A stretch of 64,000 nucleotides of DNA from Candidatus Latescibacterota bacterium (GCA_965208835.1 OZ242358.1:4416001-4480000); one strand, 5' to 3'; shown: positions 1 to 64,000, counted from the stretch's first letter. Numbers and translations: made by a program. Notes: generated by a model not told the origin, from the sequence alone.

Positions 1-1179
1 CTTCACCAGAACCTGTTGAACGGGGGGATTCCGTCCGAATTGGGCAATCTGGTTAACCTGACCGCTCTGAATCTTTACCGCAACCAGTTGACGGGGGGGA
101 TCCCGTCTGAATTGGGCGATCTTGCCAACCTCAAAGATTTGAATCTTTTCAAGAACGAACTGACAGGCGTGATTCCGTCCGAATTGGGCAATCTGGTTAG
201 CCTGACGGATCTGAGCCTTAATCGGAACCAGTTGAAAGGAGTGATTTCGTCCGAATTGGGCAATCTGGCCAACCTGACCGTTCTGAATCTTAACCAGAAC
301 GAGTTAACGGGGAGGATTCCGACCGAATTGGGCGGTCTGGCCAACCTGACGATTCTGAATCTTAACCAGAATGAGTTAACGGGGAGGATTCCGACCGAAT
401 TGGGCGGTCTGGTCAACCTGACAGGTCTGCATCTTCACGAGAACGGGCTGACAGGTGTGATTCCGTCCGAACTGGGCAATCTGGCCAACCTGACGGTTCT
501 GAATCTTCACCAGAACCGGTTGACCGGGGCAGTTCCGTCCGAATTGTGCAATCTGGCCAACCTGACGATACTGAGTCTTCACCAGAACGAGTTAACCGGC
601 GTGATTCCGTTCGACCTGGGCAATCTGGTTAATCTGAAGAATCTCAGTCTTCACCAGAACGAGTTAACCGGCGTGATTCCGTTCGAATTGGGCAATCTGG
701 TAAACCTGACAAGTCTACATCTTCACCAGAACGAGTTGACAAGTCTGATCCCACCCAATCTGGGCAACCTCGTCAGCCTTACGGTTCTGAGTCTTCAGCA
801 GAACCAGTTGACGGGGGGGATTCCGTCCGAATTGGGCAATCTGGCCAACCTGAAGGAACTGCGTCTTCACCAGAACCATTTGGGCGGCCCTATTCCCGCA
901 GTACTGGGTAATCTAACCAACCTCGAAGTGTTGCAACTTCACGAGAATACGCTCATTGGAGCGGTCCCGACCGAATTGGGCAACCTGACCGGCCTGAAGT
1001 TACTGACGCTTCACTCCAATCAGATCAGCGGCGCACTTCCTCAGAGCCTGACCGCATTGGAAGTGCTGGAGGAGTTCGTCTTTCATGGCGACGGAGGTGT
1101 TTGCGCGCCGCGCAGTGCGTCTTTTCAGGCGTGGCTGCAGGCTATCCGATATTTCAATGGACCAACCTGCCTGCGATAG
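1..1179 (+). CDS. LRR protein, plant-receptor-like 24-aa repeats; 5' end outside the window
   Basis: Tandem LxxLxLxxNxLTGxIPxELGNLxN repeats and a C-cap CAPRSASFQAWL...PTCLR. The frame is open from base 1. Confidence 0.9.
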   Translation, partial: LHQNLLNGGIPSELGNLVNLTALNLYRNQLTGGIPSELGDLANLKDLNLFKNELTGVIPSELGNLVSLTDLSLNRNQLKGVISSELGNLANLTVLNLNQNELTGRIPTELGGLANLTILNLNQNELTGRIPTELGGLVNLTGLHLHENGLTGVIPSELGNLANLTVLNLHQNRLTGAVPSELCNLANLTILSLHQNELTGVIPFDLGNLVNLKNLSLHQNELTGVIPFELGNLVNLTSLHLHQNELTSLIPPNLGNLVSLTVLSLQQNQLTGGIPSELGNLANLKELRLHQNHLGGPIPAVLGNLTNLEVLQLHENTLIGAVPTELGNLTGLKLLTLHSNQISGALPQSLTALEVLEEFVFHGDGGVCAPRSASFQAWLQAIRYFNGPTCLR

Positions 1180-1204
1180 CTAATGCGCCCCCGTTTGATA
1201 GGCC

Positions 1205-1316
1205 AATCACGCCCCCATTGTGGTGGAGTCGCAGAAGCCGAGCCGGTCACTGAACAATTGCACCGAGCCTGTCGAAAGGGTGTCGAAGAGGCCGGCGACG
1301 GCCCATGCGGTGGGGG
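1205..1316 (+). repeat. REP-like element type D (degenerate copy)
   Basis: GAGTCGCAGAAGCCGAGCCG...CCGGCGACGGCnnATGCGGTGGGGG, also at 30401-30519 and 33129-33248. Confidence 0.75.
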
Positions 1317-1494
1317 ATTCGAACAACATACCGTATGCAAGCAGCATGACGATTCCTCTACGCATTCTGTGTTGAACCCGGACTGCGCTGCGCGGCCAAC
1401 CAATTCAATTATGCCACGAAATCCCCAACGTCTTGACCGTGTTCGCGAAGCGGGCGTACGATCACGACGCAACAACGAATGAAAGGAGACTGAA

Positions 1495-2529
1495 ATGATC
1501 GTCAGAAATAGGTTCGTCCGTGGAACGTTGATTTTGGTGGCACTTGCGTTCACAGGCATTGCCTTTGTTTATGCCCAGACTGCGGCGGATGCTGATTTTG
1601 ACGGAGATGGGACGATTGGATTCAGCGATTTTCTGGCGTTTGCGGGCAAATTTGGGACCGCTCACGGCGATGGTAGGTACGAGGCGAAGTACGATCTGAA
1701 TGGCGACGGACAGGTGGGTTTCTCGGATTTTCTCGCCTTCGCGGGATTTTTCGGCCGGACAGTACCGCCCACGCAGGTGCCCGTAAGCGAGGGCTTCGAC
1801 CTGTACGGAGACAACAACAGTCCATTTGGGATTACGTATGCAAACGAGAGGCTGTACGTCGTATCAATCAGCTTGAATGACGATGGTCCGGTTGCCGGGA
1901 CTCAGAAGGTGTATGCGTACAGTCTTTCCGGTCAACGCGACGTAGCGTCTGAATTTGAACTTAACACAGACATATTCCCGTACGGGATCGCCTACGCCGA
2001 TGGCCGGTTTTACGTCACGGCGACGGCCATTGACGGAACCGCAGGCTTGGAGAAGGTATACGCATTCCGTCCCGACGGCCAACGCGATGCGTCATACGAC
2101 CTAAATATTCCCGGTGACGATGATTTCCCGTTAGGGATCACGTACGCCAATGACAGGTTCTACGTGGTCGTGAATCCAGACGACACCGACATGACGCGGG
2201 TATTGGCATACAGCCGATCGGGTCCGCGTGACGGGTCTTCCGACTTCAACCTGTTCGATGAGACTGTGGAAAATGCGCTGCCAAATGGGATCGCCTACGC
2301 TGGTGACCGGTTCTACGTAGTCACCGTCAGTCTGGAAGTGGATGGTCCCGCAGGCGGCGCGCAGACGGTATTTGCCTACTCGCGTACAGGAATGCGTGAT
2401 GCGGCTTCCGACTTCGAACTGGATGCCGATAATTCGAATCCCTTCGGGATCGCGTATGTCAATAACCGGTTCTACGTGGTCGATACCATGGACAACAGGA
2501 TTTACGTGTATCGGGTATACAGGGAATGA
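1495..2529 (+). CDS. Secreted protein: type-A dockerin-like module + NHL-like beta-propeller repeats
   Basis: AAGGAG RBS, signal peptide, DFDGDGTIGFSDF...DLNGDGQVGFSDF, then repeats PxGIxYAxxRFYVV...VYAYSxxGxRD. Confidence 0.85.
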   Translation: MIVRNRFVRGTLILVALAFTGIAFVYAQTAADADFDGDGTIGFSDFLAFAGKFGTAHGDGRYEAKYDLNGDGQVGFSDFLAFAGFFGRTVPPTQVPVSEGFDLYGDNNSPFGITYANERLYVVSISLNDDGPVAGTQKVYAYSLSGQRDVASEFELNTDIFPYGIAYADGRFYVTATAIDGTAGLEKVYAFRPDGQRDASYDLNIPGDDDFPLGITYANDRFYVVVNPDDTDMTRVLAYSRSGPRDGSSDFNLFDETVENALPNGIAYAGDRFYVVTVSLEVDGPAGGAQTVFAYSRTGMRDAASDFELDADNSNPFGIAYVNNRFYVVDTMDNRIYVYRVYRE

Positions 2530-2667
2530 GCATGAAGCAGAGATTCGTCTCTGAGGCGAACTTCCCAAGAGAATGCCGTCTGGATCCTTGACCTAAAAGC
2601 GATCAATGATCAAGAATCCACCACGACCCGCTATACAACCCGTGGAAATCAAAAAAGGGAGGAAGCT

Positions 2668-5565
2668 ATGTTGACCTTTCGACGTCTCGCCTTAATTCTC
2701 GCGCCCCGAAAATTCCGATTACGGCAGGCCCCGTGTCTTGCAATCGTATGCATCGTTCTGAGTTTGTATCCCGTTCGAGTGGCATCCCAGGACGGTTTTT
2801 CTCTCTCTCCGGACGTGGATGGGGCAGCCGGGGACCAGGGTGTGACGACAGCGGAGGTCTCGCCGGAAGCAACCGTCTCCATCCAGATTTTCGGCAGCAA
2901 CCTGAGCCAGTCCCAGGGCGTTTCCGTTCGATTCGCGTACGACAGCGGCCAGGTCGTTTACGACGGCGCGGACGCGGGCGACGTGTATCCCAACGCTCAG
3001 ATCCTTGTGGAAACTGGCGTCAATCCGACGTCGGTCACCCTGGGCATCGCATCGCTGGGCAGCCGTGCCGAAACATCGGCGGGCCTCGTCGGTACGGCCC
3101 GCTTTCGCACCTCGGCTGCATTTACCGGTACGACTGTTCGGATCCTGAAAGCCGTACTGGGGGGTGGCGGCCAACAGGACACCCTGAAGATGAACGTCGG
3201 TATCGAGTTGAATCCTGCATCCGCGGGGCCATCTACCGACTTCGACGCCGATGGTATGGTTGGTTTTTCTGACTTTCTGCAGTTCGCGTCGCAATACGGG
3301 ACGTCGGTGGGCGACGGGCGCTATGACGCCCGGTTCGACCTGGATTCCGACGGTTCGGTGGGCTTCGCCGATTTTCTCGTGCTTGCGGGTCAGTTCGGAC
3401 AAGAGGTAGCGCAACCGCCACCCGAGGAATCAGACCGTGACGCGCTGGTCGCGCTGTACAACGCCACGGACGGGTACAACTGGACCACGCAGACCAACTG
3501 GCTGACGAACAGCCCGATCGACACATGGTACGGGGTTACGGTGAAGGACGGTCGGGTCACCGGTCTCGTCTTGACGGAGAACAATCTGACGGGCGAGGTA
3601 CCGGTCATGCTGGGAGACCTCGCCTCCTTGGACAGCCTGATACTCCGGAAAAACGAGTTGAGTGGTGATATACCTCCGAAGCTGGCCGATCTATTAAACC
3701 TTACGAAACTTGACCTATCGATCAACCAAATGAGCGGTAACATTCCGCCAGAATTGGGCAACCTTGTCAACCTTGTTAATTTGCAACTTGACCGAAATCA
3801 ACTCACTGGGACGATTCCGCTCCAATTGAGCAATCTTCGGAACCTAAGAGTACTTTGGCTGTGGCAGAATCCCATACACGGTCGCATTCCTACAGAGCTG
3901 GGGAAGTTGGAAAACCTGGAACTTCTTGGTCTCGCGTTCACTGAGTTGAGCGGACCCATTCCGGCGGAATTGGGAAACCTGCGCAACCTGGAGGTTCTGC
4001 TATTGGCCATAAACAGGCTGAGTGGTTCGATACCGTCGGAACTAGGAAACCTGATCAAACTGAGGTCACTGCAACTCCACAACAATCAACTTAGTGGGTC
4101 AATCCCTGAACAGTTGGGTAATCTTGGAAACCTTCAGAGGCTGTTTCTGGCCCAAAATCAGTTAACCGGCTCGATTCCAGAAGAGTTGGGTAACCTTGCC
4201 GAACTGACCGGGCTATCGCTTAACTTTAACCAGCTGAGTGGTGCAATTCCGGTCACATTGGGTAAACTCGAACGGTTGGAATTTCTCTGGATGAACAATA
4301 ATCGGTTGAGCGGCTCGATTCCTGAAGAATTCGGGAACCTTTCAATGTTGGTGTCCCTGGGATTGGGAAACAACGAATCCCTGATGGGTGTGCTTCCTCA
4401 GAGCCTTACGGGATTGACTGAATTGGAGAGCTTCTCCTTTGACGGGACGTCGTTATGCGCGCCGATAAACGAAGCCTTCCAACTTTGGCTAGCGGGAATC
4501 GAATCCAGAAGTGGAGCGAACTGCGCACCGGAATCCCAGCGCGAAGCGCTCGTTTCGTTCTACAATTCAACCGACGGAGACAACTGGACGAACAACACCA
4601 ACTGGCTGAGCGACGCCGATATTTCCACCTGGCACGGCGTTGGTGTTTCGAACGGTCTGGTTACGCATCTGGACCTGAGAAACAACAATCTGAAGGGTGA
4701 ACTTCCAGTTGAACTGGGCAATTTGACCAGTCTGGAGAGCCTGCACCTTCCTGAAAACTCATTGACGGGACGGATTCCCGTCGAATTGGGGAGCCTGACG
4801 AATCTTACTCGCTTCTGGCTGTACGATAACCAGTTAATTGGTGCGATTCCATTAGAATTGGGGAATCTGTCCAATTTGGTCACTCTGGACCTTAGGGTCA
4901 ATCAACTGAGCGGAACGATCCCGGACGAACTGGGCCATCTTTCGAAACTCGATTACCTGGGACTTGCCGAGAATCAACTGAGCGGTCAGGTACCGGTGGT
5001 GTTGGGTCAGCTGACTCACCTTATGGAGTTGCATCTTACCAATAATGAGTTGTCCGGCAGCATTCCCGCCGCGCTGGGCAATCTCTCCAACCTCAGATAT
5101 CTGGGTCTTGCCCACAATCAGTTGAGGGGCGGGATTCCCAGGGAATTAGGCGGCTTGGACAACCTGCAGGTGCTGTATACAAGCAAGAATGAATTGAGTG
5201 GTTCGATCCCAACAGAATTGGGCAATCTGTCAAATCTCAGAGAGCTGCTGTTGTGGGACGATGGATTGACCGGTACGATTCCCGCGGAATTGGGGAACCT
5301 GGACAACATTGAAGTGCTGCATCTTCCCGACAATTTGTTGAGTGGTCCAGTCCCAACAGAATTGGGCAATCTCTCCAACCTGACGGAACTGAAGGTCGGC
5401 GGCAATCAATTAAGTGGCGCTTTGCCGCAGAGCCTGACCGGGCTGGCAAATCTGAGGATCTTCGAATTTGGTGGCGACGGCAGCCTATGTGCGCCGCGCA
5501 GTGACGCCTTTCAGGCGTGGCTTCAGGGTATAAGAGAGACCAGCGGTCCGAATTGCCCGCAATAG
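2668..5565 (+). CDS. Secreted protein: cohesin-like domain + type-A dockerin-like module + two plant-like LRR blocks
   Basis: GGGAGG RBS. A ~140-aa beta domain (VRFAYDSGQVVY, AGLVGTARF) resembles cohesin. Then DFDADGMVGFSDF...DLDSDGSVGFADF and two LRR blocks, each with an ALxxxYNxTDG-W N-cap. Confidence 0.85.
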   Translation: MLTFRRLALILAPRKFRLRQAPCLAIVCIVLSLYPVRVASQDGFSLSPDVDGAAGDQGVTTAEVSPEATVSIQIFGSNLSQSQGVSVRFAYDSGQVVYDGADAGDVYPNAQILVETGVNPTSVTLGIASLGSRAETSAGLVGTARFRTSAAFTGTTVRILKAVLGGGGQQDTLKMNVGIELNPASAGPSTDFDADGMVGFSDFLQFASQYGTSVGDGRYDARFDLDSDGSVGFADFLVLAGQFGQEVAQPPPEESDRDALVALYNATDGYNWTTQTNWLTNSPIDTWYGVTVKDGRVTGLVLTENNLTGEVPVMLGDLASLDSLILRKNELSGDIPPKLADLLNLTKLDLSINQMSGNIPPELGNLVNLVNLQLDRNQLTGTIPLQLSNLRNLRVLWLWQNPIHGRIPTELGKLENLELLGLAFTELSGPIPAELGNLRNLEVLLLAINRLSGSIPSELGNLIKLRSLQLHNNQLSGSIPEQLGNLGNLQRLFLAQNQLTGSIPEELGNLAELTGLSLNFNQLSGAIPVTLGKLERLEFLWMNNNRLSGSIPEEFGNLSMLVSLGLGNNESLMGVLPQSLTGLTELESFSFDGTSLCAPINEAFQLWLAGIESRSGANCAPESQREALVSFYNSTDGDNWTNNTNWLSDADISTWHGVGVSNGLVTHLDLRNNNLKGELPVELGNLTSLESLHLPENSLTGRIPVELGSLTNLTRFWLYDNQLIGAIPLELGNLSNLVTLDLRVNQLSGTIPDELGHLSKLDYLGLAENQLSGQVPVVLGQLTHLMELHLTNNELSGSIPAALGNLSNLRYLGLAHNQLRGGIPRELGGLDNLQVLYTSKNELSGSIPTELGNLSNLRELLLWDDGLTGTIPAELGNLDNIEVLHLPDNLLSGPVPTELGNLSNLTELKVGGNQLSGALPQSLTGLANLRIFEFGGDGSLCAPRSDAFQAWLQGIRETSGPNCPQ

Positions 5566-5613
5566 TCGTCACGGCGGGCGCCAAGATAGTCATTCTGAGG
5601 AAGCCGTCGTGAA

Positions 5614-5637
5614 GGTGGGGCAGACATTCCTGTCTGC
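5614..5637 (+). repeat. REP-like palindrome type A (GGTGGGGCGGACATTCCTGTCTGCCC family)
   Basis: Further copies at 22033, 33041, 35851 (+) and 49646, 52733, 56002, 58793 (-). Confidence 0.8.
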
Positions 5638-5775
5638 ATGCCTCGTCCCCTTTCTATTGAAAAGAAACCTCAAGCGGTAACATGGACAATCCTCCATCTA
5701 TTCTTATCGACGCAGCGCCAGGATCCTCTAGCGACTCACCGCCAACCGATTCCACCTTGTCGAAGAGAGGATGAT

Positions 5776-6035
5776 ATGCTGAAACGGCTTGTTGTATCCG
5801 TGGTCGTGATTATCGTGTTTGCCACCATCGCATTTGCGTAGTTGCCACCGGAGATCATGGTCGACAAATATCTCATTCACGCGGAGCAGCTTCGCGCCGC
5901 GAAGGACTTGCGGCCGGCTTCGACGTGATGCAGAAGATCATCGCGCTGCAGGAGGAGCACAGCCTCGCCGTACCCGACGACTTTCACTTCAAGTACGCGC
6001 GCGTGCCCTGTCGGCGGATTCGGTCTGGATAGCGA
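5776..6035 (+). pseudogene. Remnant of an LPPE-module (TPR-like) family gene, truncated by IS630
   Basis: Signal peptide, TAG at 5839 where paralogues have CAG(Q), then LPPEIMVDKYLIHAEQL, frameshifts and VPDDFHFKYA. Ends at the IS. Confidence 0.85.
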
Positions 6036-6036
6036 C

Positions 6037-7198
6037 TACTACTTAATTGATTAAATTAGAGTATTTATTATCAACGAATTTCGGTGTGACTTTCGTAGCC
6101 TTCCACTGGAAGGGGTGTGCGTTTTCGTTATAGGCGTCGATGAAGTGGTCGATAGCGGATCGGAGGTCGCGTATCGAGGCAAAGGACCCGCCTTTGAGTG
6201 CGCTTCTCCACAGGATGCTGAACCAGATTTCGATCTGGTTGAGCCAGGATGCGTGTGGGAGGGTGTAGTAGAAGTGGACATTGGGATGCTGCGGCAGCCA
6301 TCGGTCGTTCTTAGGCTTGTGCGTGTTCAGGTTGTCCAGGATGATGTGGAGTTCCTGATCGGGGTATTCGGCGACAAGTTCGTTCATAAAGCTCAAAAAC
6401 TGGCGTCGTTTGCGCCTTTTGTAATGCCCGGCCTTGACCCAACCCGTGGCGACGTTTAGTGCAGCTAATAACGTGGTGGTGCCGTTTCGCTTGTATTCGT
6501 GGCTAAAGCCGGTGAGGGCTTTGCCGTTGGGCAGCTTGAGCCATCCCTGCACCCGTTGCAATGCCTGGATCGCGGGCTTTTCGTCGACGCATAGGACAAT
6601 CGCGTTTTCGGGAGGTTCCAGATACAGCCCCACGATGGATGCGGCCTTGGTGGCAAATTCGGGATCTGTGCTGATACACCAGCTGCGTCTTCTGGCAAGT
6701 GAGATGCCGTGGTTGCGCAACACCTGCCAGACATAGTGGACAGAAATCCCCAGCTTTTCGGCCAACAAAGGGCCGGTCCAAGTCCCATAGCCCTTGGGCG
6801 GGGCTTCGTCCAATGCCCGCAAGATGCGCTTTTCGGTCAACGCATCGTACACCGCAGGCTTGCCCGATCTCGCCTTGTCCTGCAATCCGGCCAAGCCCGA
6901 CTCGCGAAAGCGCCGGCGCCACTTGCACACCGTCGCCTCGCGCGTTCCCAGGTGTCTGGCTATGTCCCGATTTGCTGTGCCCTGCGATGCTGACAGCACA
7001 ATCCTGGCGCGCAGCACATAGCGGTGTTGCGTCTTGCCGGAACGGGTCCAACTCAACAACGTCTCTTTTTCCTCGTCACTCAACGTGATCAACACTGCGG
7101 GGCGGCTCATAGGCGGTCTCCTCTCCACAATTGAATTGAGATCGATTCCCTATGAGCACAAAATATATTAATTCGCTTTTTTTGTCAAGTAGACACTA
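6037..7198 (-). mobile_element. IS630-family insertion sequence
   Basis: End CTAGTGTCTACTTGAC at 7199-7184 (minus strand). The opposite end reads CTA-CTACTTAATTG and lacks GTGT. Confidence 0.9.
6043..7110 (-). CDS. IS630-family transposase
   Basis: HTH followed by DDE motifs CVDEK, DNLNTH, SWLNQIEIWF. Start placed at ATG 7110 after GGAGAGGAG. Confidence 0.95.
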   Translation of the reverse strand: MSRPAVLITLSDEEKETLLSWTRSGKTQHRYVLRARIVLSASQGTANRDIARHLGTREATVCKWRRRFRESGLAGLQDKARSGKPAVYDALTEKRILRALDEAPPKGYGTWTGPLLAEKLGISVHYVWQVLRNHGISLARRRSWCISTDPEFATKAASIVGLYLEPPENAIVLCVDEKPAIQALQRVQGWLKLPNGKALTGFSHEYKRNGTTTLLAALNVATGWVKAGHYKRRKRRQFLSFMNELVAEYPDQELHIILDNLNTHKPKNDRWLPQHPNVHFYYTLPHASWLNQIEIWFSILWRSALKGGSFASIRDLRSAIDHFIDAYNENAHPFQWKATKVTPKFVDNKYSNLIN

Positions 7199-7635
7199 GT
7201 CTGATTCCATTCAATCTGGGTAATCTGGCTAATCTGAAGGTTCTGAATCTTCAGCAGAACCAGTTGACGGGGGGGATTCCGTCCGTATTGGGCAATCTGG
7301 TCAACCTGAAAGATCTGAGTCTTCACCAGAACCATTTGAGCGGCGCCATTCCCGCAGCACTGGGTAATCTAGCTGACCTGGAAGTGTTGCAACTTCACGA
7401 GAATGGGCTCGTTGGAACTGTCCCGACCGAATTGGGCAACCTGACCGGTCTGAAGTTACTGACGCTTTTCGCCAATCAGATCACAGGTGCACTGCCTGAG
7501 AGCATGACCGCATTGGCCATGCTGGAGGAATTCTTCTTTCGGGGCGACGGAGGTCTTTGTGCGCCGCGCAGTGCGTCTTTTCAGGCGTGGCTGCAGGCTA
7601 TCCGATATTTCAATGGACCAACCTGCCTGCGATAG
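7198..7635 (+). pseudogene. 3' fragment of an LRR gene paralogous to 1..1179
   Basis: Starts at the IS end (SLIPFNLGNL). The C-terminus CAPRSASFQAWLQAIRYFNGPTCLR is identical to that of ORF 1..1179. Confidence 0.85.
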
Positions 7636-7779
7636 GCGCCGCGCGATCGTTCAGGATACCCTCGTCGCCACCCACAACGTTTGACAACACCTCACAATCA
7701 TCAATGATGGGCTGGATACCCAATCCATCAAACGTCCACAATACCGGGGTAACTCAATCAGCGTCAGAGGAAGGAAGAC

Positions 7780-7913
7780 TTGGAAAGGATGGGTTTTCAC
7801 GTGTACATATTCCTGTTGTCTTCGGAGGTACCGATGCCCATTCTGAACTTGATGGCAACGGGACGGAGGAGTTCGCGGATCTCTTCAGATTCATCGATGC
7901 GTTTGGATCGTAG
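7780..7913 (+). pseudogene. Degenerate dockerin-like remnant
   Basis: FGGTDAHSELDGNGTEEFADLFRFIDAFGS* resembles the second half of the dockerin module. Confidence 0.5.
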
Positions 7914-8004
7914 AAGCAAATCACCGCCGCATTGCTCGTTCGCAACGCCGCGCCACAGTCGATAGACACAGAAATCGATCTCTACCTGAAGGGAGGATTC
8001 TCTG

Positions 8005-9183
8005 ATGAAGTGGAAACGATCGTCGAATCTCGCGCTGTTATTGGTCGCAGTTCTGTCAGCGCAGGAAAGCTACGCCCAGACACCACTGAAAGGGCATACG
8101 GATTGGGTCAATTCCGTGGCGTTTTCACCCGATGGGAATCTGCTCGCTTCCGGTTCGGACGATGAAACGGTCAAGTTGTGGGACGTGGTGAAAGGAGAAT
8201 TGGTTGCTACACTGGAGGGACACAGCGGCTCGGTCAATTCCGTGGCGTTTTCGCCGGATGGAAAACTGGTCGCTTCCGGATCGGACGATAGAACGGTCAA
8301 GTTGTGGGACGCGGCGACGCACAAAAACATAACCACCTTTGAAGAAACCGCTTGGACGGAAGCAGTGGCGTTCTCGCCCGATGGACAGTTGCTGGCCTCC
8401 GGTTCGTGGGATGACGCGGTTACGCTGTGGGACGTGGCGACACACACAAGCGTCGCAACCCTTGAGGAATCGGACGCGGTCTTTTCATTGGCGTTTTCTC
8501 GGGATCTGCTGCTCGCTACCGGATTGGACGAAGGTCCGGTCAGGCTATGGGACGTGGCCAGGAGAGAACCCGTCGCTACCCTGGAACAGCATACGGACGA
8601 CGTTAATTCTGTGGCGTTTTCACCCGATGGGAAACTGCTGGCTTCCGGTTCGGATGATGGAGTGGTCAAACTATGGGACGTGGCTGAAAGAAAGATCAGT
8701 GCGTCTCTTGAACAGGTCGAAGGTCACAGTTTGGACGTTGTCCACTCAGTGTCCTTTTCACCGGATGGGACGCTGCTGGCTGCGGGTGGTTCCTGGGACG
8801 GTGCGGTGAGGCTGTGGGACGTAGCGACACGGAGAATTGCTGCAACCCTTGAAGGAAATTCAGATGTCGTCTTTGCAGTGGCGTTCTCGCCGGATCCCAA
8901 GGTGCTGGCTTCCGGTACTGCAGACGGCACATTGCAGATATGGGACATCTCTTCCAATTCCACGTCTCGGCCTCCGACTCCACCTCAAGATCCGACTGCC
9001 GACTTCGACGGCGACGGGACGGTCGGATTCGGTGACTTTCTGCTGTTTGCCGCCGCATTCGGTCGAAGTCAAAGCGATGCCGGATACGATGTGCGGTTCG
9101 ATCTGGACGGGAACGGCGCGATCGGGTTTGGCGATTTTCTGATTTTTGCGGGCGCGTACGGGAACAAAACATCTTCTAATTGA
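8005..9183 (+). CDS. Secreted WD40 protein with C-terminal type-A dockerin-like module
   Basis: GGGAGG RBS, signal peptide, 7 GH...AFSPDG..LASGS.D..VKLWD-type repeats, Pro linker, DFDGDGTVGFGDF...DLDGNGAIGFGDF. Confidence 0.92.
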   Translation: MKWKRSSNLALLLVAVLSAQESYAQTPLKGHTDWVNSVAFSPDGNLLASGSDDETVKLWDVVKGELVATLEGHSGSVNSVAFSPDGKLVASGSDDRTVKLWDAATHKNITTFEETAWTEAVAFSPDGQLLASGSWDDAVTLWDVATHTSVATLEESDAVFSLAFSRDLLLATGLDEGPVRLWDVARREPVATLEQHTDDVNSVAFSPDGKLLASGSDDGVVKLWDVAERKISASLEQVEGHSLDVVHSVSFSPDGTLLAAGGSWDGAVRLWDVATRRIAATLEGNSDVVFAVAFSPDPKVLASGTADGTLQIWDISSNSTSRPPTPPQDPTADFDGDGTVGFGDFLLFAAAFGRSQSDAGYDVRFDLDGNGAIGFGDFLIFAGAYGNKTSSN

Positions 9184-9420
9184 CGATGTGCCGGATTTGG
9201 AATGAACCGCTTTGAACGGCAATCTCTTACTGCCGCTGGCCATGCTTCGGACGCGCCGGCGTGGGCGGCGCACTCTGCACGCTGCTGCAATGCCTGGGCT
9301 CGACGTCGAACCAGCCTCGATTCATGAATCAAGGGCAACGTCTCGGCAGCCAATCGGAACCGCCAACAGTATCAGGAAATCAGCCAGAAAGGCCGCTAGC
9401 TGAATCGATCAGGAGGACAA

Positions 9421-11673
9421 ATGGCTTCCGTGAAATCTGCATTGTACGTTTTCTCCGTGTTGTTGTTGGTCCTCACGCTTCACGTGGCTGCGGGTTCCAA
9501 TACAGACGATAGTCGCACAACAACCGATGGTGTCGCCGTAAACACCAACGCCGACGACACCGCGTCTATACCCGACTTCGACGGCGACGGTACGATCGGC
9601 TTCGGGGATTTCGTGATCTTCGCGGGTGCGTTCGGGTCACACCGGGGCGATCAGGGTTATGATGCCAGGTTCGATCTCAATGGCGACGGGGAGATAGAAT
9701 TCGCGGACTTTGTGATCTTCGCCCAGAACTTCGGCAAGGCGGCGCCATCGCCTGTCGTTTCGATCCCCGACGCTATTCTGCGCTCGGCGATTGAGGATGC
9801 CCTGGACAGGGCCGTTGGTGCAGCGATCACTGTCGCTGACATGGCGACATTGGATAGTATCCAGTCGGTGAATTGGGGTAGAGCGGGCATCAGGGACTTG
9901 ACCGGCTTGGAGTATGCTACCAGCCTGGCATGGCTGGCGCTTCAAAAAAACGACATCACGAATCTATCGCCGTTGGCAGGCCTGACCAACCTGAATCATC
10001 TCGACCTTTGGAGCAACCGGATCCGGGACATCTCGCCGCTGGCGGGCTTGACCAATCTGACATGGCTGAGCGTTGGGGGTAACCACCTCACGGACGTGTC
10101 TCCGTTAGCAGGCTTGACCAAGCTGACCTATCTGCATGGTTCGTCGAACTCCATCGTGGACATCTCGCCGCTGGCAGGCTTGACCAATCTGACTGGATTG
10201 TACCTCAGTGGGAACTCCGTCACGGACATCTCGCCGCTGGCAGGTTTGGACAACCTGTCCCGTCTGTGGCTGATGGACAACTTTATTACGGACATCTCAC
10301 CGCTGGCAGGTTTGGAAAACCTGTGGGATTTGAACCTTGGGTACAACCCCATCGTCGACATTTCGGCTGTTTCGGGCTTGGTCAACATGCTTTGGCTGGA
10401 ACTTGAGGCCACCGACGTCACGGATATCTCGGCGCTGTCAGGCCTGACCGGGATGCGTAAGCTCGTCCTGGGATTCAACTTCATCACGGATATATCGGCG
10501 CTTCCCGGCCTGACCAACCTGTCGGAATTGGACCTTCGGGGAAACCCCCTGGGGCGGTCCTCCATCGACGTTCACATTCCGGCCCACGAACGCAACGGGG
10601 CTACGGTAACCTTCAACTCGCTGCGCGAGGGCGACTTTGATATCGAACTCGTCTTCCTCGAGTCGTTCACTGAGCGCCATAAGAGGGTATTCCGATACGC
10701 GGCCCGTCGGTGGATGGCGGCAGTTATGGAGGACCTGCCGGACTATGTATTTACGCAAGGCTGGTCCGGGCAGTGCGGCGGTCAGTCGTATGAGATCTCT
10801 GCTGGCGAGCGCATAGACGACCTTCGGATCTACGTGATCAGCTTCGATTTAGAAACCGCAAAAGATGCCCGATATCCCTCTGCCGCGTGGGGTGGCCCAC
10901 ACCTGCTGCGAGACACCAACCACCTGCCCGTCGTAGGATGTATGGGGTTCGGTTTTTATAGTGTCGGCGCAGTATTGGCGAACGTAGTTCCCCACGAGAT
11001 CGGGCACGTTCTGGGATTTACCAGTGGGGTATGGGATAGATTTGGCTACTTCCAGAACCCGCCGGACGGCGACCAGCACTTTACCGGTCCACTGGCGATC
11101 ACTGCTTTCGACGACGCGGGCGGACGGGAATACGCAGGCGCCAAGGTACCGGTGGAGTCCGGTTACCATTGGAGGAGTACCATTCTGGATGCCGAACTGA
11201 TGGGGGGAATGCAGCTATGGCGGCCCTCCGGTGCGGCGCTGAGCGCGATCACGGTCCAGTCCTTCGCGGATCTCGGGTATGGCGTCGACGTCACGCAAGC
11301 AGACCCATATACCCTGCCGAGCGCTGCTTCAGGCGCGAAGATCGCCGTTTCCACACTTGCCGTTCCGGGATTTGGTATTAACGGGTACCGGCCGGAGACC
11401 TTCACGCAATCGGGCGCGGATCGGTCCGGCCAGGAATCGATCCGACGGAGCCTGCCCTTGGGTCCCGCAGACGGCCGCGCCGGTCACCTGGAGAGTGGCG
11501 AGCGGTTGCGGGGCCCCGGCATCACGTTTGATCTCGCGAGAAACCAACAAGTGTGGGACACGGCACTGCCCACGCACACGGCGCCTGAGCTGACCTGCGG
11601 CGCCGAGCCGATGAATGAACCAATTTACGTAGTGGATCCGCAGGGGCGTATCGTGCGAACGATAAACCGGTGA
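9421..11673 (+). CDS. Dockerin-like + internalin-type LRR + leishmanolysin (M8)-like zinc peptidase
   Basis: AGGAGG RBS, dockerin, IPDxxLR cap, 22-aa DISPLAGLTNL repeats, HEIGHVLGF...HW...ELM. Confidence 0.88.
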   Translation: MASVKSALYVFSVLLLVLTLHVAAGSNTDDSRTTTDGVAVNTNADDTASIPDFDGDGTIGFGDFVIFAGAFGSHRGDQGYDARFDLNGDGEIEFADFVIFAQNFGKAAPSPVVSIPDAILRSAIEDALDRAVGAAITVADMATLDSIQSVNWGRAGIRDLTGLEYATSLAWLALQKNDITNLSPLAGLTNLNHLDLWSNRIRDISPLAGLTNLTWLSVGGNHLTDVSPLAGLTKLTYLHGSSNSIVDISPLAGLTNLTGLYLSGNSVTDISPLAGLDNLSRLWLMDNFITDISPLAGLENLWDLNLGYNPIVDISAVSGLVNMLWLELEATDVTDISALSGLTGMRKLVLGFNFITDISALPGLTNLSELDLRGNPLGRSSIDVHIPAHERNGATVTFNSLREGDFDIELVFLESFTERHKRVFRYAARRWMAAVMEDLPDYVFTQGWSGQCGGQSYEISAGERIDDLRIYVISFDLETAKDARYPSAAWGGPHLLRDTNHLPVVGCMGFGFYSVGAVLANVVPHEIGHVLGFTSGVWDRFGYFQNPPDGDQHFTGPLAITAFDDAGGREYAGAKVPVESGYHWRSTILDAELMGGMQLWRPSGAALSAITVQSFADLGYGVDVTQADPYTLPSAASGAKIAVSTLAVPGFGINGYRPETFTQSGADRSGQESIRRSLPLGPADGRAGHLESGERLRGPGITFDLARNQQVWDTALPTHTAPELTCGAEPMNEPIYVVDPQGRIVRTINR

Positions 11674-11932
11674 TCGTTCGCGTTGCCACATTGGTGACCC
11701 CTCAATCCTGCCGGGACGACAAGAGATCCGGACCGAATCGCAAAAATGCGTTTGCGGCCGCAGAAACAGGAGTCGAAGCCGCAGTTGTTCGCTTCGACCC
11801 TTCCTGTCTGTCTCGTGGGGAATAACAAAGATAGTGCCATGTGGGCATCGTGAGAAACATAAATGACCCGTTCGGCGTGAAGGCGTAACCCGCCGGTATG
11901 GGTACAGAAAAATCAAGCTGAAAGGATCGACA

Positions 11933-12502
11933 ATGTGCCAGGCATCAATCAAGCCTTCGACAGTCTCAGGTTTTGTCATTCTGATCCTCATCGGGTTTTC
12001 CGCCATCGCATCCGCCCAGCGCTTCGACCCGGCTCAGCGACCGCTCCCGCCCGAGATCCTGGTCGACAAATATCTGATCCACGCGGAACAGCTCCACGCC
12101 GCGAAGGACTATGCGGCTTCGTTCAAAGTGATGCAGAAGATCGTGGCCCTGCAAAAGGAGCACAACCTGGCGGTACCCGACGACTTTCATTTCAAGTACG
12201 CGCTGGTGGCCCTGGCTGCGGATTCGATGCGTATCGCGCTGGAGTCGGTGACCAGGTACCTGTCGGCAACGGGGAAAGACGGTTAATTCTACGAGGGAGC
12301 GCTCGTTGTGTGGCTTGAGGCTGAGTGGCCTGAGATCAGTGTCGAGGAAACCTGCGCCGGAAAGCGGGCACGCGTTAAGTGCTGGAACGAACTGACCAGT
12401 CACCCTCAATGTTACATGTAGGAAGAAAACTACGATGAGGACCGGACTGTAACCTGGTCGGACAAGTGTTCAGGGAACGTAGCCCACGGGAAGGGTACGC
12501 TA
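11933..12502 (+). pseudogene. LPPE-module family pseudogene
   Basis: In-frame TAA at 12284 and TAG at 12419 (a Trp position). Homology to 17554..18840 continues through ETCAGK...CW...TWSDKCSG and stops near a CTAG at ~12500. Confidence 0.85.
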
Positions 12503-12701
12503 GTAGCCTGTCGGGATACCTGTGGTTCAGGGGTTGAATGCAGTGGCTACAGGCGGAAAGGTCTCAGAAATGCTCGGGCTCCATATCGAATCTGCCGCGA
12601 TTAATCAATCATCGGCAATTGTTTCGACAGCTAATTGACATCACCATGGCTGCGAAGAAATCAGGCGGACAGACCTATTGGCGAGGCGTTAGGAGCACAA
12701 A

Positions 12702-15515
12702 ATGGCTTCCGGAAAATCAACGTTGTACGTAATCGCCGTGTTGTTGTTATGCACGCTTCACGCGGCAACGGGTTCCAATGCCGACGATAGAAGCACAGCA
12801 ACGCATGCTGTCAGGGTTGATACCAATGACGACGAAACCGCCTCTATTCCGGATTTCGACGGCGACGGGACGATCGGTTTTGGCGATTTTGTCATCTTCG
12901 CGGGCGTGTTCGGAGCGAGTCAGGGGGAAGAGAAATACGACCCAACGTATGATCTGAACGGCGACGGAGAAATCGGGTTTGCGGACTTTGTGATCTTCGC
13001 GGAAGTCTTCGGTAGCGACGCATCTTCATTCGTGTCAATCCCCGACGCCAACCTTCGGGCGGCGATCGAGGCGGCCCTCGGCAAGGCCAGCGGAGCGCCG
13101 ATCACCGTGGCTGAGATAAAGAGGTTGACCGCTCTGAACGCCTGGGAAGCGGGCATCAGCGAATTGACCGGGTTGGAAACTGCCACCAACCTTACGGACC
13201 TGAGTCTTGGGCTTAACAGGATTACGGATTTGTCGGCGCTTTCCAACTTGACGAACTTGACATCCCTGAACTTGTGGGGCAACATCGTTTCGGACATATC
13301 GGTGTTGTCAGGCCTGACCAATCTTACAGTTTTGCAACTTGGCTTTAACCCGGTCACAGATCTGTCGCCACTTGGCGGATTGGCCAACCTTACGACTTTG
13401 GGTCTCTTCTACTGCCACACCGCGGACATATCGGTGCTGTCAAAACTGACCAACCTGAAACGCCTGACCGCCGGGGGCGATCCTGCTCCCATTGTGGATA
13501 TATCGCCACTTGCTGGCTTAACCTACCTGACATATCTGTGGCTTTCCAGAAACGACATCACGGACATATCGCCGCTGACTGGTTTGACCAACCTGACATT
13601 CCTGCAACTCGCGCTAAATGACATCATGGATATTACGCCGCTAAGTGGCCTGTCACATCTTACTGAACTGTATCTTGGAAGAAACCTGGTCGCCGATATA
13701 TCACCGCTGGCCGGATTGAACGACCTGACAGCACTGGGTCTTTATGATAATCCCATTATAGACGTGTCGCCGCTGGCCGGCTTGACCCGCCTTGAGCGCC
13801 TGGAACTTGGTGGCGACGAATTGGCGAACCCATCGACGCTGGCGTCGTTGCTGTCAGGTCTTACCGGCCTCAGGAGACTCGGGCTTAGAACACTCAACAT
13901 CGCGGATGCATCAATGCTGTCAGGCTTGATCAACCTGACAGAGCTGAATCTCTCCGACAACACTATTATGGATATATCGGTTCTTTCCCGCCTGAACGAG
14001 CTGACGGAACTGGACCTCAGCGACAACACCATCACGGACATCTCGCCGCTGGCCGGCCTGACCGACCTGACGGAACTGTACCTCAGTCGCAACATCATCG
14101 CGGACATCTCGCCGCTGGCCGGCCTGACCAACCTGACGAAATTGTACCTAAGTCGCAATACAATCGCCGAGATCTCGCCGCTAGCCAGCCTGAACGAGCT
14201 GACGGAACTGGACCTCAGCGACAACACCATCACGAACATCTCGCCGTTGTCCGGCCTGACCAACCTGACGCGACTGTACCTCGGGAACAACAACATCACG
14301 GACATCTCGCCACTGGAAGGCCTGGCGCGCATGATTGAATTGACTCTTCGGTTCAACGCCATTTCCGACATATCGGCACTAACCGGCTTGACCAACTTGA
14401 AATGGCTGTGGCTTCGAGGAAACCTGCTGAACGATGCTTCCATCAACGACTATATACCCGTTCTTCAGAGCAGGGGAACTGACGTTAAATTCGACCCTCC
14501 TCGTCCCGAAGGCGACTTCAACATCGAGCTTGTCTTCACGGACGCTTTCTCTGAGAACCAGAAGAAAGTGCTCCAGTATGTAGCCAGACGCTGGATGGCG
14601 GTCATTCAGGACGACCTTCCAGACTATGAACTCACCCGGGGTTGGTCCGGGCAGTGCGGCGGACAGGCTTATGAGATCCCTCCAGGGGAGCGGATAGACG
14701 ACCTTCGGATCTATATGACCACGTTTGAAGGCGACGGTGCTGTAGGGTGGGGTGGACCGCGTTTGTTACGTGACGAGACCCATCTGCCTGTCGTGGGATG
14801 CATGGGCTTCGACCTGAAACGTGCCAATTTGCTGATTACAGGGCTCCACGAGATCGGACACGTCCTGGGGTTCGGGACGGTCTGGGCAGAGCTTGGCTTT
14901 TATCAGAATCCGCGGGGTGGCGACGAGCACTTCAGTGGCCCTCTGGCGATTGCCGCGTTTGACGATGCAGGGGGACGGGGCTATACGGGCAAGAAGGTGC
15001 CGCTGGATGATCCTGCGCATTGGAGGGTTCCTGAGCTGAGTGGGGAACTCATGGTGCCGCATGGAGGAGGGTCGCTCAGCGCGATTACGGTGCAGTCTAT
15101 GGCCGATCTCGGCTACGGCGTCGATGTCGCGCAGGCTGACCCATATATGATGCCCGGCGCCGCAAGCAAGGCAGTTGCGAAGATCACCGTGTCCGGGCCT
15201 GTCGGTCCAGCCTATGACACAAATGTCGTTCGCACGGACGTCTACACACTGTTCGGCGGCAATCCGCACGGACAAGGGCCGATCGAGGGGAGACTGCCCT
15301 TGGGTCCCGCAGACGGCCGCACCGGTTTCCAGGAGAGCGCTGAACATGTATGGGGCCGCGGCTTGACACTCGATCTCGCGGAAAACCGCCGGATGTGGGA
15401 CGCGGGATCGACTGCCCGCGCGGCGCCTGAGCTAACCTGCGGCGCCGAGCTTTTGAATGAACCCATTTACGTCGTAGATACGCAGGGTCGTATTGTGCGC
15501 ACGATAAGCCCGTGA
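12702..15515 (+). CDS. Dockerin-like + internalin-type LRR + leishmanolysin (M8)-like zinc peptidase (paralogue of 9421..11673)
   Basis: Same architecture with more LRRs; HEIGHVLGFG...HW...GELM. Confidence 0.88.
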   Translation: MASGKSTLYVIAVLLLCTLHAATGSNADDRSTATHAVRVDTNDDETASIPDFDGDGTIGFGDFVIFAGVFGASQGEEKYDPTYDLNGDGEIGFADFVIFAEVFGSDASSFVSIPDANLRAAIEAALGKASGAPITVAEIKRLTALNAWEAGISELTGLETATNLTDLSLGLNRITDLSALSNLTNLTSLNLWGNIVSDISVLSGLTNLTVLQLGFNPVTDLSPLGGLANLTTLGLFYCHTADISVLSKLTNLKRLTAGGDPAPIVDISPLAGLTYLTYLWLSRNDITDISPLTGLTNLTFLQLALNDIMDITPLSGLSHLTELYLGRNLVADISPLAGLNDLTALGLYDNPIIDVSPLAGLTRLERLELGGDELANPSTLASLLSGLTGLRRLGLRTLNIADASMLSGLINLTELNLSDNTIMDISVLSRLNELTELDLSDNTITDISPLAGLTDLTELYLSRNIIADISPLAGLTNLTKLYLSRNTIAEISPLASLNELTELDLSDNTITNISPLSGLTNLTRLYLGNNNITDISPLEGLARMIELTLRFNAISDISALTGLTNLKWLWLRGNLLNDASINDYIPVLQSRGTDVKFDPPRPEGDFNIELVFTDAFSENQKKVLQYVARRWMAVIQDDLPDYELTRGWSGQCGGQAYEIPPGERIDDLRIYMTTFEGDGAVGWGGPRLLRDETHLPVVGCMGFDLKRANLLITGLHEIGHVLGFGTVWAELGFYQNPRGGDEHFSGPLAIAAFDDAGGRGYTGKKVPLDDPAHWRVPELSGELMVPHGGGSLSAITVQSMADLGYGVDVAQADPYMMPGAASKAVAKITVSGPVGPAYDTNVVRTDVYTLFGGNPHGQGPIEGRLPLGPADGRTGFQESAEHVWGRGLTLDLAENRRMWDAGSTARAAPELTCGAELLNEPIYVVDTQGRIVRTISP

Positions 15516-15774
15516 TCGTTCGCGTTGCCTCATTGGAGACCTCTAAATCCTGCCGGGACGACAAGAGATCCGGACCGAATCGCAAAAATGCGCTTGCGGC
15601 CGCAGAATCAGGAGTCGAAGCCGCTGTTGTTCGCTGCGACCCTTCCTGACTGTCTCGTGGGGAATAACAAAGATAGTGCCACGTTGGCGTCGTGAGAAAC
15701 ATAAATGACCCGTTCGGCGCGAAGGCGTAGCCCGCTGGTATGGGTACAGAATAATCAAGCTGAAAGGATCGACA

Positions 15775-17139
15775 ATGTGCCAGGCATCAATCAAGCCTTC
15801 GACAGTCTCAGGTTTTGTCATTCTGATCCTCATCGGGTTTTCCGCCATCGCATCCGCCCAGCGCTTCGACCCGGCTCAGCGACCGCTCCCGCCCGAGATC
15901 CTGGTCGCCAAATATCTGATTCACGCGGAGCAGCTCCACACCGCGAAGGATTATGCGGGCGCCTTCGAAGTGATGCAAGAGATCGTCGCATTGCAGAACG
16001 AGCACAGTCTCGCGGTGCCCGACGACTTTCATTTCAATTATGCGCGGGTAGCCCTGTCGGCGGATTCAATGCGGACCGTGCTCGAGTCGGTCACCAGGTA
16101 TCTATCGGCAACGGGAGAAGAGGGGAAGTTCTACGAAAAGGCGCTGACGTTATTGCTAAAGGACGAAGAGAATGAGGTCACGTCACCGGAGGATTTCTAT
16201 GAAAACGTTATCAAGACCCAGGAAACTTGTGAAGGTTTGCCGGATCGTTCCGAGTGCTGGATGGCGTTGACGAATCACCACGAATGTTACGTGTGGAACC
16301 GCAACTTTCGGCAAGGTGACTCCGCGATATGGACCGGAAAGTGTTCGGGGCACGTGCCCGATGGCGAGGGGACAATAACCTGGTTTTTCATAGACCGCAC
16401 AGGAGGCAAAGGAAAATCCAGCACAGAAGTCGAGAGAGAATTGAAGAGAGACACAGGTCTTTTTCAAAATGGAAAGAAGCATGGGAAATGGACCAAGCGT
16501 AGCCAGTATTCGGAAGGAGGAAGAATGGGGGACCACCTTAGTATGGTAACCGTAGCCACGTACAAAAACGGCACGCTGCACGGACAGTGGGTCAATCGTC
16601 TCCTGGTTCGTACCGTGTTGAGTGAAGACGCCTTCGATGATGGCAAGAAGGACGGGCCATCGGACACCACCTACGTCTAGGAAATAGAAAAGGGTCAGTA
16701 TGTGGACGGAAAACGACACGGCCGATGGGTGTTGCGGAACCGGGGCAATGTGTTTGAAGTTCCGTTTGTGGACGGGAAGGAACACGGTCAAGCGGTCAAT
16801 CGATGTTCTGACGGGAGGGTAGGGGGAGGTTCTCACATCAATGGCAGAATGACCGGACGTTGGGTGCTATTTGGCTGGTATGTGTACGCGTGCAACGGAG
16901 ATCACGATGAAGGCACCTTTGTTGACAACAAGAAACACGGAGAATGGATCGAACGTGACTCGAGCGGCAATAAGGAAAAGGGACAATACATTGAGGGCGA
17001 GAAAGATGGGACATGGTTGGTATATGATCGATCTGAGAACAAATGCTGGTACGAAAAATATCGTCGCGACGACAACATAATTCGAAAAAAGGAAAAAAAA
17101 AGATACGCCAACAGGCAGCGTGGTGAGCGAAGCAGATGA
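15775..17139 (+). pseudogene. LPPE-module + Cys-rich + MORN-variant repeat protein interrupted by one in-frame TAG
   Basis: ORFs 15775..16680 and 16702..17139 are in the same frame: TYV*EIEKGQYVDGKRHG. Confidence 0.8.
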
Positions 17140-17280
17140 ATTCGCGTAGCTGGCCTGGAAGTGTTGTCGGGTTCGGCTGGTAACTGCCGAGACGTCTAGG
17201 GTTTTCCCGCATTTGGCGTCGTTTCTGTGCCGACGAGCGTGCGGTCGTGGGTCAATTGACGACAATGCATCGCCTGCAAC

Positions 17281-17316
17281 TGTCGCAAGATACATCATAT
17301 GTAGCGAATTGCGACA
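17281..17316. promoter_or_regulatory. 17-bp palindromic box pair (TGTnGCA-N3-TGCGACA family), first box degenerate
   Basis: TGTCGCAAGATACATCA-TA-TGTAGCGAATTGCGACA. The motif recurs in six other intergenic regions. Confidence 0.45.
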
Positions 17317-17553
17317 TATCTGACCCGCCATCACAATCTTTCGGCTCGCGCTGGCGGTCAGCCACATCGAAACTGACACACGGTCCGTACGCCGGAAAGG
17401 AAAGTTACGTCGGCGTCGGTGGTGGTCACGAAACGTACGTCACTCGGATCACTGAAATTGCAAGGAACACGTGAAACAGCATTGACCTGGTGTTTTCAAC
17501 GAAACCACTACATAACGTCCCTCGGACATCGTCAGACGGTGAAGGAGGCCAGA

Positions 17554-18840
17554 ATGAGAAACACCATGGGAGCCATGATCACAAGCCTTTTCATCGTAAT
17601 CCTGTCAGGGTATTTCGAGGTCGTATCCGCGCAGCTCCCGCCGGAGATCCTGGTCGACAAATATCTGATTCACGCGGAACAGCTCCATGCCGCGAAGGAC
17701 TATGCGGCTGCCTTTGAAGTGATGCAGAAGATCGTCGACCTTCAGCAGGAGCACAGCCTCACGGTGCCGGACGACTTCCATTTCAAGTATGCGCGCGTGG
17801 CGCTGTCAGCGGATTCGGTCAGGATCGCGATTATGTCGGTGAACGCGTACCTATCGGCTGCAGGGAGAGAGGGTGAGTTTTACAAAGAGGCGCTAGCGCT
17901 GTTGGTTGAGGCTGAAGAAACGCAGATTCGTGCCGAGGAAACCTGCACCGGCAAACCGAATGGCGCTTTGTGCTGGAAGGAATTAGCCAACCATCCACAA
18001 TGCTACGTCTGGGACGAGAACTATCGTGAGGACCAAGCTGTGACCTGGTCCGGCAAGTGTTCGGGCAGCATGGCCACTGGGGAGGGAACGCTGATCTGGG
18101 CAAGAGGCGACCAGAAGCATACGGAGACAGGTCGCCTCGAGCGAGGCAAGAAGCAGGGCCGTTGGGTCGTCCGTGACGACGGCGGCACGTCCGAAGGCCT
18201 TTTTGCGGACGGAAAACGGAATGGACATTGGGTCCTGCGTTCCTCCGATGGCGAGGTTTCCGAAGGCGCCTATCTGGACGGCAGCAAGCACGGGAATTGG
18301 AAATATCAAGACGGAGACGGGAGGCAAAGTGAAGGTATCTACGTGAACGGTAGAAAGGATGGGCCGTGGGTGTTCCGTGACTGGTCCGACGCCGTATTAA
18401 ATGAGTCCTATGTGGATGGTAAAAAAGACGGCGAGTTTCACGGAGAGTATGAGTTGTGTTCGCGACCTGAGGGTTCGACCCGAATCCCTGTCCGCGGAAA
18501 GTACGCCGGCGGTAACAAGCAGGGATATTGGCACAATGACAATTCGTACGATGGCAAGACTGAGGGAGGAAGGTGGATTGGATCCGGTCATTACGATGAG
18601 AACGGTAAACGGCAAGGTTCGTGGACGTTTCGGCTATTTCGTTGTAGTGGCGACGAATCAAAATGGAGAGGCAGATACAAGGGTCAATTTGTCGACGGAA
18701 AAAAGCATGGCAGATGGATCTGGTATTTGTTTTCGGCAGACCCTGACGAAGGGGGTTGCACCTTCGACAGATACGAACACGGGAAATTCGTGAAATACGA
18801 TAGGAAGAAGATCAAGACATGCCGCCGGATGGATTGGTGA
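17554..18840 (+). CDS. Secreted LPPE-module + Cys-rich + MORN-variant repeat protein (intact)
   Basis: AAGGAGG RBS before ATG 17554, signal peptide, LPPEILVDKYL...FHFKYARVA, CWKEL...CYVW...TWSGKC, then EGxYxDGKxxGxW repeats. Confidence 0.88.
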   Translation: MRNTMGAMITSLFIVILSGYFEVVSAQLPPEILVDKYLIHAEQLHAAKDYAAAFEVMQKIVDLQQEHSLTVPDDFHFKYARVALSADSVRIAIMSVNAYLSAAGREGEFYKEALALLVEAEETQIRAEETCTGKPNGALCWKELANHPQCYVWDENYREDQAVTWSGKCSGSMATGEGTLIWARGDQKHTETGRLERGKKQGRWVVRDDGGTSEGLFADGKRNGHWVLRSSDGEVSEGAYLDGSKHGNWKYQDGDGRQSEGIYVNGRKDGPWVFRDWSDAVLNESYVDGKKDGEFHGEYELCSRPEGSTRIPVRGKYAGGNKQGYWHNDNSYDGKTEGGRWIGSGHYDENGKRQGSWTFRLFRCSGDESKWRGRYKGQFVDGKKHGRWIWYLFSADPDEGGCTFDRYEHGKFVKYDRKKIKTCRRMDW

Positions 18841-19063
18841 GGCAGACTCCACAGACGCGTTTCGGCAAGTTCCACTCTACCGTACAAGGCGCATTGGATG
18901 TCGAATGTCTACTGCTCTCGGCAACCGCAGCGGATTTGTACTGCGAACCAGCGTAAGAAAAGAGACAGTCGAGTTTCAGAATCGATTTGGATCCGCATCA
19001 AGCCCCTATAATCGCAATCGTGATAGAGCGCCAACGATGAGAATGAGCACAAGGAAAATCGTC

Positions 19064-19928
19064 ATGCGGGACAGCGTGAAGAGTCTCTACATCCTGATCC
19101 TGTTTGGGTTCTCAAGCCACGCATCCGCTCAGCTTCCCCCGGAAATAATGTCGGATCGATATCTGGTGAAGGCGGAAATGTTGGAGGCCAGTAAGGATTA
19201 CGCGGCGGCCTTCAATGTGATGGAGAAAGTCATTGCGCTCCATAAAACACACGATCTCAGATTGCCCGTCGACTTTCATTTCAAGTATGCCCGCGTTGCC
19301 CTGGCAGCGGATTCGATCAGGAACACCTATGATTCGGTGAATCTGTATCTGACGACGGCGGGGCGGGAGGGCGAGTACTACAGGGAAGCGCTGCTCTTGT
19401 CGTTGGAGGCCGAGGAGGAATTGGCGGAGGTCGTGATACGGTCTGAAGACACGTGTGCCGAAAAGCTGGAACGAGGGAAATGCTGGATGCCGCTGTCCGA
19501 TCGTCCGAATTGCTACGTCTGGAGTTATGGTAACAAACACATGACCGAAACAGCTCCGCAGCTTAAGTGGTCCGGCAAGTGTAGAGGAAACGTCGGTCGC
19601 GGTGAGGGAATACTTACCTTTTCTGGATCTGGATGGTCTGGATAAACAGCAAAAGGGATCCTACAAAAGGGGTAAGCTTCACGGCAAATCTGTCAAAATC
19701 AACGACCGTGGATTTGTATCTGAGGGTCGTTATGTGAACGGTAACAGGGATGGTCATTGGATTGAGCGGTACTTTAGCAACTGGCGGGAAAGTGGTGAAT
19801 ATATAGACGGAAATCGCGAGGGATCGTGGCTGAAAATGTACAACGAATCATGCACGTCCATCACATATCGCCAGGGCGAAGAGGCAGCGTCATGGCAAGT
19901 GGATAGGTCGAGATGCGAGGGGTGGTGA
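19064..19928 (+). pseudogene. LPPE-module + MORN repeat gene, frameshifted
   Basis: Frame changes at ~19640 within TCTGGATCTGGATGGTCTGGATAA. MORN repeats continue in ORF 19602..19928. Confidence 0.8.
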
Positions 19929-19930
19929 CT

Positions 19931-19963
19931 GGGTCGGGGCCCTTCGCAATGGGAGGCCCGCCC
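19931..19963 (+). terminator. GC-rich hairpin after the stop codon, possible terminator
   Basis: GGGTCGGGGCCCTTC-GCAA-TGGGAGGCCCGCCC; imperfect stem, weak U-tract. Confidence 0.35.
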
Positions 19964-20224
19964 TTCCTGTTATAAACGTACAAAACGCATCAATAGATCT
20001 TGCGGAAGAGTCGTAAATTCGTGTGAGTTATCTCATACCATAAAGGAGGAGGCCATGCAGTAACGGTTCGGGTAACGCAAGCTGCGTCACTCACAGATTT
20101 CGCGGAAATGTACCATCCGCAGCGAATTGCGACACGTGCGCCCGTCGTCGCGACGACGCCCCTCTTGGGTTCCCGCGGCTCGGATAGCGCCTTGAGCGAC
20201 TACTCACGACCCGCACGACGCCAC

Positions 20225-21409
20225 TAGTGTTTTGTCCCTAAAGTAACTTGACTATTTATTGAGCCTGTCCTATGTTCTCTCTACACGCTTCTTACACCCA
20301 TTGGAAAAGGAGAGAACCATGGGACGCGGTCGTCCTCGAAAGCCCATTGTGTTGTCTGACCAGGTCCTTGAGGAACTCAACTCACTTTCAAGTTCTCGTA
20401 CGTTGTCGCACGGTCTCGTGCGACGGGCCAAGATCGTCCTGATGAGCGCGGATGGTCTCAGTAACCGGGTGATTGCCCAAAAGGTCGGGCTGAGCCAGCA
20501 GAGCGTCATCACCTGGCGGAACCGCTTTCTCCAGCAAGGTTTGATGGGTCTGTATGATGAACGCCGTTCGGGCAGACCACGCACGGTTCAAGCCGAGGCC
20601 ATCACCGGACTGATCCGCAAGACGCTGACCACAAAACCAACGGACGGCAGCACCCATTGGACCTGTCGATCCATCGCTGCCGCAACGAAGATATCCAAAT
20701 CCGAGGTGCAACGGATCTGGTCCACAGTGGGGATCGCGCCACACCGACAAAAACACTTCAAGCTATCCAACGATCCCTTCTTCATTGAAAAAGTTCACGA
20801 CATCGTCGGATTGTATCTGGACCCACCCGATTCTGCGATGGTGCTTTGTGTCGACGAGAAAAGCCAGACGCAGGCGCTGGAACGTACCCAACCGCTGTTG
20901 TCGATGGGACTGGGATACGTGGAGGGCGTGACGCACGATTACCGCCGCCACGGCACCACGACGTTGTTCGCCGCCCTGGACGTTGCCACGGGTGAGGTGT
21001 TGACGCAATGCAAGCGCAGGCACCGCCACCAGGAGTTTTTGCAGTTCCTCAAAAACATCGACCAAAACGTCCCTGATGACCTCGATGTGCATTTAATCGT
21101 CGACAACTATTGTACCCACAAACACAACAAGGTGAAACGATGGCTTTCACAAAGACCCAGATACCACATACACTTTACCCCGACCTACTCATCTTGGCTC
21201 AACCAGGTCGAGATCTGGTTCAATATCATCACTCAGAAGGCCATCAGGCGCGGCTCCTTCAGGTCCGTCAGAGAACTCATCGACAGAATTCAAACCTTCA
21301 CCGACAACTACAACAAGACGTCCAAACCTTTCGTCTGGACCGCCACCGCGCAATCGATACTCGAAAAAGTCGAACGACTTTGTAAAGCCATTTCTGGGAC
21401 AGGACACCA
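20225..21409 (+). mobile_element. IS630-family insertion sequence
   Basis: Left end CTAGTGTTTTGTCCCTAAA; right end (reverse complement) CTGGTGTCCTGTCCCAGAA. Confidence 0.9.
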
Positions 21410-21416
21410 GCACTGA
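20319..21416 (+). CDS. IS630-family transposase
   Basis: AAGGAG RBS before ATG 20319; [43 protein letters not shown]. Confidence 0.95.
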
Positions 21417-21438
21417 TCTTATCGAGAAAGGATCGCAT

Positions 21439-21798
21439 ATGTTATCCCTGTTTTTGTCCGCAGCCCTATCCGTTTCTCCCGCTATCGCAGACAGTACTGC
21501 GGTGACGATTCAAGATACGCTTGCCTGCGAAGTCCGCTTGTCGGTGCTTCGTGAAGAGCAGACGACGCTGCTGGAGATGGGCGAGGATATGCGTTATTTC
21601 GCTCTTTGGTTGCTTGACGGCGGCTGTTCTGTCGATTCCGTCGCGGTGTGGTACGCGGGTATGCGAAATCTGCAGAAGGATGAGGTGGGGCGTCGCAAGA
21701 ACAGGAAGTCTGTCACGCCCGAGCCATGGACACCCGGTTGCAAAATCCCGGAAGGGTGGACGCGTCCGGATCGTCGACGAAAACCAAACGAACAGTGA
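21439..21798 (+). CDS. Hypothetical secreted protein
   Basis: AAGGA RBS and a signal-peptide-like N-terminus. Confidence 0.55.
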   Translation: MLSLFLSAALSVSPAIADSTAVTIQDTLACEVRLSVLREEQTTLLEMGEDMRYFALWLLDGGCSVDSVAVWYAGMRNLQKDEVGRRKNRKSVTPEPWTPGCKIPEGWTRPDRRRKPNEQ

Positions 21799-22109
21799 GG
21801 AGCCCCTTCGAGAAAACGTGATGGAGGACTCTGAGCGCTTCGCCCTGCGACGTCGATCAGGGTGCATCCCGGGACGAAGCTTCAAAGGATGGCGCGGAAA
21901 TTCCCGTCTGCCCGCGTCGTTGTCCTTCTGTCCGGAACGGTAACGGAAGAAACGGTCGCTCTGCGGAATTATCGGCAGCATCAATGGATCAGACGTCAGC
22001 CTAAACTGTCATACCGAGGATGTCGGCGAGATGGTGGAGCGGACATTCCTGTCAGCTCACGTTCATGCACGGGTGAGGCGAAGGGCATCGCTTGCAGGTT
22101 GGCCGAAAC

Positions 22110-22197
22110 TGTCATCCTGAGGACTTGCCCTGCTTGTGCTGCCTGCACTGAGCTTGTCGAAGGGGGTCGGGGCCGCCCGGCCCGACGAAGGATCTAC
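22110..22197 (+). repeat. REP-like composite (TGTCATCCTGAG...GAGCTTGTCGAAG...CGAAGGATCTAC)
   Basis: Related copies at 30141-30297 and 32889-32927. Confidence 0.7.
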
Positions 22198-22310
22198 TGC
22201 GGCATGGAAGGATGTCATAGCGACGCTGACTTGACGAAAACTCGCAGGCAGCACGACTGCGGTGATTCGGCGTACCAATCACTTTTACCCATTTCCGGGA
22301 GGATTACAAC

Positions 22311-22838
22311 GTGAACCTCGCAAAAAGGACAGCCTGCGGAATCCTCGCGTTGACGGCAATCGCCTTTGCCGGGCTTGCCATTGTCTATGCCCGGTCCGCG
22401 GTCGACGCGCAGATGCGGACCGACGCCCTGCAAAGCCTGAACAATGGCGACTCAGGCGCCACCAGGTCGGTGGTGACCTTACAAGCACTACGGCCGGACC
22501 TGGGCGGATCTCAAGCGAATCCTGAGAATCGCTCTCTTTGGGGTGCACTGTCCATAGACGTCAATCAGGGGCAGAGATGGGGCTGGGCAATCGACTATGC
22601 GACGGTTCGAGAGGCGGAACAACGCGCACTTTCGGAGTGTGGCAGCAACTGCCGCGTCGTCATGACGTTCCGAAACCAGTGCGCGGCCTATGCGGCGGAC
22701 CAGGAAAAGGGCAGCACGATCTACGGATGGGGGAAGGACAGTACCAGCGCAGCAGCGAAGAACAGGGCACTGAACGAGTGCCGCAATCGGGGTGGGAAAT
22801 CGTGCATTGTGCGCGTTTGGGGCTGTACGCGGCGATAG
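22311..22838 (+). CDS. Secreted DUF4189-like protein
   Basis: WGALS...WGWA...AEQRALSEC...C...QCAAYA...YGWG...ALNEC..GGKSC. Signal peptide similar to that of 1495..2529. Confidence 0.75.
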   Translation: MNLAKRTACGILALTAIAFAGLAIVYARSAVDAQMRTDALQSLNNGDSGATRSVVTLQALRPDLGGSQANPENRSLWGALSIDVNQGQRWGWAIDYATVREAEQRALSECGSNCRVVMTFRNQCAAYAADQEKGSTIYGWGKDSTSAAAKNRALNECRNRGGKSCIVRVWGCTRR

Positions 22839-22844
22839 AGAAAC

Positions 22845-23187
22845 GAAGCAGGCCCTGGCGGACTGAATGAATGTGATGGCAGGCGGAAACCCCAGCGGAT
22901 GCCCCCCTGTGACTTCCGGCGCGCCGTCGCAGTCGCCAGCGCCCAAAGGGGATCCGATGCAACCGGCGCTTCAGAACATGGAGACGGTCTGTGGAAAGAA
23001 ACACGGGAGCGGTTTATCGGTCAATGTCGACGCCCGGTTCAATTGCCTGGCGGCGTTCGGCGACTACTGCACGCTCAATCGTGCGCCGAGTGAAGAAGCC
23101 AGGACGAAACTGCGCGCCAGGTTGGCGCAGAACTGCGGGGTGTTACAGGGTATCGGCGCGGCGGGTAAATGTTCGTATTGTCGATAG
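22845..23187 (+). pseudogene. Orphan copy of the Cys-rich C-terminal domain of ankyrin protein 27140..29920
   Basis: QALAD*MNVMAG...DPMQPALQNMETVCG...CLAAFGD...GKCSYC aligns with QAITDWARVMAG...GKCSYCQ, with TGA at the Trp position. Confidence 0.75.
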
Positions 23188-23615
23188 TTGGCGGGTCGAC
23201 CGCTATCAAATCGCGAGTCAGGAAAACCTGGCAGAAATTCAGTTGCGCGACTGATACAAGGTGCGGCCCCGCAATGCTGGTGGGTGGACGGATGGTCCAC
23301 ACCATGGAAGTCCCCACACGGGATACAAACCGAAATGCGGTCGCCATACTGATCTGAGATAAAATATCTCGTGCGCGGCAGGTCGCATTCACCATCGCGT
23401 GATGTCTACCGTCATGTAGTCGACTTCAGCCTGTCTCCCGTTTGGCATCGTTTGTGTCGGCTTTTCGATGTAGATGCATCCGAAAAGCTCTTACAATTGT
23501 AGAACCATTCGACACTCAGTCAGTTGAATATTAATAAATTAGTTTCATATCGGGCGTCTCTCGAGTTTGTCAACAACCTGGCGCCTTTCCTGGAAGTACA
23601 AGTCGGGAGGTTGAC

Positions 23616-24656
23616 ATGGACTTTCGTTCAGTAAAGATTCGCAATATGCAGGCGGCGTATCTGTTCCTTGCCAAACTGAAGTCGTTCTCGAGGCCCGTTG
23701 TTTTCCTCGTGATGTGTGTAACCGCACCATCCACAACCCTGCCTGGATCAGCGCCAGTGGTGGCCCTTCATCCTCGCAGCGTTCCCGGAGAGGCAGGTAT
23801 CAACATTACGAGGATAACGGAGAAAGAGGATGTGCATTTTAGCGCTTGGATCGCGGATATGCTGTCGTATGACGACCCACCGCCGCAGAACTTCAGCATC
23901 GCGGAAGGCAGAATGGCTTATGTCGATGTTAATGACGGCGGACTCGATGTGTACACCAGGGAGTTGGATGGCGAAAATCCAGTGCGTCAGACGACATTCA
24001 GTGGAAACGTCAGAGGCGTTTCTCTTTCTCCCGACGGAGTACACATAGCTTACGTCGAAGAACTGCACGGACTTTGGAATGTCTTCGTATCGACGTGGAA
24101 TATCGACCCAACTCCGCGTCAGATTAACAGGCGGGGAACGTCTGCGATATTCCCGGTATTTTCGCCTGACAGTTCAACGATTCTCTTCTATGGATCCCAA
24201 ACAAACGGGTACGGCATTTGCACGTATGATCTGGACACTGGCAACCGGGCGTTTTTCGGTGTAGGCGTCGGATTATCGTTTACTCCGGACGGAAGGAAAA
24301 TCGCGACGATACGTGAGAGAGGAGACACCGACTTCTACGAAATCTGGCTGGTTGATCTGGAAAACGGGGATGAATCCCTCGTGCTGTCTTCCAAACATCG
24401 AAGTTACATAGATTGTGCGGTTTCGCCGGACGGCAAAAGAATCGCAGTTGTTTCGACATTCGCAATTGAAGGCACTCCGCCTAATTTGGACATTTTCTTG
24501 GCCAACCTCGACGGAACGGGTCTCAGGCAGATGACTTTTCATCCGGGCAACGACCTGACGCCCAGATGGTCAGCAGACGGCCGGTCATTGTATATCGTAT
24601 CACAGCGAGGGACGAGCAGCGGAAATTACAGTATATGGCGCATGGACTTAGACTAG
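23616..24656 (+). CDS. TolB-like (PD40) beta-propeller protein
   Basis: SLSPDG, PVFSPDS, SFTPDG, AVSPDG, PRWSADG repeats; DIFLANLDGTGLRQMT. Confidence 0.85.
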   Translation: MDFRSVKIRNMQAAYLFLAKLKSFSRPVVFLVMCVTAPSTTLPGSAPVVALHPRSVPGEAGINITRITEKEDVHFSAWIADMLSYDDPPPQNFSIAEGRMAYVDVNDGGLDVYTRELDGENPVRQTTFSGNVRGVSLSPDGVHIAYVEELHGLWNVFVSTWNIDPTPRQINRRGTSAIFPVFSPDSSTILFYGSQTNGYGICTYDLDTGNRAFFGVGVGLSFTPDGRKIATIRERGDTDFYEIWLVDLENGDESLVLSSKHRSYIDCAVSPDGKRIAVVSTFAIEGTPPNLDIFLANLDGTGLRQMTFHPGNDLTPRWSADGRSLYIVSQRGTSSGNYSIWRMDLD

Positions 24657-24942
24657 CTCGCGAGCTGCACGGGGTTTAGGCAGGGAAGCCAAACCCTGGC
24701 GGCGATGATGTCCAACCGCCAATGATGTCACCTCCAATTCGTATCGGTTGCAGGTCAGGATCCGCGAAGGTTTGAGAAACGGTACAGGTATCATGGTTTC
24801 GAATGCGTTCGGAGCAGGGAAAGCCGACGCGACTATTCGAGTTGGTAACCTATCGCGCGACTTCCAACGCAACTTGAACAATCGAACCCGGATAGAGTTT
24901 TCGCTCGATAATGGCAGCATGAAGGACAATTGGAGATTCAGC

Positions 24943-26790
24943 ATGATGGCGACACGCACTGGCTTTTACCTTGTGGTCCTGCTTTCATTCGTTGCAGCAG
25001 TACCTGCCAGAAGCTCCGAGACACGACTGGTGCTACTTCCGCCGGAGAATGTGGCGTACCAGTATGTTCATCTGGTGGAAGAGCTGCATACCGATCAAGA
25101 CCACGCGGAAACTTTCGAACTCCCGGATAATATCACAGCGCTTCAGAGCGAGGACAGCTTCAAGTTGCCCGGCCTGCGCAACTACAAAGCAGCGTGTGTC
25201 GGGCAGTCTGCAGATTCAATGAGGAATATCCCTTACACGGAGGCCGGGCATTCGGGGGATTCTTCGGCAATCGGGAAAGACGGTAAGCTCTTCAAAGAGG
25301 GACGGATACCGTTTAAGAGGGGAACGGCAGATGTTGAGGAATCATGTGTTGGAGAGTTTTTAGGGGAAAGTTGTTGGATGGCCGTAGCCAACCACACCGA
25401 TTGCCGCGTCTGGAACCCTGACCTCAGACCGGACGAGACCGTGATCTGGACCGGCAGTTGTTCAGGGAATTTGGCCGAAGGAAAGGGGACGATCATCTGG
25501 ACATACGTTGGTAGGGACACGCTCGAGACTACGGAGGCGGGAAAAGGGCGCCTGCAGAAAGGCAAATATCACGGACACTGGATCGAGCATTATTGGGATG
25601 GAACGGTCGGGAAGGGTACCTATGCGGATGGCAAGCGGCACGGACAATGGGACTATCGTTATCCTGGTGAAACGGGACCTGATGCCGCGTTTCTGGACGG
25701 CAACAATCGGGGGCAGGGGGTCTATTACGAAACGAATGAAAGGGTATGGGGAGGTCGTTTTGTCGCCGGCAAGAAGCAGGGCCAATGGCGTGAATGTTAT
25801 CCACGTGGCGTACAGAAGGCGTCATTTGTGGATAGCAGCAGACGCGGCCATTGGGTCTGGATTTATGAAAATTGGTTCGGCGCCGTTGAAGACGGTGAGG
25901 TATCGCCACATTTGGTGTATGGATATAATGATGGGACGGCTGGCGAAGGCCCTTATGTGGATGGCAAGAAACACGGTCATTGGGTATTTACGGATAGCGA
26001 TAGCAGCCTAGTGGAAGAAGGCCCCTACGTGGAAGGCCGGAAGCATGGCCATTGGGCTCGTCGTCAGGATAATGGGTATGAGACTGAAGGCCTCTACGTG
26101 GACAACAGGAAGCACGGACTCTGGGTCGTACGCTATCCCTTTGGTAGTGTAGAACAGGGGCCCTATGTAAACGGTAAGAAGCACGGACACTGGGTCGAAC
26201 GTCAGGCCGACGGCAAAGGATGGGGTAGCTATGACGAGGAGCACGTACAATGGCTCAAACGCGAGACGGAAGGGACGGAATGGGGAGGTCCATATGTGAA
26301 CGACAAGAAGCACGGCCATTGGATAGAACGTGACCTTCAAGGCGGTCGAAGTGAAGGTCGCTATCTGGATGGGGAGAAGCACGGACACTGGGTCCGGCAT
26401 ATCGGCCGGCGCGATTACGTGCTGTTCCATATCGAATCGGAGGAAGGCTCTTATTTACACGGCAAGAAAACCGGTCATTGGGTCACCCTTTTCTGCGATG
26501 GCAGCGTAGAGGAAGGCAACTACACGGACGACAAACGGGACGGCCGTTGGGTCATGCGTCACCGAAACGGAGACGTAGAGTACACCGAGTGGATAGATGG
26601 CAAGCGTCATGGCGGGTGGTTGACGCGTCATTTGAAAGAGTATCAATCAAAAGGCAGGTATATAGACGGAGAAAAAGATGGCGTATGGTACAAATGGCTG
26701 AAGGATGATCGAGCGTGCTGGTCCGCTACATTTCGTCAGGGCGCAATTCTAGAAAATAAAGTGGTCAATCAGGAAATGTGTCGGCGGTGA
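24943..26790 (+). CDS. Secreted MORN-variant repeat protein with a degenerate LPPE module
   Basis: GGAG RBS before ATG 24943, signal peptide, LPPENVAYQY...SADSMR, CWMAV...CRVWN...WTGSC, many EGPYVDGKKHGHW repeats. Confidence 0.85.
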   Translation: MMATRTGFYLVVLLSFVAAVPARSSETRLVLLPPENVAYQYVHLVEELHTDQDHAETFELPDNITALQSEDSFKLPGLRNYKAACVGQSADSMRNIPYTEAGHSGDSSAIGKDGKLFKEGRIPFKRGTADVEESCVGEFLGESCWMAVANHTDCRVWNPDLRPDETVIWTGSCSGNLAEGKGTIIWTYVGRDTLETTEAGKGRLQKGKYHGHWIEHYWDGTVGKGTYADGKRHGQWDYRYPGETGPDAAFLDGNNRGQGVYYETNERVWGGRFVAGKKQGQWRECYPRGVQKASFVDSSRRGHWVWIYENWFGAVEDGEVSPHLVYGYNDGTAGEGPYVDGKKHGHWVFTDSDSSLVEEGPYVEGRKHGHWARRQDNGYETEGLYVDNRKHGLWVVRYPFGSVEQGPYVNGKKHGHWVERQADGKGWGSYDEEHVQWLKRETEGTEWGGPYVNDKKHGHWIERDLQGGRSEGRYLDGEKHGHWVRHIGRRDYVLFHIESEEGSYLHGKKTGHWVTLFCDGSVEEGNYTDDKRDGRWVMRHRNGDVEYTEWIDGKRHGGWLTRHLKEYQSKGRYIDGEKDGVWYKWLKDDRACWSATFRQGAILENKVVNQEMCRR

Positions 26791-27139
26791 ACGGGCCACG
26801 TGACGGGTTCCAGTTTAAACGCGCCAATATCGCCCATGAAGCGGTGAGCGCGGATCTGTCAACAGGCAGTGACGGCTAGTTTTGCAAGGATGCACAGGCG
26901 CAGTTGATCAGAGATTCCCAAACCACTCTTTTTGGCGAGTCGCATTTCACGAATGGGTCAGGTTTAACCCTACACTTCTCGCATTAGTGTTGTCAGTATC
27001 TTTCTGCCATTTGTCGCGCCATCAAGGAACGGATTAAAGAATCGGACGGCTCTTGTCCGAGTTGTCAAACGAGAGCATTGGTGGGATTTCACGAGGCCGG
27101 TTCCGTTATGCGTGGTTGTGTGCTTCTTGGGGAGACCCG

Positions 27140-29920
27140 ATGCTTCCTGCAATCAGATGTTTTGCTGCTACATTCCTCCTCGTAATTTTCACGGTCACCT
27201 CCGCCCAGCGCTTCGACGCTGCTCAGCGGTCGCTACCCCCTGAAATCCTGGCCGACGCCTATATGCTGCAGGTGGAGCAGGCCGTTCGCGACGGAGATAT
27301 AAACCGGGCAAAGGCCGTGATTCACAAAATCCGCGGTCTGCAGGAACAGCACGAATTGGACGTGGAGATTGAGTTTGACTTCAGGTACGCACGTGCAGCG
27401 GGCGCTGTCGGTATGTCCGATCTGGCGCTTGAATTCGTGGTGAAGTACCTCGCTGCGGCGGGACCCGAAGGCCAACACTATCACGATGCCCTTGCGTTGA
27501 TGAACAGAGCGAAGGCCGGATCGTCGGGAGGCGATGTATCGGTACAATTATCACCGGATATTATCACGGACGCAAAACTCTCGGACGCGGAGCAGGCGAT
27601 TCGAGAAGGTGACACGGATCGGGCGCGGACCGCAATTCAAGATGTCCGTAAGCTGCAGGAGCAATATGCTCTCGAACCTCTGGATACGTTTCACTTCAGG
27701 TACGGGAAAGCAGCGGGCGCCATCGACTTGCCTGAACTGGCGCTCGAGTCCGTGGTCAAGTACCTGGCCGTATCAGGGCGTGAGGGGCAGCACTACGTCG
27801 ACGCCCTGGAACTGATGAACCGCGCGCAAATTGCGGTAAGTTGTAAGGGATGGGACTCGGAAGAATATTTCAAGACGGCGACCGTCGATGAGGTCAAGGC
27901 CTGCCTCGACACGGGTATCGACGCAAAGACCAAGGACGATTCCGGCGTAACGCCGCTTCACCGGGCGGCGAGATATTCCGATAACGCGGAGGTCATTACC
28001 GCGCTGCTGAATGCGGGAGTGGACAAGGAATCGAAGGACAGCGACGAAAGAAACCCCCTGCATTGGGCGGTCGCGCACCACAATGCGGTTGCCGTCAAGG
28101 CGCTTATCGATGTAGGCGCCGATCCGAACGCACGGGACCATGACGGCCAGACACCCTTGCTTGACGCCGCGAAGAATATCGAGAATCAGGAAATCGTCGA
28201 ATCCCTGCTCAATGCGGGCGCCGACAAGGAGGCAATGGACAGATATGGACTGACACCCCTGTATCTGGCGGCCTGGTATAATAACACGGTTGCTTTAGCG
28301 GCACTCATTAGGGCTGGCGCCAACTTGGAAGCTAAAGACAAGCGTGGATTGACTCCCCTGCACTGGGCTGTTGAGCGGGGACATCCCGACGCGATCCGAT
28401 TACTTCTAGCGGCCGGGGCCGATAAGGCGCGTGTACGAGAAAAATGGACTGCTCTGCATTGGGCAGTTTCGTACATCGAAAATCCATCCTCAATTGAGGC
28501 TATGCTTAAGGCGGGGGCCAAGCAAAAATCCGCGGGTTGGTCTAAAACCAGGCCGCTGCATGTAGCTGCGAAGTACAAAAAGAATCCGGAAGTTATCAAC
28601 GCACTGATTGAAGCTGGCGCCGACGTAAACGCCAAGGATAGGGGCAAAAACCGACCCCTGCACGAGGCGGCTTCGTACAATGAAAATGCGGATGTTGCCG
28701 AGGCACTGATTAAAGCTGGCGCGGACGTAATGGCACGCAACCGCGGTTCAAAGGAGACGCCGCTGCATCTTGCCGCACATCACAACGATAATCCTGCCGT
28801 TGTCGAATTGCTGCTGAAGGCCGGTGCCGGCCTGGAAACTCAGGACAACGATCACAGAACACCACTACACGGTGCGGCCTGGTACAATGAAAATGCGGAT
28901 ATTGCCAGGGCACTGATTGACGCTGGCGCGGACGTAATGGCACGCGACCGCGGTTCAGAGACGCCGCTGCATCGCGCCGCAAGACACAACGAGAATCCTG
29001 CCGTTGTCGAATTGCTGCTCGAGGCAGGGGCCGATGCAAGCGCTCGCGATGATCGGGGCAACACACCCCTTCACCAAGCAGCGAAATCGAGCAATAATCC
29101 TGTTATTGTCAAATTGCTGCTTGAGGCCGGCGCTGATGCAAGCGCTCGGGATTTCGCCGAGTACACACCCCTTCACCGAGCCGCCGAATCGAACGAGAAT
29201 CCTGTCATTGTCAAATTGCTGCTCGAGGCCGGCGCTGATGCAAGCGCTCGGAATTTTTTAGACTACACACCCTTGCATTACGCCGCCTTAAATAAAAATC
29301 CGGATATTGCACGAGTTCTGATGGATGCTGGCGCCAATCTCAACCTGCGCGACGAAGACCATCGGACGCCGCTGGATATCGCCGAGGAAGAAGGCAACCA
29401 TGCAGTCGCACAGTTACTTGCCGTAGCGGGCGGCGAACGTACGGTGGTATCGCAGTCGACCGTAGAAAAGAAAGGAACAGACTGGTCCAAGGTGGCCGTG
29501 GGTGTGCTGGGTGCGGCGGCGATCGCGCATGCCGGCAAAGACGCGCCGCAGGAGGCTGTCGATCAGGCCATTACGGATTGGGCCAGGGTGATGGCAGGGG
29601 TCGAGTCTTCAGCGGATGCGCCAACCGCTTCCGGCGGGCCGACTCAGGCACAAGGGGAACAGTCGCAGCCGGCGACGGCGGAGGATCCGATGCAACAGGC
29701 GCTCCTGAACATGGAGGCGGTCTGTGGAGAGAAATTCCGGAGCGGATTTGCGGCCAATGACCATGCCCGGTTCTATTGCCTGGCCGCGTTCGGCGACGCC
29801 TGTGCGCTCAAACGGGCGCAGACCGAAGAAGCCAGGACCAGGCTGCGGGCAAGCCTGGCGCGGAACTGCGGGGTCCTGACCGGTATTGGCGCGGTGGGAA
29901 AGTGTTCATACTGTCAGTGA
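27140..29920 (+). CDS. Secreted ankyrin-repeat protein with two LPPE modules and a Cys-rich C-terminal domain
   Basis: GGAG RBS before ATG 27140; LPPEILADAY and LSPDIITDAK modules; many TPLHxAA...LLxAGAD repeats. Confidence 0.92.
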   Translation: MLPAIRCFAATFLLVIFTVTSAQRFDAAQRSLPPEILADAYMLQVEQAVRDGDINRAKAVIHKIRGLQEQHELDVEIEFDFRYARAAGAVGMSDLALEFVVKYLAAAGPEGQHYHDALALMNRAKAGSSGGDVSVQLSPDIITDAKLSDAEQAIREGDTDRARTAIQDVRKLQEQYALEPLDTFHFRYGKAAGAIDLPELALESVVKYLAVSGREGQHYVDALELMNRAQIAVSCKGWDSEEYFKTATVDEVKACLDTGIDAKTKDDSGVTPLHRAARYSDNAEVITALLNAGVDKESKDSDERNPLHWAVAHHNAVAVKALIDVGADPNARDHDGQTPLLDAAKNIENQEIVESLLNAGADKEAMDRYGLTPLYLAAWYNNTVALAALIRAGANLEAKDKRGLTPLHWAVERGHPDAIRLLLAAGADKARVREKWTALHWAVSYIENPSSIEAMLKAGAKQKSAGWSKTRPLHVAAKYKKNPEVINALIEAGADVNAKDRGKNRPLHEAASYNENADVAEALIKAGADVMARNRGSKETPLHLAAHHNDNPAVVELLLKAGAGLETQDNDHRTPLHGAAWYNENADIARALIDAGADVMARDRGSETPLHRAARHNENPAVVELLLEAGADASARDDRGNTPLHQAAKSSNNPVIVKLLLEAGADASARDFAEYTPLHRAAESNENPVIVKLLLEAGADASARNFLDYTPLHYAALNKNPDIARVLMDAGANLNLRDEDHRTPLDIAEEEGNHAVAQLLAVAGGERTVVSQSTVEKKGTDWSKVAVGVLGAAAIAHAGKDAPQEAVDQAITDWARVMAGVESSADAPTASGGPTQAQGEQSQPATAEDPMQQALLNMEAVCGEKFRSGFAANDHARFYCLAAFGDACALKRAQTEEARTRLRASLARNCGVLTGIGAVGKCSYCQ

Positions 29921-29969
29921 ATGGCGTCGCAAACCGGCTCCGTGGGGGAACGACGATCGCTCGCAATGC

Positions 29970-30519
29970 TGTCATGCTGAGATGGACGCGACGCTGAAGA
30001 AGTGTCCGCGCACAAGGTCGTCTACAGAGACCATATACGACACGTACAATCGAGAAGACGGGAGATTCTTCGCTCCACTCTGAATGACATGTCTTGAAAT
30101 AACCATTGGTGAAATGTATCGGTCAGGTGTTCGCCCCCACTGTCATCCTGAGGACTTGCCCTGCTTGTGCTGAGCTTGTCGAAGCAAGCCCTCGGTCACT
30201 GATCCGTTGTCCTGCTTGTGCTGAGCCTGTCGAAGCAAGCCTGCCGAAGGATTGTCGAAGGGTCGAAGGGTGCCCGCCAGGCCGACGAAGGATCTACTGC
30301 GACGCCGCATCCATCAAAAGCGTCTGTCACACTCTGACCGACCTGACAGGCAGCACGAATGCGGCCCCTTCAAGCGAAGCCATCCGTCGATTGTCGCCGT
30401 AATCACTCCCCCCTTGAGGGGGAGTCGCAGAAGCCGAGCCGTCCCCTGAGCTTGTGGTCTCTGAGCTTGCTTGCATTGAGCTTGTCGAAAGGGCCGGCGA
30501 CGGCTGATGCGGTGGGGGG
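29970..30519 (+). repeat. Cluster of REP-like elements (GTCAT(C/G)CTGAG, GAGCTTGTCGAAG, type D)
   Basis: Inverted TGTCATGCTGAG...CTCTGAATGACA, a tandem CCTGCTTGTGCTGAGC(T/C)TGTCGAAGCAAGCC, and a type D element at 30401-30519. Confidence 0.7.
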
Positions 30520-30524
30520 TTAAG

Positions 30525-32753
30525 ATGAAAAGTCTCCGCATCGTTGTCCTGGTCATTGTCTGCGGAATTGGGACGTGGTCGCCCCATGCGCCTGCCTTCC
30601 AATCCGGCCCGTTTCCCGACTTTGACGAAGACGGCGTAGTGGGTTTTGCGGACTTTCTGCAGTTCGCCGGTCGGTTCGGTGCGGCACGGGGCGATCAGAC
30701 GTACGATGAACGGTTCGACCTGGATGGCGACGGCGCAATCGGGTTTCCGGATTTTCTCATCTTCGCCGGCAGCTTCGGCAAGGCATCGCCTTCCGCCGGC
30801 GACGAGAACGACGTGAACATACCGGATACCAACCTGCGCGCCGTGATTGCTGACAGTCTCGGCAAGGCGCGCGATGCGCCTATCACCCGTGCGGAAATGG
30901 CGACCCTCACCGAACTCGAGGCGGATGAAGCCGATATCAAAGATCTCACCGGACTTCAGTTCGCCTCCAATCTCGAATCCATCTGGCTCACGAACAACCC
31001 GCTTTCGCATCTCTCCCCGCTTTGCGACCTGACCGATTTGAAGGTGCTGGTTCTGTATGGGAATTCGATCTCCGACCTCAAGCCGCTGTCCGGGTTGACG
31101 AAATTAACGGACGTGCACCTCAACGACAACAGGATCTCCGACGCTTCTCCCCTTGCGGATCTGACCAATCTCACGTCCCTTACGCTCGGCGGCAACGAGA
31201 TAAAGGACCTCGCCGCGTTGTCAGGCCTGACCGGTCTGACGAATCTCGCGCTCTTTCGCAATGGTATCTCCAACGTTTCGGGTCTGTCGGGCCTGACCGA
31301 TCTGACCGAACTCGACCTCGGCGAAAACGCGATTTCGGACATATCCCCATTGTCCGGTCTGGTCAATCTGAAATTGCTCAATCTCACCCAGAACAGAATA
31401 CCCGACTGCGACTCGGATATCACGGCGCTGTCTGCCCTTACAAATCTGAATCATCTGAGTTTAAGCGACAACAGGATCTCGGACTTTTCTCCTTTGGTCG
31501 CCAATACGGGACTCGGCCGCGGCGACGCGGTCGACGTGCGCGACAACCCGTTGAGCGTCGAATCGATCAGCACGCACGTGCCCGCCCTTCAAAGCAGAGA
31601 CGTGGAAGTACAATTCGACAACCGGCCGCCGGTTTCACAATGTGTCCCGATCCTTCCACCGGAAGATTCCGTCGACGCGGGTTCTTCTCACACGCTGCAA
31701 TCAGACCACCTTCACATTGATTACGACGGAATAAGGCACGGGGACCGGCGCGGCGGCGTCGCCGCCGTCGCGTATGCGGATTTCAACAGTGACGGCCACA
31801 TTGATGTTTTTTACGCGCCCAGCGATGGTTTCCAGCACGACCCAATTCCCGCTGAGATGTACCTGAACGACGGTACGGGGTGTTTCACGTTCGACGCCAG
31901 TATCCTGGGTGCGAACCCGCCCGGCAGGTTGGCGCCGCGAAAGGCACTCCCGGGCGATTTCAACGGTGACGGCCGAATGGACGTCTTCATTTTGGACCAT
32001 GGCCATGACCTGCCTCCGTTCCCGGGTGCGGCGCCGTATGTAATACTTTCGTCGGAGGACGGATACGCGCTGGGCAACGGGTTGGAAAACCTGGTCGGCT
32101 TTCAACATGGCGGCGCTTCGGCCGACGTCGACTCCGACGGGGACGTCGACGTATTCGTCACCCACCTGAATGCCACTGGCGGGCCGTTCTTTCTGATCAA
32201 TGATGGCGCGGGAACATTCACGCCGGATACGGACAGGATTGATGGCCTTGCCCATAAGGCGTTGTTTACCGCGGAATTGGTTGACGTCGACGGCGACGGT
32301 TTCCTCGATCTCCTGGCCGCCGGACACGAGTACGATCCCCCGCAGGATCTACAGACGCAGATCCTGTGGGGTAACGCCGACGGCGTCTACAGCACGGACA
32401 GTGCCACGATCCTGCCGGCAGTGGCAGGACGCGGTATCGTCGTCGATATCGACGTGAGCGACACGGACGGTGATGGAGACAAGGACATTGTGATCGACCG
32501 GACGAGTGACGATTCTACCGACCAATGGTATCGTGGATACTACATCCAACTGGTCGAGCAGATCGGCGCTCGTCGTTTCGAGGACAAGACCGCGGAGTTG
32601 ATACATCAGAACGCAGACGACGAAACCGATTGGATCGTCTGGATCCGGTTGTGCGATTGCGACGGAGACGGAGACGTGGATATCGTGGTTGACGACGCGG
32701 CAAGGAACCTGATCTGGAAGAACGATGGGACGGGCGCGTTTCGGCCGCGGTAG
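30525..32753 (+). CDS. Dockerin-like + internalin-type LRR + FG-GAP/VCBS repeat protein
   Basis: Signal peptide, DFDEDGVVGFADF, IPDTNLR cap, LRRs, then ADFNSDGHID, GDFNGDGRMD, DVDSDGDVD repeats. Confidence 0.88.
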   Translation: MKSLRIVVLVIVCGIGTWSPHAPAFQSGPFPDFDEDGVVGFADFLQFAGRFGAARGDQTYDERFDLDGDGAIGFPDFLIFAGSFGKASPSAGDENDVNIPDTNLRAVIADSLGKARDAPITRAEMATLTELEADEADIKDLTGLQFASNLESIWLTNNPLSHLSPLCDLTDLKVLVLYGNSISDLKPLSGLTKLTDVHLNDNRISDASPLADLTNLTSLTLGGNEIKDLAALSGLTGLTNLALFRNGISNVSGLSGLTDLTELDLGENAISDISPLSGLVNLKLLNLTQNRIPDCDSDITALSALTNLNHLSLSDNRISDFSPLVANTGLGRGDAVDVRDNPLSVESISTHVPALQSRDVEVQFDNRPPVSQCVPILPPEDSVDAGSSHTLQSDHLHIDYDGIRHGDRRGGVAAVAYADFNSDGHIDVFYAPSDGFQHDPIPAEMYLNDGTGCFTFDASILGANPPGRLAPRKALPGDFNGDGRMDVFILDHGHDLPPFPGAAPYVILSSEDGYALGNGLENLVGFQHGGASADVDSDGDVDVFVTHLNATGGPFFLINDGAGTFTPDTDRIDGLAHKALFTAELVDVDGDGFLDLLAAGHEYDPPQDLQTQILWGNADGVYSTDSATILPAVAGRGIVVDIDVSDTDGDGDKDIVIDRTSDDSTDQWYRGYYIQLVEQIGARRFEDKTAELIHQNADDETDWIVWIRLCDCDGDGDVDIVVDDAARNLIWKNDGTGAFRPR

Positions 32754-33254
32754 GCAGCGGGAGCGATTACCGTCTTCCCGCATCGAATAGCTGATGCGAA
32801 CAGGCGGGAGAATCCTTGACGATGCACAGAATGACACGTTTTGAAACTACCATTGGTGAAATGTATCGGTCAGGTGTTCGCCCCCACTGTCATCCAGAGG
32901 AGGCCCCCCAGGCCGACGAAGGATCTACTGCAGCATGGGATCATCCATGCACGATTTACTCACGTCGATACCTGAGAGGCAGTACCTCCGCATTGCTCCT
33001 CCCGTGGCGGACCGTCGCGTTTCCGGGTCAGCCTTTTGAGGGTGGGACGGACATTCCTGTCTGCCCACATGGATGGTTTTTCTGTGGCAAGGTGACAGAA
33101 GAAAGGCCGCCCCGCCAATTGACACCACAATCACTCCCCCCTTGAGGGGGAGTCGCAGAAGCCGAGCCGGCCCACGAGCACTTGCCCTGCTTGGACTGCT
33201 TGCGTTAAGCGTGTCGAAGGGACCGGCGACGGCTGATGCGGTGGGGGGTCTGGA

Positions 33255-35816
33255 ATGAAACGTCTCTGTATCATTATCCTGGTCGCTGTTTTCGGAATCT
33301 GGACGTGGTCGCCTCAGGCGCCTGCCTTCCAATCCAGCCCCTTCCCCGACTTTGACGAAGACGGCGTGGTGGGCTTCGCCGACTTTCTGCAGTTCGCCGG
33401 CAGGTTCGGTGCGGCACGGGGCGATGACACGTACGATGACCGGTACGACCTGGATGGCGATGGCGCGATCGGCTTTCCGGATTTTCTGATCTTTGCCGCC
33501 AGCTTCGGGAGAGCGTCGCCTTCCGCAGGCGATGAAAACGACGTGAACATACCGGACGCCAACCTGCGCGCGGTAATTGCCGACAGCCTCGGCAAGGCGC
33601 GCGATGCGCCCATCTCCCGCGCAGAGCTGGAGACCCTGACACGCTTCCAGGCGCCGGGGGCCAACATCAGACACATTTCCGGGCTTCAGTTTGCGACGAA
33701 TCTAAAGGAACTGTGGCTTCAGGACAATGCGATAGCGGAACTCTCGCCGCTGTGCGACCTGACCGGGCTGACGGACCTGGTTCTCTACAGCAACAGAATC
33801 TCCGACGTTTCAGCGCTATCCAACCTTGCTGATTTGCACCACGTGAATCTCGGCCACAACAGGGTGTCTGATATCTCAGTGCTGGCCAACCTGAAAAACC
33901 TGGGATACCTTGGGCTTTCCGAAAATGCGATTGCAGACCTATCCCCGCTTTCCGATCTGACCAACCTGATCGGGTTATACCTGACCGGCATCGGCGCCTC
34001 TGACGTATCCGCCCTGGCTGACCTGACGAACCTGAGATACCTGGAGCTTAACGACAATCGCGTCTCCAATCTCTCTGCGCTTTCCAACTTGACGCAACTC
34101 ACGGACCTGTGGCTTGCCAACAACGAAATCTCGGACGTCTCTGAGCTAACTGAACTGACGAAATTGAAGACGCTGAACATCAGCGATAACGGCATCGGCG
34201 ACCTCGCCCCGCTGGCACAGCTGACCAATCTGACCTGGCTTAACATTGGCGGACCCGGTGTGACGGACGTTTCCGTGTTGTCCGGGCTGACCGGTCTGGA
34301 GTGGTTGGATGCAAGCGGTACGGGCATTTCAGATATCTCTGCGCTCGCTCACCTGACGAACCTGGTCGAACTCAATCTCAACGACAACACAATCTCGGAC
34401 ATTTCCGCAATTGCCGGCCTGTCAAATCTCAACGTCCTGAATCTCAGCGAGAACAATATTGCGGACTGTCTTTCCGGTTTGTCCGCGCTGTCCAACCTGA
34501 CACGGTTGACGCACCTGGATCTCAGCAGGAACAGGATCTATGATTTGTCCAGGATAGTTTCAAATGAAGGAATCGACGGTGGAGACGTCGTCGACGTAAG
34601 GGAGAACCCGCTGAGCGTCGAATCGGTCTACACCCACGTGCCTGCGCTTCTTGGCAGGGGCGTCGACGTGCAATTTAACGACCGGCAGCCCGTATCAGTG
34701 TGTCTTTCGAATCTACCTGACGAACGTTCCGTTGACGCTGGCAGTTCTCACAGTTTGCAGTCCAACTACCTGCACATCGATCGCGAGGGGATAAGGCCAA
34801 AAGGCCGGCGCGGGTTTGCGTCCGCGGTGGTGCACGCCGACTTCAACGGCGACGGCCACGTCGATATCTTCTACGCACCGAGCGAAGGATGGCAGCGCGA
34901 CCCGATTCCCCCGGAGTTGTACCTGAACGACGGCGCGGGGTGTTTCTCTCTCGACACGACTGTCCTGGGCGCCAATCCCCCCGCGAGGGTGTCACCGCGC
35001 AAAGCACTTCCGGGAGATTTCAACGGCGACGGCAGACTGGACGTCTTTGTCCTGGATCATGGTTATGACAAGCCGCCGTTTCCCGGAGCCACGCCGTACG
35101 TGATTCTCTCGTCGGAAAATGGGTACGTGCTGGGAACCGGATTAGACACCTATGTTGGATTTCAACACGGCGGCGCGTCGGCCGATATTGACTCCGATGG
35201 GGATCTCGACGTCTTTATCACCGATCTGACGTCGATTGCCGCGCCGTTTTTTCTCATCAATGACGGCAGCGGCTCGTTTGAGCTGGACTCGGGCCGGGTC
35301 GACGGCCTGGAACGCAAGGCGCTGTACACGGCTGAGCTGGTCGACGTCGATGGCGATGGATTCCTCGACCTGTTGGCCGCCGGACATGAGTACGACGCCG
35401 GAGGGGGTCATTTCCCAACCCGGGTGCTTTGGGGCGACCGCACAGGCAAATACTCCACCAATCGAGCGACGATCCTCCCTGCTGTCCCGGGGCGAGGTAT
35501 CGTCGTCGATATTGACGTGAGTGACACGGACGGAGATGGAGACAAAGACATCGTGGTCAACCGCACGAGTGATGATTCTACCGACGAATGGTATCGTGGA
35601 TACAACATCCAACTGGTCGAGCAGACCGGCGATCGTCGGTTCGAGGACAAAACCGCGGAGTTGCTTCATCAGAATGCAGACGAAAATACCGATTGGATCG
35701 TCTGGATCCGTATGTGCGATTGCGATGCCGATGGAGACGTGGATATTGTGGTTGACGATGCCGCAAGAAACCTGATCTGGAAAAATGATGGGTCAGGCGC
35801 GTTTCACCGGAGGTAG
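33255..35816 (+). CDS. Dockerin-like + internalin-type LRR + FG-GAP/VCBS repeat protein (tandem paralogue)
   Basis: Same architecture as 30525..32753 with more LRRs. Confidence 0.88.
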   Translation: MKRLCIIILVAVFGIWTWSPQAPAFQSSPFPDFDEDGVVGFADFLQFAGRFGAARGDDTYDDRYDLDGDGAIGFPDFLIFAASFGRASPSAGDENDVNIPDANLRAVIADSLGKARDAPISRAELETLTRFQAPGANIRHISGLQFATNLKELWLQDNAIAELSPLCDLTGLTDLVLYSNRISDVSALSNLADLHHVNLGHNRVSDISVLANLKNLGYLGLSENAIADLSPLSDLTNLIGLYLTGIGASDVSALADLTNLRYLELNDNRVSNLSALSNLTQLTDLWLANNEISDVSELTELTKLKTLNISDNGIGDLAPLAQLTNLTWLNIGGPGVTDVSVLSGLTGLEWLDASGTGISDISALAHLTNLVELNLNDNTISDISAIAGLSNLNVLNLSENNIADCLSGLSALSNLTRLTHLDLSRNRIYDLSRIVSNEGIDGGDVVDVRENPLSVESVYTHVPALLGRGVDVQFNDRQPVSVCLSNLPDERSVDAGSSHSLQSNYLHIDREGIRPKGRRGFASAVVHADFNGDGHVDIFYAPSEGWQRDPIPPELYLNDGAGCFSLDTTVLGANPPARVSPRKALPGDFNGDGRLDVFVLDHGYDKPPFPGATPYVILSSENGYVLGTGLDTYVGFQHGGASADIDSDGDLDVFITDLTSIAAPFFLINDGSGSFELDSGRVDGLERKALYTAELVDVDGDGFLDLLAAGHEYDAGGGHFPTRVLWGDRTGKYSTNRATILPAVPGRGIVVDIDVSDTDGDGDKDIVVNRTSDDSTDEWYRGYNIQLVEQTGDRRFEDKTAELLHQNADENTDWIVWIRMCDCDADGDVDIVVDDAARNLIWKNDGSGAFHRR

Positions 35817-35974
35817 ACAGAGCCTCGCGGTTCCGGGTCCGCCTTTTGAGGGTGGGGCGGACATTCCTGTCTGCCCGCATGGATGGTTTTTCTGTGGCCT
35901 TGCGACAGAAAAAGATCCGTCCAGCCGATTCATCACCCTGCCAATCCCCGCATCTCGCGCGCTTCAGCAAAACC

Positions 35975-36010
35975 TGTCGCACATTGCGCCAGACGCTGCA
36001 ATCTGCCGCA
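35975..36010. promoter_or_regulatory. Tandem 17-bp palindromic boxes
   Basis: TGTCGCACATTGCGCCA-GA-CGCTGCAATCTGCCGCA. Confidence 0.4.
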
Positions 36011-36098
36011 CTTTCTCCCCTGCTGTCTATCGACACAAAAAAGGCACAACAAAATGCGAAAAACTACAAAAAACACACATATTTGCAGCTTTTTAGCC

Positions 36099-36128
36099 TT
36101 GCATTCAAATGTGGCTGCGAATTATAAT
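36099..36128 (+). promoter_or_regulatory. Candidate sigma70 promoter
   Basis: TTGCAT-N18-TATAAT preceded by an A-rich tract. Confidence 0.5.
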
Positions 36129-36644
36129 TCAGTTGCTGAACAGACAATAGGCTCTTTGACTGCATTCACTGATTGACGAACAGCATCGCACTGTAACAAG
36201 AACCGCCGGTTCCCTGACCCGCAAAGTCGAAAACCGGCGGTACACAAAGAAGGTCCACATCCCTTGGGTTCCCCGGCAACATTGCGCAAGGGACGGGGTG
36301 CGGGCTTCTATATTTGGAAATATCGACAAACCAACCGGAAATGTCAATGGAGCCGATCCGTAAACAGGCCGGTCCAATTCCCAAAAAGCCAAAATCAGAA
36401 TCGGACAGTTATCGAGGAAGCCGTACAAGCCTCGTCTCCCACGGTGCAATGTGACGTGGCATGACCTGCGACGTCTAATGCCAATGAAGAGATCCTGCAG
36501 CGACAAATCTAAAACGGCGACTCATCAACCCGCGCATCGCTATTGAAAACTCGCCAGACTGATAACAAGACGATGGCGGTACAACAATCGTCGATTCGCT
36601 GGCGAGTGCATAGATTTATGCGCAAGAATAAACTGATAAACAGC

Positions 36645-38066
36645 ATGCTGCAATCGTTACGCCCTTCGACAGATCCAGGGCCAAATTCAAGCACGCAGGT
36701 CTTTTGCGTCGTCGTTCTGTTCGGGTTCGTCTCCATCGCGTCCGCCCAGCGCTTCGACCCAGTTCAGCGACCGCTCCCGCCGGAGATCATGGCCGACACA
36801 TACCTGAACCAGGCGGAACAGCTACATGCCGAAAGGGACTATGCGGGCGCTTTCAAGCTGATGGAAAAGATCATCGTGCTACAAGAAGTGCACAAATTAA
36901 AATTGCCCGACGAATTACACTTCAAATATGCGAGAGTGGCCCTATCAGCAGATTCAACCAAGATTGCGCGTGAATCCATAAACAGGTATCTGACGACAAC
37001 CGGGAGAAGCGGCGAGTATTACAAGGATGCGCTGGTGTTGCCGACATAGAAGCTGAAGGCCCCGAGATTGGGACCGAGGAAACCTGTACCGGTAAGCCGG
37101 TTGGCGCCGGTTGTTGGATGGCTTTGGCTCAGCAGCCTGAATGCTACTTCTGGAATCCTGCGTTAAAAAAGGACCAATCCGCGACATGGACCGGCAAGTG
37201 CTCAGGTGGAGCAGCGCACGGGAAGGGACAGCTTACCTGCACTTACACGGTTAGAGACTCTCTTGATTTTACGGAAACAGGTTCCGGACACGTCCGTACG
37301 GGAAAGCTCCACGGACGGTGGATTTTTCAGGATCACAACGGCTACGTGGATGAGGGCGCCTATGTCGAGGGCAACCGGCACGGCGAATGGGTCGCCCGCC
37401 GTGGGTATGACAAATACCAATCATCCCATGTGCATGGAACGTTGCAATGCGCAGAAATGACCGTTAGGGACGAAGGCGACAAGTCGGAGGATCCCTAATC
37501 AAAGGGGCTTATAACCCAAAGTGACATCCTGGCCTATGGTTCCCGGAGGAGGTCGTGATCGACGCGAGCCCGGAGGAGTTGCTAAGGGTGGTGTTGCGAG
37601 AGGTGGACCTGAAGCTGATAGATCCGAAGACGAAGGGGTAGCATGATGTTTCACTTTGTGGAAATCCTCTTGGAAGCGATTGTATATTGGTTCCAGCATA
37701 AGGCAAAATGGGTTGGGCAGCGCAAAAAGGCCTGTCGCAAATAAGCCACCCGATTGACAAGGCGCAAGTGGCTTGTAGGGGAATTTGTCAGAAGAAGAGG
37801 CAGGAAGGGAAGCGGGGTGCCGACAGAAGGTAATGTCACTTTGGGTTATAGGTCGCTAATCAAATGGTAAACGCCACGGCAAGTGGGTCACTGTACATCG
37901 GGACCGGTACAGGACGGCGGGCGAATATATCGACGGCGAAAAGGACGGAATCTGGTTAGAGTACATTCGAACGTCGAATGATAAAGATGAATGCTGGTCT
38001 CGCATGTTCCGCAACGGCGAAAAATCGAACGAGAAAAAGGTAAAGACGAAAACGTGCCGGAAATGA
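36645..38066 (+). pseudogene. LPPE-module + MORN gene, frameshifted and interrupted by a MITE
   Basis: Frameshift at ~37043. TAA at 37496 lies inside the target duplication. The frame resumes after 37856 as SNGKRHGKW...KTCRK*. Confidence 0.8.
37504..37856. mobile_element. 353-bp non-autonomous element (MITE), IS1595-like
   Basis: 24-bp IRs GGGGCTTATAACCCAAAGTGACAT / GCGACCTATAACCCAAAGTGACAT and an 8-bp direct repeat TAATCAAA (37496-37503, 37857-37864). Confidence 0.88.
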
Positions 38067-38286
38067 CCGAACCGGCGCGCCTAGGCGGAGCTCGAATTGT
38101 TGGGCGCCGTTGCCAGCGCCGTTTGCTGCGAGACTCGGACGACGCGCACCAAGAACAAAAATCTACAGCTTGGAGAGTTCCTCGTCGGCGGCGTCAAGGG
38201 TCTCAGATTTTCTGCGTAAACGCAACGGTCAACAACTGCACAAAAGCCAACCAACAGACACCTGTCGCAGGGGAGGAGGCCGAACA

Positions 38287-40497
38287 GTGTTTACGAGATT
38301 GGGAACAGCGATTATAGCCGCCGTCGCGCTGTTGGCCGCTGTATTTCAAGCCGCAATCGGTGCCGGTTCAAACGATCGTCGAGCGACCGCACATGCAGTT
38401 ACGGTCGACGTTACCGCGTCAATTCCCGATTTCGACGGCGACGGGACGATCGGCTTTGGCGATTTCGTGAAGTTTTCGGGGAAGTTCGGCCAGCGTGAGG
38501 ACGATGACGGATACGATGCGCTGTACGACCTGAATGACGATGGTGAGATCGGGTTTTCCGACTTTGTTATCTTCGCACAGAACTTCGGCAGGGAGGCGCC
38601 ACCTCCTGTCGTCGCCATCCCCGACGCCGACCTGCGCGCGGCGATCGTAGCTGCATTGGACAAGGATAGCGGCGCACCGATCACAAGGGCCGAAATGGCG
38701 ACGCTGGACCGTCTGGACGCAAAAGACGCCGGCGTCAGCGATCTGACAGGCATGGAGTTTGCCGTCAACCTGACATGGCTGAGCCTTTATGACAACGACA
38801 TCGAAGACATTTCGGCACTGGCCGACCTGATCAACCTGGAACGGCTGTGGCTTTCGAACAACGACATTGAAGACATCTCGGCACTGGCGAAATTGGCCAA
38901 GCTGACCGAACTGTGGCTGTCGAACAACCGGATCGAGGACATCTCGGCGCTTTTCGGCCTTACCGGACTCACACGGCTGAGTCTTGGCCACAACAACCTC
39001 ACGGACATCTCGGTCCTGTCTGGCTTGACCCGCCTGCAAGAACTGTATCTCGAAAGTAATCCGGGTCTATCGGGCGCCTTGCCCGGTTCCTTCACCGGTC
39101 TTACCAGTCTCAATGCGCTGTGGCTGCACGGCACGGGGTTGTGTGTGTCGCGGGACGCCGCTGCCCAGACGTGGATTGCGAAGATTGGAAACAAGCGCGG
39201 CGTGGTCAACTGCGGGCCCGTGACAGTGGCGACCATACCCGGACAGGCCATTGCCGTGGGCTCGGATGCGACCACCATGCAGTTCGGAGCCGCGTTTGCT
39301 CACCCAAACAATAATGTATTGACCTATTCCGCGTTCTCCGAGGACGAGAGCGTGACCCAGATCGAGATGTCAGGCGAGACTCTCAGCATCACCCCCGTTG
39401 CAGAGGGCGCCACGACCGTGACCGTGACCGCCACCGATTCCGCGGGCCTAGGGGCCACGCTGGCCTTTCCCGTATCCGTGGAGCACGTCGCGACCCGAAG
39501 GCACAACATCGTCCTGAGGGTTGTACATGTCACCACGGACTGGATGCCCTACGCCAGTTGGGGCGGCTGGCCAGACGCCGCTAAACCCAAGGAGAGCGCT
39601 GCACTCAAGTACTTCGAGGTCGCCATCTGGGACGAGACGGCGTCCGTGCACCTGTACGAGTTCGACAACGATTTCAACCCGGTGCATGATGCCGGCACGG
39701 ATCCCGCGCGAATCGCATATCGCGAACAGTATGTGGTGCGCAAGCACACCGGGATGCCTTCCAATTGGATCGCTCGACAGGACTTCGTCAAGTCCACCCT
39801 CATGGATTTCGCGAGGTATATCGCCGAACGGTACCCCGATTCGGATCACCACCTTATTTACTCCGGTCACGGCGGTCCGGGCGGGCGGCTCTTCGCAGGA
39901 CACCTGAGCCAGGAAGGGGCGGCCGAGTTCCTGCAGACATGGCGTGCGGTTCTCGGCAGAAGACTGGGCGTCGTCGACATGGGAGGTCCGTGCAACAAAG
40001 GCGCCCTTTCGGACCTGGAGAACTTCTGTGGTCACGCCCGGTTCTATATTGCGTCCGACCTTCCGAACGGAGGATTCACCATGGACGATTGGACCATTGA
40101 GAAATACGATGAAGTCGATGAGAATCGCCAGTATCACGCATTGCTCGCCCGGAACGCCGATCTGGAGACCGCGCTAAAGGAGAGAATCGACCTCCGTCGG
40201 AAGCGCTATGAGTACTCCCGACAGTACATGATCGCAAACAAGGTAGAGCAGGCGAACTACCTGTATTCGTGCACGAACTTTATGTCGGAATTCGGATGGA
40301 ACGTCCGATTGTTTATCGAGCAGTCCGGGGGAAGATATGACTACGGCACCGACCTATGGAAGTACCTGACGGAAAACGATGCGTCGAAGCCGCTACTGGA
40401 GATGTTTGACCAAGCGATCATTCATGACGCTAACAACAGGGATTTCTTCCCATGGGAGGAGGTCGCCAACGGCATAATGATGTGTTGCGAGGACTGA
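38287..40497 (+). CDS. Dockerin-like + LRR + Ig/cadherin-like + clostripain (C11)-like cysteine peptidase
   Basis: GGAGGAGG RBS before GTG 38287; RYPDSDHHLIYSGHGG and LGVVDMGGPC...ARFYIASD follow the C11 His/Cys motif order. Confidence 0.75.
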   Translation: MFTRLGTAIIAAVALLAAVFQAAIGAGSNDRRATAHAVTVDVTASIPDFDGDGTIGFGDFVKFSGKFGQREDDDGYDALYDLNDDGEIGFSDFVIFAQNFGREAPPPVVAIPDADLRAAIVAALDKDSGAPITRAEMATLDRLDAKDAGVSDLTGMEFAVNLTWLSLYDNDIEDISALADLINLERLWLSNNDIEDISALAKLAKLTELWLSNNRIEDISALFGLTGLTRLSLGHNNLTDISVLSGLTRLQELYLESNPGLSGALPGSFTGLTSLNALWLHGTGLCVSRDAAAQTWIAKIGNKRGVVNCGPVTVATIPGQAIAVGSDATTMQFGAAFAHPNNNVLTYSAFSEDESVTQIEMSGETLSITPVAEGATTVTVTATDSAGLGATLAFPVSVEHVATRRHNIVLRVVHVTTDWMPYASWGGWPDAAKPKESAALKYFEVAIWDETASVHLYEFDNDFNPVHDAGTDPARIAYREQYVVRKHTGMPSNWIARQDFVKSTLMDFARYIAERYPDSDHHLIYSGHGGPGGRLFAGHLSQEGAAEFLQTWRAVLGRRLGVVDMGGPCNKGALSDLENFCGHARFYIASDLPNGGFTMDDWTIEKYDEVDENRQYHALLARNADLETALKERIDLRRKRYEYSRQYMIANKVEQANYLYSCTNFMSEFGWNVRLFIEQSGGRYDYGTDLWKYLTENDASKPLLEMFDQAIIHDANNRDFFPWEEVANGIMMCCED

Positions 40498-40869
40498 TTC
40501 TAAGCTGGTGAGATTGGGACAACAAGAAAAAGGAGGACGCGTTGATGTGGTGATTCATGAAACAAAGGGTCGTACATAGGTGGTGCAACGAACCTATCTG
40601 CGCATGGAAGACGAAACGGCTGGTAGAGCTTCGGGAATTATTGTCGATTGCGGGATGGATGTGCGCAGTTCTTGTGATATTAGCGTTCAGGAGGGTGATC
40701 GGGAATAGGCACTACGCTGCGGGGTCTCTCGATGCGTAAGAGGTGGGCAATCACTTTGGCCGAGTGATTCCAACCCATTACTACCTGCCCTTGACCTGTT
40801 CCCATGGGCATACCTTGAACTGCCGAAATTGGTTGAGTGAGTTACACCTCTTCACGAAAAGAGTATGTG

Positions 40870-41562
40870 ATGCCAATGGAAATCTTGGGCATCACGATTG
40901 TGGCGATTGTGATACTTATCATATCGGCGGCCCGTGTTAAAGCTGAATTCGATAAGGCCATTAACCTCATCACTGAACTTAAGCAACACGCCGAGGAGGC
41001 CCGCACACAGGTCAACACCCTTACATCCGTGAATAGAGAACTTCGCGAAACCCTGACTGCACTGAATACTCAGGTTTCAACGGCGACGAACCGCGTTTCT
41101 GAACTTGAGCAACAAGCAGAGGAGTCCAGTACAAAGATCGCATCTCTTAAAACCGAAAACGGTAAACTCACGGAGACTGTGACCGACCTGAATACTCAGG
41201 TTTCGTCGGCAACCAAACGCGTTTTTGAACTTGAGCGACAATTGGAGGATGGACGCACAGAGATCGGTACGCTTATGACCAAGAATTGCGATCTGCAAGA
41301 AACCGTGAATGGCTTGAACTCTCAGGTTGAAGAAATGAATGGAATAAGGAAGTTCTTTGATCAGATTCAGGAAAGTATTGACGAACTGTCCAAAAAGGAA
41401 AAAGAGTTAACAGGGATAATTGAGCAACTTAAGGAAGGTACCGACCGACCGGTCAATGAGGGTTCCTCCGCACAGACGCAACAGCTCGGCGGCCCCATCT
41501 TAAATGTCGTCATCTCGCTATTCCAAATATTAACTCAAGCGGCAAATGTACTCGCAGGATGA
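40870..41562 (+). CDS. Membrane-anchored coiled-coil protein with ~42-aa tandem repeats
   Basis: N-terminal hydrophobic helix and three ELxxQxE...LxETxxxLNxQV repeats. Confidence 0.75.
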   Translation: MPMEILGITIVAIVILIISAARVKAEFDKAINLITELKQHAEEARTQVNTLTSVNRELRETLTALNTQVSTATNRVSELEQQAEESSTKIASLKTENGKLTETVTDLNTQVSSATKRVFELERQLEDGRTEIGTLMTKNCDLQETVNGLNSQVEEMNGIRKFFDQIQESIDELSKKEKELTGIIEQLKEGTDRPVNEGSSAQTQQLGGPILNVVISLFQILTQAANVLAG

Positions 41563-41797
41563 GTCGTTTACAAAGTTTGACCGGTGGCGTCCTGCACTTC
41601 AGAGCGCTACCGAGATGGGGTTTAACAATCCAACGTACTGGGGGAAGTGGAGCGAACCCCCATACTGTCCGCCGGGCTACTACGTATGTGGTATGAAGCA
41701 ACGAGTACAACCCAAAACGAGCGGTGACAATACCGCAATGAATGCAGTAGCCTTCTATTGTTGTCCATTAGTTCCGGAAGCCAATCAGCAACAATAG
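41546..41797 (+). CDS. Small protein or fragment with one VOMI (vitelline membrane outer layer protein I)-like repeat
   Basis: WGKWSEPPYCPPGYYVCGMKQRVQP...GDNTAMNAVAFYCC. Confidence 0.6.
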   Translation: MYSQDESFTKFDRWRPALQSATEMGFNNPTYWGKWSEPPYCPPGYYVCGMKQRVQPKTSGDNTAMNAVAFYCCPLVPEANQQQ

Positions 41798-42402
41798 AAT
41801 TCGCTGCTTCGACAGGATTCGATATTGAAGCGGCAAAGCGGTGAAACCGCGTCACAGGGCGCAGGGTATTTCGAACTAGACCGACGACACGACCAGGGGT
41901 TCTGGGCAAAAACGATTTCAATGGTCTCAGTGACGCATTGCTGCCAGTCCACCGTGAGGGTGAGCTTGTCCTTGAGGCCTTTCAACCAAGTGGGCAAAAC
42001 AAGAGGCCGCCATCGATCCTCAGCGCGACAGTCCGATAAGGTCCGCTTCGGCGTCTTCTCTTACGCCTGAGACCCTGAAGCTGGATTTCTTCCGTACATC
42101 GTCTGGCACAGTTCAACTATCTCCACATCGTGTAAGCGCAGCGGGCTTTCGGTACACTGGCGGTGGCCGGCACATTTGTTGACAAGAATAGTGCAAAGCA
42201 GGAGGCGATGTTGGGACAGGTAGGCGCGCAGCTAGAAGCAAAACGTGAAGGACGTGTCCAGATTCTCCAAAGACAAGAGGTTGTGAATCGTGACGATAGA
42301 GCGCATTGCAAAGGTAAATGGTTGCCAAAATCCGTGCAGGAACGAGAAGCCGCTGATGATCGGCCCGGACACCGACGTCACGTCGACCGAAGGCAAGAAT
42401 AC

Positions 42403-43254
42403 TTGAAGCGATGGGGAAAGTGGTGGGTTGCGGTGATATGCATGAGCTCGGTCCTCTCGGTGAGCATCTGCGACCGAGCAAATGGATCCGGGCAGCGTGG
42501 TCAGTCAGAGCCGGAGCCGGAGCAACGGTCGGTAGGCGCCGTATTCAGGGACTGTGCGGAATGTCCTGAGATGGTGGTTTTACCATCGGGTTCGTTCATG
42601 ATGGGTTCGGATATGTACGAGGAGCCAAAGCACAAAGTAAAAATAGGGTACCTATTTGCGGTAGGTGTGTATGAGGTGACATTTGAAGAGTGGGACGCGT
42701 GTGTGTCTGCGGGCGGTTGCGGCGGCCATTCTCCGAACGACCGGGGCTGGGGCCGCCGGGACCGACCAGTGATGAACGTGAGTTGGGACGATGCAGTGTC
42801 TTACGTCGCGTGGTTGTCGAAACGCACGGGGGCATCGTATCGCCTGTTGAGCGAGTCGGAATGGGAGTACGCCGCACGCGCCGGTACAACGACGAAATTC
42901 AGCTGGGGTGACGAACCCGATTCCAACCGTGCGAATTGCGATGGCTGTGGCGGTCGGTGGGACGGCACAGAAAAAACGGCGCCGGTGGGCTGGTACCCCG
43001 CCAATGCCTGGGGAATTCACGACATGCACGGTAACGTGGAAGAGTGGGTTCAGGATTGCTGGAACGACCACTATCTGCGTGCACCGGCAGACGGATCGGC
43101 GTGGATGAGGGGCTTCTGTGGAGAGCGCGTCACGCGTGGCTATTGTTTCCGCAATCAATCCATACACGTCGGTTCGTCGCGGCGCCGGTCTTGGGAAAAG
43201 CAGTGGCGAAGTTCCTGTGCCGGCTTCCGTGTTGCTCTGACGCTTTCCCCGTGA
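42403..43254 (+). CDS. FGE-sulfatase (formylglycine-generating enzyme-like, CLec-fold) domain protein; start uncertain
   Basis: FRDCAECPEMVVLPSGSFMMGS, RLLSESEWEYAARAG, HDMHGNVEEWVQD, GFRVA. Confidence 0.88.
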   Translation: MKRWGKWWVAVICMSSVLSVSICDRANGSGQRGQSEPEPEQRSVGAVFRDCAECPEMVVLPSGSFMMGSDMYEEPKHKVKIGYLFAVGVYEVTFEEWDACVSAGGCGGHSPNDRGWGRRDRPVMNVSWDDAVSYVAWLSKRTGASYRLLSESEWEYAARAGTTTKFSWGDEPDSNRANCDGCGGRWDGTEKTAPVGWYPANAWGIHDMHGNVEEWVQDCWNDHYLRAPADGSAWMRGFCGERVTRGYCFRNQSIHVGSSRRRSWEKQWRSSCAGFRVALTLSP

Positions 43255-43538
43255 GCCGTAACCACTTAAACTCTTGTGCGGGGAGGGGATCTTGGTGGCG
43301 CGTTGTTGGGAGTTGCGAATTATTCGGGTTAAGTGATTCAGGAGGCGAAACCGCACCACGCCGGCCTGTACCGAGAATCGCCGCGTGGTCGTCCACTTCG
43401 GACAAAGACGGCTCAGTGCCTGATTTGCGCGAGATGGGTTCTGTAGCTCATCTCACGCTTTCCCTTCGGTCCAGAACTCTATGTTAGATGGGAAGGAGAA
43501 GGTGAATCACAGAAGCACGTACGGGAGGGAGATTGAAA

Positions 43539-44381
43539 ATGAAGCGTCTATCTTGCCTGCTGTTGGGCATCCTCGGTTGCTTGCTGTTGTTGCATTCTGC
43601 GGCGCCTGCCGATTCGGACAGGGCTTTCCTGAGCAAGACGATCAAGGCGAAATTGAGGGAACCATCGGACATCTTCAATGCAAAATACGGGCGCCGAAGT
43701 ATTACGCTGATGCGTCTTGCAACCAGCGATTGCGAATTGCGTCTGGCTCTCTGGACGCTTATGGGCGAGCCGGTTCAGACTTACGAATTCCGCATGCCGC
43801 GCTTAAGGGAGTTGATCTTTGAGGCCGACGATGGATACGCGAATCGCGTTACCGTCAGTAGCGTCGGTGATTCAGAGGAGAACGATATCTCCTTTCACGG
43901 AGGATCGTCAGTCTACGTCACACAGGATGTGTTGGACAAAATCCAGTACGTGGGTTTCAGCTTTTCGATCAATACACACCAACTCTCTCCGTTGCCTGAG
44001 AAGTATCGTTCCGATAACAATTCCTGGACGCGTGCAAGCAGCTTTGACGCATATATCCATCTGTCGAACCCGGGCGTTTTGAAATCACCGGGGAAGTCGG
44101 GTTGGGATACTCCTGGAAGCCCCAAGTGGGATGAATTTTTGTCGAAATACAGGTATCCGCTGGAAGAAGGAGAGACCACCTTGGCAAAACGGCATTACAT
44201 GGAGGAACAGCAGGCCAAAGAAGCATTTCGCCGCATTCGGTGGCGATACCACAACAAAAAGGATGTGTTCGTTAACAATTGGTTTGATATCCATCACTTG
44301 CGTGTGAATCCGGGCCGAATTCTGGATCTTATCCGGCAACACAGTCCTGAGGCGTACACCGTGATTATGGAGAGGGAGTAA
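43539..44381 (+). CDS. Hypothetical secreted protein
   Basis: GGGAG RBS, signal peptide MKRLSCLLLGILG..., long open frame. Confidence 0.7.
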   Translation: MKRLSCLLLGILGCLLLLHSAAPADSDRAFLSKTIKAKLREPSDIFNAKYGRRSITLMRLATSDCELRLALWTLMGEPVQTYEFRMPRLRELIFEADDGYANRVTVSSVGDSEENDISFHGGSSVYVTQDVLDKIQYVGFSFSINTHQLSPLPEKYRSDNNSWTRASSFDAYIHLSNPGVLKSPGKSGWDTPGSPKWDEFLSKYRYPLEEGETTLAKRHYMEEQQAKEAFRRIRWRYHNKKDVFVNNWFDIHHLRVNPGRILDLIRQHSPEAYTVIMERE

Positions 44382-44394
44382 CAACAGCAAATGC

Positions 44395-44636
44395 GATGGT
44401 GCCTTTATGGATTTTAAGAGGCTTGGCCGGACTGCCAGCTTCTTCGGGCTAGAAGGCCTCGGTGAGTGGCACGAATATGTATGTGTTGAGGTTATCACAC
44501 ACCAGCAGGACGACGATTTCGGCTTCAACGTAGTCCGTGTCCCAGTAGGATGTTTATTTCGTGAGCTCAGTCCTCGGCGGTATTCGTTCTCTTACACTAA
44601 CCTTGCGCCAGCCCGCGAGCGGTTCGGTGAACCATT
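44395..44636 (-). mobile_element. Degenerate IS630 transposase fragment
   Basis: Minus-strand frames give FTEPLAGWRKVSVRE and LVCDNLNTH...EAF*PEEA, with stops and frameshifts. Confidence 0.7.
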
Positions 44637-44886
44637 TGATTACCATTCACACTTGAGGCACAATGCCGACATGTGTCTTCGAGCAGGGACGGATGAAATA
44701 GTTCTTCGCCGACAATTAAGAGGTGGGATGCGTGAGTATCGCCGAACAGACGCCGTTTGTAGCTCTGCTATAGAAGCGCCTCCAGATTTCCGACACACAG
44801 GTGGTTCCAGCTAACTTACACTTTCGCGGCCGTCAAAAGCGAAAGTGCGGTTGGCCGTACATCAAGGACAGGAAGGGGAGTGAATC

Positions 44887-45576
44887 ATGTTACGTTTGTC
44901 GTCGTATTGGTGCCTAATCACGATCCTGTTTTCGATGCTTCTATTTGCGACGACGTCTGTCGCAGATACTCGAATCACATTTCGCGGAAGACATTTGGGC
45001 ACCGTAGAAGAACTGAAGATCGTTGGCGATAGCGAGGACTCGACACGGTTGATGATATCGACAGTCGCGCACTTGGACTCACTTTTACATATGCTGGACG
45101 AGGAAATGGCCGACAGGGGCTCTTTGGTTGGAGGATGCTCCGCAAGACTATATTGGCGCGAAGGTACCAGAATACGGTGGGGCGGCGAAAAACTCGGCTT
45201 GAAATCGAGAGTTCGATATCGAAAGCGAATATGTGCTGTTATCAAGACCCCATGGGTTTCGATATCGACTGATGTAGATTGGGAATTAAAGATCGTCCAG
45301 GGTAATGGTCTGGGTGATATTTGGTTAGCAGCCAGAGTCACGAACGTGAGAAACCTGCCACCTTGGTTAGAGGAAGTCCTTGATCTTCGCGTGAGTTCAG
45401 ACCTTAAAATTCCGTTTCCCGTCAAATGTGGAAGATGTACCTGTGCAAAAGTCGCCCAGGATCTTGACTTAGAAATGGAAAGTGTCAGCTTTGGGTACGA
45501 AAATGGCATGTTAAAGGTCGTCGTGCAATGGTCAGCTCGCGGGGATCGACTGTCAATGCTGCTCGGCTGTTTTTGA
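44887..45576 (+). CDS. Hypothetical secreted protein
   Basis: GGGGAG RBS, signal peptide, 229 aa. Confidence 0.7.
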   Translation: MLRLSSYWCLITILFSMLLFATTSVADTRITFRGRHLGTVEELKIVGDSEDSTRLMISTVAHLDSLLHMLDEEMADRGSLVGGCSARLYWREGTRIRWGGEKLGLKSRVRYRKRICAVIKTPWVSISTDVDWELKIVQGNGLGDIWLAARVTNVRNLPPWLEEVLDLRVSSDLKIPFPVKCGRCTCAKVAQDLDLEMESVSFGYENGMLKVVVQWSARGDRLSMLLGCF

Positions 45577-45977
45577 CAGTGGCAGTGATGGACTCTTGAA
45601 TCTGTCTTGATATAGCGAGCATGACTGTGGAACTTTCGGCCGAAGCGTGTGGTTGGAGTTGAATAAATGTGAGATGGTTTGTTCAGTAAGTGGGGACTCG
45701 ATCGTCATATATGATGGCGAAGTGATTCAATGCGGCTTTGAAGCTGTGTTCGTGTCTTGTCCAGCTTTCGCCGATGTTTCGACGGGCAGACCCTGCAAAT
45801 TCGGTCGTACCGAAGCAACGGCGCACGTTGCCATCGAAAAATCGAAGGACGACGGGAAATCCGAATCCTGACACGACCGTTGCTTTATCAATGGAAAAAA
45901 ACACGACTTACGTACGCCGGCGCCTGGTGCGGTTTACTGAGCGGGGATCAACGAAGAAATAAAGGAGGAATCTCGGT

Positions 45978-46421
45978 ATGGCGAATGGAGATCAGTCGTC
46001 GGACACTCTAAAGGAGGCTTACAAGGGTTTCCTTGAAGCCCTTGAGACTATTGTGGAACAGTGGGCAGGAAATATCCCAAAGGCTAAGGAATTTTCCGAG
46101 TCGGTTTTTGATGGGTTAAAGGGCGAAGAAGCATGCTGTTTGGTTGTTGAGGCCCTCAACGAACAGCATGAAGCAGTAAAATCAGCGTTCAAGGTCGAGT
46201 TGGAATTTTTCAATGCGAAATACACGGACGATAATTTACGGGGATTACTGCAATCTTCAGGTGTGGCGCTGGCGAAGAAACGTGAATTTGTAGAACGTGC
46301 TTTGGAAGACGGAGATACCGTAAAGAAATCCCTTGAGGAATTAGTGGGCTCTACACTTCCAGGTTGGTTGAAGAAGATGCTCAAATTACTGAACGAGTTG
46401 CTAAAGCTCGTAAGGCCCTGA
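45978..46421 (+). CDS. Hypothetical helical protein
   Basis: AAGGAGG RBS, 147 aa. Confidence 0.75.
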   Translation: MANGDQSSDTLKEAYKGFLEALETIVEQWAGNIPKAKEFSESVFDGLKGEEACCLVVEALNEQHEAVKSAFKVELEFFNAKYTDDNLRGLLQSSGVALAKKREFVERALEDGDTVKKSLEELVGSTLPGWLKKMLKLLNELLKLVRP

Positions 46422-46607
46422 GAAGGGGTGGGAGCAAGTGAGCGGCAGGACAACGCCGGAGGAAGGAGTGAATCCGGAAATGAACACCGGCTTGTGGTTG
46501 TCCCTACCGTCGTATCAAGGGAACCCAGTTAAACCGCTGCCGGATGGATTGGGCACGAATTCTCCATAGATACGCTTTTTGTCAATCGGAAATCCCGAGG
46601 AATCGCA

Positions 46608-46848
46608 ATGAATTCTACGGATTGAGGAAAGAAGAAGCCGGTTATGGCGGTTGCGAGGAGCGAGTATCAGCCTACGATGGCGAAGACGGAGGAGGAGGTC
46701 GCGATTGAGGCGAGACCGGAGGAATTGCTGCGGACGGTAGTGCGGGGGAGATAGATTTGAAGCTGATTGATTCGAAGAAGGGTGGCCGAAAGGCAGCAGG
46801 GCAAGACGGCCAACGATTGGCGGAATGTTACACTGAGTTAGAATTCCC
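46608..46848 (+). mobile_element. Remnant end of an IS1595-like element related to the MITE at 37504
   Basis: Terminal GGGAATTCTAACTCAGTGTAACAT (reverse complement of 46825-46848) and a shared small-ORF remnant EEVAIEARPEELLR. Confidence 0.55.
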
Positions 46849-46852
46849 TTAA

Positions 46853-47124
46853 CTATGAAAGCAGCTTTGAAACCACGGCTCCAGCGATTCCATCACATGC
46901 AGTCAATACAAGAAGGACCGCACCCGCTATCCATCTGGTAGCCGTAATCATGCCCTTGAATTGATTTTGCGTTTCTACAATTGCCAGGTTACTCTCTGCG
47001 AGTTTTTCTCTTCTCTTTTCAATTTTATCAAGTGTTTCAGCATTGGAGTCTACTCGTGTCTCCAGCCTGGCGAGTGTTACCTGAATGCCGTTATGTCCTT
47101 TTTGATTTCTTCAAGTGTGATCAT
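46853..47124 (-). pseudogene. Small coiled-coil protein with C-terminal TM helix, frameshifted
   Basis: GAGGG RBS, MITLEEIKKD / NGIQVTLARLETRV...RWIAGAVLLVLTA...SKLLS*; one frameshift near codon 11. Confidence 0.55.
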
Positions 47125-47843
47125 TGCGCACCCTCGTTTCTTGAAACATTACGCAATCGAACTCACCTTGTCAAGCCCAAACATGATGAGTCCTGGTTTT
47201 TCCGGATCGCAACAAGGGAATGTTTTTTAACTATATTATTCCCAAACACTTCCGTATAGAAAAAACGCGAGGGCGTTCAGGACGTTAGGGAGTGCTATTT
47301 TGGAAGAAACAAGCTCATCAGTTCGGATTTTGAGAAAATTAGGTTCTCACACGTGCAGCGCAACTTCGTACAGGCCAGAACCGGCTTTCTTGTTTGATTT
47401 TCAATAAGCAGTGATGCCTACGGGAAGGTGACGGCAGCGGAAACCGAAGAAGCGTTGGATGTTCTTCTCGGAACCTGGTCAAGGGGAGTGTGAAAGGAAG
47501 TTCGGGTGGGGTCCGTGTTTGGCCGCGTTTCCGGTGTCCGACCGGGGCCCTTTCATTTCCGGCGCCGCGATCAACTTTGTCGTGGATCGGGCGAGACGGT
47601 ATCGGCAATCTGTAGGGCCGGTTGATGTACCGCCACGAACCGGCGATCCGGAACTGGATGCCCGAGGCCGACCGAGACGAAGCTCGACGCGCCGACGATA
47701 TAATCACGCGGGAACGTCAGGTACGTGCGCGGTTGCGTCTCGAGAACAAGCAGCTCCACGCCTGCTTCCAACTCGTACGACGCTTCCGATGCCGTCATTT
47801 CGTCAACGTTCCTCCGCCAGGAACACCTGGCGCAGCGGTTCCA

Positions 47844-49280
47844 TCACTTCCCTGCGATATCCAGTTCTTTCCAATTGCTGGGAGGGCCCTCCTTCAACAG
47901 CTTGAATAGCGTCCTTGCCGCGATATCGAAACCTGTGTCGAACGCATTCCGATATCTCTCCGGCGATGGTCTGGGCGTATTACCGTGTACGATTTCCGAC
48001 CTTAGGTCGTAGAACTCCTCGACTGACTCCATGACCCGAACCCGTTCTTCCGGGTCTCCGCCCAGAAACCACGATGACCGGGTGCTCAATTTGCGGGTTA
48101 TCTTCCATCTGTCCAACTCATACATCCGCTCCAGTGCGATGGCGACGTCCAGAATTTTGTCTTCTGACGCGTGTCGGTTGTCACGGGCGAGAGCTTCCGC
48201 TAACCTTGAAATCGCCGGAACGTATCTCTGAAACCTGCCCTGATCCGTTTGCTTGAAGAGCTCAATGGATTGAAGCATCCCAACTCGGTCGAGCGGATGG
48301 GTTTGTGTCCCGATAACTGGCAGGTATTCCCACGTTTTCCAACTCACATCGTAGGGGTAGTGCGGTCGCCCGAAGAGCAGTGATGCTCTCTGGTCGTGGC
48401 AGAAACCGAGATCCGTCAGGTAGTAGACTGGCACTCTCTGGGTGACCGTGAGAAGTTCGACAAATTCCCGGGCACGCTCGAAAAATGGCTACGCGTCACT
48501 GAAAGGCGGCGTGTCCCAATCTACCTCCGGCGGATCGGATTCCAGAGAAAAAAGTGTGGGCTTCCAACGGAAGCGTTGGATGATGGCGCCAACGGGCTTC
48601 CAACTCTTCCATCTGACTACGTGGGGTGCTACGTCTATCAGAACGTCTCTTTCCAGGAAAGCGTCCAAATCTTCAAATGGAACGACCTCAACGTTTTCAA
48701 AGATCTCGAACCGTTCGCCGAACTCCAGACCGTAGAAGACCGCAACATGGTATCCGACGTCCAGGTTTAGGAAAACGGGATGGGCTTCGTCCACAACGCT
48801 CAGATTCAGCAGCGCGTCCAATTCTGTCGACGCAACCCGAAAACCATCTCTTCCCAATTGGTCCGCACGGCACATTAGCCCGGCAACCATTGCGAGCCTC
48901 GACGAGGAAAGGCCACGAGTGAGAAATCGAGCATTGAATTCATTCGATTGTGCATTCTGCGCCACGACGTCCGCCACTGCAGGGTGTTCCCCTACGATGT
49001 CTCTTGCGACGCTCAGGACCTTTCGCATCGGCGCGTAATGTTCCACGAAATAACTTCCATCTCTCAAACAATCTGAACAATAGAACTTGCGCAAAGCACT
49101 CGACGGGTCGGACGTCGTGGAGCCTGGAGTTCTATCCATTACTCTGCGCTGCTCCAGCCTGCGGCGCTCGTCAAGTTCATCTTGATAGTGCCTCTGAACG
49201 TCCGCTACCTCGGCAAGCGCATTCCCAAGGCGTTCGACCCATCCTGTTTTAAGAAATGAAGTCATCTTCTCACAAACCAA
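47844..49280 (-). pseudogene. ApeA-like HEPN domain protein split by one in-frame TAG
   Basis: Both ORFs share a frame (DA*PFFERAREFVELL); C-terminal IALERMY...FYDLRSEIVHG contains the RxxxxH motif. Confidence 0.75.
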
Positions 49281-49645
49281 GTTTTCGGCCCTCCTTGCTG
49301 TCCTTCACCTCTGTACAATACAGATTGTCGAGTCTCCGAACTTCCGAGTCTGCTCAAGAGATAATCTAGTTCATTGGATAGCGTCCCGCGTGAGTTCCAA
49401 GCCCATAATCTCAGATGGTGTTCCTGGCTGTTGCGCTATCCTCGTCACCGCCGGACACCAGACCTCTTACCCCGGGCGAACTCTTGAACAATTCTCCGCC
49501 GGGTATCTTGAGAGGTTGCCGATGTCCATGAATCCGATTTGGAATCTCCCGAATTGGCGCTTGAGCAGATAATTCGCTAAATGCGTGGCGAATAACCCTT
49601 CTTCATCACATAAACCAAAGCCAGACGAACAGGTCCTGCACACGT

Positions 49646-49802
49646 GGGCAGACAGGAATGTCCGCCCCACCCTCAAAGTGCAGGCGCCCACAAGGGACGC
49701 CCCTACACTGCAAACTTGGCCGGGTGAGAGCGTGCCGTGATATGGCAATTCGCAGCGGCGCAGCGGTGTTGCATAATGCGTCGCTCGTCGCATTTTGCAA
49801 CA
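49646..49802 (-). repeat. Composite intergenic repeat, copy 1 (palindrome pair + hairpin + GTAG-type REP + type A REP)
   Basis: Same module order at 52733-52905, 56002-56177 and 58793-58984. Confidence 0.85.
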
Positions 49803-49816
49803 GTGGGAGGGCCATC

Positions 49817-52336
49817 TTATACGGACTGGCCGAAGGCGTTCGCCAGGATCACGAAGTCCGAGAACCCGACCTCACCGTCGCCGTCCAGGTCAAAGCGCGG
49901 GTCGTAGTCGGCCTCGCTACGGCCTGTTCCAAACTTCCTTGCGAACTGGACAAAGTCTGCGAAATCCACCTGCCCGTCGGCGTTGAGGTCGGGGCTGCCC
50001 TGCGCGTGGGCGCTGAACACCGCCGGTGTCAGGCCCGCCGCCCGCGCCACCACCGTGTTCCTCCCCGCTGCGGGACCCAGCGTCAGCGTCGTGGCGGCGT
50101 TGCCACTCGTATCGGCCCTGGCCGACGCCGGCCGCACCTTCCCGCCGCCTTCGGTGACGCTGAACAAGACCGGCATGCCCGGAAACGGGTCCCCGTGCCG
50201 GTCCCACACCGACACCACGAACGGCGCCGGCAGCGACGTCCCTGACGTGCCCCTTTGCCCATCCCCGGACACGAGCGTCACGCGCTCGGGGCGCTGCCGC
50301 ACCCACTCCGACGTGTCCCACAGCTCTATCGTGCCGCTGAAGCCTCCCACGGCCAGCACGGACCCGTCGTGCCAATAGGCCAAAGACGTGGGGGACCCCG
50401 TGTGCGGCAGCCGCGCGTAGATCTTCCCCGTGGCGGCGTCGCGCACGATGACCGTGCCCTCGGGGCCGCCGCTGGCCAGCGTCTCCCCGTCCGGAGAAAA
50501 CGCCAGAACATTGACGCTGGGCGCATGCACGATCTTCATTTCGGCGACTGTATTTCGCGTGGTCACGTCCCAGAACGCGATCACATCCGAGGCCGCAGCC
50601 AGGGTCCTGCCGTCCGGCGAGGGCGCAATCCTTTTTAAACCCTTCTCGCCAGGCCGCACGAGGACGCCTCGTACTCTACGCGCGGCCCAGTCCCACAACC
50701 GGATGGAATTGTCGTAGGAAGCCGACGCCAGAACACTGCCGTCGGGAGAAAACAGCAAATGCTCGACCGGTCGCGTATGCCCTTTGAGGACGCCCGTCAT
50801 CTCGCCCGTGGCCGCGTCCCACGTCTTCATATTGTCCTCATCGGTAAATGAAGCCGACACCAGCGTCGCCCCGTCGGGCGAGAACGCCAGCGCAAGGATC
50901 CACCACGTATGCCCTGCCAGCGTGCCCGTCCGTTTTTGCGACGCCACGTCCCACAGCCCGATCCAGCCGCTGGCTGTCCCTGCCGCCAGCGTCGACCCGT
51001 CCGGCGACAGCGCCACCGCCCAGATTCTCTCATCCCCCACGTCCAGCGTGGCCAGCTCCTCATACGTCTTCGTATCCCACAGCCGGACGGTGCTGTCCGT
51101 CGATCCCGATGCCAGCGTCGATCCGTCCGCCGAGAGCGCGAGCGATACGTAACGTCCTTCGCCGTGCCCTTCCAGCGTGCCCACGTGATACGGCGACCGC
51201 TGCGCGAACCTCCATCGCCCGTCTCCATGATTGCCCTGCTTGTCCACCGCCTGGAATTGGATAAAATGGGACGGCGGGTCCGACAACGTCGTGATAACTC
51301 GGTTAGACCAGCTGGGGTTGAGGCCGTCATATTCGTACTCGATGACCGCTTCCTTCTCACCCGAGAACACCCTGCAGTCCTTGGCATCGAGTGACAGGTC
51401 ATAACTGGTAGTTTTTTGGTTAACCAACACGAACAGCAGATGCAGGCCGTGACGCGCTTCGAGCTTCAGACGCACGGTGATGCGCTCCGCGCCCTTATCA
51501 TACCACAAGGGCGACAGAAGCTCCACCGTGGGCCGTGCGTCCCAATCCGCCCTTTCGAGGGGTACCGCCGCGTTTAAAAACGGACTCACCGACAGGAACG
51601 CCGCGCTGCATGCCGATATTCGGATGGGTCTGTCGCCTTTGATAGAGCTGGAACCCAGGATGCCGTGATCGTTTCGATAGTCGTGCCACATCAACCCGAA
51701 GGCGTGCGCCAGCTCGTGCGCGGCTGTAGAGAACCTGGTTCTGCCGGGAACCAGCAAACTCCCGCCGTCTTTACCCCCGGCCGCGATGCCCGCCGGGCCG
51801 TTTCCCAGCCAGAACTCACGACGGTTGTCAATCATGACGAAGTAAACCACGCCCCTTCGATCGAACACCTGCCAGACCTCCTCGAATGTCAGATAGCTCA
51901 TTCGGTCGCGATAATAATTGTTGGCGTGCGCCCCGTCCAGGCGATGCACCACGGGCGCTCCGTACCCGTCCGCCTCGTACCGGAACGTCGTGTACCCGTA
52001 CCCGTGCGCTTCCATCTGCTCCCCGAAGAGCCGCTGCAGTCGCACCATCCACGCCTTCATCGTATCCACCAACGACTGACGGTACGGACGGTCGTTCGGC
52101 AGAAAGTAGATCATCCGCACCGTACGCGGCTCACCCGCGTTCAACTCCGACGTCCGCTTGCCCGCAACCTGTGCGTTCTCAACTTGCCACCCCTCCTCTT
52201 TCAACACCACGCCGTGAAACACGCTGTCAGACCGCACGGGCGAAGCGGAACCCGTTGCTGGCAGCCACAGCATGCCAACAAAGCACGACCCCGCCGTCAC
52301 CCACGGCATCAGACGCAATACGCACCGTCGCAGCAT
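49817..52336 (-). CDS. HExxH zinc peptidase + WD40 + Big_1-like Ig + type-A dockerin-like
   Basis: Signal peptide, HELAHAFGLMWHD, WD40 repeats, SGDGQRG...PFVVSV...TLTLG, DLNADGQVDFADF. Confidence 0.88.
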   Translation of the reverse strand: MLRRCVLRLMPWVTAGSCFVGMLWLPATGSASPVRSDSVFHGVVLKEEGWQVENAQVAGKRTSELNAGEPRTVRMIYFLPNDRPYRQSLVDTMKAWMVRLQRLFGEQMEAHGYGYTTFRYEADGYGAPVVHRLDGAHANNYYRDRMSYLTFEEVWQVFDRRGVVYFVMIDNRREFWLGNGPAGIAAGGKDGGSLLVPGRTRFSTAAHELAHAFGLMWHDYRNDHGILGSSSIKGDRPIRISACSAAFLSVSPFLNAAVPLERADWDARPTVELLSPLWYDKGAERITVRLKLEARHGLHLLFVLVNQKTTSYDLSLDAKDCRVFSGEKEAVIEYEYDGLNPSWSNRVITTLSDPPSHFIQFQAVDKQGNHGDGRWRFAQRSPYHVGTLEGHGEGRYVSLALSADGSTLASGSTDSTVRLWDTKTYEELATLDVGDERIWAVALSPDGSTLAAGTASGWIGLWDVASQKRTGTLAGHTWWILALAFSPDGATLVSASFTDEDNMKTWDAATGEMTGVLKGHTRPVEHLLFSPDGSVLASASYDNSIRLWDWAARRVRGVLVRPGEKGLKRIAPSPDGRTLAAASDVIAFWDVTTRNTVAEMKIVHAPSVNVLAFSPDGETLASGGPEGTVIVRDAATGKIYARLPHTGSPTSLAYWHDGSVLAVGGFSGTIELWDTSEWVRQRPERVTLVSGDGQRGTSGTSLPAPFVVSVWDRHGDPFPGMPVLFSVTEGGGKVRPASARADTSGNAATTLTLGPAAGRNTVVARAAGLTPAVFSAHAQGSPDLNADGQVDFADFVQFARKFGTGRSEADYDPRFDLDGDGEVGFSDFVILANAFGQSV

Positions 52337-52440
52337 AACCGGATCCTCCCTTTGGTCTCATCCCAATGTCACGTCGACAACCGTCGCTCCGTCGTGTACA
52401 AACGGCTTCCGATACCGGCGTCATCCGTGCCGTTGGCAGG

Positions 52441-52641
52441 TCACGATCCGCCACCGCCGCGCGCGGCAGCGTCGCTTTCGATATACCCCGACAGGATCAC
52501 GAAATCCGCGTAGTTGATCGTCCCGTCGCCGTTCAGGTCCATCCGCCGGTCATACCCCGCGTCCGACCTGCGCAGACCCATCATCTTATTGAACAGCTTC
52601 GCGTCCGCGGCGTCGCGCCTCCCGTCGCCGTTGAAGTCGCC
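52441..52641 (-). pseudogene. Orphan type-B dockerin-like fragment
   Basis: GDFNGDGRRDAADAKLFNKMMG...GGGGS*, identical to the C-terminus of 61602..64000 and directly preceded by an in-frame TAA. Confidence 0.85.
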
Positions 52642-52732
52642 TTACAGGAGACCCCTCCCCCGGCCCCTCCCCGGCGCGGGGAGGGGTGCAGTGCCGGACA
52701 CCGTAATCTCCAGAGGTCGGGTTGATGTACGC

Positions 52733-52905
52733 GGGCAGACAGGATTGTCCGCCCCACCTTCACACGTGCTTCCTGACGGTCCGGGCGCCCACAAGAGACG
52801 CCCCTACACCGCAATCGTGGCCGGGTGATCCGGTACCGCGAATTGACAATTCGCGGCGCGGCAGGTGTGTCGCAAATTGCGCCGCTGATGTCGCATTATG
52901 CGACA
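52733..52905 (-). repeat. Composite intergenic repeat, copy 2
   Basis: TGTCGCAAATTGCGCCG-N4-TGTCGCATTATGCGACA, CCGCGAATTG/CAATTCGCGG hairpin, GTAGGGGCGTCTCTTGTGGGCGCCC, type A REP. Confidence 0.85.
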
Positions 52906-52919
52906 GTACGAGGGCCATC

Positions 52920-55166
52920 TTACGCACCCTGTCCAAAGGCCGCGGCGAAGATGAGGAAGTCGGAGAACCCCACCTCACCGTTCCCGTCGAGGTCGAAGCG
53001 CGGGTCGTAACCGGCCTCGCCGCGGCTGTATCCATACTTCGCCGCGAACGTGACGAAGTCGCCAAAGCCCACCTCGCCGTCGCCGTCCCAGTCCGGGATC
53101 CAGGATGTACGGGTGGTGTGAGGTGACGTGTCCCATAGTTCGATGCGGGCCCTGGAAAGGGCCACTGCCAGTGTCCGGCCGTCCGGAGTAAACGCAATGG
53201 AAGAGATAGAGCCCGGATGGTTATACGACTCCAATACTTCTTCCCTACGCACGTCCCACAGGTAAATCGTGCCACGATCCATCACGGTTGCCAGTTTCCC
53301 GCCGTCAGGTGAAAACGCCAGATGCGTGGCGAGGGCCGAATGCGTTCTGGTGAGCACGGCGACCTGGTGCCACGCCGCCGTGTCCCACAGCCTGACGGTC
53401 CTGTCGAAACTGCCCGCCGATGCCAGGAGACCGCCGTCGGGTGAAAACGCAATCGATGCTATCACCTCCGTATGCCTGTCAAGCACGGCGACCTCCTGCC
53501 TGGCGGACACGTCCCACACCCGTACGGTCCGGTCCCGTCCCCCCGATGCCAGGAGACCGCCGTCGGGAGAGAACGCCAACGTTCTGATTTCATCCGTATG
53601 CCCGTCCAGTACGGCCACGGCTTCCCGCCGCGCCACGTCCCACACCCGTACGGTCCCGTCCCGTCCCCCCGATGCCAGCAGTCCTTCGGGAGAGAACGCC
53701 ACCGATTCGATCGTTCTCTTATGCCCGTCCAGTACGGCCACGGCTTCCCGCCGTGCCACGTCCCATAGCTTCACGGTTTTGTCCGTTACGCCCGATGATG
53801 CCAGAAGAACCCCGTCGTGAGAAAACGCCACCGAATTGACGAATTGCGCATCCCCGACCATCGTGGCCACTTCTTCCCGCCGCGTCAGGTCCCACAACCT
53901 GGCGCGACCGCTTTGCCCCCCCAACCACAGTCTGGTACTGTCTCGCGTCCCCATCGCCAGCAGGTCACCACCCGGAAAGATTGCGATATCGTAAATGAAT
54001 TTCGTCTCCACCGTAAGCGTGGCCACGTGATGCGGCGACGCCTGCGCGATAATAAGCCTTCCATCATTAGGCCGGTTCCCTTTAGTATCGACGGTTGTCG
54101 CCGGCAAATTGTGCGAGGTGGGGTATGAAAAGCTCGAATGGGACAGCGACGGGATCACCCCGTCATACTCGAACGACACGACGGCTTCCGTCTCTGCCGC
54201 CACGTCGCGGCACGCCTTCACTTCAGGCGTCAGAGAGCGGTCCTCCGGATTGCCCGTCCACTGGATCACCTGGTGCACGCCGTCGGGATCGGCCACGCGC
54301 CACGACACCGTAAAGCGCTCTGTGCCGGGCGCGTACCACACCGTGGGGCCCGCGAATTCAATCGTCGGATCGGACGTATAGTCTGTTCCCAGGGGTATCT
54401 CCGGATTGAGGAGGGGCGTCACCGCCAGATACCGCGCCGAGCACGCCGACAGCCGATCCGCATCGGCGCCAAACGACAAAATGTAGTCGTTGTCTCGGAA
54501 ATCGTGCCACAACAGCCCGAAGGCGTGCGTCAGTTCGTGGGCGGCAGTGCTGAAAATGAAGGCGCCTCCGACCAACGCTGAACCGCCATACTTGCCTCCG
54601 CTGGCGAGGCCGGCATAACGTCTGCCACCCGTCCCGTGCAGCAGACCGGTGCTGGTGTCAACGACGATGAAGTTGACCACGTTCTTCACGTCAAAGCGCC
54701 GAAATAACTCCCGCTGCACCGGCCCACCGGTTTCCTTGAGATAATACGCGTCGGCCTGGTCGCCGTCCAGACGGTGCACCACAGGGACGCCCGTAGCTTC
54801 CGCCTCATACCGGAACGTCATGTATCCATACCCGTGCGACGCCATCTGTTGGCCGAACCACGCCTGCAGACGCACCATCCTCGCCTTCATCGTGTCCACC
54901 AGCGACTGCCGGTACGGACGGTCGTTCGGTAGAAAGTAGAACATGCGCACCGTGCCCGGTTCGCCCGCGTTCAACTCCGACGACCGCTTGCCCGCTGCCG
55001 GGCCGCCCTCGCGGCGCCAATCCTCCTCATCCAGCAGCACGCAGGGATGCACGCTGTCACCAGGCGAGGACGCTGCGGCGCCCGCGGCCGTGAGGCACAG
55101 CACCGCAAGGCAGCGCGTCGCCAGCCAGATACAGGCGGAAAAACGATGGGTCACGCGTCTCTTCAT
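52920..55166 (-). CDS. HExxH zinc peptidase + WD40 + type-A dockerin-like
   Basis: GGAGAGG RBS, HELTHAFGLLWHD, WD40 repeats, DWDGDGEVGFGDF; no Big_1 domain. Confidence 0.88.
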   Translation of the reverse strand: MKRRVTHRFSACIWLATRCLAVLCLTAAGAAASSPGDSVHPCVLLDEEDWRREGGPAAGKRSSELNAGEPGTVRMFYFLPNDRPYRQSLVDTMKARMVRLQAWFGQQMASHGYGYMTFRYEAEATGVPVVHRLDGDQADAYYLKETGGPVQRELFRRFDVKNVVNFIVVDTSTGLLHGTGGRRYAGLASGGKYGGSALVGGAFIFSTAAHELTHAFGLLWHDFRDNDYILSFGADADRLSACSARYLAVTPLLNPEIPLGTDYTSDPTIEFAGPTVWYAPGTERFTVSWRVADPDGVHQVIQWTGNPEDRSLTPEVKACRDVAAETEAVVSFEYDGVIPSLSHSSFSYPTSHNLPATTVDTKGNRPNDGRLIIAQASPHHVATLTVETKFIYDIAIFPGGDLLAMGTRDSTRLWLGGQSGRARLWDLTRREEVATMVGDAQFVNSVAFSHDGVLLASSGVTDKTVKLWDVARREAVAVLDGHKRTIESVAFSPEGLLASGGRDGTVRVWDVARREAVAVLDGHTDEIRTLAFSPDGGLLASGGRDRTVRVWDVSARQEVAVLDRHTEVIASIAFSPDGGLLASAGSFDRTVRLWDTAAWHQVAVLTRTHSALATHLAFSPDGGKLATVMDRGTIYLWDVRREEVLESYNHPGSISSIAFTPDGRTLAVALSRARIELWDTSPHTTRTSWIPDWDGDGEVGFGDFVTFAAKYGYSRGEAGYDPRFDLDGNGEVGFSDFLIFAAAFGQGA

Positions 55167-55187
55167 ACCGGCACCTCTCCTTTCGCG

Positions 55188-55935
55188 TCAATCTCCCGAT
55201 GTTCCGGAATTTCCGGATCCGCCGTCTCTGGCAGACGCGTCGCGCTCGATATGCCGCGACAGGATCACGAAATCCGCCCAGTTGATGATGCCGTCGCCGT
55301 TCATGTCCATCCGTCTGTCAAACCCCTCATCGCCCGACCGCAGCCCGATCTTTTCATTCAATAACTTCGAGTCCTCCGCGTCGGCCCTGCCGTCACGGTT
55401 GAAGTCGCCTGACGAGATCATGATGAAGAACAGACGCTCTTCCGTCCGGCCTTCGCTATCGGTCACGGTCAGCGTCACGTCGAAGTCGCCGTGCTCCGTG
55501 GGCGTGCCCTCGATCTCGCCGTCGTCGTTGACGTCCAATCCCGACGGCTGCCCCGACAGCGAATAGGTATAGGGCGGCGCGCCGCCGGAGACGTCCACCG
55601 GTCCTTCCGAAAACGACGCGTTGAGCTCACCGTACATGTCGTTGATCGGCCCGATGACGATGGGCTCCGCCACGCGTATCCAGAACGAACTGCTGGACGC
55701 GTTGCTTCGGGCGTCGGTGACGTACGCGGTGATCTGCCAGGAGCCCACCGCCGGCGGCGAACCGTCAATCTCTCCGTCGGAGGCAATGGAAAGGCCCGCG
55801 GTACTTGCCGTGGGCGACAGACGGTACGTGTAGGGCGGGCATCCGCCGGCGGCCCTCACCTGTATCGAACCGATGGGCTCGCCCTTCGATGCCGCCACGT
55901 CCGAGATGGACCCGACCGACAGCGGCGGGCAGGCA
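55188..55935 (-). pseudogene. 5'-truncated Ig (He_PIG-like) x2 + type-B dockerin-like gene
   Basis: Begins CPPLSVGSISDVAAS with no signal peptide; GGxPPYTY...GxP repeats; DFNRDGRADAED...DMNGDGIINWADF. Confidence 0.7.
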
Positions 55936-56001
55936 GGCCGGGCACGGCCTCCTCAGTATGACAGGTTGTGCCGAGACCCGACAGACAGGTCATGCACACG
56001 C

Positions 56002-56177
56002 GGGCAGACAGGAATGTCCGCCCCACCCTAATAAACACATCTTCAGCGTGAGGCGGGCGCCCACAAGGGACGCCCCTACAGTGCCAACTTGGCCGGGTGA
56101 AAACGTGCCGCGAATGGGTCATTCGCGGCACGGCAGAGGTGTTGCAAATTGCGCCGCCAATGTCGCATTTTGCGACA
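56002..56177 (-). repeat. Composite intergenic repeat, copy 3
   Basis: Same modules as the other three copies. Confidence 0.85.
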
Positions 56178-56191
56178 GTTCGAAAGCCACC

Positions 56192-58520
56192 TTACGCACT
56201 CTGTCCAAAGGCGCCGGCGAAGATGAGAAAATCCGAGAAGCCTACGATACCGTTGCCGTCCAGGTCGAAGCGCACGTCATATCCGTCGTCGCCCTGACCG
56301 AGTCCGAACTTTTGCCCGAACATGACAAAGTCTGCGAAATCCACCTGCCCGTCGCTGTTGATGTCTGGATTGCCGTGCGCGTGCGCGATGAACACCGCCG
56401 GGGCCAGGCCCGCCGCCCGCGCCTGCACGGTGTTCAGGCCCGCCGCGGAACCCAGCGTCAGCGTCGTGGCGGCGTTACCGCTCGTATCGGCCCTGGCGGC
56501 CCTTGTCGATACCGCGCCGCCGCCTTCGGTGACGCTGAACAAAACCGGTATGCCCGGAAACGGGTCTCCGTGCTGGTCCCGAACCGACACCACGAAAGGC
56601 GCCCCTAACGGCACGCCCGCAGCGCCGCGCTGCCCATCGCCGGACACGATGGTGACGCGCTCGGGACGCTGCCGCACCCACTCCGACGTGTCCCACAGCT
56701 CTATACTGCCCTCGGTGGTTCCCACGGCCAGCACGGACCCGTCGTGCCAATAGGCCAAAGACGTGGGGGACCCAGGGTGCGGCAGCCGCGCGTAGACCTT
56801 CCCCGTGGCGGCGTCGCGCACGATGACCGTGCCCTCGACGCCACCGCTGGCCAGCGTCTCGCCGTCCGGAGAAAACGTCAGAACGTTGACACTCGGCGCA
56901 TGCACGATCTTCATTTCGGCGACCGTATTTCGCGTGGCCACGTCCCACAACGCGATCACATCCGAGGCCGCAGCCAGGGTCCTGCCGTCCGGCGAGGGCG
57001 CAATCCTATTGATACCCGTCACTCCAGGCCGCACGAGGACGCCTCGTACTCTACGCGCGGCACAGTCCCACAGCCGGATGGAACTGTCGTAGGAAGCCGA
57101 CGCCAGAATACTGCCGTCGGGAGAAAACAGCAAATGCTGGACCGGTCGCGAATGCCCTTTGAGGACGCCCGTCATCTCGCCCGTGGCCGCGTCCCACGTC
57201 TTCATCTTGTCCTCATCGAAAAGGGATGCCGAGATCAGCGTCACTCCGTCGGGTGAGAACGCCAGCGCAAGGTTCCCCCACGTATCCCCCAGCGTGACCG
57301 TGCGTTTCCGGGACGCCACGTCCCACAGCCCGATCCAGCCGGTCTCCGTCCCTGCCGCCAGCGTCGACCCGTCAGGCAACAACGTCAGTGACCGGATATC
57401 GCCTTCAATCCCACGCAGCGTGGCCAACTCCTCGAACGTCTTCGTATCCCACAGCCGGACGGTCGTGTCTGCCGATCCCGATGCCAGCATCGACCCGTCC
57501 GGCGAGAGCGCGAGCTCTACGGGTCCTGTGCCGTACCCGTCCAGCGTGGCCACGTGATACGGCGACCGCTGCGCGAACGTCCAACCCGCAAATGCGCCTG
57601 GGTTGCCGCGCCTGTCGACCGCCCAGAATTGGATAAAATGGGACGGTGGGTCCGACAACGTTGTGGCATGTGGGGAAATCCTCCCGTCGTACTCATACTC
57701 GATGAAGGCCTCCTTCTCACCGGAGAATACGCGGCAATCCTTGATTCTGACGATAAAGTCGTTGGCAAAGGGGGGGAACAAGGATCACCAGCTGATGCAG
57801 GCCGTGCGGCGCTTCGACCTTCAGACGCACGGTGATGCGCTCCGAGCCCTCGTCATACCACAGGGGCGACAGCAGCTCCACGGTGGGGTTTGTGTCCCAG
57901 TCCCACCCGAGGGGCACCTGAGCGTTGAAGAACGGCTGCATAGACAGGAACGCCGCGCTGCAAGCCGACAGACGTTCACTGCCGCGGAAGATCGCAAGGA
58001 TATAACCCCCTTCGCGATGGTCGTGCCAGAGCATCCCGAAGGCGTGCGCCAGCTCGTGCGCGGCCACCCAGAACTCGAAACCGCCGGGGACGACCGCCCA
58101 CCCTCCATCCTTACCCCCAGCCGCCCTGCCTGCCGGGGCGCCAAAAGGACCCAGCGCGTCACCCCAGCGATTGTCGATCACGACGAACAGGACCACGTTG
58201 TTCGGATCAAACGCCTCCCGGACCTCCCTTTGCACCGTTGTTGTCGTACGGTCGTCATAATAGCGGTCGGCGTGCGCCCCGTCGAGGCGATGCACAACGG
58301 GCGCGCCGTTAGCGTCCGCCTCATACCGGAACGTCATGTTCCCGTACCCGTGCGATGCCATCTGCTCTCCGAACCACGCCTGCAGGCGCACGCACCGGTG
58401 CTCGCCCCCGGCAACCGCGGGCGAGCCACTGATCGTCGCGGCAGGCACACACAGCAAGGCCACGATGCATCCCGCCAGAAACGGCAGACCGGACAACCCT
58501 CGATTACCCCTTCCTTGCAT
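56192..58520 (-). pseudogene. HExxH peptidase + WD40 + Big_1 + dockerin gene with a frameshift at a G7 tract and an in-frame N-terminal deletion
   Basis: ORFs 57717..58541 and 56192..57781 join at 57770-57776. The HRCV|RLQAW junction lacks ~50 aa present in the paralogues. Confidence 0.82.
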
Positions 58521-58537
58521 ATCCCGCTCCCTGTCAT

Positions 58538-58780
58538 TCAATCGCCGGATCCACCCGACTCACCCGATCCGGAACTGCCCCGCGCGGCCGCGTCGCTTTC
58601 GATATACCCCGAGAGGATCACGAAATCCGCATAGTTGATCGTCCCATCGCCGTTCAGGTCCATCCGGCGGTCAAAACCCGCGTCCGACCTGCGCAGACCC
58701 ATCATCCTGTTGAACAGCTTCGCGTCCGCGGCGTCGCGCCTGCCGTCGCCGTTGAAGTCGCCCGGCAGGGCGACCGTCAT
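58538..58780 (-). pseudogene. Orphan type-B dockerin-like fragment (could be a small ORF)
   Basis: MTVALPGDFNGDGRRDAADAKLFNRMMG...; homology to 61602..64000 starts at the edge of the REP. Confidence 0.8.
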
Positions 58781-58792
58781 CCTGAACGACGT

Positions 58793-58984
58793 GGACAGAC
58801 AGGAATGTCCGCCCCGCCCTCGCGCCAGCTTCCTGACAGTGCGGGCGCCCACAAGGGACGCCCCTACACGGGCAACGGGTCCGCGTGATCCGGTACCGCG
58901 AATTGCCAATTCGCGGCACGGCAGCGCCGTCGCGATATGCCTCTCATGTGTAGCAAATTGCGTCGAGTGTTGCATTATGCGACA
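58793..58984 (-). repeat. Composite intergenic repeat, copy 4
   Basis: Same modules, plus a possible third degenerate box at 58928-58944. Confidence 0.85.
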
Positions 58985-58998
58985 GTGGGAGGACCATC

Positions 58999-61497
58999 TT
59001 ATACGGACTGCCCGAAGGCGTTCGCCAGGATGAGGAAGTCCGAGAACCCCACCTCACCGTCGCCGTTCAGGTCAAAGCGCGCATCGTAGCCGTCGTCGCC
59101 CTGACCGAGTCCGAACTTTTGTGCGAACACGACAAAGTCGCTGAAATCCACCCGCCCGTCGCTGTTGATGTCTGGATTGCCGTGCGAGTGGGCGCTAAAC
59201 ACCGCTGGCGCCAGGCCCGCTGCCCGGGCCTGCACGATGTTCATCCCGGCCGCGGGACCCAGCGTGAGCGACGTGGCGGCGTTCCCGCTCGTATCGGCCC
59301 CGGCCGACGCCGGCCGCACCTTCCCGCCGCCTTCGGTGACGCTGAACAGGACCGGCATGCCCGGAAACGGGTCGCCGTGCTGGTCCCGCACCGAAACGAC
59401 GAACGGCGCCGGCAGCGCCGTTGCCGCCGCGCCCCTTTGCGCATCGCCGGAGACGAGCGTCACGCGCTCCGGACGCTGCCGCACCCACTCCGACGTGTCC
59501 CACAGCTCTATACTGCCCTCGGTGGTTCCCACGGCCAGCACGGACCCGTCGTGCCAGTAGGCCAAAGATTTGGGGGACCCCGTGTGCGGCAGCCGCGCGT
59601 AGATCTTGCCCGTGGCGGCGTCCCGCACGATGACCGTACCCTCGATGCCGCCGCTGGCCAGCGTCTCCCCGTCCGGTGAAAACGCCATAACGTTGACACT
59701 GGGCGCATGCACCATCTTCATTTCGGCGACCGTATTCCGCGTGGCCACGTCCCAGAACGCGATCACATCCGAGGCCGCAGCCAGGGTCCTGCCGTCCGGC
59801 GACAACGCAATCCTTTTTATACCCTCCTCGCCAGGCCGCACGAGGACGCCTCGTACTCGACGCGCGGGCCAGTCCCACAACCGGATGGAATTGTCGTAGG
59901 AAGCCGACGCCAGAACGCTGCCGTCGGGAGAAAACTGCAGGTGCTCGACCGGTCGCGTATGCCCTTTGAGGACGCCCGTCATCTCCCCGGTGGCCGCGTC
60001 CCACGTCTTCATATTGTCCTCATCGGTAAATGAAGACGACACCAGCGTCGCCCCGTCAAGCGAGTACGCCAGCGCCTGGATCCACCACGTATGCCCTGCC
60101 AGCGTGCCCGTGCGTTTTTGCGACGCCGCGTCCCACAGCCCGATCCAGCCGCTGGCTGTCCCTGCCGCCAGCGTCGACCCGTCCGGCGACAACGCCACCG
60201 CGTAGATTCTCTCATCCCCCACGTCCAGCGTGGCCAACTCCTCATAAGTCTTCGTATCCCACAGCCTGACCGTACCGTCCGTCGATCCCGATGCCAGCGT
60301 CGACCCGTCCGCCGAGAGCGCGAGCTCTACGTAGCGTCCTTCGCCGTGTCCTTCCAGCGTCGCCGCGTGATACGGCGACCGCTGCGCGAACGTCCAACGC
60401 CCGTCTCCTTTATTGCCCTGCTTGTCGATCGCCTTGAATTGGATAAAATGGGACGGCGGGTCCGACAGCGTCGTGGCATGTGGGGAAATCCTCCCGTCGT
60501 ACTCATACTCGATGACGGCCTCGTTCTCACCGGAGAATACGCGGCAATCCTTGATTCTGAGGATAAAGTGGTTCGCAAAGGGGGGTGAAACAAGCATCAC
60601 CAGCTGATGCAGGCCGTGACGCGCCTCGACCTTCAGACGCACGGTGATGCGCTCCGAGCCCTCGTCATACCACAGGGGCGACAGCAGCTCCACGGTCGGG
60701 CTTGCGTCCCAGTCCCACCCCAGGGGCACCTCCGTGTTGAAGAAGGGCTGCACCGACAGGAACGCCGCGCTGCAGGCAGACAGACGTTCACTGCCGCGGT
60801 AGATCCCAAGGATATAATCCCCTTCGCGATGGTCGTGCCAGAGCATCCCGAAGGCGTGCGCCAGCTCGTGCGCGGCCACCCAGAACTCGAAACCGCCGGG
60901 GACGATCGCATCCCCACCATCCTTACCTCCACTCGCGATGCCTCCCGGTGCGCCAAAAGGACCCAGCGCGTCACCCCAGCGATTGTCGATCACGACGAAC
61001 AGGACCACGTTGTTCGGATCAAACGCTTCCCGGACCTCCCTTTGCACCTTTGACGACGGCCTTTCGTCATAATAGCGGTCGGCGTGCGCCCCGTCCAGCC
61101 GGTGCACCACGGGCGCGCCGCTAGCGTCCGCCTCATACCGGAACGTCGTGTACCCGTACCCGTGTGCTTCCATCTGCTCTCCGAATAACCGCTGCAGGCG
61201 CACCATCATCGTCTTCATCTTATCCACCACCGACTGCCGGTACGGGCGGTCTTTCGGCAGAAAGTAGATCATCCGCACCGTCCGCGGCTTACCCACGTTC
61301 GGTTCCTCCGCCGCAGCCTTGCCCGCAACCTGTGCGTCCTCGCCTCCCCACCCCTCCTCTTTCAACACCACGCAGTGAAACACGCTGTCAGACCGCACGG
61401 ACGATGCCAACGCCGTGGTCGGAAGCCACAGCATGCCAACAAAGCACGACCCCACCGTCATCCAAGGCATCAGACGCAATACGCACCGTCGCTGCAT
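58999..61497 (-). CDS. HExxH zinc peptidase + WD40 + Big_1-like Ig + type-A dockerin-like
   Basis: GGGAGG RBS, signal peptide, HELAHAFGMLWHD, WD40 repeats, DINSDGRVDFSDF. Confidence 0.9.
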   Translation of the reverse strand: MQRRCVLRLMPWMTVGSCFVGMLWLPTTALASSVRSDSVFHCVVLKEEGWGGEDAQVAGKAAAEEPNVGKPRTVRMIYFLPKDRPYRQSVVDKMKTMMVRLQRLFGEQMEAHGYGYTTFRYEADASGAPVVHRLDGAHADRYYDERPSSKVQREVREAFDPNNVVLFVVIDNRWGDALGPFGAPGGIASGGKDGGDAIVPGGFEFWVAAHELAHAFGMLWHDHREGDYILGIYRGSERLSACSAAFLSVQPFFNTEVPLGWDWDASPTVELLSPLWYDEGSERITVRLKVEARHGLHQLVMLVSPPFANHFILRIKDCRVFSGENEAVIEYEYDGRISPHATTLSDPPSHFIQFKAIDKQGNKGDGRWTFAQRSPYHAATLEGHGEGRYVELALSADGSTLASGSTDGTVRLWDTKTYEELATLDVGDERIYAVALSPDGSTLAAGTASGWIGLWDAASQKRTGTLAGHTWWIQALAYSLDGATLVSSSFTDEDNMKTWDAATGEMTGVLKGHTRPVEHLQFSPDGSVLASASYDNSIRLWDWPARRVRGVLVRPGEEGIKRIALSPDGRTLAAASDVIAFWDVATRNTVAEMKMVHAPSVNVMAFSPDGETLASGGIEGTVIVRDAATGKIYARLPHTGSPKSLAYWHDGSVLAVGTTEGSIELWDTSEWVRQRPERVTLVSGDAQRGAAATALPAPFVVSVRDQHGDPFPGMPVLFSVTEGGGKVRPASAGADTSGNAATSLTLGPAAGMNIVQARAAGLAPAVFSAHSHGNPDINSDGRVDFSDFVVFAQKFGLGQGDDGYDARFDLNGDGEVGFSDFLILANAFGQSV

Positions 61498-61601
61498 AAC
61501 CGGATCCTCCCTTTTGTCTCATCCCAATGTCACGTCGACAACAGGCTCTCCTTCGTGTTCAAACGGCTTCCGAGACAGGCGTCATCCGTGCCGATCGCAG
61601 G

Positions 61602-64000
61602 TCACGATCCACCGCCGCCGCGCGCGGCCGCGTCGCTCTCGATATACCCCGAGAGGATTACGAAGTCCGCATAGTTGATCGTCCCGTCGCCGTTCAGGTC
61701 CATCCGGCGGTCATACCCCGCGTCCGACCTGCGCAGACCCATCATCTTATTGAACAGCTTTGCATCCGCGGCGTCGCGCCTGCCGTCGCCGTTGAAATCG
61801 CCAGGCAAAGCGACGGTCATTGTAAAGGACGCTTCCTCCTGGCGCTTGCCCTGGTCTTTCACGATCACCGTGACCGTGGCGCTGCCCAACTGCGTGGGCG
61901 TGCCGCCGATACTCCCGCCCGAAGAAATGGTGATGCCCGCGGGGGCGCTTTCCAACGAATACGTGTACGCCCCCCTGCCTCCTGATGCCGACACCTGGAT
62001 CGGGTCCATGTCCAGCTGCCACGTCACCACCACGTCCGATATGGACCCGATCGACAGCGCCCGGCTGACGTACATGGTAAAGTCGGTTTCAGCCGTTTCA
62101 GGTCGAGCGTCGGTGACGGTCACCGTAATGATGAACGTGCCGAGGGCGGTTGGCGCGCCACTGATAACACCCGTCGACGTGCTGGACGAGATTCCGGCGG
62201 GTCTACCAGACGTTGAGAACGTGTACGGCGTTTCACCACCCGAGGCGGACGGTGTAATCGAAGAAATCGTCTTATTGACGTCTGCATCCACGTCGTCAAT
62301 GTCCGCAATCGTTAGCGGCGGGACAATGACCCTGATGATGAACGACTTCTCGCCCGTGCAGCCCGACGCGTCCGTCGCCTCCACCGTCACGTTGAATTCG
62401 CCGCGAACTCCGGGCGCCCGACCGCCGATGCCACCGCCGGCGTCTACCTCCACCCACCCGGGGCCGCTCTTCCTCCGGTACCTATACTGGCCCCTGCCCC
62501 CCGATGCGCTCGCCGTGATCGATGGCAAATCCTTTTTCACCTCCACCGTCACGTCCGACAGCCCGCCCACCGTAATCGTCGGACACGCCACGGTGACTTT
62601 GATCGTCCCGGCGCCGGTATTCCGTTGCTCATCCGTCGCCGTTACGTTGAAGGTGTAGTTGCCGGGCGTCGCGTCTGCAGACGGCGCAACGGTGTATACG
62701 TTGCTCGCCGTCTTTCTCGCCCACGCCAGCCCGACAGGGTTCCCGAACGTCTTCGCTCCGCATCCCCCCGTCGCACTCACGCTCACCGTTGCCGTCCCAC
62801 CGGCCTTCACCGTCACCGGATCCGGGCTCTGCGCGACCGTAATCGCCGGACAGTTCACCGTGACGTTGATCACCCCGGCGCCGGTGTTCCCTTCCGCGTC
62901 CGTCGCCGTCACGCTGAAGGTGAAATTGCCGGGCGACGTGTCCGCAGGCGGCGCAACGGTGTATTGATTGCTCGCCGTCTTTCTCGCCCACGCCAGCCCG
63001 ACAGGGTCCCCGAACGACTTCGACCCGCATCCACCCGCCGCACTCACACTCACAGTTGCCGTCCCGCCGGCCTTCACCGTCACCGGATCAGGGCTCTGCG
63101 TGACCGTAATCGCCGGACAGTTCACCGTGACGTTGATCGCCCCGGTGCCGGTATTCCCTTCCGAGTCCGTCGCCGTCACGCTAAAGGTGAAATTGCCGGG
63201 CGACGTGTCTGCGGGCGGGGCCACGGTGTATTGGCTGTCCGTCCCCTGTTTTTTTGTCACCCACGCCAGCCCGACGGGGTCCCCGAACGACTTCGACCCG
63301 CATCCCCCCGTCGCACTCACGCCCACCGTCGCCGTCCCGCCAGCGGTCGCCGTCACCGGATCGGGGCTCTGCGTGACCTTAATCGCCGGACAGTTCACCG
63401 TGACGTTGATCGCCCCGGCGCCGGTATTCCCTTCCGAGTCCGTCGCCGTCACGTCAAAGGAGTAGTTACCGGGCGACGTGTCTGCGGGCGGGGCCACGGT
63501 GTATTGGTTGTCCGTCCCCGGTTTTTTCGTCACCCACGCCAGCCCGCCCGGATCCCCGAACGACTTCGACCCGCATCCCCCCGTCGCACTCACGCTCACC
63601 GTCGCCGTCCCGCCGGCCTGCACCGTCACCGGATCGGGGCTCTGCGCGACCGAAACGGCCGGGCATACAACCTCGACCGTGAATGAACCTGTACCCGGAC
63701 ACTCGTTCGCGTCCTGAATGCCGACGTTCACGGTATGCGTGCCAGACGCGTCAGGCGCGCTCGTCACGGAGATCGTGCCCCCGGCGTTGATCGTCACCCA
63801 ATCCGGCCCGCCCGTCTTCGTAAACGTATGGTCCGGCTTACCTCCCGACGCCGTCGCCGCGGCCGTCTCGGAGCCGCCTGCCTGCACCGTCACCTTGCCC
63901 GGACCCGCGTATCCAATTGAAGCACACGTCACTCTCACTTTGATTGTCCCCGTGCCGGTATTCCCTTCCGCGTCCGTCGCCGTCACGCTAAAGGTGTAGT
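61602..64000 (-). CDS. Large Ig-repeat (adhesin/scaffold-like) protein with C-terminal type-B dockerin-like module; 5' end outside the window
   Basis: Tandem ~90-aa CPAIxVxQSPDPVT...GGCG...VTATDxEGNTG repeats, He_PIG-like domains, GDFNGDGRRDAAD...DLNGDGTINYADF. Confidence 0.9.
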   Translation of the reverse strand, partial: YTFSVTATDAEGNTGTGTIKVRVTCASIGYAGPGKVTVQAGGSETAAATASGGKPDHTFTKTGGPDWVTINAGGTISVTSAPDASGTHTVNVGIQDANECPGTGSFTVEVVCPAVSVAQSPDPVTVQAGGTATVSVSATGGCGSKSFGDPGGLAWVTKKPGTDNQYTVAPPADTSPGNYSFDVTATDSEGNTGAGAINVTVNCPAIKVTQSPDPVTATAGGTATVGVSATGGCGSKSFGDPVGLAWVTKKQGTDSQYTVAPPADTSPGNFTFSVTATDSEGNTGTGAINVTVNCPAITVTQSPDPVTVKAGGTATVSVSAAGGCGSKSFGDPVGLAWARKTASNQYTVAPPADTSPGNFTFSVTATDAEGNTGAGVINVTVNCPAITVAQSPDPVTVKAGGTATVSVSATGGCGAKTFGNPVGLAWARKTASNVYTVAPSADATPGNYTFNVTATDEQRNTGAGTIKVTVACPTITVGGLSDVTVEVKKDLPSITASASGGRGQYRYRRKSGPGWVEVDAGGGIGGRAPGVRGEFNVTVEATDASGCTGEKSFIIRVIVPPLTIADIDDVDADVNKTISSITPSASGGETPYTFSTSGRPAGISSSTSTGVISGAPTALGTFIITVTVTDARPETAETDFTMYVSRALSIGSISDVVVTWQLDMDPIQVSASGGRGAYTYSLESAPAGITISSGGSIGGTPTQLGSATVTVIVKDQGKRQEEASFTMTVALPGDFNGDGRRDAADAKLFNKMMGLRRSDAGYDRRMDLNGDGTINYADFVILSGYIESDAAARGGGGS

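Follow-up and report, generated by a model that had tools for sequence, protein, structure and literature searches.

A type II-like dockerin module on the repeat proteins of a Latescibacterota genome, with candidate cohesin anchors for their display

The window analysed is a 64,000-nucleotide stretch of DNA from a Candidatus Latescibacterota bacterium (GCA_965208835.1, OZ242358.1:4416001-4480000; genome G000). It contains a series of genes and gene remnants that share a duplicated module, given below with the dockerin positions in brackets.

1..1179, plus strand: 3' part (LRR) of a CohB-dockerin-LRR gene at 4414663-4417179 of G000, with its cohesin and dockerin just upstream of the window
1495..2529, plus strand: signal peptide, dockerin (1582-1770), NHL-like propeller
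2668..5565, plus strand: signal peptide, CohB cohesin fold (2797-3216), dockerin (3226-3414), LRR; candidate adaptor
8005..9183, plus strand: WD40 propeller, C-terminal dockerin (8989-9177)
9421..11673, plus strand: dockerin (9562-9750), LRR, HExxH domain with a weak leishmanolysin M8 match, under cut-off
12702..15515, plus strand: dockerin (12840-13028), LRR, HExxH domain
30507..32753, plus strand: dockerin (30606-30794), LRR, FG-GAP; start at 30525 in the first-pass annotation
33255..35816, plus strand: dockerin (33336-33524), LRR, FG-GAP
38110..40497, plus strand: dockerin (38416-38604), LRR, C-terminal domain without a Pfam match at 1e-5; previous start 38287
49817..52336, minus strand: HExxH domain, WD40, Ig-like, C-terminal dockerin (49820-50002)
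52441..52641, minus strand: remnant with variant dockerin (52462-52641); 66 residues match the end of the 61602 gene exactly
52920..55166, minus strand: HExxH domain, WD40, C-terminal dockerin (52923-53105)
55188..55898, minus strand: 5'-truncated He_PIG Ig, variant dockerin (55230-55418)
56192..58541, minus strand: frameshifted paralogue of 58999; the frame shifts within a C7 run near 57773
56192-57781, minus strand: 3' ORF of this frameshifted gene, WD40 and dockerin (56195-56377)
58538..58852, minus strand: remnant with variant dockerin (58583-58771)
58999..61497, minus strand: HExxH domain, WD40, Ig-like, C-terminal dockerin (59002-59184)
61602..64000, minus strand: 3' part of a 2,510-codon Ig-repeat (He_PIG) ORF with a terminal variant dockerin (61623-61811)

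A genome-trained HMM recovered one copy of the duplicated module in each of the 12 ORFs to which the first-pass annotation had assigned it (E 1e-27 to 1e-23), and the placements described there – N-terminal, internal or C-terminal – were found as claimed. Four further variant copies in the window had been overlooked. Three of these (52462-52641, 55230-55418 and 58583-58771) are remnants of the 3' end of the 61602 gene, and the fourth, at 61623-61811, scores 33.3 bits against Pfam Dockerin_1, above the cut-off. Genome-wide, the same HMM found the module in 87 ORFs, with no matches among 46,586 ORFs in a reversed-ORF control. Both halves are present in 82 of the 87, and 5 are half-modules.

A signal-like N-terminus, originally attributed to all 12 ORFs, is present in each except 56192, which is the 3' part of a frameshifted gene that starts near 58541; 49817 was missed by a crude signal-peptide heuristic and is signal-like by eye. 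The NHL-like, LRR, WD40 and FG-GAP cargo described for the window was recovered, and the peptidases correspond to HExxH motifs in 9421, 12702, 49817, 52920 and 58999. As stated at first pass, there is no glycoside hydrolase among the window ORFs scanned (for five WD40 proteins, among the best 25 families listed), and neither glycoside hydrolase nor heparinase families are among the matches listed for 13 window proteins. An Rfam search of the window gave no match.

The dockerin assignment is borne out by the PDB, in which the best sequence matches of the module profile are type II dockerins. The first is the dockerin 2y3n_B (E=1e-14), aligned over positions 3-61 with no gap, followed by the dockerins 4u3s_B (8.8e-12) and 4wi0_B (8.3e-11) and then by calmodulin (1.6e-9), whose EF-hands fall about 7 bits under the second dockerin match. 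The F-hand loop of a dockerin has Asp or Asn at positions 1, 3 and 5 and Asp at position 12; a calmodulin-type EF-hand pair is helix-loop-helix twice, and position 12 of its loop is usually Glu. Both halves of the module follow the pattern D-x-D/N-x-D/N/S-G, and every aligned row (100%) has Asp at position 12. In the AF2 model of 2668, the dockerin has two helices (161-168 and 194-202) with a short one in the middle, and loop 1 is not preceded by a helix. A calmodulin-type EF-hand pair was rejected because of this missing helix and the Asp at position 12 of both loops. A wide fold search with the 2668 model returned a list filled by the cohesin, with the dockerin part barely covered. Pfam Dockerin_1, a type I model, has 44 genomic matches, 37 of them above the cut-off, and is passed by 3 of the 12 named modules and by each of the four variant copies of the window. 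By its sequence and modelled fold, the module belongs with the type II-like dockerins and is not an EF-hand pair.

A cohesin-like domain had been proposed in 2668. Despite 13.4 bits for its CohB against Pfam Cohesin (cut-off 24.1), the AF2 model of the 2668 head (pLDDT 83.6) has cohesins as its best matches. The top 16 rows of a VIA structure search are cohesin entries (best 2vo8, Z 13.8, rmsd 2.8, 130 aligned); the weakest of them has Z 11.0 and the first pilin Ig domain Z 10.9. The best Foldseek matches are CohI9-X-DocII fragments, and many homologues of the head carry a precomputed PF00963 match. Type II systems carry a non-binding X-module ahead of the dockerin, and CohB and a further class, CohC, are located in this position, 0-10 residues ahead of the dockerin. 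By this analogy, CohB and CohC may be structural elements instead of sockets.

There are seven copies of another class, CohA, in the genome, all outside the window and each directly ahead of a T9SS CTD; one is interrupted by an in-frame stop. Three of the seven pass the Pfam Cohesin cut-off, all nine PDB matches of the CohA profile are cohesins, and a fold search with the CohA model found a resemblance to type II and NagJ cohesins. The CohA-CTD architecture is found in 114 of 120 CohA homologues. All three CohA-type or neighbouring CTD proteins examined pass the TIGR04183 cut-off, and two CohA proteins (29.7 and 29.8 bits, cut-off 23) have both a signal peptide and a type A CTD. A complex prediction for CohA 4104533 (residues 22-176) with the 1495 dockerin and two Ca2+, from alignments of 82 rows for CohA and 44 for the dockerin, gave ipSAE values of 0.16 and 0.15 (mark 0.32), a result that counts neither for nor against binding. 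A simple EF-hand pair that does not bind cohesin, or a genome devoid of cohesin folds, had been named as findings that would speak against the first-pass reading; the module is dockerin-type and cohesin-fold proteins are present in the genome, so that neither applies.

The "cellulosome-like complex" proposed at first pass is not supported in that form. No ORF in this genome has more than two cohesin-like domains, and the probable anchors are the single-cohesin CohA-CTD proteins, not 2668. It is very unlikely that a true cellulosome-like particle is assembled on 2668-like proteins by head-to-tail chaining of cohesins and dockerins. The CohB-dockerin and CohC-dockerin adaptors could form such chains, and two to eight tandem CohB precede the dockerin in 38 of 120 homologues of the 2668 head (the maximum of eight is in P0121), but a single CohB is found in 80 of the 120, a genome-wide cohesin census found no multi-cohesin scaffoldin, and no CBM is among the families listed for the 63 dockerin ORFs scanned. 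The cargo, too, is not mainly cellulases and hemicellulases, as it would be in a cellulosome: 50 of the 72 dockerin ORFs lying wholly or partly outside the window were scanned, and these include one GH5 and three heparinase II/III-like lyases. The description of the cargo as repeats and proteases with no glycoside hydrolases thus stands within the window and fails outside it.

Cohesin and dockerin genes are often neighbours. Four of the five small CohA genes are within 2.4 kb of a dockerin, while 17% of random positions are within 10 kb of one, and a separate dockerin gene is present at 35 of 56 CohA loci of relatives. A variant dockerin lies immediately ahead of CohA in five of five rows of one clade (99/99 support), the only clade in which this pairing was seen. 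For the most conserved CohA gene (the 2828074 clade), the nearest dockerin is 58 kb away. All 45 order genomes have both CohA and dockerins, with at least 23 dockerin matches each, and CohA is absent from 11 of 12 dockerin-negative genomes, though kin genomes in these counts are not independent of one another.

The dockerin might instead act without cohesins, through Ca2+-stabilised self-association or envelope binding or as a signal for a T9SS barrel, with the cohesin folds as Ig-like spacers or X-modules. Its helices are strongly hydrophobic and symmetric, eight PorV-like matches in at least seven ORFs could be cargo-specific partners, and 13 phylum genomes (including G083, with 32) have dockerin matches and no CohA match at 1e-5. 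There are also 87 modules to about 15-18 cohesin-like domains in G000, but cellulosome producers normally have more dockerins than cohesins. A protein made of a cohesin and an export tail only, such as CohA-CTD, makes poor sense as a spacer, and the gene linkage and the pairing of the variant dockerin with one CohA clade also argue for cohesin binding. A cohesin-independent role is, on this evidence, quite unlikely.

Repeat cargo is strongly associated with the dockerin. Across the genome, 19 of 21 LRR ORFs and 14 of 15 WD40 ORFs have the module, and none of these has a CTD. HmuY is also among the dockerin cargo. The crude heuristic predicts a signal peptide in 77 of the 87 dockerin ORFs, against 450 of 1,058 background ORFs. 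The same scan found a single lipobox-like pattern, so that a lipoprotein route for the cargo looks unlikely from the sequences. NCBIfam assignments to Xop effectors and internalins were rejected as LRR cross-matches far under the cut-off. A common alternative C-terminal signal was also rejected, as only six non-C-terminal dockerin proteins share a short terminal motif (by eye).

SprA, the T9SS translocon, passes its cut-off in G000 and likewise in 47 of 47 order genomes. PorV-like (1e-29) and PorU-like (5e-93) genes are present, both under cut-off. The motor subunit GldM was not found in G000, nor was TpsB (ShlB), and for each of them a control search likewise gave no signal. Secretins, T2SS ATPases and ushers were searched for in the genome (a single contig, 97.8% complete) and none was found. 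A secretin is also absent from all 14 other genomes of the genus and all 20 of genus g4; CsgG has one weak, partial match. No CTD is present in 85 of the 87 dockerin ORFs, and none of the 16 module-bearing window ORFs has a type A CTD. With none of these three components recovered, CTD-less cargo would depend on a still hypothetical route to be displayed at the surface.

These absences fit a system confined to the periplasm or the vesicle lumen, in which dockerin proteins bind cohesins and stay periplasmic or exit inside outer-membrane vesicles; Cache and FGE-sulfatase-like cargo could plausibly be periplasmic. Against this, part of the cargo is of a mostly outward-facing kind (2,500-residue Ig/fn3 chains, heparinase-like lyases, HmuY and internalin-like LRRs), and CohA, the main cohesin class, has a CTD for outer-membrane export. 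A periplasmic or vesicle-lumen system is for these reasons unlikely.

In a Cache-like family, seven paralogues have a C-terminal CTD and one has a dockerin. A giant Doc-CohA-CTD protein has orthologues in four relatives that end 3-4 residues past the dockerin, and in each of these a paralogue or neighbour beside the truncated gene retains CohA-CTD. The lack of a CTD in 85 of 87 dockerin ORFs, the missing secretin and T2SS ATPase, the tagging of LRR and WD40 proteins and the family with either a CTD or a dockerin together raise the possibility that the dockerin is a piggyback tag. As a surrogate outer-membrane export signal, it would bind cargo to a periplasmic CohA-CTD carrier, pass with it through SprA and keep the cargo displayed. 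This reading is consistent with the near mutual exclusion of dockerin and CTD, the absence of secretin and the presence of SprA in 47 of 47 genomes, and is put forward tentatively, as possible and still somewhat doubtful. T9SS exports folded and very large proteins and requires a folded CTD, according to the available text of a paper that treats piggybacking only for peroxisomes and Tat (PMC9251779), and no description of T9SS piggyback export was found in the literature searched.

The broader model, which is probably correct in outline, treats the dockerin as a universal tag, carried by about 85 Sec-exported proteins that are docked through cohesins to T9SS-exported CohA-CTD anchors in a mixed coat. 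It builds on the identity of the module, the cohesin folds, the CTDs, the SprA translocon, the co-occurrence and the gene linkage. The signal peptide would take cargo across the inner membrane, and the dockerin would fold on two Ca2+ ions and then be captured by a cohesin. The main sockets would be the small single-cohesin CohA-CTD proteins with a type A CTD, exported by T9SS and probably anchored on the outer surface; how CTD-less cargo would come to cross the outer membrane is where piggybacking might enter. Each anchor would hold one cargo protein, or one cohesin-dockerin adaptor (2668, CohB-Doc-LRR, for example) offering a further socket. The predicted outcome is a coat in which LRR, WD40, FG-GAP, Ig and HExxH-protease proteins are mixed with a few polysaccharide enzymes. 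With the dockerin on most LRR and WD40 proteins and cohesins on CTD proteins, the former are probably clipped onto the surface.

A close parallel is clostridial type II anchoring, in which a single-cohesin anchor captures a dockerin-bearing protein, as predicted here. The alignment of the module with the 2y3n_B dockerin of B. cellulosolvens is gap-free, and both cohesin classes match clostridial folds (A. cellulolyticus ScaA X-Doc 4u3s/4wi0; C. thermocellum CipA 3kcp/4fl4 and SdbA 2bm3). Clostridial cellulosomes are anchored by SLH or sortase, whereas the host here is Gram-negative and has a T9SS CTD in this role; the dockerin is on about 85 mostly non-cellulolytic proteins, and this genome has no scaffoldin with many cohesins. 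A cellulosome-like complex has been predicted, not demonstrated, in Ca. Stygibacter (Cloacimonadota), and the available text describes dockerin proteins with signal peptides, some of them peptidases, together with a cohesin protein whose conserved C-terminal domain, cited to a T9SS review, would serve surface attachment (PMC8542988). It also describes one 3,755-aa tandem-cohesin/CBM scaffoldin and a few hydrolases (PMC8542988), in contrast to the single-cohesin anchors, adaptors and large repeat-protein repertoire found here. The "planctosome" of freshwater Planctomycetes is likewise genome-predicted, a non-cellulolytic hierarchy of anchor, adaptor and peptidase with single cohesins; its anchor, unlike CohA-CTD, is no T9SS substrate but a lamin-tail-domain protein, and the available text mentions no large LRR/WD40 cargo (PMC6461901).

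Sponge-associated Latescibacterota have abundant eukaryote-like repeat proteins (LRR, NHL, WD40, ankyrin), and share the phylum label and repeat classes with the relatives found here, as far as the available text goes (PMC12993501). The terms cohesin, dockerin, cellulosom-, type IX and T9SS do not occur in its main text, which thus leaves the display of the repeats undescribed; cohesin and dockerin are also absent from the main text of PMC4454575. No description of a cohesin-dockerin system in Latescibacterota, and no account of how their repeat proteins are delivered to or retained at the surface, was found in the literature searched. Here, one module tags most LRR and WD40 ORFs, and a defined anchor class is present in all 45 other order genomes searched, which makes the question of display testable with small recombinant domains although the organism is uncultured. 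If there is only docking after export, the system would extend a kind already predicted in Cloacimonadota and Planctomycetes. If piggyback export is true, it would be a new mode of T9SS cargo recognition and a natural, possibly orthogonal set of cohesin-dockerin pairs for surface display, with the export and display of almost the entire LRR/WD40 repertoire of the organism resting on a small number of carriers.

The Candidatus Latescibacterota genome, a single 5.18-Mb contig that is 97.8% complete, encodes the duplicated module in 87 ORFs, one apiece, according to a profile trained on the genome. Both halves are present in 82 of these and five are half-modules; a reversed ORF set, used as a control, gave no matches. 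All 12 window ORFs in which the first-pass annotation had seen the module do carry it, and the same profile places 16 copies in the window.

The module is a type II-like dockerin. Among solved sequences, the best match of a 44-row module profile is the dockerin in 2y3n, a type II complex (E 1e-14, ungapped), followed by the ScaA X-dockerins 4u3s and 4wi0 and then by calmodulins at 1.6e-9. Position 12 of both loops is Asp in every aligned row, and the AF2 model is loop-helix, short helix, loop-helix, without the entering helix. Pfam Dockerin_1 matches 44 places in the genome (37 above cut-off), but just three of the 12 named modules reach that cut-off. Seven modules have a Cys on each side, a pairing that would be compatible with an oxidising compartment and adjacent termini. 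Four further copies in the window are of a variant type that has lost the F-x-D-F pattern from the first helix, and whose first match is also 2y3n_B. They and their surroundings are as follows.

C-terminal end of a 2,510-codon Ig-repeat ORF at 61602: one variant module copy
49.8–61.8 kb: three variant copies, as remnants in a tandemly duplicated block
49817–61811, minus strand: the tandem duplication block, with three near-copies of an HExxH-WD40-Ig-dockerin gene and one more distant paralogue

The units of the block have 80–87% nucleotide identity to each other, and between the gene copies lie, in alternation, remnants of the 3' end of the Ig-repeat gene that carries the variant dockerin; this layout suggests a hot spot of recombination where cargo is reshuffled. 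The gene whose 3' half is ORF 56192 switches frame within a C7 run near 57773 (minus strand), where a paralogue has an interrupted run – either an assembly error or phase variation. Signal-peptide-like N-termini had been claimed for all 12 ORFs; this 3' part has none of its own. By a crude heuristic, 77 of the 87 module ORFs in the genome score as having a signal peptide, compared with 450 of 1,058 other long ORFs; it misses 49817, whose N-terminus looks signal-like by eye.

A cohesin-like domain had also been proposed at the N-terminus of ORF 2668. Its Pfam score is only 13.4 bits, and its model (pLDDT 83.6) is closest to cohesins by both VIA and Foldseek: the top 16 VIA rows are cohesin entries (2vo8 at Z 13.8, rmsd 2.8, 130 residues), and the first pilin follows at Z 10.9. 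A census of the genome found three cohesin classes. CohB (three ORFs including 2668) and CohC (five domains in four ORFs) always lie directly N-terminal to a dockerin; the two classes are related (hhalign probability 90%). CohA has seven copies, each directly before a T9SS type A C-terminal domain (CTD); both of the CohA proteins tested score above the TIGR04183 cut-off. All nine PDB matches of the CohA profile are cohesins, and in fold the CohA model resembles type II and NagJ cohesins. Two of the seven are giant dockerin-CohA-CTD proteins; the other five are small and consist of the anchor alone, and a stop codon splits one of these five.

L009:7121–7990 (genome 2404620–2405489): stop-split CohA-CTD gene with one in-frame TAG, dockerin genes on both sides

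By eye, N-terminal domains resembling cohesins were also seen directly before the dockerin at L009:1478 and L009:9057, and in a CTD protein at L012:2306–3853. These two or three extra heads, which the three cohesin profiles pick up barely or not at all, are possibly a fourth class.

The cell probably uses CohA-CTD anchors to keep dockerin cargo on its outer surface. Each anchor would retain one cargo protein, and adaptors such as 2668 would extend it optionally, a mode similar to type II anchoring in clostridial cellulosomes. The cellulosome-like complex first envisaged failed on scaffoldin and cargo – no ORF in this genome has more than two cohesin-like domains – and we consider a chained, cellulosome-like particle very unlikely. 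Among 120 homologues of the 2668 head in relatives, 80 are CohB-dockerin, 38 have 2–8 tandem CohB domains and two are CohC-CohB-dockerin. Two of the relatives' proteins, P0121 and P0122, have eight and seven tandem CohB domains, then a dockerin, then LRRs; from sequence, they would be scaffoldin-like adaptors of a kind absent from this genome.

The CohA-CTD layout is found in 114 of 120 CohA homologues. Genomes with CohA relatives carry the label Candidatus Latescibacterota or Gemmatimonadota. Of 121 phylum genomes searched, 109 have the module and 97 have CohA, counts that include kin and hence are not independent. Each of the order's 45 other genomes has both, with at least 23 modules (at most 52 matches were scored per genome), and 11 of the 12 module-negative genomes lack CohA. 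Thirteen module-positive genomes also gave no CohA match. A cohesin-independent role of the module is distinctly unlikely. Four of the five small CohA genes are within 2.4 kb of a module and the fifth is 58 kb away; 17% of random positions are within 10 kb of one. In relatives, 35 of 56 CohA loci have a separate dockerin gene. In a CohA tree of 65 rows, none omitted, a clade with 99/99 support lies directly behind a variant dockerin gene in five of five rows, which counts as one event and suggests a private pair. The module/cohesin system is a real feature. No description of such a system in Latescibacterota was found in the literature searched, supplements aside, and neither cohesin nor dockerin occurs in the main text of two papers on the phylum (PMC12993501, PMC4454575). 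Two other papers predict non-cellulolytic systems similar to this one, in Ca. Stygibacter (PMC8542988) and as the 'planctosome' (PMC6461901).

The genome has roughly 24–25 CTD ORFs, and these include just two of the 87 module ORFs. SprA is present, PorV-like and PorU-like genes score below cut-off, and a GldM search found no match, its control also being silent. About 4 kb downstream of the PorU-like gene come CohA 4104533 and a cluster of 11 module genes. No secretin, T2SS/T4P ATPase or usher was found in searches with positive controls, nor did the secretin loci of two relatives match the genome by tblastn. Across the order, SprA is in 47 of 47 genomes and secretins in nine. Most genomes of the smaller genera have secretins; in the two best-sampled genera none was found in any of the 35 genomes (this one, 14 others of its genus and 20 of the other genus). 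According to part of one paper, T9SS transports folded and very large proteins and requires the CTD (PMC9251779), which makes it plausible that CTD-less cargo crosses bound to a CohA-CTD carrier. Such piggyback export is not described in the literature searched, and we put it forward as a doubtful possibility. Two natural swaps are compatible with the dockerin taking the place of a CTD. Seven paralogues of a Cache-domain protein with a terminal module carry a CTD (the closest has 39% identity over 305 residues), and orthologues of a dockerin-CohA-CTD giant at four loci in relatives (L062, L066, L067 and L070; 61–68% identity) end 3–4 residues past the dockerin, probably through one event. Neither swap tells piggyback export from periplasmic retention; a periplasmic or vesicle system is unlikely.

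Several window genes lie outside the dockerin set.

6043–7128, minus strand, and 20259–21416, plus strand: two DDE_3/HTH transposases, which we take to be IS630-like
11933, 15775, 17419, 18905, 27053 and 36543, plus strand: six ORFs with a common N-terminal helical-looking motif

After the first transposase comes an orphan LRR remnant (7195–7632), which shares 82% identity with the last part of the gene that stops at 1179. A pattern search found the six-ORF motif nowhere else in the genome. None of the six has a dockerin or CTD, and several run on into repeats without a Pfam match; 27053 has ankyrin repeats.

The NHL-like, LRR, WD40 and FG-GAP cargo reported for the window was recovered, along with Ig. 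By motif count across the genome, the module is on 19 of 21 LRR ORFs and 14 of 15 WD40 ORFs, none of which has a CTD; the two ankyrin ORFs have neither. An HExxH motif, in 20 of the 87 module ORFs, marks putative proteases; 9421 matches M8 below cut-off. The C-terminal domain of 38287 (39220–40494, plus strand) has no Pfam match at 1e-5, and its His-Gly...Cys pattern is, we presume, reminiscent of clostripain/caspase-type proteases. Six dockerin proteins (genome 1252169, 1256859, 1290964 and 4079891; window 9421 and 12702), five with HExxH, share a short beta-like terminal motif that resembles part of the T9SS CTD and is absent from all non-dockerin ORFs over 150 aa. The family scan beyond the window covered 50 of the 72 module ORFs that lie there in whole or in part; 16 of the 50 had no family at 1e-7. 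The rest include one GH5, three heparinase II/III-like proteins, one subtilase, one matrixin, one HmuY, three FGE-sulfatase-like proteins, and Cache, LDLR-B, fn3 and Ig proteins.

L076:134–2893, L086 and L085: dockerin-bearing heparinase II/III-like lyases and a GH5

These lyases and the GH5 may target host glycosaminoglycans.
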